The notes beneath the pieces are model-generated. The model worked only from the letters and a program-made list of their open reading frames with translations. It did no database searches and had not been told where the DNA came from. A stretch of DNA of 64,000 nucleotides from Octopus vulgaris (lineage: Eukaryota): assembly GCA_951406725.2 (NCBI GenBank), contig OX597821.1:101184001-101248000 (forward strand), written 5' to 3'. Made by a program: the position numbers and the translations under genes. Positions 1 through 64,000 of the stretch are shown piece after piece. Every line of letters starts with the position of its first letter. Position 1 is the first letter of the stretch.

Positions 1-621
1 AGTTCATTATAAACAGATTTTTGAGTGACATTCTAAGAAACTTCATAACAGATTTAATTCTGGTTAGAGTGCCTTGTAGATTTCACCCCCAGAAGTTCCT
101 CTCTTTCTCTCACTTACACCCTAATTACTCTAAATTTCAAGTATAAAATGTTTTGTATTTTTGGATTGAAATTAGAAAGTTTTTTTTATTTTATCATAAC
201 TGATAAAAGAGACGTTTTTTTTTTACTTTTTTAATTCTGATATGCGTTAAAGCTCAGCACTTTTAAAAAGTTTTTTTTAAATTACTCCCTCTGGGAAAAT
301 AAATAAATGGATACACAATAAAGAAAAATTGAAAATATAAAGTGACTATGTAAATCTTGTGAGATGTGTGAAAATAAGATTTTGTGATTAATTCTTGATT
401 CTAGTCATATTAATTAAATTGCTACTTAATTAACAGCTTTTCAGGCACATGAAACATTAAAAAGTTTATTATAAAAATATAATTTATTTAATGTTTGTTA
501 TAGTTTTGAATCTAGATATTACGTTGCAATTATATTTTATGAAACGAAATACTGAAGATCTATAAAGTAACAAATAAATGGCAAATATCCTAAAATATAA
601 AGTTATAACATAATTTAACAT

Positions 622-1344
622 AAGTTTGGTCAAATAAACTCTTATGTAACCTTGGGCTGACCAATACTTTTTAAATGAACTTGGTAGAGAAATTCTGCAG
701 AAGCTTGTCATATACAAGATGAATACTATACAGAGACAAACAAAAATGCAGATGTCTATCAGCACTGCATATTGCAAAGAATGGAAGCATTGGCCAGATA
801 AAACATTATCCAGTTGTCTTTCAAAGTCTCTGGTGATATTTGTTCTGGCTTGAGTTACAGACACTCCCTTATTATTCACACCGTCAGAAAAGTAATGAAC
901 TTGTGATTGGCACATTGGGAACCTGTAATGAATGCTGCTATCATTTACTAATTATGATATAAAAATAAAATACAGGTTTTTATTTTTATATTATATTTTA
1001 TTTTTATATTATAATTAGTAAATGATAGCAGCATTCATTACAGGTTCCCAATGTGCCAATCACAAGTTCATTACTTTTCTGACGGTGTGAATGATAAGGG
1101 AGTGTCTGTAACTCAAGCCAGAACAAATATCATCAGAGACTTTGAAAGACAACTGGATAATGTTTTATCTGGCCAATGCTTCCATTCTTTGCAATATGCA
1201 GTGCTGATAGATATCTGCATTTTTGTTTGTCTCTGTATAGTATCCATCTTGTATATGACAAGCTTCTGCAGAATTTCTCTACCAAGTCCATTTAAAAAGT
1301 ATTGGTCAGCCCAAGGTTACATAAGAGTTTATTTGACCAAACTT
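622..1344. repeat. Long inverted duplication: arms 622-970 and 996-1344 (~349 bp), ~25-bp spacer
   Basis: Arms are reverse complements without indels (paired coordinates sum to 1966); six substitutions counted. Explains the twin ORFs 484..915(-) and 1051..1377(+). Confidence 0.95.
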
Positions 1345-1415
1345 CTGTGCAGTGGTATTGAAACAGAAACTACATGATTGAGAAACAATCTTCTTAACCA
1401 CACAGCCATACCCAT
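1345..1415 (-). mobile_element. SINE family A, 5' head fragment
   Basis: Reverse complement of the family A head (tggctgtgtggttaagaag...catgtagtttctgtttcaataccactgc). Truncated where the inverted-repeat arm ends. Confidence 0.7.
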
Positions 1416-3270
1416 GCACATGTATATTGAATTGATCGGAAAACGTAGTATTTAACATCCATCAAAGCTGTGCATGGAATGCTGGAAGAAATACGCTCTT
1501 AATAACCTGAATCCATGACCCATTTTTGATTCTCAACTGAATTTGTTTAATTTTATTTGTGTTATTCATGTCCTTGAGAAAAGAATGAATGCCACCAATT
1601 TGTTCAGTTCAGTATGGTTATTTTCAGAAATGTCAAATATAGCATAAACTGTACATTGCACTGAGTAAACTAGCTACACACTATGATGATGATGATGATG
1701 ATGATAGTGGAAGTAAGGTTGCAATGCTTCTCAGTCAGCATATGCTGGCTATAACTTTTTTTTTTCTAACAGCTCTGAATTATTGCATTTTTACTTTACA
1801 TACTCCTCTCACTATTATCATCATTTCTATACTTAATAAGGCTATCCACTGTTCAATGTATAACTTATCTTGCTTGTTTGTAAAACACACGGTATGCTAT
1901 TGAACTTAACTAAATACACTTAGCTCTAATCCATTTTCCTATTTTCAGATCAAATCACCTATTGCTTAATCCTTTTATTTGGTTATTTTTTTGTTACTTT
2001 TTTTCATTTTGTTATTTAAGCCACTCACTTGTACTGTTTTATTTAAAACAAAAAGCAAAACAAAAAGAAAAAAGAGAAAAAGGTATAGAAACAAATATAA
2101 TCATATTGTTGGAATTTCCAAAATTGACTCTGTATTAAAAGAAATATAATCTTATATTATGTAGTGTTGATGTTATAAGCTAGGTCACTGACATACATTT
2201 AGGTGCACTTTTGGGCAAACGCATTTCAGTATATATTAATTAATCTGGTGTCATACTTTATACAAGTGATCACAATAAGTTGTTCATTAACATTCATTCA
2301 TTATGATTTATTATATTGACATGAAGTCTCAAAATATTATGGGAGAAGAAATAGTGAAAGTAGTCTCATTTGTATCTTTATTAACAGCATCCACTGAACT
2401 ATGGCTGTAAAATTTTTTTTCTTTTTTCTCTTATAGTATAGCTGTTAGAAATTATTTCTAGTTATACAGAGTTATAGACAAGGACACAATATTCATAAGC
2501 CAAAGGCAACTGAAGGCTCGTTTACAATTTTATGCTACATAGGAAAAGAAAGTTTAGTCACTTGTTATTTCAACGGTTAAACTTTTCTCAATAGGAATAG
2601 TCTATAGGCAGATTACCTGTTAAATGTTGCCATTTTGAGATCTTGTATCACAGCTATCACTAAATGCAAGCTTTTTGGGAAGTTCAAATAATCTATTATA
2701 GATTTTTCTTTACATATTTGGAATTATTCCATTTTCTGCATTCAGTGCTTTCTAGCATTTAAGAGGCATAACTTGTTAAAATCGAAGCACAATTCAACTG
2801 ATATACTTTTGAAAAGATTTGACACCATTAGAAATGAAATAAATAAATGCTTTGCCAAATTTTTGTGGTTTTATATATTTTTAATCATGTTTTGTTTTAA
2901 TATTTTGTAATTAAGTTTTTATTGGTTTAATTTCAATTCATTTTAATTAATTAATTAATAGTGTATTAGACTGATTTATAATTGTAGCAAAAAGTTAGGT
3001 GTAAAATGTTATACAAAACAGGAAAAACAGAATCAGTAATGATGATTGTCATTTACTGAAATCTTGTAATTTGTAGCTTGTTGACTTCTTGCTGTCTAAT
3101 TTTTGATTTATAGTACCATCGAAGTTGATTAGCCCAATCTAAACTGATTGGCTAAAGTGTAGCCAGATGTTCAATACTGACAATTCTAAAGGAACAGGTT
3201 TTGAGTTTTAAAAATAGAAGAGAATGTAATTAAATGAAAACTTGAATTTTTCTGATTTTGACTTCTTTAA

Positions 3271-3489
3271 TCTTTTAGAATTCAGTTTACTCTGTCAAAT
3301 GTAATACTCATTTATACACATTGATTTCAGTTAATCATGCATTATCTTGTGGCTTTGAGATTTTGATGACGTGATTGTATATGTTTAGAATGACATTGTA
3401 GGGTAGATATGAGAGATCAGCTCTAGCCAGTTTTAACATAAATAAGTTTAATTTTTTTGCTGGATATAGCAGGTTTACATGCTAAAGGC
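3271..3489 (+). mobile_element. piggyBac-like MITE, family 2 (degenerate)
   Basis: TTAA at 3267-3270 and 3490-3493; ends tcttttagaatt / atgctaaaggc. Internal sequence matches 16049-16229 (inverted) and 11562-11647. Confidence 0.7.
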
Positions 3490-3679
3490 TTAATTCAATG
3501 ATTAACAATCATTTTTACATTAGTACTTTATTTTTAGATTGAAAATGACAAATTTGTTTGCTAGTAAATAAACTAAGTATTATTTTTTATATATACTTAC
3601 ACATTGCTATTTAAACACATTTAAAGTGTTATGTGCTTATTTATTCATAAATGCGTATACATATTTCCATGCGTACCTT

Positions 3680-4193
3680 TCCTTCATTGCTTGTGAAGAC
3701 CTGTTGAGGCAAGTGAAATCGAAATCAAATTCAATGACTGGCATCCATGCTAGTGGAGCACTAAGAGCACCATCCGAGCATGATCATTACCAGAGCAGCA
3801 AACTGGTTTCTGTGCCGGTGGCATGTAAAAAGCACCATTTGAGTGTGATCGTTACCAGCGTTGCCTTACTGGCACTTGTGTCGGTGGCATGTGAAAAAAA
3901 CATTCGAGCGAGGTCATTGCCAGTGCCACTGGACTGGCTCCTGTGCAGGTGGCACGTAAAAAACACCATTTGAGTGTGGCCGTTGCCAGTACCGCCTGAC
4001 TGGCCCTCGTGCCGGTGGCATGTAAAAGCACCCACTACACTCTTGGAGTAGTTGGCATTAGGAAGGGCATCCAGCTGTAGAAACTCTGCCAGATCAGATT
4101 GGAGCCTGGTGCAGCCATCTGGTTTGCCAGTCCTCAGTCAAATCGTCCAACCCATGCCAGCATGGAAAGCAGACGTTAAACGATGATGATGAT
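3680..4193 (+). mobile_element. Non-autonomous retroposon with ~65-bp internal tandem units and an RTE-type (GAT)n tail
   Basis: GC-rich island with 4-5 diverged units starting gtgccggtggcatgtaaaaagcacc, then ttggcattaggaagggcatccagc and the tail ccatgccagcatggaaagcagacgttaaacgatgatgatgat. The tail is shared with several other loci. Confidence 0.85.
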
Positions 4194-4204
4194 TCACAAA
4201 TTTT

Positions 4205-4720
4205 GTTAATTACTCAGATGGTTTGCTAGTAGGTGTTAACTAGGTGATCTCATTAGTAGTGAAGGTGGCCGTGATGAAAGCATAGTAGCCAGAGTAAGGG
4301 TCATTTCTTGAAGAGGAAGCAGGATTCAGGAAATTATTACCTCTATTGGTAACAAAGGGCTTCTTTCTCTAAGTGAAGGTTTGATTGTATGATGCTTGTA
4401 TAATACTACATGGTTATACTATATGGACACTGGATGTGAAAGATGTTAAAAAATAAGGCAATCATGTTCTTCTAGGTGTGTAATGTCAGCATGTATGAAT
4501 GACAATGCTTAGGTTGCTGAAAGTAAAACTGATCATCAAAATTATCAACTATAGTGTGCAAGGGAAGAGACTTCTGGTATGGAATGCATATAAGCAGTAA
4601 TAGTAACTGAAAAGTATCTAACAATTCTAGCAGAAGGAACATGTAAGTTGAAGACTAAAGAAGACGGGATGAAGTTTGTGGGGTGAGGTTTGGTGTCAGG
4701 GTGATAGACTTCACAAACAA
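4205..4720 (+). mobile_element. Decayed LINE ORF2 3' part (RTE/RTE-X-like)
   Basis: Fragmentary translation LGDLISSEGGRDESIVARVR, FRKLLPLLVTKGF, LYDAC..LHG, matching the post-RT region of RTE-group elements; many stops and frameshifts. Confidence 0.75.
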
Positions 4721-4993
4721 CTGTAACAAGTTGCAAAATACTGAATTGAAATAGGTCTATCCAACTCATGACTGCATAGAAATGCATATGTAAAAGTTGT
4801 GAATATATGGTTATTTTAAATTGTTGTGTTCAAATTCACCAGGCTTCATTGCTTCAATGAAATATTCATTTTAATTTTTAGTAATTTAAAATGTGTATTT
4901 GTGTGTGTGTGTGTGTGTATATGTGTATATACTTCTATATACCAGTGAGTGGATAAACGAAAGTAACACAACACATTTAGTAGGAGTTATGTA

Positions 4994-5126
4994 TATTATT
5001 TAATAACAGTTTGATTCAGCTCCATATGATTTAATATTTCATAGGCTTGTGGGTACCTAATATGATACACTTGTCCTATGAAACTTTGAGTTGTATGGAG
5101 CTGAGTTACACTGTTATCAAATTATA
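4994..5126. repeat. Gapless imperfect inverted repeat (46-bp core arms 5000-5045 / 5075-5120)
   Basis: ttaataacagtttgattcagctccatatgatttaatatttcatagg pairs with cctatgaaactttgagttgtatggagctgagttacactgttatcaa; 36/46 Watson-Crick. Confidence 0.85.
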
Positions 5127-5136
5127 GCTGGCTATA

Positions 5137-5310
5137 GATGGTGAGCTGGCAAAATCGTTAGCACACCAGGCAAAATGCTTAGTGTCATTTCATCCATCAT
5201 TCCACCAATGTCGACTTTGCCTTTCATCCTTAAGGAGGTCAATAAAATAAGTGCCAGCTGAGCATTGGGGTCCCTTGAAATTACTGGCCTTGTGCCAAAA
5301 TTTGAAATTG
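5137..5310 (+). mobile_element. SINE family B (internally deleted copy)
   Basis: ggtgagctggcaaaatcgttagcac head and gtcgactttgcctttcatcc...aataagtgccag core shared with the other copies. Confidence 0.85.
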
Positions 5311-6360
5311 TATTACACACACACACAAGTAGGATGGGTGTATGTGTGTGTGTATACACATTACTGATTAATTATAACAATTCACAACCACTTCATTATC
5401 TTATAATTTTCAATGTTCAATATCATTAGATTTATTTGCTCAAGTATCAACTAACTCTCATTGTTTGGAAGCTTTATTTCCTCAGAAATTGTTGGTGAAA
5501 TTGAACATTCAAGTTGCATATTTGAGATTCTTGCTTCAGAAATTCTTGTTTCACAAACATTGTCATTTATTTAATCAATTTTAGCAGGTCAATATATTGG
5601 CAGGTTTATTGGTTATATTTCCATTCATCTTATGAGATTGAATTTTCTGTCTGTCTGTGTTTTTAATCCTACAAATTTATCTGTTTCTTTAAATATCATT
5701 TTATAACTATATCTCTCTGTAATTAATTACTGTAATTTTGAACAATTGATAAATATTGTATTATTTGAGCTTCAGTTGTTATGTAAGAAGTGTTGAACAT
5801 AATTTCATTGATAGTTTATTTAACCATAAATTAACTGCCTACTTAATTAAATAGAAAATATACTCTTAAAGCTAATTATATTCTTAATCATTATAAATAT
5901 ATAAACACATTCCTAAATCAATGTAAATAATACATTCATAATTATTCATTATGAATACATTTACAGACATAGACATATATTTGCACAAACAACAAATGAC
6001 AATTTCCTACTAAAATCACCAATGTTAATGAGAAATCTGTTTCGTTTCTATATCTTCTGCTAATTTTAAAGTATTTTTTTAAAGATTAATTAATATAAGA
6101 AGCAATATTTCTATAATCTTAGATTGCATAATTGATGTAGGAAGAATTCAGTTGATAAATAGCAGGCTGTAACAGTTGAAAAATATTTACTAGTTGTTCT
6201 AGGATACCATAACTACAGGATGATTTGAACATGATTATTTAGTGGCAGGTTTAATGTAAAGGATAACATCCTACAATTTTTATCATCCTTTTCATAATTT
6301 TATTATATATTTTAATTCAAATATTAAGGCATTATTATTATTATTACTACTACCACTACT

Positions 6361-6812
6361 AAGGATTCAAGCTGGCAGTCATTATAGCACTGGATGAAAT
6401 GCTTAGTGGTATTTTGCCCATCACTATGTTCTGAGTTTAAATTCTGTCAAGGTTGACTTTGCCTTTCGTCCTTTCAGGGTTGATAAATTAAGTACCTGTT
6501 GAGTATTGAGGTTGATGTAATCGTCTTAACCCCTCCCCCCAAATTTCAGTCTTTGTGCCTATAAGCAGAAAGGATTATGATTATTATTACTCACTTCAAA
6601 GCGGGGAGCGGCAGAATCGTTAGCACACTGGGGAAAAATGTCTGTGTTTACATTCTGAATCCAAATACTGCCGAGGTTGACTTTACCTTTCATCCTACGG
6701 GGTCAATAAATTAAGTACCAGTGAAACACTGGAGTTGATGCAATCAACTAGTCCCCCACCTCTAAAATCACAGACCTTGTGTCTATAGCAGAAGGGATTA
6801 CTATTATCATTA
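6361..6812 (+). mobile_element. Two head-to-tail SINE family B copies (~6361-6590, ~6597-6812)
   Basis: Each has the gctggcag/gcggcag head, a B-box-like gagtttaaattc/gaatccaaatac, the gttgactttgcctttc core and an (ATT)n tail after gaaaggatta/gaagggatta. Confidence 0.88.
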
Positions 6813-6821
6813 TTGTGTATG

Positions 6822-6833
6822 TGTGTGTGTGTG

Positions 6834-6878
<45 letters not shown>
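6822..6878. repeat. Compound (TG)n(CA)n(TA)n microsatellite
   Basis: Direct reading. Similar tracts at 7010-7053, 19957-19983, 20715-20761, 39301-39341 (TA), 58757-58837 and 63456-63504 (TG). Confidence 0.95.
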
Positions 6879-8329
6879 TTTAATGCACCCCATTGGTATT
6901 ACATGTTCTACAAGTTTCTTGAGATCAAACCTCATTATTTTGATCCCTCATCTTTTGTCTTCCTCTTCTTCAAGCTCCTCCTGCTTTTTCATTCAGCTAT
7001 CATTATGCATGCACACACACACATACACACACACACACATACACACATATATATTAGAACTTTTTAGATCTTATTTCTTGCAATGTAGGTGTTCTAACAC
7101 CCTAGTCATATTTAGTGACAATTTTAGTTTTTCTTTTCGGTAACATATTGCACACAGCTGTCTATATTAATTATATATATATATATATATCACACATACC
7201 CACATTACATTTCATTTTTTTCTCATTTCCTTTCTCAATTTACTGTGAAACCTGTTTCAAAAATGAACATCATACATACTTGACAACTCTTGTTAATTTT
7301 CCGCTCCCAATTCCATGTTTTACTACCATGTAGCATCATACATTTTATGCATACCTTAAGTATTCCCCCTTTTATAGGAAAAAAATTATGTTTATTAAAT
7401 GGCATCTCCTAAATACCTTAGCCATCCATGTGCTGATTAAATTTTTTCAGATGATGTAACCTGCTAACTATATGCAAATCAGTTCTCTTAACCTCTTTCA
7501 ATTAGTCAGTAAGAATAAAATGTGCATATTACATCATATGTAATGTGGAAAACTCCAGAAAGTACCCCTCTATCAAAAATGAGTCAACTCAGCTCCAGTG
7601 TCTCAAGTACATATGCATATAACCAAATATACTCAGTTCTATCACAGTGGAGGAATTTCCATCCTCTTTGAACACTTATACAACTTTTTTATTTCCTTTG
7701 ATTCAAAAATAATGTAAATATGGCTACATAAATGGATCATATAAAGATATAGTACTGTATCTTATATAATATATACACAGCATAAGGGAACTACAGGAGC
7801 AGCAGGTTTTGAACAGCTTGAAAGGCATCCCTATACAATTCATATATCAAGGAAATTATTATTGAATAACTTGTTAGAAGATTCTAACAATGACTGAGTG
7901 CTTAAATAAACTAAGAGCTGTAGTGGGAGTTGCAAGATCTCATTTTTGAATCCACGAAAGAAAGATATAGCTCCTCTCCTGTTGATTAATAAGCATAAAT
8001 AGCTGTGGTGTGTGTGTGGGAGGGGGGAGAGAGAGAGAGATTCCAGCTATTAGACTAGCTGCATTGGGCACCACCCTCAAAGGTATAAAAGAATTGATAT
8101 TGAAGGGAAGAAGGAAGGCAAAGATGCTTTCAATAAGATTTGGAATACAGATGTTATTAAATGTTGCATGACACTTTCCATACCTGTACCACCTCACATA
8201 CACATTCGCACTTGGATGTTGCATGATAAAAACGGTTGGGAAGTATCACATGAAATCTGATTCCACAACATCTCGGGCAAGTACCTAACCTAAACTTTGT
8301 GAGGGAAATTAGATAGACAGAAACCTGTT

Positions 8330-8450
8330 GGATGGATTGTACTTGTAATTCAAAAACTCAACCTTGTCACACAGTGTTATGCTCATTCTGCTTGAGTATT
8401 GCATAAAGAAAACACATGTCTGTGGAATTCTCTGCTACTCACATGCTAAT
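8330..8450 (+). mobile_element. Old SINE family C fragment
   Basis: ccttgtcacacagtgt...acacatgtctgtggaattctc matches the reverse complement of 31280-31385. Confidence 0.55.
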
Positions 8451-10432
8451 TAAAAATCAATGGACATTCATTTACACTTGCACATGCATTTATGTAAAAA
8501 TACTCTTCATTGGCCATATTACCATAGGATTAATAATAATTTTGGTCCATTAGAAAACAAGATTATTCATGTGGCAAAAATCACTAAGGTAGAAGGCAGA
8601 AAATGAAAAATACAAGTCTTACAACTTAACACAAAAAGATTAGCATCTCATGATTTAGAAAAAAAACAAAAACATCAGCAAGTGGACAAGTGCAAAGGAA
8701 ATAGAAAGGAAAATTGGCTTTCAAAAATATCAGCTGAAAGGAGTTGGGGGAGAAAAAGTATGTGGCTTGTTCGGATTTCACAAGAAAAAAAGCCAGTGAT
8801 AATCATATGGATACAACAATGATAAGAGCAGAGGATGTGAGAGGATGAAAGGATAGTGAGGAGAGGGGAGATCATGTGTCACAGTACAAGAAGCTAATTT
8901 ATGATGAAATTTAAGACTGTGTGTGCTATAGTTATTAATAAGTTAAAGGACATAGATAGCAACAATTATCAAAGAATTGAAAACTATTATGGAATTCCCC
9001 TCATCAGCCTTGTTGTTCAAGATTCAGTTTCAGCATTTAAAACATGGAGTCACTCATATGGGAAGTGCCAAATTACTACATTGAGCAACTTGATCAATTA
9101 TTACTTGTGCTTTTCAATTCACTCATTTTATTAACATTTATAATTAATAATCCTCTCTTTATAGCTGTAACCTTCTCATCATAATGTTTTCCTGTAAAAG
9201 AGCTTCAGAAAAAGTGCCAAACCACAAAGAACAGTTTAGGGTGTTCAAATGTAACTTTTCTAATTGGTTTTATCTTACCTTTTATTCTTCAATTCAAATT
9301 GTACAAAAATAGTTCATTGTGTTGTCTACATTTTGTGTGTGTGCTTCACTCATTCTGAAACATTCTGAAAAATTGGCTCTATCATATTCTCTCTGTATTT
9401 GACACATTTTGTTTAAATGTTCACCAACCATTAACTGTGCTCTGTGTAGTGTGAAGCCACTGTTCAGTGAATTATTGATGTCACTGCATGAGGTTGTTTT
9501 TGTTGTAAAGTTTCATCTATCATTCATTGCCTGTTGCCTGTTTATTGAACACCAAATAAAGTTTGTTTAAGGATTTCTGTATTTTCCTATGGTTTTTTTT
9601 TTTTATCTAATTCCCTGGATGGTTATTGTGTCACTTTCTTCAGTTCACTGTACACAGATATTTAAACAGCTAAAAAAATATATGGTTAAAAAACATTGGA
9701 AAATAACCAAAAATTTACCATTAGAGCCTCCCTGCAATGAAAGTAATTTTATTAGCTTATTTGTATCTTGAATGTTACAATTAAAGCTTTAAATATTCAG
9801 ATGAATAACAGTTAATAGATATCTCTCCCTAGCTTTTATCACTTTATTACCTTTATTATTTATATTGATCCAATATTTAGTGGCATCATGAAATGGAATT
9901 TGCCTTTACAAGATATTTATCACTCTTTGTCAGTGTCCAATAAACTATACCCCTGGAATTGACGGTTTTGAATTATTATAAGTTATTACTTTTAACCACA
10001 TATTTTTCACCTGCTATGTAGTGTTTTTTTTTGTTTTTTTTTTTTACTTTTTTCTTGCATCAATCAACACCGACATCTGCAGTATATAATCTCATATACA
10101 TATCTTGGAATGCTAGTCATGAAAAATCCTATTCTCTGTATAATTTATTTACTTAAACATGTTAGTTCTATTAGAATCTTCTAAATCTTCATAATCTTTT
10201 TTTTTCCTCAACATACTTTTTCTAATAATAATAATGTACAACAATCTTTTCCATTAGAATCATTAAGTGCAAGTTATCTCACTCATGTTATCTACCTGTA
10301 TGACTCCTAATTTTCCATGTTTTCAATGCATTTCAAACTTTTCACCACCTGTTGGTCAGGTCTAGCATCACCATGTATATGAATTTTGTCTATTTTATTT
10401 CCATCTCCAATATATTTTCATTATCATCATCA

Positions 10433-10481
<49 letters not shown>

Positions 10482-10484
<3 letters not shown>

Positions 10485-10704
10485 GGTGAGTTAGGAGAAT
10501 TGTTAGTACCAGAGAGAATGCTTAGCAGCATTTCTTCTGGTTTTACATTCTTAGTTCAGGTTCCTCCAAGGTTGATTTTGCCTTTCATACTTTTGGGGTC
10601 CATGAAATAAATACCAGTTATGTACAGGGGTTGATGAAATCAACTAGCCCCCTCCCCAATATTTCAGGCCTTGTACCTATAGTGGAAAGGATTATTATTA
10701 TTAT
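10482..10704 (+). mobile_element. SINE family B inserted after a (TAT)n tract
   Basis: Full head-core-tail match to the other B copies; preceded by (CAT)n(TAT)n at 10420-10483. Confidence 0.88.
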
Positions 10705-11561
10705 TTGATGAAAACTCTCTGCTTATTTTGCTGGGTGTGATGGAAAGTGTCAGCTATTCACAGCTAGCAGACTAACTTGTTTTATTATTATTATTAATTT
10801 ACAATCAGATAATCATATTTTATCATTTTGTTTATATTTCTTTAAATTTTGAAATATTAACAAGATATTGTCTATCATTTAGGTTTAAGATAAACACCAT
10901 CATAATTTTACTCCTGTTTTCCCTTTATTTTTTATATATGTATGCATAGGTTTGATGAATCTTTCTTATACAGTGTCTCACCTCTCATTGCATTTTTTTT
11001 GTATCATTTCCTTCATGAGGTTCAACATACCAAGATTAGCTTTCACCACATTTTCTTGCATCTTCCTCTTCTGTAAGTTTCTTCTACTTGGCACTTCTTC
11101 ACCTATTGTCACCTTTCATACACACTACAGTAGACAAAATGATTAAAATAGCACAAAATAAAAACAAAACAAAAGAAAAAAGACATTTCAAATTTGTTTG
11201 TGATTAACTCCTTGAATAGTGAAATAATCAATAAGTCTGTCCTAATAGGGTATATAAAGTCGGGCTTATAAACTTAAGTGCCTTGCTCAGAGACCCAGCA
11301 TCATAATACTCCTTGAGTGGAATATAAACTTAGACTGTCTAAAATAATATCCACTTAATGTTTGTTCCTATGTGTATTTTATTTTTATCATATTGTTCCG
11401 TTGAGATATATATATATATATATATTGGGCATTGTATGTATGTTTAAATAGATTTGTAGTTTTTATAAATAGTGAATAAAAACAAAGATGAACTTTTCCT
11501 TTTTCCTAATGTAAGTTACATTACTCAAGATATTTTGGCAAAATATATTTCCTTTCTTTTT

Positions 11562-11651
11562 AGTATAGGTACGAGAGGCCACATCTGGTCAGTGGTAACA
11601 TAAAACAGGTGGAATATTTGGGCAACATATGGTCAGATGCTAAAGGGTTAA
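11562..11651 (+). mobile_element. piggyBac-like MITE family 2, right-hand fragment
   Basis: aacataaaacaggtggaatatttggg...atgctaaagggTTAA, homologous to the 3' half of 3271-3489. Confidence 0.7.
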
Positions 11652-11840
11652 GCAAGCTCCTAATTCTTGAGAGCCTTTTAACATAGCTCTCCTTGCAATG
11701 GTTCAGAGCCCTTTTATTTAAGACCTGCATCTCTCTATTATCTATGTTGTTGTTTGTAGCTTTCTCTTTAAATTTCCAGGCATAACTTGAGTTGCATTGC
11801 AAAGTGCTTGTTCAGATTCTAAAAAAAGGAAGAGTGACTA

Positions 11841-12212
11841 TCTTTACTTGTTTCAGTCACTGGACTGTGGTCATGCTGGGTACCACCTTGAAGAGTTTTA
11901 GTTGAACAAATCAACCCTGGTATTTATTTTTTAAGATTTGATATTTATTCTATTGATCTCTGTGGATAAACTAATAGATTATGAGAATGTAAGCAAACGA
12001 ACACCAGTTGTCAAAATGGTAGTGGGGGACAAACACAAAGACACATAAATATACATTGGTCTTCTTTCAGTTTCTGTCTACCAAATCCACTCACATTTTT
12101 TTGCTTGGTCTTGGAGCTATGGCCAAAGACACATGCCCAAGGTTTCACACAGCAGGAACAAACCCAGAACCATGTGGTTGGAAAGCTAACATTTTACCAC
12201 ACAGCCATGCCT
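11841..12212 (-). mobile_element. SINE family A, near full length
   Basis: Reverse-complement match to 16457-16886 from head (ggcatggctgtgtggtaa) to tail (gactgaaacaagtaaa). Confidence 0.88.
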
Positions 12213-12763
12213 CTTCTCTGCTTTAGTGTGGTGCAGTGATCTGGGCTGGTCACTCTGCCTCATGTATGTGAAGTTGTTGGGGTCACATTAAGCTACAGCT
12301 GATATGTTTAAATTCAGTGATCATAATGGTTTCATTTGAGTCAATGCAAATTTTTCAACAGAGTAACATACTTTGACAGTGATTTCATACTATAATTATA
12401 AGAGTATGTATCTCTATTTTCAAATATCAAGTGATCTATATTCTTGTCTTATGACATTTGTTCAACCTCCTCTGTGTGTGCATTGGCTGCGTTGTCAAAG
12501 TGTTGAATAGAATGCCTTACAGTATCTGTTCTACGTATCCTCAGTTCAAATTCTGCCTTTTAATCATTGGGAAAATATGTTTTTCAGGACCAAGCAAAAG
12601 TGGCAATAGTTAATTTTGTTGGGTCCTGAAAGACATGCTTTGGGATATTTCCTACCAAGTGCCCAAGTATTTCAGCATATCACCCTCAATAACACTACAC
12701 TAATTGGCAGGTTAGAATATAAGGGTATGTTCAACTTCTGTGCAATCTAAAGGAAAAACTGAG

Positions 12764-13075
12764 AGGTTATTTAGAGAGATCAGAGGGAGGGGAGAGGGAG
12801 AGAGGTCATTTAGAGGGAGGGAGAGGGAGAGAGATCATTTAGAGGGAGGGGAGAGGGAGAGAGATCATTTAGAGAGATGTAGAGAGAGAGAGATCATTTA
12901 GAGAGATGTAGAAAGAGAGAGATCATTTAGAGAGATGTAAAGAGAGAGAGAGAGATCATTTAGAGAGATGTAAAGAGAGAGAGAGAGATCATTAGAGAGA
13001 TGTAAAGAGAGAGAGATCATTTAGAGAGAGGTGGGGAGATCATTTAGAAAGAGAGAGGGAGAGAAAGAGATAAAG
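12764..13075. repeat. Purine-rich minisatellite, ~10 units of GATCATTTAGAG + (GA)n-type filler
   Basis: Direct reading; unit length ~23-40 bp; neighbouring units are most alike. Confidence 0.95.
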
Positions 13076-14199
13076 CATTTAAATTATATTGTTTGCTTCA
13101 TTGCCCATTCTATTTTCAGTAACCAAGTTGGATTCATTCCTAAGATGATGTTTTCAATCACTATAAAAGTAATATTTATATTTAGTTTTTCTTCTTTTGT
13201 GCCAAGTGACCAGCTAGTCTCACCTAAACTCTCTCTCTCAGGTCAGATTTTATTTGAAAACATTGGTTTATTAATTTTTGTGTCAACCTCTTCAATTTCT
13301 AGTGTAGTCATTAATACTGAATGTATTTATAATAAATGTTTCTTTTATATATATAAGTGTAATGTTTAAAAACTATGCTTCTATTTTCATAGATAGAATT
13401 GTTATATACCAATGTGTGTATTTAGCTAATCAGTAGACCTTGAGGGGTAAAGGAAAATAGGTAGCGAAGGGTGGTTCCAGGAGGCTTGATAGCATGTTTA
13501 TTATGCCAAGAGGCTCAGATTTGGAGGTTTGCTAATTTCTACACTGAGAGAGTAAAAAGCAAGAAGTTTTTCAAATTGCAAGGAACATACTCTATTAACA
13601 AAAATGATGTTGGAGATTAATGTCTTATATTGGTAAGTTTGTTCTCAGTAACAAAATAGAAATAATATAGAAATGTTACTGTAAGAAGTTGAATGAAGAA
13701 TTATAGGTGGGTTAGTAAGAAGTAACTGATGTATTATGTTTCAGTATGATCTAGATTGAAGTTCGGGAAGATATCAGGTCCATCAGTGATAATGTCCAAA
13801 TTACTTACCACATATGCAACTACTGGGATTTCTATTTGTATGAATAATCAATGGTGTTATACCTAATGATATTACTATAAACTGATAGCAGATCATAAGA
13901 TTACTGCAAAGTCCCTGAGCTAATTAATGCATTAAAACATTGACAAAAGTATGTAGATGGACCAATTTTGAAAGTTGCTCAGTGAATGATAATGAAATTA
14001 GTGCAAGAGAGGGTCAATTTGGATAAGATATTGTTATGGTTGTATCAGAATGAGAGACAGCAAATGCCATGTTTTTTGGTGTGATAACTACTAAAACCAA
14101 GCTACTCTTTTCAACTGACAACCTTCAAATGTCCTTTGTGAGGAGCCTGTGCTCTGTAGTGTGGTTGGTACTAAGAAAGTTAAGCAAGCATGAATGACT

Positions 14200-15115
14200 A
14201 GAGTCCAATCCTGAAAATTCGAGATAGCAAAGACCAAAGTTGTAACCAGTAATAAACACAGAATCATGCTGTCATATATTAAGTGGCTTTGATTGATTGA
14301 TAAGTAGGAAAGGAGTAGTTAGGGGTTCAATATTATGTAAGCAGTGCAGAGAAAGCTATATGAAATATATAGTAGGGTCTCTTTAGCAAACTGACAGAAA
14401 TTACTACATGTTAGCAGTAGAATCACTTATAGCATCCTTGGAAAGATTTCCATGAACTGCTTTGCATTATCTGTTGTAATGGTTAGAATCAGTAATGTAG
14501 ATCAGTGCTTCTCAAACTATCTGTACTGGCAGTATTTTTTTCCATTGTGCCAGGGACTCTTTTACTTGTTTCAGTCATTTGACTGTGGCCATGCTGGAGC
14601 ACCACATTTAGTCAAGCAAATCGACCCCAGGACTTATTCTTTTGTAAGCCTAATACTTATTCTATTGGTCTCTTTTACCTAACCACTAAGTTACAGGGAC
14701 GTAAACACACCAGCATCGGTTGTCAAGCAATGTTGGTGGGACAAACACAGACACACAAACATATACACACACACACACACACACATACATATATATATAT
14801 ACATATATACGATGGGCTTCTTTCAGTTTCCATCTACCACATCCACTCACAAGGCTTTGGTTGGTCCGAGGCTATAGTAGAAAACACTTGCCCAAGATGC
14901 CACACATTTATGAACAGAAATGATGATTTACTTATTTTGTTTCAAAAAGCTTCATGAGCTAACAATTGAAGGTTTTCATAGTACAGAAAGACCAAGGAAG
15001 ATCTAATATGAAGTGGTGAGAATAGATCACATGATGTTGGTCCTTACAGAAATCATGACTCAAGATTAATATGATCCGTCAAATCCATGCCAATATAGGA
15101 AAATAGACATTATAG
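14200..15115 (+). mobile_element. Decayed RTE/RTE-X-like LINE interrupted by a SINE
   Basis: AKTKVV and RKGVVRGSILCKQC at ~14225-14350; RPRKI*YEVVRID..LTEIMTQD at ~14985-15065, followed directly by a degenerate tail aatccatgccaatataggaaaatagacatta. Confidence 0.65.
14557..14905 (-). mobile_element. SINE family A, young copy lacking the head
   Basis: High-identity reverse complement of ~16525-16886, including the internal TA/CA microsatellite. Confidence 0.9.
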
Positions 15116-16048
15116 AATTTGTAATAATGGTATTTAGATATACAGAGATTACAAACAATGAAGAGACCACTCAATTTGTTTAGTATTGTTTACTGGTGTA
15201 ATTTGTTTTGGCTAAAAAATGCTACTCAATTAATCAACTCAAAAATATTTACTCTCTCCATATTTTGATCAATGCCACTGAATAGTTAATTGTTTTCAAA
15301 TTCATTTTTGTTAGTTCATAGAGTTTGTTGGAAAATCTTTGTTTGTTATTAGTCACTTTCCTCATCTATAATCTTATAATATTCTAAATCCATTATTGAT
15401 AAAATTGTTAGCCCTTTTTTATGATGTTTATTATTTTGTTGCTGTACGTGCAACTGTTTCCCTCCCCCACTTGTGTGCCCTGTTATATTTAATGAAAAGT
15501 TTCTCTAGTGTATTCTGTATGCTTAGTCACAAGAGAATTTGTGTAACTATGTTATGGACTCTTATTTGTAAAAATTTCTTATGATTTAAAAGTGTGCAGT
15601 TAACATCAGTAATAAAGAGTTAAAGTTGATAGATTTGATCTGGGGAGAAAAAAAAAGCTAAAAAGCTTCAAGGGTGTTTTAAAACAAATATTAAAATAAC
15701 TTCCAAAATTTCTCTCTTTTTTTTTCTTCTACTACAACTTTTCATGTAAGAGATACATGCTTGTTTTTGGTTCGTTTTAAGACTCACTATTACTTCCATT
15801 GATAAAAAATGTTCTAAAATGTTGTGCTGATTCAATTATAAATTCAATGAAAAAGATAGCATTTCCAAATGTTATCAATTGTTACTCTTTTTCATAAAAA
15901 AAAAATGCCTGCAAGTATTCAACATCTACTTTAAAAAAACTATCATATAATAACAATATTAATAAACTCAGTTTTCCATGGTTTTACATTGTATGGATGA
16001 AGACATTGTGAGCGTAATACTGAATTTTAGAGGTATGAGTATATTTAA

Positions 16049-16229
16049 CTCTTTAGCATTTAACCCAGCCATATCCAGCCTAAATATCCTACCTGTTTCA
16101 CATTCAAACCAGCCAGATCCAGCTTCTCATACCTACCCTGCAATGTCATTCTTGAAATAAGCAATCACATCATCATTATTTTGAAGCTACAAGCATTACA
16201 CTTGAGAGAGTAATGTGAATGTTAAAGGG
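16049..16229 (-). mobile_element. piggyBac-like MITE family 2 (internally deleted)
   Basis: TTAA|ctctttagcatt ... aatgttaaaggg|TTAA; internal homology to 3271-3489 in the opposite orientation. Confidence 0.8.
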
Positions 16230-16456
16230 TTAAAGCAGAAAACCATGGCTAAGATGAGCATGTCTTGTCAGCTTTTGTAATGTTGATTGTGTAAAGTAAA
16301 CTGAGAAACCAGATGAATATTCAAAGTAAAAGTAATTATGGTTAGTTATGATAGAAGTGGATGATGAATTCCAGTGTTTCAAAACCACACTTTGAAGTAA
16401 TACTTGGTAAACTTAGTTTTTCCTTACTTAGTTGGAAAATATTAAAAAATCTAAAT

Positions 16457-16616
16457 GGCACAGGAGTGGCTGTGTGGTAAGAAGCTTACTTGCTAACCAC
16501 ATGGTTCCGGGTTCAGTCCCACTGCATGGCACTTTGGGCAAGTGTCTTCTACCATAGCCTTTGGATGACCAAAGCCTTGTAAGTGGATTTGGTAGATGGA
16601 AACTGAAAGAAGCCTG

Positions 16617-16669
<53 letters not shown>

Positions 16670-16886
16670 TGTATTTGTGTGTATGTTTGTCTGCCCCACC
16701 ATCACTTGACAACCGATGTTAGTGTGTTTATTTTCCCCGTAACTTAGCAGTTCAGCAAAAGAGAAAGATAGAATAAATACTAGGCTTACAAAGAATAAGT
16801 CCTGGGGTCGATTTGTTCAACTAAAGGTAGTGCTCCAGCATGGCTGCAGTCAAATGACTGAAACAAGTAAAAAAAGTAAAAGAGAG
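16457..16886 (+). mobile_element. SINE family A, full length (tRNA-derived head)
   Basis: A-box TGGCTGTGTGG (16467-16477), B-box GGTTCAGTCCC (16510-16520), internal (TA)n(CA)n, tail gactgaaacaagtaaaa...gtaaaagag. At least eight related copies in the window. Confidence 0.92.
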
Positions 16887-19800
16887 TCCAGGTTTATGGA
16901 CTCAAAACTCAGCTAGAGCAGCCATTTGTTCAACCAATGAATTGAAAAGAGTAGTGTTACTTAATCACTCACTTTTGCCCAGGTTTTGAAGGAGCTGAAA
17001 AAAATTTGATGTTTCTGTTTCCTGTGATTTTATAGTTTTTTTTTGTGATAAAGCAAGTTCTTGCAAGAAAAGTAACATCAGTAAATTATTTTGTTATTGA
17101 CTTTAGCACACCCTATATAAGCCAAAAGCTGTGGACAATAAAGCTTGTGTTACATACTTTAACTTTGTTACATAGTCACTTTTCTGAAACTTTACCAAAA
17201 ATAAACTGACAGAGAAGACAAAAAAAAGTTGTTCCAGTTTGATTCATGTTTAGAACTTTAAATAATAGAACAGGAATTTCACGATTTTATAGTTAACATA
17301 AACCCTCACTGAGATAATAGCTTCTATATAGAAATGTCAGCCCTAGAGAAGTGGTTTTAGTGTTACGTAATCACATTATGTACCTGGTTCATTAAAAAAA
17401 GCTGAATAGAATAAAATGGAAGTGCTTCACATCATTTAAATATGTCTTTGAAAAACTTGATGTATGCTCTTTCCTGCTTACCAAATGCTGATATCCTTTA
17501 CTTTTACTTAATACACTGACTCTAATTTGAAGTTTTCTAAAATGTTTTTAGCTTAGAAGGGCCTCAAACCAAAGAATACCTGTAGAAAGTCCCAAAATAA
17601 TTTTTTGGAAGTAATTTTACATTTCTGAGGTTATTCTAAGACCAACAAGAGAAAATGATATCAGTGATAGTTTACAGAAAATATTGATTTTGCTGCTAAG
17701 GTTATGAATGGTTGTAATCTTTGTGGAAATAGATCAAAGAATTCTTGAATTAGAATACCTTAAAATGACTGAAGCATATCTTTTCAGAATGATATGCATC
17801 TATATCTTTAAAGTTGTTACATATGATCTTTCCAACACATTTTATTCTTTGTATGGGATGTAAAACACTAATCTAGAAGATAGTTATGATGACATGATAA
17901 TCCAAACAAATTTTTATTATAATTGACCCTTTTCTACTTGTTTCCATTCTTCGTTCACAATGATTACAGGCTAAAATATTTCATTTACTTTTTGGTTAAA
18001 ATAAAAATTTCTTTGTTTTTTGTAATAATATTATCCATTCTTGTATGCACTGTGCTGTCATATCAGCATCTATTAATGTCACAATTTTTGTTGCATGTGG
18101 CTTAGGTTACTGCTACGCTCACCAAACTTATAAAGAACAAATTTTGGATGTGGCTATTCTTTAGTATCTATTATTTGCCAAATGGATAATTCCTTGTTCA
18201 GTTTGATATTGACTGTTACATTTGACCACTCTGCAGATAAAATCTTCGAATGATCAGATTATTTCATCTGTTCAAGTACAACTTTCAAGGAACAGATTTC
18301 CTGCAGAAATACCTACAACATATTGTACTAATAAATTTAAAGTAATTTATTCTCACTAAAACATTTGACTTATATCCCAGTTTTAATATTGGGTTAAGTT
18401 CCTTATGTTTAAGAATAATTTGTAATTTCTGTTCAGTGTCTGAGAACTCTTATGTACTGGACAACTCCAGAGCTAGAAGAGGAAAATCAAGTTTTTGATC
18501 AATGACATTTAAGCTGCTTATTCTCTCTTTATATGTCCCCAAAACAGGAATAAATATAATTTTATATATATTTTGAATAAGAAATTTAACATCTTGGTCA
18601 TTAAGTAACCCATATAATTTAGAAACTAGAGCTGCCTTGGTTTAAAATAAAGGTATGTTCTGTCATGAAATACTGTTTTTCATTTCTAGAATGCTTCTGT
18701 GCTCCACTGGCTACATCTGAAAAAAATCAAACTATCTGATTAGCAGACTTTTTCTACAAAATTCTCAGCTCTTACTCCAGTATTATATTGTGCCTCCTTC
18801 CCTCTGTTTTGTCTACTATTAGTTCATCCTCTTTTACTCATTGAAAGTTTGGTAGTGGTCATCTTCCTTCAACACACCTTTCCATCTGTTGTTATAATTA
18901 TTCTCTTATTCCCATCCCAGAAGCATGTTTATTGCTTTCTCATACCTAGTCATTCCACTTATTAACCTACACCAGTACAAAAGAATTCACCAACATTAAT
19001 CTACCATCTACCCCAACTCGCATGTTCACTATGGAAACTGTTTAACATACAAAACAAAAAAAAGAAACTGTTTCACACATGTTAGGTTATAAAAAAAACT
19101 AATTTCTAATAACTGTTATACCAGTACAGTTGATATTTACTACTGCATTAGTATCTATAGTAATTAGATGTTCAGAATAGACAGGCTGCTCAAAAAAATG
19201 TGAAGTCCTTCTCTTAGGCTTGTGGTATATAAATATTCTCAGCTCTATTTCAGATAATTTCCAGTTAGGGCTTTAAAACCTAAAATGGAGAGATAAATGA
19301 AATATACTCACAGGAACATAATTTTACATTAAGTGCATTACGATTTTGTTTCAAACTTGACCTTAAGAACTACATCTAAAAATATTCTGCTTAAATTTGA
19401 ACTAGCAGTGTCTATTTATGAATATTCTTTGTACATCTTAATATATAAAACAGAGCTTATGTGTGTGTGTGCACATGCATGCGCACACACACTTGTGATT
19501 GCATGTGTCTATTCCTTTTGAGTTGCTGAATTTGACATATGAGGTATAAAAAGATTCAGTAATCTTTTGGCTACCAAATAAAGTATGTTTTTTGCACAAT
19601 AATTCTTTTTTACTAGAAAAATAACCTTGAAAACAAGGTCAGGTTGCACGATTTTGAGGTCTTTAGCTAAGGGGGCAACTCTGCCTGAACAATGTGTCTT
19701 ACATAGAGCATAATGAGAAAATGTTTAAATACATGGAGTTTTACTAGAGAATGAAACTTCAAAGATATACTGTCAACTTTATTAGTATTATTTAGTACAT

Positions 19801-20422
19801 AATCTTTTAATGTGAAGTATGTTTGTGTTTTGTTTAGCCCAGAGTTGCCTCTGATGAGGCAGACCCATGGCATAGTTTTTTTTCTGAATTACTGTAAATC
19901 TGTGTGTTTGAGATTTGGCTGCTGTTTGTAGTAGCTCAAGTTACCACAGACATACTTGTGTGTGTGTGTGTGTGTGTGTGTGTTTTGTTGTGGTGAAAAA
20001 AATACTTTTTCTCAGAGTATTGTGCATAATAATTTAAGAAATCTGGACATCTAACCTTTCAGCTTCAAATTACAATTGTTAATTGTTGGAAGCCAAGTAG
20101 ACTGAGATGTACATATACTGTTATTGTATAGAATAGAAGTTCAATACGAAGTTTTGAACTCCTTGTCTTGTGATTAGTAATCCTTTACCTTAAATTTGAA
20201 ACCATTAAGTCTTTAAATATTATTTTACTGGGTTTGATCTTTCATCTGTTTCCATGAGGGGGTGTCACCTTCGAAAATTTAATTGATCATACTGACCTCA
20301 GTACGTATTTCAATTTGATATTTATTTTATAGATCTCTGCTTGATGAACTGCTACTTTGAGACATAGTGGGACACAATACTTGATTTAATAACAAATGTA
20401 AACACACACACACACGTATATT

Positions 20423-20575
20423 AGGTGCAACAATGACTGTATGGTTGAGAAGTTTGCTTCCCAACCACATGGTTCCATGTTCAGTCAGTCTGCATGGTAC
20501 CTTGGGCAAATATTTTTTACTATAGCCCTAGGGCAACCACAGATTTCTGACTGAATTTGGTAGATGGAAACTGCA
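20423..20575 (+). mobile_element. SINE family A, 5' half
   Basis: gactgtatggttgagaagtttgcttcccaaccacatggttcc...ccttgggcaa...tggtagatggaaactg. Confidence 0.85.
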
Positions 20576-20714
20576 GCTTTGTTCATCAGAAAATGACCAA
20601 AAACCATGTTTATAAAGAAGAGTTGTTTGCTTCATACCCTTCGTGTGCTGATTCTGCCCATAAGAAAGGCACATACAGTGTGGCAGTCAGTCATTACAGG
20701 GTGCATTGCTAGTA

Positions 20715-20762
<48 letters not shown>

Positions 20763-23700
20763 TCAAAGTAAAATTTTAATTTATTGAATTTATCCTTGAT
20801 TAAAATTTCTATATTTCTGAAATAATAGGAAAACTATTGATAGGAGATAAACTATTATTTCTAAATAAACATTTGGGGATTTTGTTAAAATTTTAGTCTA
20901 AATATTCTGAACCTATTAAAAGAAAATTCTGGATTTTAACAACCAATTGTTAACTATATCTTCTGATAAGTTAAACAGATGAGATGTAGTTCTCTTGACT
21001 CCACAAAAGAAAATAATTGTCTAACACAGGTAACATCCTTAAAGGCCTGGTATCAATTTTGTAGCCAATAAACATGAATGTTATGCTTCTTGATACAATG
21101 AAATAGCTACTGTATGATATGAGTTCATGAATTATGAGTTGTAGATTAATTGGATATGAATTGTTGATGCACAGAAGGAAAATTTGTAGCCATGTTTCTT
21201 CTAAAAACAGAAAATGAGTTGAGATATATAAATGGTGTCTGTATTGTGCATTTCTAGACTGCCATAAATTCCTGTTTGTCTACATAATAGACACTAATGA
21301 TTTCTTTTTTTTTTATTGTTTATTCATGCAATTATTTATATCTAAATATATTCAGGTATTCCCCTATTCATATTTACATACACTAAATATATTACATACC
21401 AGTGATTTATAATATTTCTGGGATTTCCGAAAGGCAGTTTTGATTTATACATATTTAATTTGAAATTTATTGCTTAGAGAGAGAGAGACTCATTAAGTGA
21501 CTAGTTTTCCTGGTAAAAGTTTCCCAATTATTATTTCTAAGAAATACTGCCACACTTTATTTTATTTCATTTTTCTGTTAACAAGAGAGATATTGTTTTA
21601 CATACCAGCTTACAGAATATGCTGAACATATATTTGTATAATTAAACAGCAAAAGTGATATATATCTAACAAGTAGTGTTAGAATTGCCTTAAGAAAATG
21701 TATTTCACTATTATGATATTCTCTGCTGATTTCAAACATCAGAATTATAACTTGGTAGCTTGGTTGCCAATAAGAAACTTGGTTAATCTGATGTAACAAC
21801 CATTGCTAATTAGGTAATTAGCTTAGGGAGTTAGCTTTAGGAATAAATTTAAATGAATCAATATATTTTTCAGATTTTATATTATGTGATTATTGACTAC
21901 TCATTCTAAATATCTTAAGTTTCTTTTTAAATGGCAACAATTGAAAAAGCTGTTGGAAACCTTCAGATAATTAATCATAACTCCAACAAATATTACAAAT
22001 AAGAATTTTTCAAATATTCTAATGCATAAAGATTATTTTGCTACTTTGTAATGGTTGTCTTAGCAAATGCAATTTCACAAATATTTCAAAGCTTAATATT
22101 ACTATGTGATAGATGTCTTCTATCTGAAAATTTAAATGGTATCATTATGAAATAATGAGTATAAAGTATTAAAACCATAATTATTATTTCAAGCATTCTC
22201 TATTCACATCGAATAAAAAGAGACATCATTTAATCTTTTTGATTATGTTTATTTTTTTCAATGTCCTGATGCTTAATTTAGTTCTAAACATACTTTTGTT
22301 GCTATTTAGGTTATCATATAGCAGCTTTATAGTTGTAATAAAATTATCTGAACACAGTAATGAAATATCTTTAGAGGTTTTCTAATATTTTTTTGTCTTC
22401 CATTTAACCACTCACCAATCTCATTCTCCATAAAGAATAAATCTTTATTAGATGGTATAAATTTAAATCTATTCAATGTTTTTACATTAATATACCTTTA
22501 TTGAAATGTGCTAGATTCTTGTGCAACTCTGCTTCAGTCTGCCCAGTTTACGAACAGGCTAGAAGTAAAACAAAGGAAGTATTGCCACACTGGTGTATAA
22601 ATAGCTAATGTTGTTAAAATTACACCATCCATATATTCATGGGGAAAAAATGAGTGTAAAACATATTCTTAAGTCATGTAGAGTAATCAATTAGTAGAGT
22701 TGAACTGAAGTCATCAACAAACATGAATTGAAAGCAAATTGAAGAAAGATATCAAGGAATGGTAATTTCAATAATTTATTTAATCTGAAAATTTGTACAT
22801 GAAAATAAAACATAGATCAACATATATGCAAAGAAGTGTTATGATAATGACAACAATGGTAATAATGATGATGAAGATAATGATGATGAATATAGATAGT
22901 TGATAAAATCATTTCACCACAATCACATTTTTTTTTTAATAATTTGCCAACTGAGAACTATTGTGATACATTTCCAAAATATATCCTCAATTTAAAATGT
23001 CCCAAATAGAATTTCTGAACATTTTCAAAATTATGCATATTTAATGACATTTTATCTCAATTTCCAATTTTTTCCTCTTTAATTTCTGATTTAATTTCCA
23101 GAAATTACACACACAAAATAAATAAAAGAAAACAAGTATATTTTTCTAAATTCTGTAGATCTTTTTTTGTTTATTTACTAAAAGAATGATTGAAAGTAGT
23201 GATATTGTGGATCTCATAAACTAGTTTTGTTATAGAAGAGTTAAAATATCTTGTTTATAAAAAAATCACTTCTTAAAACATGAAAGTGTTGAATGGTAAT
23301 TATCAAATTTCATTTATTGGAATCTTAGATCATTAATTTCAAAGATATTCACTCTATTACTTTTGATACTTATAAAAACAAAATATTTAATAAGATGAAA
23401 TATTTTGTTGGATTTGCTATATTGTGACTTAAAAGCTAAATTGACTTTAACTGAAAGCAAACTAACTATATAATGACTGACTGAGAAACAAGCTTTAGAA
23501 AACTTCGATTTAAATATTTCTGTAACTCAACACCAGCAGATTAAATATCAAGATTTAACTAGTACCAATATTTAATCCAATACTAAATCTAGTCAATGTA
23601 AAGCAATAACAATAAATATTTAGTGAAATTTCAAAATTTGCAATCTATTTCTTTTAAGACAAGAAATAATCTACAAATGAAAATTGGCATTGAATTTTCA

Positions 23701-26700
23701 TTTAATTTTACATATTTATTTTATATTATGTTCTACAATTATATATTTTAAAAAATGCATCAAATTGGAAATCTTTATAACTTTAAAGATGAAAATCTGA
23801 CTGATTATATCTAAGAAAAGCAAGATCATGATTTAAAATGGTTTAGGCAAAGGTCAGAAGCATTCTATCATTATCTGAGAATAAATCAATCAGTTCTGTT
23901 GATAATCCATATAAGGTGTAACAAATGTTTCTTCAAAAACTCATAAAATAAAAAAAAAGAAGTGTGTTCCAAAAATATTTATGATGTAACTTATAGCCAA
24001 TCTTAAATCACTATTTGATTTTGTAAAATAGAAAATCAGAGTTGAATGAATATTGATTTTTTTTTTTATAGATATTAAAATTAATATGATGGACTGAATA
24101 AAAAAAAAATGAAATTTTAATACCAAAACCTTACTAGAAAACATAATTTTTTTATAGTTTTCTTCAATGTTTTTACATATCATCTCTAAATAACATATAT
24201 CTCCAAACCATCTTTAGATAGCTTTAGAAAAAAAAAACCTAAAGTCAGTTTACTCAGTTGAGTACAGAGTCTGAAGGCTTCAGTCCTGAGTCCTATCGTT
24301 TTTGAAAGTCTGAAAACTTCAGTCCTATCGTTTTTTGATTTAATTTTTCATATATCTTAAGAAGTACCAGTTGGCCATACAGCAATAAATGGTTACATTT
24401 GAATTAACTTTAGACTGAAGTAAAAAAGGAAAAATAAAGGCATTTGGGTTTTAGTTACAGTTTTATTTCTATTGGGAACTTCTAAACTCTAATGTGTATA
24501 ATCAGCTGGTTTAAAACAATCACCTGGGCTTGGGTGTTGCTTTTAGTGGAGTTCATCATGTTACTAGCATTTAGGACTGGTCGGAGGAAAACCTCTTTCC
24601 ACCAGGGTCTGAAAAAAGTTATAGATGCAGTTCTGCTTCCTTTGGTTAAGCCATTTATATATGTAATAGACAATATTTAATATTTTAAAGATTTGTGTAT
24701 ACACCCCAAAATGTTTTACTTTGATTTTCCAAAAATATTTCATCAATCATATATATACTGTGTCTCACCTATCTCAAATCCATCTTATTATTTCATATAT
24801 ACATATGTAAACATTTTAAGACATTTGGGAAAATAGCAATTAGAGATATATTTTTGAGGGTGGTTTCCATAACAATAATCACTTTATATTTACAATAAAT
24901 AATTTAATTTCTATGCATGTGTAGAACTGTTTGTGATTTTCATGTTAATAATTGTTGCATTTTAAAATTTTTTGTGAATATATTTGTTTTAAAAATGGAA
25001 ATTATAAAGAATTCTTGCTATGGAAAGAACTGATTCTTGGATAAGCTATAAAATACTGTGAAGTTTATTGTTTAAAGACTGTATTACTTCATCAGAAAAA
25101 CTACTTCAAAATTTATTTTGGCTTTATGGAAATTCAAAACTATCAATAGCAGAAATATATATTTTGTTCTCATTGAAATAATTTAAATGGTTTATGATAC
25201 ATATTTTACCTTTTTATTTCACATAAGCATTTTAAGAAGTTAATTTTATTAATTTTGAAATCAATTATTTCTATTATTTACTTAAAAGTCAAGAACATAT
25301 AAGTTCATTTTAAGAAAAGTATTTTGTGCTCTCAATTTCTTGTCATAATTAAAATTTTACAAATTAATCTTGGCATACTAAACTAGTGCAACATTTCCTT
25401 TTTTTTTATTATGGAATGCCAAAAGTACATCGTCTCCTATATTGTACAAGTTTATATTTGAAACAGACATATTTGTTGTCTCTTAATTTGTAAATTAGTG
25501 GAAGTTGTTGCTTTTAATTAAAACTTTATATATATATATTAGTCTGTAGCTTACTGTACAACAACACTAAACAAATTTCAACAGCTTAGAGAGGAATCAA
25601 ATTATATTTGCAACTTTTGTTGACATACACACCTCTAAGCTGAAAATCTATATGGATACTTCAAATCATTCTGCATGAATTAATATAAAATCACCTTTAC
25701 AAGTAATATGAATAGATTTTAATCACTGCCTGATTATGTATGTTGTAAAATGAGCAAAGGACTTTATAGAGGTTATCTTTTCAGCTTTTGTTTATTGATA
25801 ATTTTTTTCAAAACATATAAACAAGGGAATATTTTTCTTCAAATTAACAATCGTACAAAATTGAACACATTTTGTAGTATGAAAAAATAGGTTGTTTTTT
25901 TTGTTTTTGTTTTTTTCTCCCTCCATTTAATTAACAGTTGTCTAACAAATTTATTTTTAAAAAAACATGACAAAATAAAAATAACACAAGTTTCCAGTTA
26001 GTATCAGAAGGAATAACAAAATGTTTAAAGACAATCTGGAAGAGAAATGCCAAATAAGGCAAAATAAATTAAAATAAAATCTCTGATAATGTGGAAGAAA
26101 TAGAATATGATCAAGAAAACATTTTTATAAAAATCTGGTTTTCTTACCTTAACTGGAAACTTATGGAGATATCTGTTTTCGATATGTGTTACTTTAATTT
26201 ATTGGTTTCTGGTAGTAAATGTAATCCCTGATGATAGCCATAGATTTGTCAGAAGTTTTAACCTTTCAGAATTTCTTGAAAATTACTTACTCATTAAACC
26301 ATGTATCTCTTATGATCAATATGCCATTTTCATCAGATACTACATATTTTATTTAGCATTCATTAGTAAATACCTCCCACCTTATCTATAATCATATGCA
26401 CACATAGAATCACACAAAGTAATGTGTTGTCACATAAAAAATATATCTCAATTCATGTCTACAAACAAATGTATGTAACCACTCTGCACAAGTATCTATA
26501 TGTGCACCTAAATGTATATATATGTACTTGTGTGTAGAGATGTTTCATTAGTATTTGTCTGTAGGGCAAAGGTACAAAGGCAGCTTGAATATTAGCTACT
26601 CCCTGGAAATGTTATTTAGTTGTTAATTAGTTCTAGCACCTGCCCCTAACATCATTTGGGGCTTCAAGATGAGGTAAAAATCTGTTCTCCATAATTTTTT

Positions 26701-29648
26701 CTTTGTTTAAAATAATGTGAAATTTACTTGAATGAGCAACTACTTATTTCATCCAACTGCTCAATTTATCACTTCTACAGCATTTCAAATTTTCCGGTTT
26801 TTTTTTTAGCATAGTGACAAGCGCCTTTCAGATAACTTCTAATTGAACAAATGAATACATTTTCCGACCAATATTTTCATTGTATTTGACCTCAACAATA
26901 TATAATTAATTTTAATTATATATTTTTTATCTTTGTGAAAATCTGGCTATAATTCTTTAAATTGCATTTTACATTAAGAATATACCAGAACTCACTTTAA
27001 AAAAATAGCCTCATATTAAATACAAACATTACTATGCAGCAACAGCTTAGAATCTGTTTAATAGAGAATATATTTTGAAATCTAGAAAAAAAATCTAAGT
27101 GTTTTATTTGTAAATGTACTTGATAATTTAAGTTTTCTCCAACTTAAAAAATGTTGGGATACAAGGCAAATTATTCGATTTGACAAAGTAAACTGTTTTG
27201 TTCTGCACTTACCTTGAACTGTAATTTAAATTAGTCTGATTTTAAAACAAATTGGTGGAAAATGGTTTACCAATGTTCAGTTTGTTTTTGGTTGTTTTTT
27301 TTTTATTTTTTTATTTTTTTTATTTTTTTACATTTCATGATAAATATCTAAACATTTTAATTAACAAAATCATGCAAGTAGTGTGTTTATAATGAGCAGC
27401 AAAATGTTAAGTGGATCAGAGTAATTAATTATTGAGGAAATTATTGTGGATTTTACAAAATCCTCTAAATGTCTTAAATTGAAATAAAGCTGACATTTTT
27501 TTTGTTCAACAGTATTTACACAATCTATGATAATGCTCCAAAAAATATTGCATTCTGTTAATATTTCTATTATTATCTTTTAGAAAATATCTATTTGATT
27601 AAAAAGGTTAAAACTATATAATCAATAAAACACAATTTGTGTCATATTTTTCTAGGGTTATGATAACACAAAAGGGTTTGTAAAAAGTAAAATAAATTTC
27701 AGTGAGTTGATTTGCTGTGAGGTGTGAAAAATATTTGCCCTTTTTTTAATATTGAGAAAATAATGAAGCCTTAATCCCATGGTCACAAAATCACAAATAA
27801 GAAATGGAATGAATAATGTAGACACTGGAAATGGGGAGACAGGAAAAAAGAGCCAATGTGTGATGTGGAAGCTGGATGTCATGAGAAAAAGTAAAGTGTG
27901 CAGGAACAGGTGGTCAAAGTTTGTAACAAAAGTAAGGTCAATTGAAATGGGAGATATTGAGGTCTAGTTCAGGTGAGATAGAAAGTAGCAGAGGCAATGG
28001 AACATATAAAAAAAAAAAACAGAGGAAGAGGAGAAAAAGGGAATGAGTTAGCAGTCAGAATTAAAGAAATAAATTTGAGAAAATGAAGCATGTTTAAAAC
28101 AATGAGTTGTCAGAATTATAAAGACAAAAAAATGTCTTGCAAAGGGAGGTAGAAGTGTTTGTACACCACCTTCCACACTACTCACACTTGCTCTTTCTCT
28201 CTCTTTCTCGTTTACGCTATTGTATCAATCCATTGTTATTTCTTTCATTTATCATTCACAATTGGTATTGGGCTTCTTTATTTTCTCTCCCCAAAAATGT
28301 ACGAGTGTCTAAAATACTAAATTTTTCAATTCCCATTGCAAAGCAGCTCACTGAAATTATTCATCTGCAAAGTTTTTTGGATTAAGTTTTGCCAATTAGT
28401 TTTGTCAAATTCTGAATTTTACCTTATTAGAAAAACACAATTTACAAACTTTACCATTCTACTTGATATATACATTTGCTGCCTACAGTCTAATAATCTA
28501 CTTCAATCCCTATTACTCTTTGTATTTACAGCTAAAATGAAGATAATTATAGATCAATATTAATTATGTTTGACATTGTCATGTCTTGAGACTGAAAGTT
28601 ATTAAATGGTTTTACCTGTATTCTAGGCAAGGATTATATAAACAAATTCTCATCCTTACAAGATGAGACTGACAACATAAATAAAAGGTTATTGTATTGG
28701 GAAGTTGCTGCTACTCTTCCCCTTGGGTGTGTATTCTAATGTACATGTTTCGCTAGTTGTCTATTATCAATTTATACAGTCATTATATTTCAAAGAGCAA
28801 ACACTACATAAAATGAGTTGTAAAGTATTAACAGCTCTCATCTTTGTGTGTATCATTCCACACACAAAAAGTACTTTTCAAAACACCACCACATTTGCCT
28901 CATTAATTTTCAGGTTGAAAGTTGTTTGCTTCAAAAAATGTTCCTATTTAGAATGCTAATGTCTAATTGCAAAGCTGATAGGAAAGAATTTTTTTTAATT
29001 TAAGCAGCAAAATTTATAAAAATATTCATGATTTATACAATGAATGTATAAATGACTTTTCTCCAACGATGTATGTTTCGAATGGAAATCAAATCTACTT
29101 TAATATTATTTGTTGATGTTTTTTCAGTTATTGAAGTTAAAAACATAAATTTAAAAGTATAAGTTACTTTCTATTTCACTTTATATTCATACCTTAATAT
29201 AAGCTCAAATCGGTTAAGGAACATATTCAATTTACTATGTTTCGTTATACAGAATTGTTTTCTCTATATAACTGTCTTTATAACCATCCATCTTATAAAC
29301 TCCAGTATAATAGACTGTTAGTGATTGTATTGTTATAAAGACTAAAAAATATTTGACATTCTCATAACTTCAGCAACACATTGCTGCTATTTTTACCACC
29401 ATTAACATGTGCACCAAGAAACTGTCAATTGGAGTACCAGTAATTGGATTGTAGTAAGGTTCTTTCTTCATTTGAATCAAATTACCTCTTGCCAGATTTA
29501 CATTGTTGGCACTTAATCCTATGTTTGGCACCATTGCCATTGTAGGCTGGTATAATTGATACTCTAAATCATCAAAGTCTCATTCCAATGCATGTTTCTT
29601 AGTGTAGCAGATTTATTTCTCTTCTCTTAAAAAGACCTTAAAAAAACT

Positions 29649-30355
29649 TCATAAAACTGTCACTTTTTCTTTATTATCAGAACTGTCTTCATCATCCAGG
29701 ATATCAGATATAAATAAAGGAGCTGATAATGCTGTAATATTTGCCTGGTTAATTATTCCTGAAACAATGCTAAACTGTCGATTAACTTGTTTTTGTCTTC
29801 GTTCTTGTAAATAGTTAATGATGCAAAGCCGCAAAGATTTGATTAGGGATAATACTATGTAAATACCAGGAGTTGTAAAAATAACAAGAAAAGGTACAGT
29901 TGATGACAAATCCCCAGGTCTGCTTGAGAGAGAAAAACGTAAAGCTGCTACTGTTATCAGATTGTTAAAGCTTGAAGTTTCGAGAGAGAGAGCTTCTAAA
30001 ATTGGCCCATCTTGGCGGAATATCAAGCCTAGAAAAAATCCGAGAACCCAACCCGTTACTGGTAATAGAGTACATCCTAATATAATATAAATGTCCAATA
30101 TGTTCCATACATACATATTAATGTAGACACCAAGGGTGATAAATAAAATACACATAAGTAATAGCAATGGTTTTAATAACCAGTTCAATATTGCTTCTGC
30201 CACATTTGGTTTTAAATACTTTGTTAATATCCCTCCTGTATAGGCAACGAAGACTGACACCAACCACACTTCAATGTGGTAAATAGGAATGGTTTTGTGT
30301 GCGTCTAAATGTAAAAAGTACTGTCCTAGTACAAATATCCAAAGAGGAGCTGTCC
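29649..30355 (-). CDS. SLC10-like terminal coding exon 3 (GTAPLWIFVLGQYF...KEKVTVL*)
   Basis: Acceptor ttctgtttcttacag at 30356; phase 1 completes Gly195; in frame with ORF 29649..30269. Several hydrophobic helices and the ET..xN motif; TGA at 29651-29649. Confidence 0.93.
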
Positions 30356-33300
30356 CTGTAAGAAACAGAAGTTATGTTAGTATTGTTTATTGTTATAGAA
30401 TGAAAACTGTAAGCTTTTATTTTATTTTTTAGTAAATCATGGTTTTAATTCAATAATAACTATAAGTCAATTATTTCTAAAGCAAGATTATAAATGAAAA
30501 GTTTGCAAAAATATTTCTTTATAAAATTATAATTTTTGAAGAAAAAAAACTATTATTAGTAAAGTTAACAATGAAACTTGAAGATTAAAAAATGCAAACA
30601 TATATTAATCTATTAAAAAATATTACATTTTTATAACTTCTTACACCTGTAATCAACCATGTTCACATCCTTGTCTGTCTCATATTGACTTCACCAAAAT
30701 GCTGTACATAGGTGGCAGAACAGCACTCTAACAGAAATACCACTACAGTCTCTTTGCCAAAATGGATATTCCTGAATCAATTAACAACTAAGTTCACTGG
30801 TATTTTGTTATTTACCTCTCATTATTTAGTCAGTAGAGGATAAGTGTTGTAATATTTGCAGGTCATCTCAACCTTGATTGATGTGATTAATGTTCAGCTT
30901 GAACATTTAAAGGTTGACATGATCAAGAAAAATATGCGTGGCAAGGTTATTCTAGATGAATGCACTTGTATGAGAAATGATTAGGAAAAGTATTTAGTGT
31001 TGGTTCTGGAAGGTGAGACAATAACATGAGGAGCTATGTCAGATTGGCTTGGGTGAAGGGATAACTAATTTATCAGAGCTGGAGGTTTGTAGTAGTGGTA
31101 CAAGAGTCAGAGAGGAAAAAGGTATCTGTAAGCCAATGTTTGTAGCATCTTTATTAATGAATCTTTGCTAATTAATTGAATGGATTTTGATGGGGACATA
31201 TTATCTATCGTGGCACTCTGTTGGTTACTATTACAAGGGTTCCAGTTAATCCAATCAACAGAACAGCCTGCTCATGAAATTAACGTGCAAGTGGCTGAGC
31301 ACTCCACAGACATGTGTACCCTTAATGTAGTTCACAGGGAGATTCAGCGTGACACAGAGTGTGACAAGGCCCTTTGAAATACAGGTACAACAGAAACAGG
31401 AAGAAAGAGTGAGAGAAAGTTGTGGTGAAAGAATACAGTAGAATTCACCCCCACCCTCACCGGAGCTTCGTGGAGCTTTAGGTGTTTTTGCTCAATAAAC
31501 ACTCACAACGCCCAGTCTGGGAATCGAAACCACAATCCTATGACTGCAAGTCTGCTGTCCTAACCACTGAGTCATTGTGCCTCCACATGTTGTCTATAAT
31601 GTGTATATGTGCATTGGTATGGAGTAAAAGCAGTACACAGTTTTATGCATTAAAGCACAGTACTTTGTCATTCATACTTCTGCACTGCAAAGAATCAACA
31701 AGTAATAAAAACCAAACATTTTTGTTGCCTTGAAGAGGAAGCTTAGATTTTAGAATACTGTTGCATTATACATATAAGGTCGGCATCAGAGATTGTAAAG
31801 TATAACTTTTGTAACAATTTTGGAAACTTCAGTTATGTGATAGAAACTTTGTCTTTCATATTTGCAACAGTTGTCTTGGTGTTGGTGTGGAAATATAGAT
31901 TGAAATGTCGCTATCAAAGTATGTTTTGAGGTTTCTCTTTTCAGTGCTGCTCCAGATATGATGTAGAAGATTAAGAAGGAATGAAGAGTAGTAGTCATCT
32001 GCATGTGTATTGTTAGAAGTAAGAGTGAGTAGGTTAATGAGTGTGGGAGACATAACCAATCTTAGGTTACAGCAATTAGCATACATGTGGTTTTTAGTTA
32101 TATATAAAAATGTTGTGTGAATGAGTCTTTAGTAAATTTCTTTTCTAAACCATCTTAGTTTGTACCTATGGATTACAGAATCTGTTTTCAACAAACCAGT
32201 TATATAGTAAGTTTTCTGGTTAGAATCTCAGTAAAGAAAATAAAATTAAAAGTTGATAAATTTTTATGGTGCTTTTGGGATAAATTTCTCACACCTGTTT
32301 TAGGTGTGAGAATTTATCCCATTATAATTATAAATAAATATATACACAAAAATTTTGTATAAAAGCAATTATAATATATTGTAATCTATAGCTTTTTTTA
32401 AAATTCATATGAATATTGTTTATGCACTCATAATAAGCTAAATTTCATTTTTGAAATTTGAAATGTAAGAAGTTATTGAATCAACTCTAATTTTCTGATA
32501 AGCAGTATAGCCTTAAATATCAATATTGATAAAGCATGTATTCCTTTTAAACTAGTTCAGAATATTTGAACTACAAGAGAAACTTTTTGTTCTTGATGGT
32601 TTTAAATTACTATATTCATATATAATACATACTCATGTATTATGTGCACCAAAATTATGAACAATGAAATCCCAGAAAAACATACCCTATCTATAAGATG
32701 CACTGACTCTTTAAAGTATTATAATTTATGGGGGAAAAAATTATCTGCTTTATTATAACTACTGTTTAAAATATATTGGGAAGTTGACAAATTCAAAACA
32801 AAATAATATAATTTTGAAGGTGACCTTTGAACTTTATCAGTGTAATAGACCATAAAAGTATGCCTACCATAAAGTCAACATTGTGGAAATCACATGACGA
32901 TGTTTCTGTTATATTTGATTTTGATGATATACATAAACAAGAGAAAACTCAATTTTCTATGTGTTGTGACAAAAGAACAAACATTTAAGTATGGATTTCT
33001 CAAAGCCCTCTAATTTTTTTACTATGATTTTTTTTATATAAAATGTTTGTTGGATTCTTCTGCTTTGAACATCAGACATTCAAGATCTGACAATTTTGTT
33101 TTCAACTATGCAATGTATTTCGTTTAGCATATAAAGCAAAAATTATTTAATAGTATAAAAAGAGATATTTTTATATACATTGTATATATTTTTAATGATT
33201 TCTATTATAGCAGGTTATTGAAACACAATATTCCAAGTATATGTTCTTGTAGCAGTAATTATACTCAGGCTGATATGTAGCAGTGTATAGACAAACATAA

Positions 33301-36300
33301 TACATTTCATCCTTTAATTGCTTCTGTTTTAGTTTTACATTTTACTTCTGAATCAATTGTGGAAAGACCCATGATCAATACAATTTTTGATGTGGGAATA
33401 CTTACGAAATATAAAGAACATTTAATGTATTATCACTGTCATAAAATAATGAAACATCATTATGATGATTTAAAATTTTCATTGCACATTACTTAGCTTG
33501 AACAATATAATTTTCTTTCCAACTACATCATCCAGAATAAGGCTATGTATTAACTAGAAAGATGGATAACATTTAGTTCTCATGAATAATGTGCTCCTTT
33601 AATATTTAATTTTTAAAAAGTATGGACAAAATGTATTATAAACTTATATATGATAGTGTATTAGAATTTATACCATATAAAAGTAGCATTGCATTAAAGT
33701 TAAATAGAATTGTAAATAATTTTAAGAGTTAATAGCGAATTAGTATCCTCACCATCATCATCTTCAATCACTTTTCTTTTTTGTTTGAAAAACTGCTCAT
33801 AATTCTCATCAAACCAGAAAGCTACATTTTTCACTGCCATTTACCTGTCAGCATACACATACCATATTGTTTAGTGGCAGTGTCCATTTCTTTTTGTCTT
33901 GTGCATTAATCTCCTTAATTTCCTCCACTTCCTAGTGCTTCTTTATTACTCTACCATTTGAAAATTGGGTTTTATATACATAATAATTTTCACTTGCTTT
34001 TAAATTATGATATTCTATTTCATTCTCATCATATGAATATCATTTTCATCATATGAAATATGTGAATGTCAGTTATATTTTATGTTACTATGTTTTATGT
34101 TATATTCTTAGTCACTATAAATCTACATGAATAGATGTGTCTCTGTTGTTTCATCAATTTCTTCATAAATTCTGTTTTTTATTAATTCTTTCTGTCTCAA
34201 TATTTATTGAAATTGTGATTCATCAAAGTGAAACATTCACAGTCAAGTAAGCTATCTACCTGCTTATAGAGGCTGTGCAGGATCAGTTTGATATTAAATG
34301 CTCATTACATGTCCCCTCAATCAAAAATAGGGTCTATTTGCATTGGAAAGCCTGACTAAAGTGAATGGACTCTACTCGTGAGACAAATTTTGATTCCTGT
34401 TATTGTCACAGGAAACTATTCTTTGCAGAATTGACCAAAATTTGCTACAAGGTGACAAATTAGCTTGATGTTATTGTTGTTATTTAGCCTCACACCATCC
34501 TTGTTAAGCAAATTTATGATCAAAAGCTTTCCAATAAAGATCATCCTGTCCTTTTTCAAGATGGTGAGTGAAATTTGAGGAGGATTTTGCTGCTATTTCT
34601 GTTATGTTGAGCAACTGCATAAAAGTTCTTTGATTGTCTCAGACAGTGCGTAAGTCTCATAATTGATCGTTTGATGGATTTTCTTTTATTTATATTTTTC
34701 TGGGTTTTTTTTAGAACTGTATACCTAACATCTGATTAAATGATATAACTTGATTTTATACTTGCCTTAGATAAGTAATGATTATATTTCGAGATGATTA
34801 TGAACCTTACAAATAGGAATTTATTAAAAAAATATATTGCTATAATCCTCTTGCATGTATCGAGCAAAACAATTATCACCTTAAAAGATATTAAGTAGAA
34901 TATAATTGAAATTATGCTTATCAGTATGTTTTTGTTGTTGTTGGAGGAGGAAATGTGATCCAGTACATTTGTGACAATAATTTAATTGAACGTTTAATGA
35001 TAATCCATCAACTCATTATATCAGATAGTAAAATTTTTTTATTATCTAATTCTCTCTCCATGCTTCTGTTATTTAATATATCAATGCCAGATCAATGAAA
35101 GGTTAGGTTTCTTTTTTTTTTAACACAGAAAAGTAGTCTACTAAATGACTTAGCAGTTACATGGATGATAGTTAAGTTAATTTTAACATTTTTAATAAAA
35201 TGGGCATCAAAGGTCTAAGTCTAATTAGAAATATTCATTCACTAAGGAAAAGACAACATTGGCTCAATAACTAATACCATTTTGGCACATACAAAAGCAA
35301 CTACAGATGTATTTCATTTTTATTAAACCTCCTTAGTAATGTATAGACTTCACCACACTTGCTGAAGTAATGGTAAGAGAATTGCTTGGTTAATATGACA
35401 TATTCTATATATGTGTGAAAAATTATCATGTTTTCCATCTGTGATGTGGTGTAACATCTATAGTTAACTAAATTACAGTGAGGCATAAAATTTGTGAATT
35501 ATAAAAATATGAAATGGAGAAAATACCATTAACCAGTAGTTATGTTGTGAGCACCTCACTCTGTTTATTCTATTTAACCCTTTCGTTACTGTATTTATTA
35601 TGAGATGCTTTCTGTTTCTTTCAATTACTTTAAACATTACAAAGAATTTAGTAAAATAACTTAGTTATCATTTAGCTACTGTTAGGAACATAAATTGTGA
35701 CTAAGGTTTGGTGGAAGATTTTAATTCAAAACTTATGAAAACAAGACATTTGTACTCAGATCCAGAGCCAGTTTCAGCCAGGTTGGTAACGAATGGGTTA
35801 AATTATTGTAAACTTGTTTTATTTGCACAGTATGGCACACATGATGGAGTTTCTTTTGATGGGATATAAGAAAAATTTTGCAAGTGTTTCATATTTATAT
35901 AAAATGAATATTGTGTGTATGTTGAATTTCATCCAATAACAAATTTGTTTTAACTGCTCTTCATCTGTATGTGTCCAATGACTTCATTTGAAATAAATTA
36001 TTACAACTTGTAGACCTTTTCTGCCTTTATTTGTATTAACTATTTAGTTTTAGATAGGATACCTTACATTGATAGGTCTTAATAAGCAGGGGTTTAGAAA
36101 ATTGCAATCTCCAGAATGTTCCATCTGCTGCTAATTCAGATGACTTCATATGAGAAAATGCAAGGGCAGAAAACATTAATATTCTATTCTCATCAAAACA
36201 TGTCAATGTTTCTTTTTTTTAGCAATCCACAGCTGTTTGTGTACCCCATGATATAAACTTAGAGTAATTTTAATGTAAAAATCAAAGAATATGCCTTTCA

Positions 36301-39297
36301 CTGTTGCCTTCCCATTTTTGTGGCTTAACAGCTGTAAATTTATTTTCTTTCATTTGGTTGCTATATAAACTAATATATGGTTTCATTTGGTTTCAACATT
36401 ATTATTAGTAATATCAGTATTATCATCATCATCTTCGTCAGTTTTCAATTACTTAACAGATGTAAGAAATGTGTCTAAGTATGCATGTGCTTATACACAT
36501 GTTCATATTGAATGAGATAAAGAGAGAAATTCCAAGCATTCTTTACTTTTTTATGTTGTCATATTTAAAATCAAAATGGAAGCTATTGATCTTTTTAAAA
36601 CCTTTACTTTGTATAACTTTTGGAAATTATACTATCTGTACTTTTTTTTTTTTTTAATATATGCATTGACTTTTATTGCTTTATTTGTTCCAATTATACA
36701 TAGGAAAAAATTAGCTGAATTTTTCTGTTACATAGAGGAATAGGATAAAATAAAATGAATTTTTTTTAATAGATTCCCTTCAAGTACATGTTTTAACAAG
36801 GTTTAGCTACTTCATTAAATATTTCAGTTACCATTATAGAAATGTTTAAATTTCCTCCCATTTTTCATTGAGTTTCATTTTCCAACCATTTTTCTTTTCC
36901 CTATTTTAGAATAAAAATCAATTTTTGTCAATATTTCCTTAGATTTTAAAGCCCACTGATGTCTCTACACCAAAGAAAACAATTATTTTTTTCAAAGTTA
37001 TTAAAATAATAAGGTTGTTATTGGTTAAAATGCTATAGTTAAATTTCAATGGAGAGAATATATGTATATTGAAAAGATCAGCCCTTCTTTCTAGTAAAAG
37101 ATCAGCAAAATTGTCATATAAGTGTTAATAAGATAATATTGAGTTTAACAGTTTAAAGTCTTGCAGTTGTAAGACTCCTAAATTATCAATTTTTAAGTGT
37201 CTTATTTTGTCACAACATGTTTGCTCATAAATATTTTCCTCAAAACTATTATCTGATTTTAATGTAGTTTGTTTCTGTAATGAGAACACAAATAGAAGAG
37301 AGCTGAACTTGACAGTTTATAGCAGCCAGTTTAATATCTTCAGCTCCAATCCTGCTAGAATTGTCTTTCATGAAACTGGGATCCATAGATAAAAAACATC
37401 AGTAATATACTTTGGTTCATCTCTGTTAACTGTTACATTTTAAAACATGAGTATTTATGCAAGAATAGTAATATTTAATTCCAATAATTTTTCTATATCA
37501 TATAATTGTTTTACATATCAGTAGTAGAATAATTTTTCATTAAAAAAATTAATCTACTGACTCAAAGCGATTCACCTTAGACACACATGGACATATACAC
37601 ATGTACAAATGTATGCATTTTCTACATTTGTGTGTATTCAATAGTTCACCACAGGCTCCTTCAAGAGACCTCTTTATAGAATTTTTCATACAAATTTATC
37701 AAAAATCGTTTCTATAGATCACTTCATCTTCAAATTTTTATAGATTCTTACACTTGGTAAGAATTTCTGGTTCCATGTATAAGTGTATAACTGAGTCTTT
37801 AGTATGATCCTAATGGATCCAATTGATGTGTTATATATAAAAAAAAAAAATTCAAAAGACCAATCACCTGAGGATTGAGAATAAGAACTTCTGAGTAATG
37901 ACTCGCACAGACTCAGCTCTGAAAAACTTTTACTCTGCTCTTTTTAACAGTACTGAGTATTGTCTGTCACTTAATTGCTTTCACACCAATGTGATATCAC
38001 CAGTCACTAAAACAAGATATGCACACAGAAAATTTTATTTCCATACTCAACAAAATTCTTATGTTAGATTTGAACATATGCCATGTTTTGTTTTTTCTTT
38101 TTTCTTTGGAGAAGTAGTTATGATCTAACTGTCTGAAGTATGTTATGGCAATCATAAGTTCAGCAATTTAATCAAATATCTATTAGATCTTTATAAAACA
38201 CTAGTGAGTCAAAGAAATAAATTATTTTTAACAAATACTGACTAATATGTAAATGAAGAGCCAACATTACACAATTATTGGCAATTTATTCTTATATATT
38301 AAAACATCTGTGTTTACATTAAAAGAATCTTATTCTTTTGCACTTAATTTGATATCTTTCATATTGAATTTTATTTATCCCATTATATTTCCAGTTAAAC
38401 TTCATTCATTTTATCAATTTCTGGCAATAACAATTGATCCATCTTTCTATAAGATAAACGCAACACATTTATCCTTAGACTGTAGACCTGGTCCAAATGC
38501 TTACAAAAGTATGAACTCTGTTAAAGACATCCAAGGGTGTCGGTGGTGTTAAACTGATAACAAACTAGGTTTGCTTTTCCTACTTAATACATTTTCTTCA
38601 TTTCTATAAATTTTTGTTCATTTAGGGAAAAGTTTTTTATGATAACATTTAAATTCAAAGCTCTTTGTAATTTTCTGTTTGAAACAAATGTGTGAATTGG
38701 GGTGTCATGCTCAATATATCATCCATCATTTAATGTCCATTTTCCATGCTGACATGAGTTAAACAGTTTGATGGGTTAAAAGACTGCATCATATTTCATT
38801 ATCTACTTTAGCATGCTTTCTATGGCTAGATACCCTTTATAATGGCAACCACCTTACAACATATACTGAGTGCTTTTATTTTTAATGCCACCAACATAGT
38901 GAGGACACCATGCAGCTTGCAAGATTACAAACCCAAAGAGATGTGGTTTTATACTAGGAAATGTGGGATTAAAGTATAAGGGAAGAGGCCAATGGGGAAC
39001 AGGTTTCTTGCTGTAAAGGAGCTACTTGGCTACTCAGAATTTAGAAGTGGAGATGATTGGGTGGAGCTGGGAAAAAATAAAAATAGTGGTGATGAGGTAA
39101 TTGGATGGATCCTCAAGGTATAAGGTGGTTAGAAGTGAATGGGGGAAAAGGAACCAGGAGTGTGGATGGGTAGAAGGAATGTATGGGAGAATCAGAACTG
39201 GGGAATGGATGTGGGGTGGGGCTTTATAAATTATAGTTTCCAATGAGAATAAATATAATTTATTCATTCTGGGAAATCAAATGTAAAATCTTACATT

Positions 39298-39344
<47 letters not shown>

Positions 39345-42300
39345 TTGTTTAATTTTTTGGTGAAATTTATATTTAGTTTATATTGGAGTTTTATATTATG
39401 ATAAGCTATATGTATTTGTGTTTAGTAATACTTACCCAACATTGCTACCATACTGATGACATTCATACTTATGCTGAGGTTCATCTCCCCTTCTGTGACA
39501 GACGTGATACTTAGTCCCAAACCACCTCCTGGTACACAAGTTGTGGAAAGTAAACCAAATCGTATGCTGTCATCAACAGGTAATGACATTGCTATTCCAA
39601 ATGCAATCTGAAAGAAAAATAGAACAGTGTTCTTAAACTGTTAATTACTTGACTAGCATGCATATGGCTTATCACTATCATCACCATTTTTATGATCATT
39701 TTTTTCATCATTGCTTGGACTAGATGGATCTTCTCAAACAGAGCACCTCACTACTTACCACATCTCCTATGAGTTTCAGCTTCCTGAGATCAGTTTTCAC
39801 TACTTTATCACCATATCTTCCTCGGTCTTCCTTCCATTTAGATTGCTTGGCACTTCTTTACTTAATTTCATCCTTCATAAGTATTGTATGTCTGTTCTAG
39901 CTCAGTCTTCTCTCTAGCATACTACATCTAATTCCTTAGCTCATTTGTTTTTCATTGTTCATGTACACCAATGTTACACATCCAGAGCATGTATCTATGG
40001 TACACCATGTGGATTTTTACTCCTTTTCTCCATATTGAACATGGCCATTTTACAAATGACAGTTCTCTTATTTCTTGTTTATTAAAATTTTAATCTTTGC
40101 TAAGTTTACTTTGATGCCTCTTCATTCTAGATTTTACTTCCTCATTTAGAATTTCTTTTCTAAATCTTCAGCAGCTATAACTAGATCATTGCTTAGGAAC
40201 TCTTACAAATGGCTTGTCTTAAACTCTATTGTTATTTCCTAGAGAACTACAATAAACAGGAAAGGTTTGAGAACCAAACCCTTGTGGATATCTAAAAGTA
40301 TGCTAAATTCCTTGCTGAATCTATTATTGATTCATACCTTGTTGGCAGTATTTCTATATATGTCTTGTATGGCTCTCACTAGCATACACATAATTTCCTT
40401 ACTATTCACCAGACTACATCATAATATATCATTTATTTGTGTAACACACACACGTACACACAACATCACTTTTCCATTTAAGTAGAAAAAAAGTGTCTTG
40501 TTTTTAAGCATATTTTCATTAATTTGATATTTGTTTCTAAAATATGTTTTAGCTATATTACAAAATATTGAATTTACCTAATATATAGATTTAGATATTG
40601 AATATAATATCAATTTAGATAAAACATATCTTTTCAACTGAGAAAATAGATATAATTGATGAAATGAACTGCTTTTCAATAGCTGTAGGTTTAAGGTGAT
40701 GGACTATTGATCTCTCACTTGTAAGTTCAAAAGAATTGTTTGCTACATAACTTTACAACCTCTTTGCAATCTTCATTTAATTTACTCGCTTTCCTTAAAT
40801 GGTGAGTTTCTACATACAATGTTTAATTATCATTGTTTTATTTTATTTTATTTTTGTTTACTTTTTTCTAGTCATTTGGAAGTTGTTTTTTGAAATCCAA
40901 ATGGCTTCACAAATAGCATTATTATCAGCTGAAGAAATACAGTAGATGTATCAATGATAGAAAGATGATGATAGGGTTTAGAGATAGCTATTTACTATAT
41001 AAAAGCATGTGAATGCACATTTCTTTGTCATTTCAGTTTTCCAGTTGAACTAAAACCCAGCAAATCTCCCCTAAATTAAACTTTGAAGGTTCAACATTAA
41101 GTGATTTTTATAAATTTATAGACGTTTTTTGTTCTGAATGAGAATTTTATGCTAGCAATACTTAGCAACACTTACATCACTGAAATCTTGCCAGATTTGT
41201 GGCTTTAACATATTTTAATTAACTCTAAGGTCTTTTAATTTAGATTCTGTAATATTGGAATATGGAGACATTGCAAATATAATGCATCGACCACCTAACA
41301 ATAATGCTAATATACTGACATAATATGTGAAACAATATTGATATATAACTCTATACATACATCCACAAATCAGCTGCTTTTTACCCAGTGTATTATTCCA
41401 ACTGATATATTATCTTATTGTGTAGCTAGCATTTATCTTGATAATTGATTTGGAAACCATTTATAAACAATTTTATAATGTTGACTATAAGCCATTAACC
41501 TTTAGATTTGTATTTTGCTGTTGTTGATTGATTACTCTATTCATCTGTGAATATATCTATAATACATTTAACGGTTTCATTAAGCATCTAGAACAGCTGC
41601 TAAATTTCATTTGGCTTTAGTGTGATTTTCAATCCTTTATATTAGTATTTAAATATATTTGATTAACTCCAGTGTAATTAAAGGTTAAAATTAATTATGA
41701 CAAGAATTAAACTTGTGTGGGGTTAAAATTCAATAACACATCACTCTCATACGTTACAGTATTGGATATCAGAATTATGTTTTAGATTCCAAGCACTGTT
41801 ACGAATCTAAAATAGCTGGTATTAGCTAGAAAGCTTGGAGAAAATTTCTTAATTCTAAGATTGGAGAATAGAAGATTATCTGTTGGAGTTGCATCCAGTT
41901 GCAGATCCTTAATTATATGGCATTTAGTCTCTGCTTGAAGACCCATCCCATTAATATTCTTTGACAAGGGGTGAGGAATAACAAAACACTGTAGATTGGT
42001 GACCTTGTACATTCACTAACCAGTAGACTGATTTATAACTTTGCTTGTATGTATCTTGCTAAGGTTCCAAACATTAGTTTGTGCTATTGTATTGAACCTT
42101 TCTGTAGAATAATAGTAGGAGGGGGAAAAAAAAGAAAAAATAGTTTAAAAAATGGGGAGTAATGTGACACAAAATAAAAAACAGAAACGTGAAATGAATA
42201 AAGATAGGAAAAGTGATCAGTTGAAAGGTGGGAAAAGGAAAAGCATGAATAGGTGTGATAATCTGTAAATATAGGAGTTAGGAGCGCAAATCTATCAATG

Positions 42301-45300
42301 AGCTGGTGGGGGAATACCACTAAAGACCCTGTAACCTACTCAATCAATGTAGTCTAGAGTTGTATAACCAATTAATTATCTAGTTCAGTTTGTTATTCTG
42401 CTGCAAGGCATTATCTCACTTTATTGCATTTTTGCTTTTCATATGTGATGCTAATTTATCATATTTTTACATAAATGCATTAGGGTAGTGTTAAATGCAT
42501 GCTACTGGAAATGTTACAGAATGTTCATTTTCAATGTCATAAATATTTCAGCAATTACATGTAAATATATAGTTTAGCTATTTCTATTAAGCTTCTGTTT
42601 GTAATGAGAAACGCTGTGCTTTTATTGTTTATGCTGTGGGGAAATGAATAAGTGTCACAACTTTCCATTTCTTCATCTCTAATAAAATTAATAGTTTCCT
42701 GATTATGTTAGTAATATATTTTATTGATTGTAAATTTGTGGATAACTGGTTAGATGGAAGTATAAAATACAGCTTTGCCTTCATTAATCTGCACATGACT
42801 TTTGGCCCACTCTTAGCTACTGGTATTATTGAAATAAGTTGTATTGCGTGATTGTGGCTGCATAACAGAGCCCCTAAGAAGTGAGCAGCATAGTCATGAT
42901 GGCTGGCAAAAATCTTAATGAGATAATGGCTCGTGTAATCAGGCTTACAAATGAGTTGTTATATTACTTGAAGTACATTGGACTCTGATGAATTGACTAC
43001 ATCAAGCCTTGAGTACTACTGACAATATAAGTATTACATGTGTGCATGTGTATTTTATTTTATGTACAAGGTTAGGTGTCTTTTATTGTACTTTTAGATG
43101 GAATTAAAAAATTTTCATGTAACCAGGGAAATATATTTGATTAGCTGAATGATTGTGATGATAATGATGATTTTAAATCATTTCTTCATTCCGAAAACTT
43201 CACTGCCTATGAACAACTCATTATTGATAGATGCAAAAAATAAAAAGAGAAAAAAATTGATCTGTTTCAAATATCCTTATATCACTTTTTCTATTAATGA
43301 AATATTTTGCTATTTGCTGTATTTATTTTCTATGTTCCTGTTTTGGCAATTTTATGGCATTTTAGATTGAATTTTTTTTATTTGTTTCTAGTTACTTCCT
43401 CACCAGTTAACATAGAGTATTTTCATAATAGCTATTTATGTAATATATCAATTTTATCATTTGCCAACATTTTGTTATCTTTTCAACTATTTCATGACTC
43501 TAAGGAAGGGAATCATTTGAATTAATTGAAATTAACTTTATTTCTTTGTTTACTTTGGCATTTAACTATTGGATTAAAAAAAAAAGTTATTTGCCATTAT
43601 TATATGTTAATGAATAAACATTATTATTATACATTGATAAATGTACATTATTGTTAAAAGTTGAGAAATATATGTAATAAGATATATATCACATTATTCT
43701 AACATTAATTATTAGATATATCTTTAAAAATGTATGCTGCACAGCAGAAGTTAACATATTCTTCTCACTTTTTTATATTTAAGTATGTAGCAATTTAGTT
43801 TTTTTTTATCTAACAATGAAGATTTTGAATGCAGTTGAAAGAATGACAAAGACTACAGTTACACACATATTGTTCATATGTAATGAACAGGACAATATGG
43901 TAATATTTTATTACCAAACAAAATTACATGGCTCATATCCACTAAAGTTCTTTCAGAAGAGATTAAGAATCTAATAATAATACAGTCCAATCAAGTTTAC
44001 TCAATGGCTTCTTTTTATACCATTGTTGTATCAATTTTAATATTTATCTCTTCACCTAACCTCATTTCATTTATTAGAATGTCTTTTTTCTTGTCTATTA
44101 TGACTTTTACATAATCTTAATTGTAGCTGCTTACTATAACTACTACTTTATCTAGTGTTTCTCCATAATCATGTCAAATATGTCTCACTATGAAATTCCT
44201 TGTGCTTTGTTATTTCTTTGCATTATTCATTATAGCAAGATGTTGGGTTGGCAGAATTGTTAGAGCATCAGTAAAGCGCATCATGGTATTTTGCTACATC
44301 TTTTTACATTCTAAACTCAGATTCTGCTGAGGTTGATTATACTTTCATCTGTCTGGGTCAATAAAATAAAGTACCAGTCAAGTACTGGTTTAAATTTGAT
44401 AACTGTGCTCCATTTGGAAATTTGAGCACCAGTACCTACATCAGAGATTATTATTAGCCTCCCTGAGGTTGATTTTGCCTTTCATCCTTTCATCCAACTG
44501 AGCACCAGGATCAATGTAATTGACAAATTTCCCACTAAAACTGCTGGCTATGTGCTAAAATTTGAAATAATTATTATTAGAAAATTGTAGAAATAGTAGC
44601 GTTGGACAAAATGCCTTGTAATATTTAGTTATCCCTTCACATTCCGAGTAAAATTTCAACAGTCATTAAAGTACCAGTAATATATGACGGTCAATCTCAT
44701 TGACTACTTCTTTACTTGACTCCCATAATTTTGTGGCTTTGTGCCTACAGTAAAATGTTACATGCAAAAACAGTTGAAGGTGCACTTCTAACAAAGACTT
44801 GACATAGATTTCCAATTCATTGTGGTCCATTCTATAAAATTTTTTTTTTCCTAGAAGAGTGATCAGTGCCATCCAGTATGATAGTGTGCTACACACTGTG
44901 AAGTGGTTGGCATTAGGAAGGGCATCCAACCTTAAAAACCATGCCAAAACAGATATTAGAGCTCAAGGCAGTCCTTGGGTACATCAGATCCTATGAAACC
45001 ATTCAACCCATGCCAGTATGGAACATGGATGTTAAATGAATGATGATGATGATGATGATGTCATTGATTAGAAATGATTTTAAAAAATCATGGTTAATAT
45101 ATTGTTAATTTGATCCATTCTTTTTTAATTTTATCTCTCAAGAGACATCTGCCTTCAAAAAATGGTTATTACTGGGGTTATTGTCATTAGGATGATACAT
45201 ATGCCTTAGATTACTGGCTAAGATGTTGTGTTTAGTTTTAAATCCATTCACTCTTAACTTGATTTTACTTTTCATCCTTTCAGGATCAATGAATACCAGT

Positions 45301-48300
45301 AATTTATTGGGCTTCAGCTGATTCCAGCTGTTTACAGACATTGTTTTTAAGTCTATACAAAGAATCAATTTTATCAGTATATATATTATATACATAATTA
45401 GATGCTTTACTACATTGGAGATATGTTGACCTGATATTTTTCATTTGTTTTGTGAACCCCAACACTTTCCATTTGTAATAGGCTAGTCAAAACCATACTA
45501 AATTGTTTCCAATATTTCTAGATAATCTTTCATCATATACATTTATAATTTGATCATATATCTGAATATTCACTCTTGCTAGCAGCACCTAATGCCATTA
45601 CTTCATTATTACATATAGATTGTATCCATCCATTCTTTGTGAAGCCAAAAATTCTCTTAGCTCTGCAAGCTCTATGTGTTATAATATCACTGTCCCTTAC
45701 ACTAATATTATAAAAATTTCACAACGTGTCCATTAATTTTGGTTGAATTATCATCATAACTGAAGTTCTATAAACTTGGACCTTTTGTTTTGTTTTGGTT
45801 TGTGTTGTTTTATCACTTCTTTTGAAACAGGGAAAATGTTGATACTCTGTTGCATGAAAGGATGTAACCATTTCCGCTGCTTATATAATATTAAATTCTT
45901 ACTTACACATTAGTCTATCTTGTTGTAAAAGCTTTATATCACTTTTTAACATACATCACCACCTAAAATTATTAATCCCATCAATCTTATGCCTTAAATT
46001 AATCATTTACGTGCTTCAAACTTCTTATGTAACTCAGAATTATCTCCTCTCTATCTAAAGCTTGTTATCAGGTTTTAAAACCTGCAAAAAAAATTTTTTT
46101 AAATATAAAATTAGATTGTTTTGTGATTTATACCAAATTCCTTGTTACCACTTAATTTTACACTATTTGTCATATTCTTTTGCATTCACTTACTACTTTA
46201 TTTTTTATCTTCTACTTGATTTCTTTTATTGGTAATATTGTTTTGAAACCTAAGCAAATACATTTTTCAGTTGTGAAATGTATGTGCATTTTGCTTTCTA
46301 AATATTTCCCTAATATTTGGCACAGATGAAATATATGATTTATTGTTTTATATTCTGGCATAAAACGAAACTGGATTTGTGTGATAGTCGTTCATTCCTT
46401 GATTACTTTTGCACTAACATTTCTGCATTTTAGAATATCCAATTTAAGGCTATAATTGCTCTACTTAAAAACATCATCATCATATATAAGCATTTTTATG
46501 TATGCAATGCCAAAATGTTTTTTTACACCATATCTCCTTGATAGATATTTTCTTGTTGATCACTTTTTTATAGACCCAACTGTTTGCCATCAGTGCTTGT
46601 TAAATATCTCCTGACCAGTTGCAAATCTCATCATTATGATCATTGTTGTTTTAATACCTATATTTTTTTTTCATACTCCTAAAAGCTGAAGATATATGCT
46701 GTATGGTACATAGCCATTCTTCTCAATCATGTATAATCTCTTCTGTGAGGTCTAAAATTGCTGGGTCAGACCTCTTCATTCTTCCTATATCCTTCATAAT
46801 CAGCCTCTATTGCAAATATTAATAGTCTCTGGTATCATTATATAGTGCTTGTCCTGTCAGCTGGTATCATCTGTTTGCAAATTATAATAATTAAAATCAC
46901 CCCTATGAACTTTTGTTTGGATTCTGACCTTGAATATTTATATAGTCAATTATATTACCCATTTTCTTACATTTTTCGTTACTCAAATTGCTGATTTCAT
47001 GCCTTTGTAAGAATTTGTTGTTGTCTTTTTGAAGTGCTATTTTCAATATGTCTTTATTATTTAGATGTAATTACATTGTTGCAAATATATTTTTACAATA
47101 ATTACAAGAAAATTGTCATACTGTACAAAAGAACAAATGCAAAGAAAATAATTGCCACAATTACAATCATATCTCTTGTTATAGTCAGTACTCTTTGCTC
47201 AAATGGTTTTGCAAATGTTTTAGAAACTTGCAGACAGAGTACATCTACATCACAATGTGATTTCTGTACCAAAATAGGTTTACTTATGTAGACTTGATAT
47301 TTTTACTGCACCAGCTTCAAGAAAAGTGTTGAGAATAGAATCATTCACTGTTCTGAGTCTTTAATCCTTTTACTTCATAAGTAGAGATGGCTTGTTTAAT
47401 ATTTTACTACCCATTAATTGCCCACCTAAGCAAGTGAAGTGTTGAGTAAAGCAAAGATATGACGCTGCCCAACACATTTTGATAATTCCTTTGTTCTGCT
47501 CCTGAAGCCTGCATTCAATTCCTCAGCCAATGATCTCCCTGAATACTCAAGGTCTGATGCCTGGCTCTTCAATATAGCCAGAATAAAGATCAAAACTTTC
47601 TCACAATCAGTTTCAAGACCCAAAACAAGGATCACGGAACTCCATCATTAAGATTAAAGTGAGGAACTGGATGTGGTCCACAAGTTTCTACATTTTGGCT
47701 CCACTGTTACAGATAACCTTGCCCTAGAAGCAGAAATCACCAAGTGCATTGGCAAAGCTACTTCTCTCAGGACCTATGAAAATACAAGAAGATAAGTAAT
47801 CAGTAGCTCAAAGCATCTACTAAATTCAATGTATGTAAGAACTATTGCCAGTGCACTTCTGTACAATGGTGAGATACTCTTCACAAAAGCACAATCTTCA
47901 AATATTTCATATGAAATGTTGGCAAAAATTCCCTGAGATCAAATAGCAGGACAGGATCTGCCCCGTTGCTGTACTTGCTAGGGTGAACAGCCCCTCCATA
48001 GTAACTTTCCAGTGCTAATGATAGTATAGACATGGTCATCATATGAGTGATGTTTGTATTCCAAAACACCTTTTCTATGGTGAACTGATATCCGGATAAA
48101 GGGACTAAGGCAGCTGAGATGTAAAGATGCATGCAAGCATGATATGTAAGTAACCAATATCAGTGTAATAGCTAGAAACCAGTCTAGCCCATCATTTCTT
48201 GATTATAAGACCAATATTTAAAAGAAGATACCCTACTACTAAAATATTAGTGAGTCAACAGCCATCAGTATTTTATATATATGTCAGCTATTTTCTTCAG

Positions 48301-51300
48301 TCCTGAGCCAAAAAATTAACTAACTAACTCTTCCTTTATTAGTTTTGTTTTAGTTTGTTTCATATCTTTCTTCATTTTATCACATACTAATTGTTTAGAT
48401 TGGGATATATTTTGTCTTTTCATAATTTACAAGCTTTATTAAATTCCTTTTGAATAAAAGAATAATTTTCTTCAGTTTCTTTACACAGATGTTATATGCA
48501 CCTTTATAATTACTTTTTTTTTTCTTTTTCCAATATTTATACACTTATAGTTTTTAATCTTTCTTTTTTTTTTCCTAGAAAATGAAGGGTAGTTATTGAA
48601 ATATTTTTTTAACAAAATTGTTGATATTTTTAACAAAATATTCAAGTATATTTGTTTTAGTCTCTTCATTGGCTTTGAGAACTGCTTACATATTAGAGCT
48701 ATGCCAAGAAGAAAATAGAAACTGTTTATACTTATGAGCCTGGGAAAGAGCCAGTGGAGAAGAGGTAGTTGTCATCTACCTTTTTTATTATCCAGTGTAT
48801 TAACATGAGTACATTTTACCAGGCGCCAATAAGCATATTTAGGCTTACATCCATATAAAGCACAAAAAATTGAAATTTCTATATATGCCAACAGCCTAAA
48901 TTAAAATATCTATTTTCTTAAGGAGAGCATAATGAGATGTTTATAACAGTCAAAACCCTTCTACACCAACAGGGCTATTGAAATGCTAAACAATGACATC
49001 TAAACTAATAGGAGAAGGCTTGTAAGGATTTAAAAGAGGCAAACAGATCACTATTTTAAGATGGTTTCCAACTTTTCAAATACCTTGTCCAATACCTTGG
49101 CAAAAGAAAGAAGAATTATATGGATGCAAATTCTATTTTGTCCTCGCCTTAACCCATTTGTTACCGTATTTATTTTGAGATACTTTGTGTTTCTTTTAAT
49201 TAATTTTATATATAACAAAGAATTTAGTAAAATAACTTAGTTATCATTAAGCTAGTGTTAGGAACATAAATTGTGATTAAGGTTTGGTGGAAGATTTTAA
49301 TTCACAACTTTGAAAACAAGATCTTTGTATTACAGAGCCAGGGGCGGTTTCAGCCGGGTTGGTAACGAAAAGGTTAAAGAAAGGATAGAATCAAAAAATT
49401 TTAATATTTAAGAATTTCAGTATTTTGATAGGTGGGTCTTGGTATCTGTCAGTCTAAGAACTGCTGACCCAGACAACTTATTTGGAAGGCACAAATATCT
49501 GCTGCATTATCTGAGAATTTTATCCTTTCATTTGCATGAGTGATCCTAATTTATTGAAACTTGTTCTGTGTAGCTCTGCCCTGTAAATTACAAGAATAGT
49601 ACGGTCAATAATTGCTCAAAGGAAGGTAAAAATATTATCCCTGAAGTGGACTGAAATGTAGTGTATGAATTTGATATCAAATTAAGACTTTTCTGCTCTT
49701 GTGAACATTAAATTTCAACTACCATCAATCTTTCTGATTATATGTATAGTAAGTTTTAGTTTCACTTATTTTGTTATATTCCAATTAATCATATTTCATA
49801 TGTGAAAAATACGATATAGAAGCAGAATCTTTAGCTAAAGTATAGAACTAGAATTTGTTTTATTCAGTATTAACCTGATATATATTTTGACATAATTTTA
49901 CTGTATGAAATATCTTTTTTACTTTTATTTCGTAACCATTTGAATAAAATATGTATCAGCAGATGCCCTTGTTTTCTCCAATCTGTGAAAAGAGAAGCCT
50001 TGTTAATTTAATAAACCCTATTATTCAAAACCATTTTCCCCAAATTATCTTCACCCTGGCTTAAGGAGTCATTTCATATTTATGAAATGCTGCATAGAGA
50101 TTTGTTAGATAAATCAATGTTGCAGGTATTAGATTACTGGTTAAAAGAATACTAGCTGTTTTTAATTACTGATAAACCAAATAGCTATATACTTTGTTTA
50201 TAAATAAGCAAACATCAAGGAATTAATTCTTTACTTTTACTTGAAATGTTCTCTCTAATTAAATAGATTCATGGGGAAAATAGATTTTGTGTCACTAATG
50301 TTCACTCATTTAAGAATTATTGTAAAACATATATGATGGTGAGGTTTTATATTCCTGAACTAGGCATTGCTTTCATATGATCAATTCTTTACATAAACAT
50401 TATTGAGACTAGACAACAATTGCATATTTTACCTACCTTAAAAATAATGTACTGAATATGATTTATTATTATAATTTCAAAATTGAACATCCCTATAACT
50501 TCATCATCATAATTTAACATCAGTTTTCCATGCTGGCATGGGTTAGATGGTTTACCTGGAGATGATAAGCCAGAGAGCTGCACCGGGCTCCATAAATTAT
50601 AGCCCATGTGTTCATCATAATATCCATGATTTCATGCTGCATGGGATTGATTTCTGTGCTGTACATCATATCATCGCTCATCTCAATGCTACATCATCGG
50701 TCTGTGAGGCTGAGTATCCTAATAACTGATCGCTCCTTTTTTGTCCTATACAATTTTCTTCTGAATTCCTTTTAGCTATTTCTCTCTCTCTCTCACATAC
50801 ACACACATGTTTTCACCCAACAATCATTATCTATTTGTATCACATGTCCACCCAATACAGTTGACTTTTACAATACATACATTAGACAATGTCTTTAATG
50901 CCTAGCTGCTCTCTTGGTGCACTTGTGCTTTGCATTTCATGCACTATAGCATTACATATCCAATGGGTCATACTTGTATTATTTCTCTTCTACCTTCATA
51001 GACCTTCTACTTACAATGTCCATTTTAAGGGTTCAACTAAAAAGAAAAAAAATGATAAGTATTATGATAACTATAGCTAACAGATACATTTATGTCCTTG
51101 TGTTACTAGACTGTAGAACATAAAATGCTTTTCTAAGCAGGCAAACCAACTCTGGGGAAGTTAAGTGATACATAGCTCTTCAATACATTTTTCTGTTTCC
51201 TTGTCTGTTTTCCACATCTCTCTCACTATCTTTCTATTTGTTTATTTCTTTATCAGCTGGTCTTAATGTGCCTGTCTGTTTTATACACACGCACATGGAA

Positions 51301-54300
51301 AAAGACATATTTATTTGCTCTTAATATCATTCTAGCCTAAGCCAAATCATGTATGAAACCTTTTTCAATTATTATTTGCCATCAGATCACTAAAATTAAA
51401 GCAATGAAACCAATACTCCAACAATTAACTAGTGTTGAATCAAATTATGTTTAGACTATACAGTCAGATAATATATTATTAGCCCAAGAATGATCGCATA
51501 TTATGTTTAAGTGAACAACAAGAATTAATAAATGAGAACAAAGGATCCGGATTTGAAACTTAATAATTTCTTGAGTAATTGACTTTTAAATGTCTTTGAG
51601 AAACAAAAATTAATATAAATAGCAATAATAATAATAAAATAAGCAATCAGGTGTTCAAGGCAGTAAATACTGCTGGATTTACAAATGTATTAAAATGTAC
51701 AGGCAGTAGGTACTGCAATAGTTATCTAGTTTTTATTTCTTCTTTTTTGTTTTATTTGAGTAAAATAGAAAAAAAAACACACACACAAGGCTTAAAGCAT
51801 AATATAGTTACTGCAATGTCATTGTGAATGAACATTTTGAGACTAGAGACCAACCTGCCTAGAAATTGCTCTACCAAAACTATTTTATTGTCCTAAATTC
51901 ACAATTTGACACCTAAATCTTTAAAATATTGATTTTCATCCACATGTTCATCATCACCATAATATTGACAAAATATTCAAAATGTTATTTGTATTAAATG
52001 TAAGAAATCATTTTGTTTCTAATATTGGCCTATTCATAATGTATCTGGAAATATGTGATTAAATTTGGAAACCTTTAAATGTATATCTAATTGATTCTCT
52101 GGTTCTCATATCAAAGCAATTTTGATATAGCTAAGTAGAGCTGAAGTGTTTTGTAAACCTTTCCTCTTTAAAGCTTGATAGTGGCAGTGTTAAAAATAGC
52201 TTACTTGCAATATGTGCACTGTAAGAAAAATCCCAGCAATTATTTTGGTATATTTTATCTAATGATGTTATCCATATTATTGGTTTATTCTTTTTTGTAT
52301 GCTTAAGGATTTTCTACACCTTGATCTGCATCTTAATTTACGTTTCACTTGTGTGTTTATAACAATAGATATACTTCTGAGATCAAAGAAAAGGTCAAAT
52401 GTGACTCCATAATAGATTACAGAAAGAACTGAAGAGACATGTTATACAAACAAGCATCATGTTTGCTTCTCACTGTTCAAGTGATGTTTGTGATAAAAGG
52501 ATTCTCTGAGTATTATCATTGGTTAAGTCTTGATTACAATGTGTTAAGAAGTTCTTATGCGCATTCCTTGTGTAATTCAATGGATATAGTATATAACACA
52601 AACAGGAAAGTTGTAATATAAATATTACAACTTTTAAAATCCTGTTAATCTAAAATGTTTCAGCTTCTTAAAGGATTCATTTTTGAGCATATTAATAAAA
52701 TATCTTTAAGAAACATCATCTCTTAATGCTTTTTGTTTGGCAATATAGCAGCTGAGATAATTCTCATCATCATCCACATCACAACCATCACCACTGCTGC
52801 TTCTGCCACCACCATATATTAAACATAAATGCTCTTAGCAGAAATTTGTTGCCTGAGAAAACAAAGATTTTTTACTAGTTCTATATGGTATCCTCAACTG
52901 AGATAAAGCTAATTAAAGATCTATGTATGTTTGCATGTTCATTAGTTTGCTTTTGTTCTTTTAAAGAAATTTGTTGTAAATTTGTTTCTTATTAGCTACA
53001 GATAAGTCAACATGTAAGAAATGTTGAAACTTTGTGTTGCCTATGATAACAGCAATTCATTCACTCCAGTTTCTCAAAGAACCTACATCAACAATTTTGT
53101 GTTGTCCTTGTTTTAATGTCATGACGACTACTGCTAAGATATATTTGTGATAAATCCCAATAACTTTCTGTTTTCTCAAGCATGTTTAAGAGACTGTTTT
53201 CACATTAAGGACCTTTTGTTTTGTTAGGGACAAACTCTTAAACAGGTTTTGAGGAATATGAACTTGCAAAAGAGACAGCCACAGTACTGCATCTACTTAT
53301 TCATTGTAATTGTATATGATTTTATTAAAACCAAAATGAACTTTACAAACCGTTACTCAGTGCTTCACATGAGCGTTCATCAAACAGCAGTGATTACTCT
53401 CCTTCAGTATTTGAGTACTATTTTCTCTACCTTGTGTAACACCTATGTACTTATTTGTGTGTGTGTGTTTAAAACAACTTCAATGAAGTCATTTGACCTG
53501 ATAGATATAGTAGTCAAATGACCCTCATATCACACTCTACAGTCTTAAAAATGGAAAGACATTAGCTGCTATAATTCCTATAGAAAAAGATAGGATACTA
53601 AAAGTAGGAAAGCCTACTTAGATCATAGCTTTTACTCAATCAGGGCTGACTTATAACTAAATCTTGACAAGAACTTAATCCTGAAAGAACTTAGCCCTAA
53701 TAAGATGTAAAGTGACAATGGCATACCACCAAACTACTTCTAAGCTTTCACTGAAATGTGATATTGGAGTTCTCAATGAATAACTTGTCTTGCTCAAACT
53801 TACATTAGTTCCCAGTTTAATACACTACCTTTAAAATATTGTTTAACTTGGCTGCTCCATTAAGATACCTTACAAGTAACCTAATTATTTTGTGGTGTTA
53901 ATCAAGATATTCCTAATCAAGTTAGCAAGATTATTAATTATATGCAAGATAAAATTAGATTTACCAAGAGGATTAAAGTTTCAGTGGTCATAATTATTTT
54001 TGTATCAGATATGAAATCTAAACACTGTTCTGTAATATATCAAAATGGAATATATATTTTCTTTTCATTTGTGGATCTGATCAATTAGAGTTTTCTAGCT
54101 CACATGGCCATGATTATTTTCATATAATATTGTCATTAACAGAAAATGGTTTCAATCAATAAGCAATCAGAACTAAATTGGTGTCATAATTAGTAGAAAA
54201 TATGAAACTTGTTTTCTCAAACTCTTTTTCTTCAAAGAGGTTCAAATTTCATGGTTAGCTCAAAACATAGGACTGCTACAAACATTAAACATCATCTGAA

Positions 54301-57300
54301 ATATTCATCAATTGAAAAATGAAGTTATACAATTACAATATGATAATATTACAGTATTTTTTTCTTTTTGTTATATCCCTTTTGTGTGGTTATATTATAT
54401 TTGCGTGTGTGTGTGTGTGTGTAGTAAAATGTACAATTATTGATAAAAAATTAAATATGTTAAATAGAATATGATAATATTAGCATAATATTTTGTAATA
54501 TTTGAGTTAAATGTATTGGTTACACATCAGTGAGTGCATCCCTAGCTGTTATGTGTGTGTGTGTGTATAGATGTTGATATATAGTAATTATGCCTCATAT
54601 CCATTAAATTATAAAGGTTCTGAGTTAATTCTAAATAATTGTAAAATTGTAAAAAAGTTCTAATACAAGCGATTACACATGAGAACATTTGAAGATCAGC
54701 ATTCTGTAATATTACATTTTTATGTTTAGCTATTAGTCATTGCACTTTTAACAGCAGCACATCAATGAAACATGAGGTAATTAAAGCAAATCATCATTGA
54801 AAATAATTAAATGGAGGACTAAACAAAATTTGTTAGGTGATTACATTGACTACATGTTCTCTATCTAAAACAAAGCTTAGAACAAGAATAATCTTTTAGT
54901 AAATAGTCATTTAAATATTTTAAAATTTGATCACTGCTTACAGCTCTATGGGTGTAGTAAGCATTAAAATGATTATTTCTAAATCAGATTAAGACATGAC
55001 AGGAATATATCTGAATGCTTCCAGTGTATTTCATTTTAATTCTTAACACTAAGGAAGAGTGATGTGTGGTTGAGAAGCTTTGCTTTCCAACCATATGGTC
55101 TTGGTTCAGTTCCACTGCATGGTACCTTGGACAAGTGTCTTCTACCGTAGCCTCAGGCCAACCGAAGCCTTGCGAGTGGATTCAGTAGATAGAAACTGAA
55201 AGAAGCTTGTCGTGAATGTGTGTATTTGTGTGTACTCTTGTCGTGACATCATGTGATGATTGTAAACAAACATACCATCATACAAGCAACATTGTTTGTA
55301 TCCAATCTTCCATGAAAAACATGTCTGACCATGAGGAAATATTACCTTGCTTAGAAACAGGTGAGGTTGGCAACATGAAGAGCATCCAGCTATAGAAAAT
55401 CTGCCTAAACAAATTCCATCTGACCTATGCAAGCATGGAAAAGAGGATGTTAAATGATGATGACAATGGTGATAATTGAGGAAGAATGTATTCTTTTGTT
55501 TTCAAATGCAAATAAGCACTTTCTGAAAGTGCTTATTTGTATTTGAAAAAAGTGTTATGTGGTTCTTAAATTTGGTTATCTTGTAAGCACTTTTCTTGCT
55601 CAATTGTTGATAAGGTATTTGTGTTTTTAGCTTGATAATTTGACACTATTTTTCAACTGATCTGATCTACGTTTTTTATCATAATTAACATCTATCACTT
55701 TTTTTCATATTCAAACATTTTATAATTATTTTCTTTATATTGTTAAAAACTATATTAATAATGTCACTTTCTAAAAATGGATATTTTAAGTTTCCCTCTT
55801 TAAAACCATTATTTACTGGTATGCTTAAGGTATTTGTAATGTTATGGGTATTTAGAATATCAGTAACACATTTTCAGTTTAATAGAAATTAGCATTTAAG
55901 TCAGCTGACATATTTTCTCTGATTGAGATCAATTAGTTCAAATAGATTATCTGTTTGGTTACTTAAACTTTTACAGATTAACAATGATCCTAATTATCTT
56001 GAATTGAAAATGTTGTTACACTTACAAAAGACTGATATAAACTGGAAGCACTAGGTCAACCATGACAGCTTACAGAAATAATTGTAAACTGTTATAAAAC
56101 CAGACAACATTGAGGTTGAAATTATGGGCCACAGATTGGAATGACATGGAGAGCTTTTATAAGGAACTCAAAGAAGTTTGGGGACCACAGAAGAAGTGTC
56201 ATGTTGTCTTGAATTGGTTAATAAAAGAGAAATGGCTCCCAGACACTAGGAGTGTATTGAGATGAGCAAAAGCTGGGTTCACCATGTAACAAAGATCCTG
56301 TAGCCAAATCCAACAGTGCTGTCAGAGTACCTGGTGGTGATGGAATCTGAAAACATGATTGATTTAGCCATATCAACTGTCAATACAAGCTAACCATAAA
56401 TGCATAGCAAGAAGACTGAAGACCATAAGAATGATATTGTCCACAATTTTTGAAGAAAGGAAACAGAACCAACTGCAGAAATTATATAGGAGTCTCACTT
56501 CTATCAATAGCAAGTAGAAGAGATCCTTCACAACAGCCTTATTATCCATGTAATCCAAGAAATAATACCAGTATGGTTTCCCAGAAAACTGTAGGAGAGT
56601 AGATTTAGTCTTCAGTCTCCAACAGCTCTAGGAGATATAGTTTTCAGTCTCCAACTGCTCTAGGACAAACTGGTCCCTGTATGTGGAATTTGTTGATACA
56701 ACAAAGCATTTTATATTATTGGTAGGTCTGCTCTCTGGTAGCCACTTTGGAAATAGGTTTCTTTTGAGTAATTCACATTCATAATGAAAGCTTTGCACAC
56801 TGGAATGATGACCAGAGTCAGCATACAGAAGACTTAAGATACATTTGCTGTAACAAATTGTATTAAACTGAAATATGTATTGGTTCCTAGACTCTCAACC
56901 TATCTGACAGTAATGCTGGAGGATGCCTCATCAATCTTGAAGATGCAGTTAATATACAGTACCACTAAAGTGCAGACTTTTTCAATGTTGCCCATTTTAG
57001 AGAAAAAAAAGCAACCCCAATCCTTGTAAGAGAACTACTGTATGCAGATGACAGTGCACTACTCATGCATATGCTACAGCACATAGAGATCGTGGATGCA
57101 TTCTCCACTGCATAAAAAAACCTACAAAAAACAGAAGTGCTATTCCAGTCAACACACAACAGAAGTATGAGATGATGGCATTAATCTTTAAAAGTGTACA
57201 AGACTTTTTGTATTTTGGCGGTACATTACTGAAAGACAGTCATATCAATATTGAGCTACAAAAGAAGATAGTAAAGACATTTGGTCTAATGTATCTATGG

Positions 57301-59852
57301 TTATGGAACAATCATCATATTTTTATTGAAATCAAATGCAAGGGCTGCAGACAATCTTCCTGTTTGCTCTTTTGTATGGTACCAAAACTTGGACATTGTA
57401 CAAGAGTCAGGTGAAGGAACTTTGTCTTCATCATGAAGCATTTGTGTTCAGTCATGAAAGTCTCTTAGAGTGACATGTTTACCAACAGTCAGATGCTAGA
57501 ACAGATACTAGAAAGAACAGAATTGCTGAGTATGGATGATTCCCAGCTGGAATATACAACATTGGCAGGGTATGTTACCCAAATATTATCTGAAAACTGA
57601 CCAAGCAAGTTTCATACTCACAACTACCTGAAAGTTAAAGAAAACATGATCGGTCTCACCTATACTATTAGAATAGCATAGAATACTATATAGCAATCTT
57701 TTAATGCTATAGACATCTATATCCTAACAAAAGTATAGAGGGTGGCTATTAGATAACTATGTGGATAGATATGGACACTACTGATAGATAGCATGCCTAT
57801 ATGATTATATAAATGCATATATATGGTTTATATATATATATATACCTTGTGTGTGTGTGTGACTTAAGAAACCTCAGCTTGTAATAAAATATAAACATTC
57901 TACTTTACACTCTAAATATTTTTCCTTCATTTGTAAACAAACATTTTTCAGTCTTCACACAGTCACACACACACGTGTGTGTGCACACACTCATAGACAC
58001 TCATACACACATGCATGCACACACACTGAAGTTGCTTGACATTGCAAGATGTAAACCTAAGATGTGAGTGTTATGATTATTAAGTGTTCAGAAAATGGGT
58101 TGTTATTAATATTATTAATCAAAATGGATTTTATTATAATCATTTAAGTTAGAGGTTTTTCAGTGTAACTTAAATGACACTTTCTGATAGTCTTACCTAA
58201 AAATATTCCAATGTACTTTGTTAAATGACAAAGCACAGTTGATGAAGAATATATTTATAATTTAATACCTATTATTAGTTTAATTATGGAAACTGAGGCT
58301 TCTTAAATTTAGGAGACTTTTTTTTTTTCATTCTGAAATACTTGATAGAAAATTACTTACAAATTTTGAGAAAATGCCAAGTAACCTAACTTTATAAAAC
58401 TTTTCAAATTACATATCATTTAAAGTGTTTATTACAGTAACAATGTGTTGTTATAATTGTTAGTGCCAAAATTATTATTATTATTTATTATTATTATTAC
58501 TATAAGGTAGCAAGCTAGCAGAAAAATTAGCATACTGGGCAAAATGCTTAACGGCATTTCATCCATTTTTACATTCTGTGTTCAAATTCCGCTGAGGTCG
58601 ACTTTATCTTTCATCCTTTTGAGGTCGATAAAATAAGTACCAGTTGTACACTGGGATTGATGTAATCAGCTAGCCCCCTCCCACCAAATTTCAGGCTTGT
58701 GCCTATCATAGCAAGAATTGTTGTTTTTGTTGTTATTATTATTATAGTAACAGTGATTATATATATATATATATGTATGTGTGTGTATATATATAGATAG
58801 ATAGATATAGATATATATATGTATGTATGTATATATGATATAACATTAAGTTCTAAAAATTGTAAATAGTACACCCTAAAATAAAATAGCCTGTTGAGAT
58901 GTATGGATAAGGGAGAGGTCATATAATTTCAAATATTCATTTGAATTTTTGTTTAATAACAAAGATAATTTAATTTTATAAAAAAAAATAGGTCTTGTTT
59001 AATTATGTAGTTCCAAACAAACGAACTGATATTGGGTTATATCACAAAAATGTAAACATAATATCAGTATTTGGATGTTATCAAAATACTATATATATAT
59101 ATATATAATACACACACACACAGATAGATAGATAGATTTATAAATCTATTCTGATACACTTTTGTTTTTGATTAGAACTATTCCTTCCATAGAATTATTT
59201 CACCTTAATGCTGTAGTGTCAGGTTTCTTTGTTTTACCTCATTGTAAATTTGTTTCTCTGAGATATGTTGACATTTGAATGGAATATAATACTGAATAAT
59301 AATAGACATGTGCATAATTTTTATTTTATTTTTTATTTTATTTTGTGAGTTAACAGTAATGAAAGAGAGAGTGGAAGGGAGGTAGCATAAAGGAGTGAAT
59401 ATGATTTGAATAATGTTAGAAGTAATAAGTCTCTCACTTACCAAAGGGTTTAACAAAAACTGTACAATAAATCCAATTACTAGAGGCACAGGATACTTTA
59501 ACTGATGTTTAAGACTAGCCACATCAGTCATGGCTCCAAGTCCAAAGGTAATAATAATGCCAACAGCAGCAATAGAATAATCAAAGACAACATCAGATAC
59601 TCGTGACTTCCTGATGACAGATGCCAGGTGAGGAACATTTTTCTGGGAACCAACAGAAATAGCTTGTACCTGAGATGAGTGGAGCCCAGACGTACTGAAG
59701 ATAGTGGTAGTTGTCATTCTGTCCATGGAAGCTGCTGCTGCAGCAGCTGGTGATAGCACCCCTGCACCACCACTACCTACCTCTAAAAGTAACTCCACAG
59801 AGGTGAGGTTAATGCTCTCTGCCCGAGGGACATAAGTTGCTGTCATGTCCAT
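29649..59852 (-). CDS. SLC10-family (bile acid:sodium symporter / ASBT-NTCP-like) membrane protein, 429 aa; join of 59442-59852, 39436-39607, 29649-30355
   Basis: Exons of 411+172+707 = 1290 nt give one open frame with GT-AG introns of phase 0 and phase 1. Family motifs occur in order: TFGLG, KYPVPLVIGFIVQFLLNPL, CVPGGG...GEMNLSISM...LGTAPLW, LLPVTGWVLG, LETSSFN. Family is clear; orthology to a specific SLC10A member cannot be set by eye. Confidence 0.93.
31195..31586 (-). mobile_element. SINE family C, full length, in intron 2
   Basis: Minus-strand tRNA-like head gtggaggcacaatgactcagtggttagg...ggtttcgattccc (A/B boxes), GC-rich body; related fragment at 8330-8450. Confidence 0.85.
35578..35797. 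mobile_element. piggyBac-like MITE family 1 (220 bp)
   Basis: TTAA target duplication (35574-35577, 35798-35801); ~13-bp TIRs CCCTTTCGTTACT / GGTAACGAATGGG; colinear with 49153-49373. Confidence 0.92.
38718..38900 (-). mobile_element. RTE-tailed retroposon 3' fragment
   Basis: Reverse complement of the shared tail (catttaatgtccattttccatgctgacatg) plus a degenerate ggttggcattaggaagggcatcc block. Confidence 0.7.
39436..39607 (-). CDS. SLC10-like coding exon 2 (IAFGIAMSLPVDDSIRFGLLSTTCVPGGGLGLSITSVTEGEMNLSISMNVISMVAML+G)
   Basis: Not in the ORF track. Acceptor tttttctttcag at 39608, donor G|GTAAGT at 39435, 172 nt open in phase 0. Carries the SLC10 PGG / GDMNLS signature. Confidence 0.93.
39670..40400 (-). 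mobile_element. Decayed RTE/RTE-X-like LINE immediately upstream of exon 2
   Basis: Minus-strand remnants IHKGLVLKPFLFIVVL (GVHQGSVLSPLLF-like), NDLVIAAE (ADDLV-like), RGIKVNLAK, MLWMCNIGVH, GRPR and a (GAT)-like tail near 39670-39710. Confidence 0.65.
44245..44755 (+). mobile_element. Cluster of three head-to-tail SINE family B copies or fragments
   Basis: Cores at ~44330 (gaggttgattatactttcatc) and ~44465 (gaggttgattttgcctttcatcc), plus a degraded third copy from ~44585, separated by (ATT)n. Confidence 0.8.
44860..45062 (+). mobile_element. RTE-tailed retroposon 3' part
   Basis: gtggttggcattaggaagggcatcc...acccatgccagtatggaacatggatgttaaatga(TGA)n, homologous to 4035-4193. Confidence 0.85.
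47440..48190 (+). mobile_element. Decayed RTE (BovB-like) LINE ORF2 fragment
   Basis: LFNIARIKIKT; ELDVVHKFLHFGSTVTDNLALEAEITKCIGKA from 47664; ASALLYNGE; PKHLFYGEL; RCKDACKHDM. All resemble RTE ORF2 motifs; disrupted. Confidence 0.82.
49153..49373. mobile_element. piggyBac-like MITE family 1 (221 bp)
   Basis: TTAA at 49149-49152 and 49374-49377; TIRs CCCATTTGTTACC / GGTAACGAAAAGG; colinear with 35578-35797. Confidence 0.92.
50501..50600 (-). mobile_element. RTE-tailed retroposon 3' fragment
   Basis: (TCA)n...ttttccatgctggcatgggtt...gctgcaccgggctcca is the reverse complement of 4100-4193. Confidence 0.78.
55053..55470 (+). mobile_element. Chimeric SINE: family A head and body with an RTE-type (GAT)n tail
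   Basis: 55053-55215 matches the A head; the 3' half differs and ends gcatccagctatagaaa...atgcaagcatggaaaagaggatgttaaatgatgatg. Second copy at ~63510-63840. Confidence 0.85.
55499..55549. repeat. Near-perfect palindrome, 25-bp arms, 1-nt centre
   Basis: ttttcaaatgcaaataagcactttc-t-gaaagtgcttatttgtatttgaaaa; one mismatch (55508/55540). Confidence 0.95.
55990..57670 (+). mobile_element. Decayed RTE (BovB-like) LINE reverse transcriptase
   Basis: VRELLYADDSALL at 57026-57064 (YADD catalytic motif), plus YVEFVD, KTEVLFQ, DFLYFGGTL, LWNNHHI, LLYGTKTWTLY; multiple stops and frameshifts. Confidence 0.88.
58504..58745 (+). mobile_element. SINE family B, full length
   Basis: Head, B-box gtgttcaaattcc, core gaggtcgactttatctttcatcc...gtcgataaaataagtaccag and tail; flanked by (TTA)n. 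Confidence 0.9.
59442..59852 (-). CDS. SLC10-like coding exon 1 (MDMTATYVPRAES...IVQFLLNPL, 137 codons)
   Basis: First in-frame ATG at 59852 (aagcATGG, strong Kozak) with an in-frame TAG upstream at 59873-59871. The ORF track starts at a TTG. Donor TTG|GTAAGT at 59441. The ORF-track tail beyond NPL is intron read-through. Confidence 0.9.
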
Positions 59853-59881
59853 GCTTGACAAACCACGTTGCTAGTGCCCAT
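59843..59881 (-). promoter_or_regulatory. Overlapping upstream ORF (MGTSNVVCQAWT*) across the SLC10 start codon
   Basis: ATG at 59881, 12 codons, out of frame with the main ORF. Its TGA (59845-59843) overlaps the second in-frame ATG (59846-59844). Requires this segment to be in the mRNA. Confidence 0.55.
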
Positions 59882-59997
59882 ACGGCTGTAGTTCTATCCT
59901 GTCCTCTTGCTTCTCTAAACTTACCCCCCACTGCCTGCAACTCTTATAACTACTGCTGCTATCCAGCTACTAACTACTGCTGCTGCTGCTGATCCCT

Positions 59998-60052
59998 CTA
60001 GTGATAGCAGTGGGAGATAGAGAGAGTAAGTGAGTGAGAAAGAGAGAGAGAT
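59998..60052 (-). promoter_or_regulatory. Pyrimidine tract + TAG: candidate 5'UTR splice acceptor (or CT/GAGA promoter element)
   Basis: Minus strand reads ctctctctctttctcactcacttactctctctatctcccactgctatcacTAG|agggatc, 145 nt upstream of the ATG. Confidence 0.4.
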
Positions 60053-62192
60053 ATGGTCTAGCTTAGCAGACCAAACATAGTGCAAGTCAGGGACACATTA
60101 ATGGCCTTGGATGCTGCAACAGTCAATGCTGATGATCCATGTGACAGGCACTACTAAATTGTAGCAGCATTCTCATTTACTAGGATTGTACTCGTGGTAT
60201 ATGTTTATTGCGATGCTATTGAAAACAAAACCATTTCTAACTTCCGCTATATGCTTCTATACAGTTCTCTTATATATGTAATACAGGTGTGGTTATAGAC
60301 ATTAATTTTTTTTGGTACGTTTGTTAATAGTCAGTTTGGTGATAATGTTTATGCTAAAAATTTCAGTGCTTGTTCATGCTTGTAGCTCTCATTAACATAT
60401 TTTTATAACGCATCCTCTCATTGAATAGCAACTTAAAAGCTCATATTCCCTTTCATCCCATAGCTGAAGAATCAACCCTTGTTAAATATCTTGCCTTCTA
60501 CACCCTATTATTACTAATACCAAACAGCTCTGGTAGCCTTTCATTTACTTCCGCATTTCTTCTTTTCTTTCGTCTATCTGCCAGCCCTATCCTATCATCT
60601 GCTACTGAAAATGTTGCAGCTACACAACATTAAAAAATAGCAAATGTAATCCAGTATAAAATGCACACGTGTTGTAACATCTCCCTCTTAATACTTTTAT
60701 ACATCCTCATTCTTCACTGATTTTCATTATGCTGTTAGCATCTTTTCTGTTAAGCTGATAAAATAAATAATTAATATCTAACTGGGCTTTCCTATTATGG
60801 CTGTTATTATTTAATTATTTCTGTATAATTTCAACTTTAAAAAATAATATACACACACTTTTAATTTAATCTTAGTTTATAACAGAAATAACCCATGTAA
60901 GTAGTTCTCTAAAGTTTTAATATCTAAAACTAAAGTTTTAATTAACAAAAAAAATAATAACATTCTTTATAACAACATTTAAAGTTATCTATTTCTACCC
61001 AGTTAATATCGAAAGATATGTATGTTTGTATTCTACATCCTTGATAACTTAATATAAAATAATATAATTGTATACTATCTTATTACAGTAAAACAGAATT
61101 TACTTATTTAGTTAGTACTCAGATAACTTTATCCACAACCACAATGTTACAATTAGTTTTGCTAATATGTAAACAATGTAAATTTTACAATGTATAAGAT
61201 AACTTTGTTGATTCCAGAATTAGAAATGATCTAATTAGATAATAATCACCAATTCTGAAATTAAGCAAGTTATTTTACAATTTGATTAATTAAAATTATT
61301 TAAAATCTTAGTAAAATTAGTAGTTGCTAGTCTAAAGAACTTCTGTTTTTTTTCCATGGGGAACAAAAAAATTAAATTGTTGGTTATTTATAACCCTCTT
61401 TTTTTATTCATGATTCTAAAACTAATAAAAAAAAACATATCACTGGTTATATTTATTTAAAATATCTTAACCTTCAATACAAATTATTTAAGTTTTTTTT
61501 GTGTGTCTGTAAATGCACTGAGGGTTACCTCCATTTGCAGAGCACTTAGAGCTGAAAGGTTTCTACTTGAGAATTCCTGTACCACCCACTCAACATGTAA
61601 GTAGCATACTTTATAAACCTAGGTAATCAGACCTGGTAAATAGATCTTACTATAAAGCCTCCTTACTGTTCCTTCATTTTAAAAAAAAATTCCCCTACAT
61701 CATTTCTTAATCAGATTCATTTGGTAATAGTGGTCCTGCTTATATAAAGAATATGCTGAGCTTACATTTCCAGCTGGTAAACCTGAAAAATACTCACAAA
61801 CAGTGAACAGAAATAATTTTTTTTTATACTCCCACTGAAAGAAAAACAGGAAACGTAACATGTCTGAAACTAATAGTGTAGAAATGTATGACTAAATCTG
61901 TTGTTGGAAATATATATATAGTTCCCCATAGTTACTAAAGAAACCTCTTTTATTCATAGAAATCAATAAATATAAAATAAACAGTACTATAGCAACTAAC
62001 TATTCAAAAATGTCAGTTTAGCCTAATGTATTGGACATTAGCAGCCTGGGAAGCTGGTTGAAAGTTTGACTGACCAAGTCTAACTGTTGATAATTTGAAA
62101 GTAGCTTGTTTGGAATTTAAGTTTGGTATTCTTAATAAAAGGAATTTATTTGAAAATAAATCAATCTTACATTTGTATTCTCATATATATAT

Positions 62193-62560
62193 AGGCATGA
62201 CTGTAATTAAGAAGCTTGCTTGCCAACCGTTTGGTCTTGGGTTCAGTCCTACTATACTGCACCTTGGACAAGTATCTTCTACTGTATGACCCAGACTGAC
62301 CAATGCCTTGTTAGGGAATTTGGTAAATGGAAACTGTATAGAAGCCTGCTGTGTGTGTATATATATCTATGTATGTTTATGTTTGTCTCATCTCCACCAC
62401 TTGACAACCGATGTTGGTTTGTTTGTGTCCCCATGATTTAGCTGTTCGGCAGAAGAGACTGATAGAATAAGTACCTGATTAAAAGAAATAAGTACTGGGC
62501 TTGATTTGTTGAAGGTGATGCCCAGCATAACTGCACTATATTGACTGGAACAAGTAACTG
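62193..62560 (+). mobile_element. SINE family A, full length
   Basis: Colinear with 16457-16886; its 3' half is duplicated at 62902-63090. Confidence 0.88.
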
Positions 62561-63452
62561 ATAAAGGATATATGAAAATAAACTTTGTCATAACCAAATC
62601 ATTTGTGTAACTACATGTTCTGATAGACTGCATATGGATTGAACCATCAACAACAGGAATGGAGAAAAGAAACTGAAGTAGGATACACTCTAGTGATAGA
62701 GGATGAAGATTATATTTTAGGCTGACACTTGTATAAAGACCTATCGAAATGTTACCCTTTTCTTCTGGCACAGCATTATTACAGAACTGACTATATTATT
62801 TATTTATATCCATTCTATAGCCATGAAGCTGTCACATAAGTGGATTGAAATTAATTTCATTGATTTGTTCTTTAAATTGTTGAAGTGAAAATGGGGAAAG
62901 AATGTTTCTGTTTGTCTCATCTCCACCACTTGACAACCGATGTTGGTTTGTTTGTGTCCCCATGATTTAGCTGTTCGGCAGAAGAGACTGATAGAATAAG
63001 TACCTGATTAAAAGAAATAAGTACTGGGCTTGATTTGTTGAAGGTGATGCCCAGCATAACTGCACTATATTGACTGGAACAAGTAACTGATAAAGGATAT
63101 ATGAAAATAAACTTTGTCATAGCCAAATCATTTGTGTAACTACATGTTCTGATAGACTGCATATGGATTGAACCATCAACAACAGGAATGGAGAAAAGAA
63201 ACTGAAGTGGGATACACTCTAGTGATAGAGGATGTGAAGATTAATATTTTAGGCTGGACACTTCCTGTTATAAAGTACCTATCTGAAATGTTACCCTTTT
63301 CTTCATTTTATGGCACAGCATTATACAGAACTTGACTATATTATTTATTTATTTATCCATTCTATAGCCATGAAGGCTGGTCACAATAAGTGGATTGAAA
63401 TTAATTTCATTGATTTGTTCTTTAAATTGTTGGTGAAGTGAAAATGGGGAAA

Positions 63453-63454
<2 letters not shown>
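62373..63454. repeat. Tandem duplication (62373-62901, 529 bp; 62902-63454, 553 bp)
   Basis: First ~330 bp almost identical; last ~200 bp differ by many 1-5 nt indels. Confidence 0.95.
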
Positions 63455-63507
<53 letters not shown>

Positions 63508-63509
63508 AC

Positions 63510-63840
63510 AGTCTGATAAAAAGTTTGCTTCCTCATTACATTGTTTTAGGTTCAGTCCCATTATATTGCATCTTGGGCCCCCCCACACTAAACAAAACTT
63601 TGTAAGTAGATTTCATAAATGGAAATTATCATGTGTGTATATATGTTTTTCTGTTTGTGTACAAGCGGTTTGGATTGCTTCCAATCCTCCATGAAAACCT
63701 CACTGCCCATGGGGAAAATGTTACCTTACTTAGAAAAAGATTGGTAACAGAGTATTGACCATAAAAATTCTATCTCAATATATTTGAGCCATTCAAGAAT
63801 GGAAAAGTGGATGTTAAAACAATCATGATACTGATGATAT
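63510..63840 (+). mobile_element. Degraded chimeric SINE (A head + RTE-type tail)
   Basis: ggttcagtccca...cttggg head and ccaatcctccatgaaaa...ttaccttacttagaaa...atggaaaagtggatgttaaa, matching 55053-55470. Confidence 0.72.
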
Positions 63841-64000
63841 GTATATAAGTGTATGTATATGTGTATCTACCTATATTTATATGTTTATGAGTCTGTATGT
63901 ATGCACACATACACACACACATATCTATCTAGCTATCTATCTATCTGCACACACACACATATGCATGCATGCTTGAAGGCTGGCCAAAGCTTAAAAGTTG

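Follow-up and report, generated by a model that had tools for sequence, protein, structure and literature searches.

The described systems closest to the gene reported here are the sodium symporters NTCP (SLC10A1), ASBT (SLC10A2) and SOAT (SLC10A6), together with the bacterial proteins ASBT(NM) and ASBT(YF). The sodium ligands of NTCP are listed in the accessible text of PMC9242856, PMC10298714 and PMC9399531, and Goutam et al. name Q68 and Q261 as the Na2 side chains. In NTCP, the S105A/N106A and Q261A changes inhibit taurocholate uptake at normal surface expression, while N262A blocks it (Table 1, PMC8773476). In the canonical Clonorchis sinensis protein CsSBAT, the ligands are S289, N290, S303, T307, E441, Q252 and Q445 (PMC9645658). 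Other proteins, such as SLC10A3, SLC10A4, SLC10A5, SLC10A7/RCAS or LYCHOS (GPR155), have the SLC10 or a related fold without demonstrated bile-acid transport, and have neuronal or signalling roles. Finally, the plant auxin carrier PIN8, a member of the BART superfamily, is described in the accessible part of PMC9477730 as having an ASBT fold in which a water-filled, hydrogen-bonded support site takes the place of the ASBT sodium site, with ion-independent transport and uniporter behaviour.

The octopus protein shares with the NTCP-type symporters PF01758, a predicted nine-helix core/panel fold, the hinge residues and the equivalents of Q68, S119, E257, T258 and N262. However, it differs from them in that the equivalents of S105, N106, T123 and Q261 are replaced (S105>G, N106>L, T123>N, Q261>F), in an overall identity of about 23%, and in having a conserved cytoplasmic tail that terminates in T-x-L.

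The octopus gene and its sodium-site residues

The gene occupies the minus strand of the window, a 64,000-nucleotide stretch of Octopus vulgaris contig OX597821.1. It has three exons, all introns are GT-AG, and its 1290 nt encode 429 amino acids plus a stop, a product identical to the annotated Octopus sinensis protein XP_029639629.1. Its features, in window positions, are:

59442..59852, minus strand: exon 1, aa 1-137, with a short extracellular N-terminus, TM1 and the start of TM2; carries Q131
39436..39607, minus strand: exon 2, aa 138-195, with the TM3 crossover, TM4 and the Na1 positions; PF01758 match; covered by contigs of four runs
39512..39532, minus strand: TM3 crossover P163-G-G-G-L-G168-L169, with S105>G and N106>L
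39461..39475, minus strand: TM4 S182 (S119, kept) and N186 (T123, changed)
29649..30355, minus strand: exon 3, aa 195-429, with TM5-TM9 and the cytoplasmic tail
29964..29981, minus strand: TM8 crossover E320-T-S-S-F324-N325, with E257 and N262 kept, G259>S and Q261>F
29709..29777, minus strand: cytoplasmic tail segment, aa 388-410, conserved in the clade alignments
29652..29672, minus strand: C-terminal end K-E-K-V-T-V-L, of class I PDZ-binding type

An in-frame stop lies six codons upstream of M1, and the decapod members start at the same place. Exon 1 carries an N-L-T sequon (aa 15-17) and, at 59462-59460, the codon of Q131, which corresponds to NTCP Q68. The joint between exons 2 and 3 is exactly spliced in all four runs, none of which is recorded as RNA, the label 'RNA' being an automated guess; the phase-1 acceptor position of exon 3 is common to the relatives, with an AG there in 15 of 15 related loci. 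A scan of both introns for open, GC-richer candidates returned nothing transporter-like, and since the exon 2-3 joint is also direct, extra exons within the introns were rejected.

The sequence-only reading of this DNA had quoted Q131, G168 (39517-39515), L169 (39514-39512), S182, N186, E320, T321, F324 (29969-29967) and N325, and had placed the eight sodium-ligand positions on NTCP at a constant offset of +63. All these residues and coordinates are correct, and the offset recurs in ungapped local alignments to NTCP PDB chains, both at TM3-4 (7vaf; exon 2 residue 17 falls on chain residue 91) and at TM8 (7zyi). The ligand lists used in that reading agree with the accessible text of the three sources cited above. 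The claim that both sodium sites are degenerate holds more strongly for Na1, where three of the five side chains (G168, L169, S182, N186, E320) are changed, than for Na2, where Q131 is kept and only F324, in place of Q261, departs from the two expected. A polar centre is still conserved, comprising Q68, S119, N or S at 123, E257, N262 and often H at 106; thus, the sodium site appears to have been rebuilt and not simply erased.

PF01758 (SBF) matches the protein with 68.1 bits against a curated cut-off of 24.3, and all ten clade proteins scanned pass. The core of the predicted octopus model has pLDDT values mostly of 80-94. Superposition on NTCP, as had been proposed, gave a close match to 9qzq (Z 31.9, rmsd 2.6, 280 residues aligned), with TM-scores by target of 0.86-0.87 for 9qzq and 7pqg, which points to a predicted core/panel fold with a discontinuous TM3 and TM8 crossover, as in NTCP. 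The octopus protein has no match to PF03547 (PIN) at E<=0.01, and one fluke member scores 18.2 bits, below the cut-off of 25.7. Similarly, it has no match to PF13593 (SLC10A7-type), for which the Lingula member scores 30.8 versus 71.1 for PF01758. With regard to the SLC10A3/A5 (P3/P5) type, marked by a signal peptide ahead of an extracellular N-terminal domain, PF24690 was reported in none of 12 proteins scanned, canonical ones among them, and the ESM Atlas returned only ordinary SBF clusters.

Within the octopus genome, a PF13593 search gave no match, although genes with very small exons may escape such searches. Weak genome matches (L003-L008, L014, L024, L028) were discarded as repeats or noise on reading, and others (L012, L016, L018-L020, L025, L026, L029) carry internal stops.

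A spiralian SLC10 branch and its residue states

The octopus protein belongs to a clade that IQ-TREE recovers as a single group (support 100/100) with the site columns removed, and that includes cephalopods, bivalves, gastropods, annelids, a brachiopod, a bryozoan, a nemertean, a planarian and flukes. Because the tree rebuilt without these columns holds, the idea that they themselves produced the clustering was rejected, as was an octopus-only oddity, since the same losses occur across the spiralian clade. The canonical invertebrate SLC10 paralogues, of the same family, are present in these genomes too and have a similar N-terminal extension, but keep the sodium ligands and lie on the opposite side of the tree; both types co-occur in Haliotis, Mytilus, Lingula, Owenia and Tubulanus. 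The fluke members are a different gene from CsSBAT. Schmidtea mediterranea slc10a-6 is also a member; the survey of transporters that named it and localised it by in situ hybridisation (PMC4500094) has it as an expression entry only, with an empty RNAi cell and no slc10 in the main text. No member outside Spiralia appeared among the named matches in the best 150 of 6395 profile matches, and the taxon range given is a lower bound. No vertebrate sequences were identified in the trees and no orthology to an orphan SLC10 was seen. We found no published description of this clade in the open-access literature searched. Judged by its sequences, it is an ancient spiralian SLC10 branch, a new variant within a known family. 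The proposal that invertebrates have an SLC10 subfamily, intact and under selection, in which the sodium sites are remodelled is therefore borne out and extends well beyond the cephalopods.

We compared 36 clade proteins with 195 canonical paralogues. No clade protein keeps N106, T123 or Q261 and only one keeps S105, whereas the canonical proteins keep each of the four in 189-194 of 195 (losses in 1-6), carry all nine reference residues in 171 of 195, and in no case (0/195) lack S105, N106 and Q261 jointly. Within the clade, position 105 is G in 27, A in eight and S in one; 106 is H in 21, Y in ten, L in four and F in one; 123 is always polar (N in 27, S in nine); and 261 is F in 17, L in 14, S in three and M in two. 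Q68 and the substrate-contacting crossover asparagine N262 (octopus N325) are kept in 36/36, S119 in 34/36 and E257 in 33/36, with A in three schistosomatid proteins, and position 259 is S in 27/36. The hinge set (G43, P58, G64, P73, P100, G101, G102, P135, G173 and G233, NTCP numbers, +63 in octopus) is kept in 32-36 of 36. As to whether G, L and F are fixed among orthologues, the loss of the ligands is clade-wide, but the exact letters are specific to cephalopods; at 105-106 most clade proteins carry G-H, and their residue at 261 is L, F, M or S.

Ligand loss is concentrated on the ion-site columns and is not due to chance. Of the columns with conservation of at least 90% across the 195 canonical proteins, four of eight sodium-site columns are lost in the clade versus one of 25 others (Fisher p=0.008), and at an 80% threshold four of eight versus five of 40 (p=0.03), two thresholds having been tried on columns that are not independent.

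It is scarcely conceivable that the changes at the S, N and Q sites are assembly errors or pseudogene decay, and both were rejected. The same residues occur in O. sinensis, O. bimaculoides, Argonauta and decapod proteins, and the contigs of four runs show no alternative letter at the three codons. The open reading frame and splice sites are intact, and exons 2 and 3 are seen joined by splicing, in line with the earlier judgement that this is not a pseudogene. Neutral evolution, which would have spoken against the sequence-only reading as a whole, was not seen: dN/dS is 0.008-0.026, far below 1, in three pairs of related exon-3 loci, which do not include the octopus gene itself and from which pairs with saturated dS were left out.

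Very improbable, too, is an ordinary two-sodium bile-acid-type symporter that tolerates the substitutions. The database names and the PF01758 score, well over its cut-off, speak for it, but the names are automatic, the joint loss and the near-complete canonical residue set counted above argue against it, and NTCP loses uptake when these positions are mutated to alanine (PMC8773476). These mutants also make it unlikely that canonical coupling survives in the clade, and the database name 'sodium/bile acid cotransporter' is probably wrong for its proteins.

Possible modes of action: uncoupled carriage, sensing or a rebuilt ion site

The reading we favour, tentatively and by analogy with PIN8, is that this SLC10-fold protein may work as a sodium-uncoupled passive elevator carrier, in which the ion site would have become a structural 'support site'. 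A small G or A at 105 would give space to the bulky H, Y, F or L at 106, which would fill the Na1 pocket, while a hydrophobic residue at 261 would spoil Na2. Q68, S119, N or S at 123, E257 and the gained S259 could then make up, through hydrogen bonds, a support site that keeps the crossover in shape ion-free. The solute, likely amphipathic and organic, would move down its own gradient or by exchange, and the PDZ-type tail would likely keep the carrier at a chosen membrane. PIN8, on the accessible text of PMC9477730, is the most likely working analogue; the two have the crossover elevator fold in common (Z 12.4, rmsd 5.5, 269 residues aligned to the model of the Ruditapes orthologue), but PIN8 has only about 10% identity and a topology inverted relative to ASBT, and PF03547 has no match in the octopus protein.

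We counted in favour of the uncoupled carrier the concentration of loss on the ion ligands, the retention of the hinge set and N262, the low dN/dS and the NTCP-like model. Against it, we counted the gained bulky residues, which could block the cavity, the stronger conservation of the tail than of the core in cephalopods, which fits a scaffold role, and Q68, S119 and E257, which could still hold one ion. The hinge residues also serve folding, so their conservation is no proof of movement. Simulations of BASS carriers show a stabilising effect of sodium on the binding of substrate at the crossover (PMC10645422), and loss of the ion may therefore end transport instead of uncoupling it.

Several of these observations would also suit a non-transporting sensor of a steroid- or lipid-like ligand, or a membrane scaffold, that signals through the conserved tail and PDZ end, possibly in neurons, in the manner of LYCHOS or the orphans SLC10A4 and SLC10A7; we consider this possible, if somewhat unlikely. 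A T-x-L end is present in 31/36 clade proteins versus 2/195 canonical ones, and octopus-decapod identity is 88% in the tail versus 75% in the membrane core. The octopus T-V-L end is what we take to be a class I PDZ ligand (S/T-x-hydrophobic). However, PDZ ends are common on true transporters, and T-x-L is absent from the Bugula protein and four other clade rows. The clade has gained conserved bulky residues, L at 264, W or L at 288 and F at 291, close to where the substrate passes in NTCP, and the cholesterol sensor LYCHOS has the same fold (Z about 16). Planarian slc10a-6 expression is given as 'Brain; Epithelia; Mesenchymal cells' (supplementary file 1, PMC4500094). According to the accessible text of PMC10298714, transport in oocytes or HEK cells is seen for none of four human SLC10 members, synaptic vesicles carry SLC10A4, and calcium entry is regulated by SLC10A7; moreover, the equivalent NTCP mutants lose uptake (PMC8773476). 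Against a sensor or scaffold stands the retention of N262 and the hinge set across several phyla. In addition, cephalopods appear to have dropped an extracellular domain that a receptor might use: the Ruditapes orthologue, the only one with an Ig-like domain predicted, has a predicted N-terminal helix and a confident beta-sandwich (residues 47-190) with Ig-like matches (Z 8-9.6), whereas octopus exon 1 has neither the signal peptide nor the predicted Ig-like domain of its bivalve and gastropod orthologues. A bolder version, in which a bile-acid carrier driven by sodium became, in a Spiralia-wide subfamily of single origin, a sensor of steroids or lipids that is ion-free and PDZ-anchored in neurons and epithelia, with this gene as the sole NTCP-type gene remaining in the octopus, is doubtful.

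Unlikely as well is a carrier coupled to an ion through a rebuilt site. The ion would be either a proton, bound between H106 and E257, or a single cation, sodium or another, coordinated by S119, N123, E257, S259, Q68 and backbone carbonyls. H106, found in bivalves, gastropods, Bugula, Tubulanus and Schmidtea, is for that reason probably ancestral, and the constant polarity of position 123 and the frequent E257 and S259 would also fit. Furthermore, the accessible text of PMC10298714 lists C260 as a Na2 ligand although it differs among NTCP, ASBT and SOAT, which suggests backbone coordination that the substitutions would leave in place. Yet position 106 is L in octopus and Y or F in some other members, and carries no titratable residue in cephalopods, Lingula, Owenia and flukes; this, together with A257 in the three schistosomatid proteins, argues that the clade has no universal ion ligand. 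Q261A alone already inhibits NTCP uptake (PMC8773476).

Significance for the SLC10 family

SLC10 is treated as strictly sodium-coupled, and four of its seven human members are orphans without a known substrate. For the planarian member of the clade, primers have been published and the brain is among the sites of expression, in animals in which RNAi is routine, and the flukes have a previously unstudied clade member beside the canonical CsSBAT. The clade may also inform what non-transporting SLC10 proteins do. A branch that has lacked four sodium ligands for as long as molluscs, annelids and flatworms have existed is a natural experiment on whether the SLC10 elevator can run uncoupled.

Gene integrity and sodium-site residues

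The SLC10-type gene consists of three exons, with both introns GT-AG:

59852-59442, minus strand, exon 1 (predicted gene model)
39607-39436, minus strand, exon 2 (predicted gene model)
30355-29649, minus strand, exon 3 (predicted gene model)

Its 429-aa product is identical at every letter to P0001 (XP_029639629.1, Octopus sinensis, annotated as sodium/bile acid cotransporter), and the O. bimaculoides protein differs at 5/429 positions, none of them at the sodium sites. An in-frame stop lies close upstream of M1. The exon 2-exon 3 joint falls exactly at the predicted splice sites in contigs from 4/4 runs of four studies; that these are RNA is a guess, not on record, and the stretch examined excludes the exon 1-2 joint. 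Codons 168, 169 and 324 have a single letter state in all four runs, which argues against assembly error, and the sole coding variant (29913, 3/4 runs) is synonymous. Among related loci, the last-exon acceptor has an identical place and phase in 15/15 metagenome loci, and three unsaturated but non-independent pairs of exon-3 loci (L032, L033 and L034, all with F at the Q261 position) give dN/dS values of 0.008, 0.022 and 0.026. Thus, the gene is real, intact and conserved, and not a pseudogene, as the sequence-only reading had judged. The window also contains the following repeats:

618-972 and 994-1348, inverted repeat, 355 nt, with arms that are 98% complementary and separated by 21 nt; either an assembly fold-back or a long hairpin
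31040-31735 and 35564-35911, copies, within intron sequence, of a very abundant repeat, likely a SINE-type element (contig depth in the examined runs from thousands up to tens of thousands)
62373-62672 and 62902-63201, direct repeat upstream of the gene, 300 nt, 99% identical, 529 nt apart

In NTCP, published work assigns S105, N106, S119, T123 and E257 to Na1 and Q68, E257, T258, C260 and Q261 to Na2 (PMC10298714, PMC9399531), while Goutam et al. restrict the Na2 side chains to Q68 and Q261 (PMC9242856); the ligands that the sequence-only reading gave agree with these papers. Its +63 register is secure, since each of the two crossover motifs aligns locally with solved NTCP chains at this offset and without a gap. 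At this offset the losses that it described recur, namely S105>G, N106>L and Q261>F together with T123>N, and the equivalents of Q68, S119, E257, T258 and N262 are retained. The superposition it proposed, of a predicted structure on NTCP, gives Z 31.9 and rmsd 2.6 over 280 residues; the top matches are nanobody-bound and inward-facing entries, and the predicted conformation, being weak evidence, was given no weight.

The degenerate clade and its ion sites

Homologue searches recovered orthologues in bivalves, gastropods, Lingula and Owenia, and further members from Tubulanus (nemertean), Bugula (bryozoan) and Paralvinella, together with Schmidtea slc10a-6 and proteins of six flukes, came from a profile search with cluster look-ups. 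Octopus core identity is 75% with decapods, 54-55% with clam and abalone, and 28-39% with other phyla. A quick tree of 153 rows gathers the degenerate proteins, 33 in number, into a single group, and the clade has 100/100 support in an unrooted IQ-TREE analysis (17 clade and 28 canonical rows, no identified vertebrate sequence, site columns and neighbours removed), where, within the clade, bivalves plus gastropods form the sister group of cephalopods and flukes that of the planarian, matching the species tree. The conserved invertebrate subfamily suggested from the sequence is therefore broader than was supposed. We found no paper describing such a clade in the open literature, although subscription papers or supplements could contain one; the studied fluke transporter CsSBAT keeps all ligands and lies outside it (PMC9645658).

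The gastropod Babylonia areolata has two clade copies (P0019 and P0020), and the other named species have one each in the searches made. Planarian slc10a-4 matches human SLC10 at E 3e-11, a distance equal to that of slc10a-6; it also has a brain expression entry (PMC4500094 supplementary file 1) and may be another member.

The comparison took in proteins that reach 330 aa and have a residue in each of the nine columns; it left out fragments, 9 sequences that nearly duplicate clade rows, and P0014 (a homologue in which the TM3-4 segment is missing).

Residue states at the ion sites (NTCP numbering; 36 clade and 195 canonical proteins)
Clade, position 105: G27/A8/S1
Clade, position 106: H21/Y10/L4/F1
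Clade, position 123: N27/S9
Clade, position 261: F17/L14/S3/M2
Clade, kept: Q68 36, S119 34, E257 33, T258 24, N262 36
Canonical, kept: S105 194, N106 189, T123 190, Q261 190, E257 195

All nine reference residues are present in 171/195 canonical proteins. Of the columns with conservation of 90% or more in canonicals, the clade has lost 4/8 site columns versus 1/25 others (p=0.008; p=0.03 at an 80% threshold), which, on these alignments, marks its losses as targeted at ion ligands, with hinge glycines and prolines retained. E257 is alanine in three schistosomatid clade proteins (P0112, P0114 and P0199, from Trichobilharzia and Schistosoma; automatic gene models), whose ion sites are without any charged residue; E257 is invariant in 195/195 canonicals. 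Outside the clade, the insect paralogue P0151 (Musca domestica) has R at 68, A at 105 and L at 261, possibly an independent degeneration, and the homologues P0266 (Pomacea) and P0150 are likewise aberrant.

Conserved residues gained by the clade are, in octopus numbering, W225, W253, L327, W/L351, F354, S/A322, D91 and R334. Both charges, D91 (59582-59580) and R334 (29939-29937), are clade-specific and predicted on the outer face, where they could form an outer-gate salt bridge; the first position is acidic in 81% of the clade and 2% of canonicals, the second basic in 100% and 34%. A C-terminal T-x-L ends 31/36 clade proteins versus 2/195 canonicals, and octopus-decapod identity is higher in the tail (88%) than in the core (75%). 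Bivalve and gastropod members carry an N-terminal extension, modelled in the Ruditapes orthologue P0008 as an Ig-like beta-sandwich (residues 47-190); cephalopods have lost most of this domain and have no signal peptide (59852-59600 against P0008 47-190).

Search for canonical SLC10 proteins in cephalopods

Seven canonical full-length queries (P0039, P0063, P0084, P0229, P0256, P0176 and P0075) and PF01758 matched the gene's own exons at 23-45% identity, five of the seven also recovering the 57-residue exon, and a second credible SLC10 locus was not found in the octopus genome with them. A 43-residue query and a PF13593 control gave no matches, which puts the sensitivity of the searches in doubt, and the result therefore stands as "not found with these queries", loss not being demonstrated. 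Of 97 matches to a canonical Haliotis protein, 78 carry an organism name, and no cephalopod is among these (counted by eye). Going by these searches, the gene may be the sole SLC10 of this type in the octopus, and the two canonical mollusc orthogroups may have disappeared in the cephalopod lineage.

Possible transport without canonical sodium coupling

In NTCP, S105A/N106A and Q261A inhibit taurocholate uptake with surface expression unaffected, and N262A also blocks uptake (PMC8773476, a review, Table 1). Canonical two-sodium coupling by the octopus protein is thus unlikely. Coupling to a proton or a single cation would draw on an H106-E257 pair, probably ancestral, and on an Na2 site that retains Q68 and backbone ligands; we consider it improbable, and an obligatory ion is argued against by the repeated loss of a titratable residue at 106 and the loss of E257 in schistosomatids.

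A non-transporting sensor or scaffold would fit the conserved tail, the bulky residues gained and the brain expression of planarian slc10a-6 (PMC4500094 supplementary file 1, row 86), with orphan human SLC10 members (PMC10298714) and LYCHOS as parallels; we regard this as rather doubtful.

The closest working precedent is PIN8, which shares the fold, has a water-filled support site with essential polar residues where ASBT binds sodium, and transports independently of Na+, K+ and pH (PMC9477730). The octopus protein could likewise be a passive carrier in which a PIN8-like support site replaces sodium coupling, a picture that the kept Q68, S119, N/S123, E257, N262 and hinges would fit. It is tempting to favour this reading, if tentatively and at a little short of even confidence, although in simulations sodium stabilises the substrate at the crossover, which counts against simple uncoupling (PMC10645422). 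The octopus protein is an SLC10 by descent and fold that, judged by its site residues, stands outside the sodium-coupled class.
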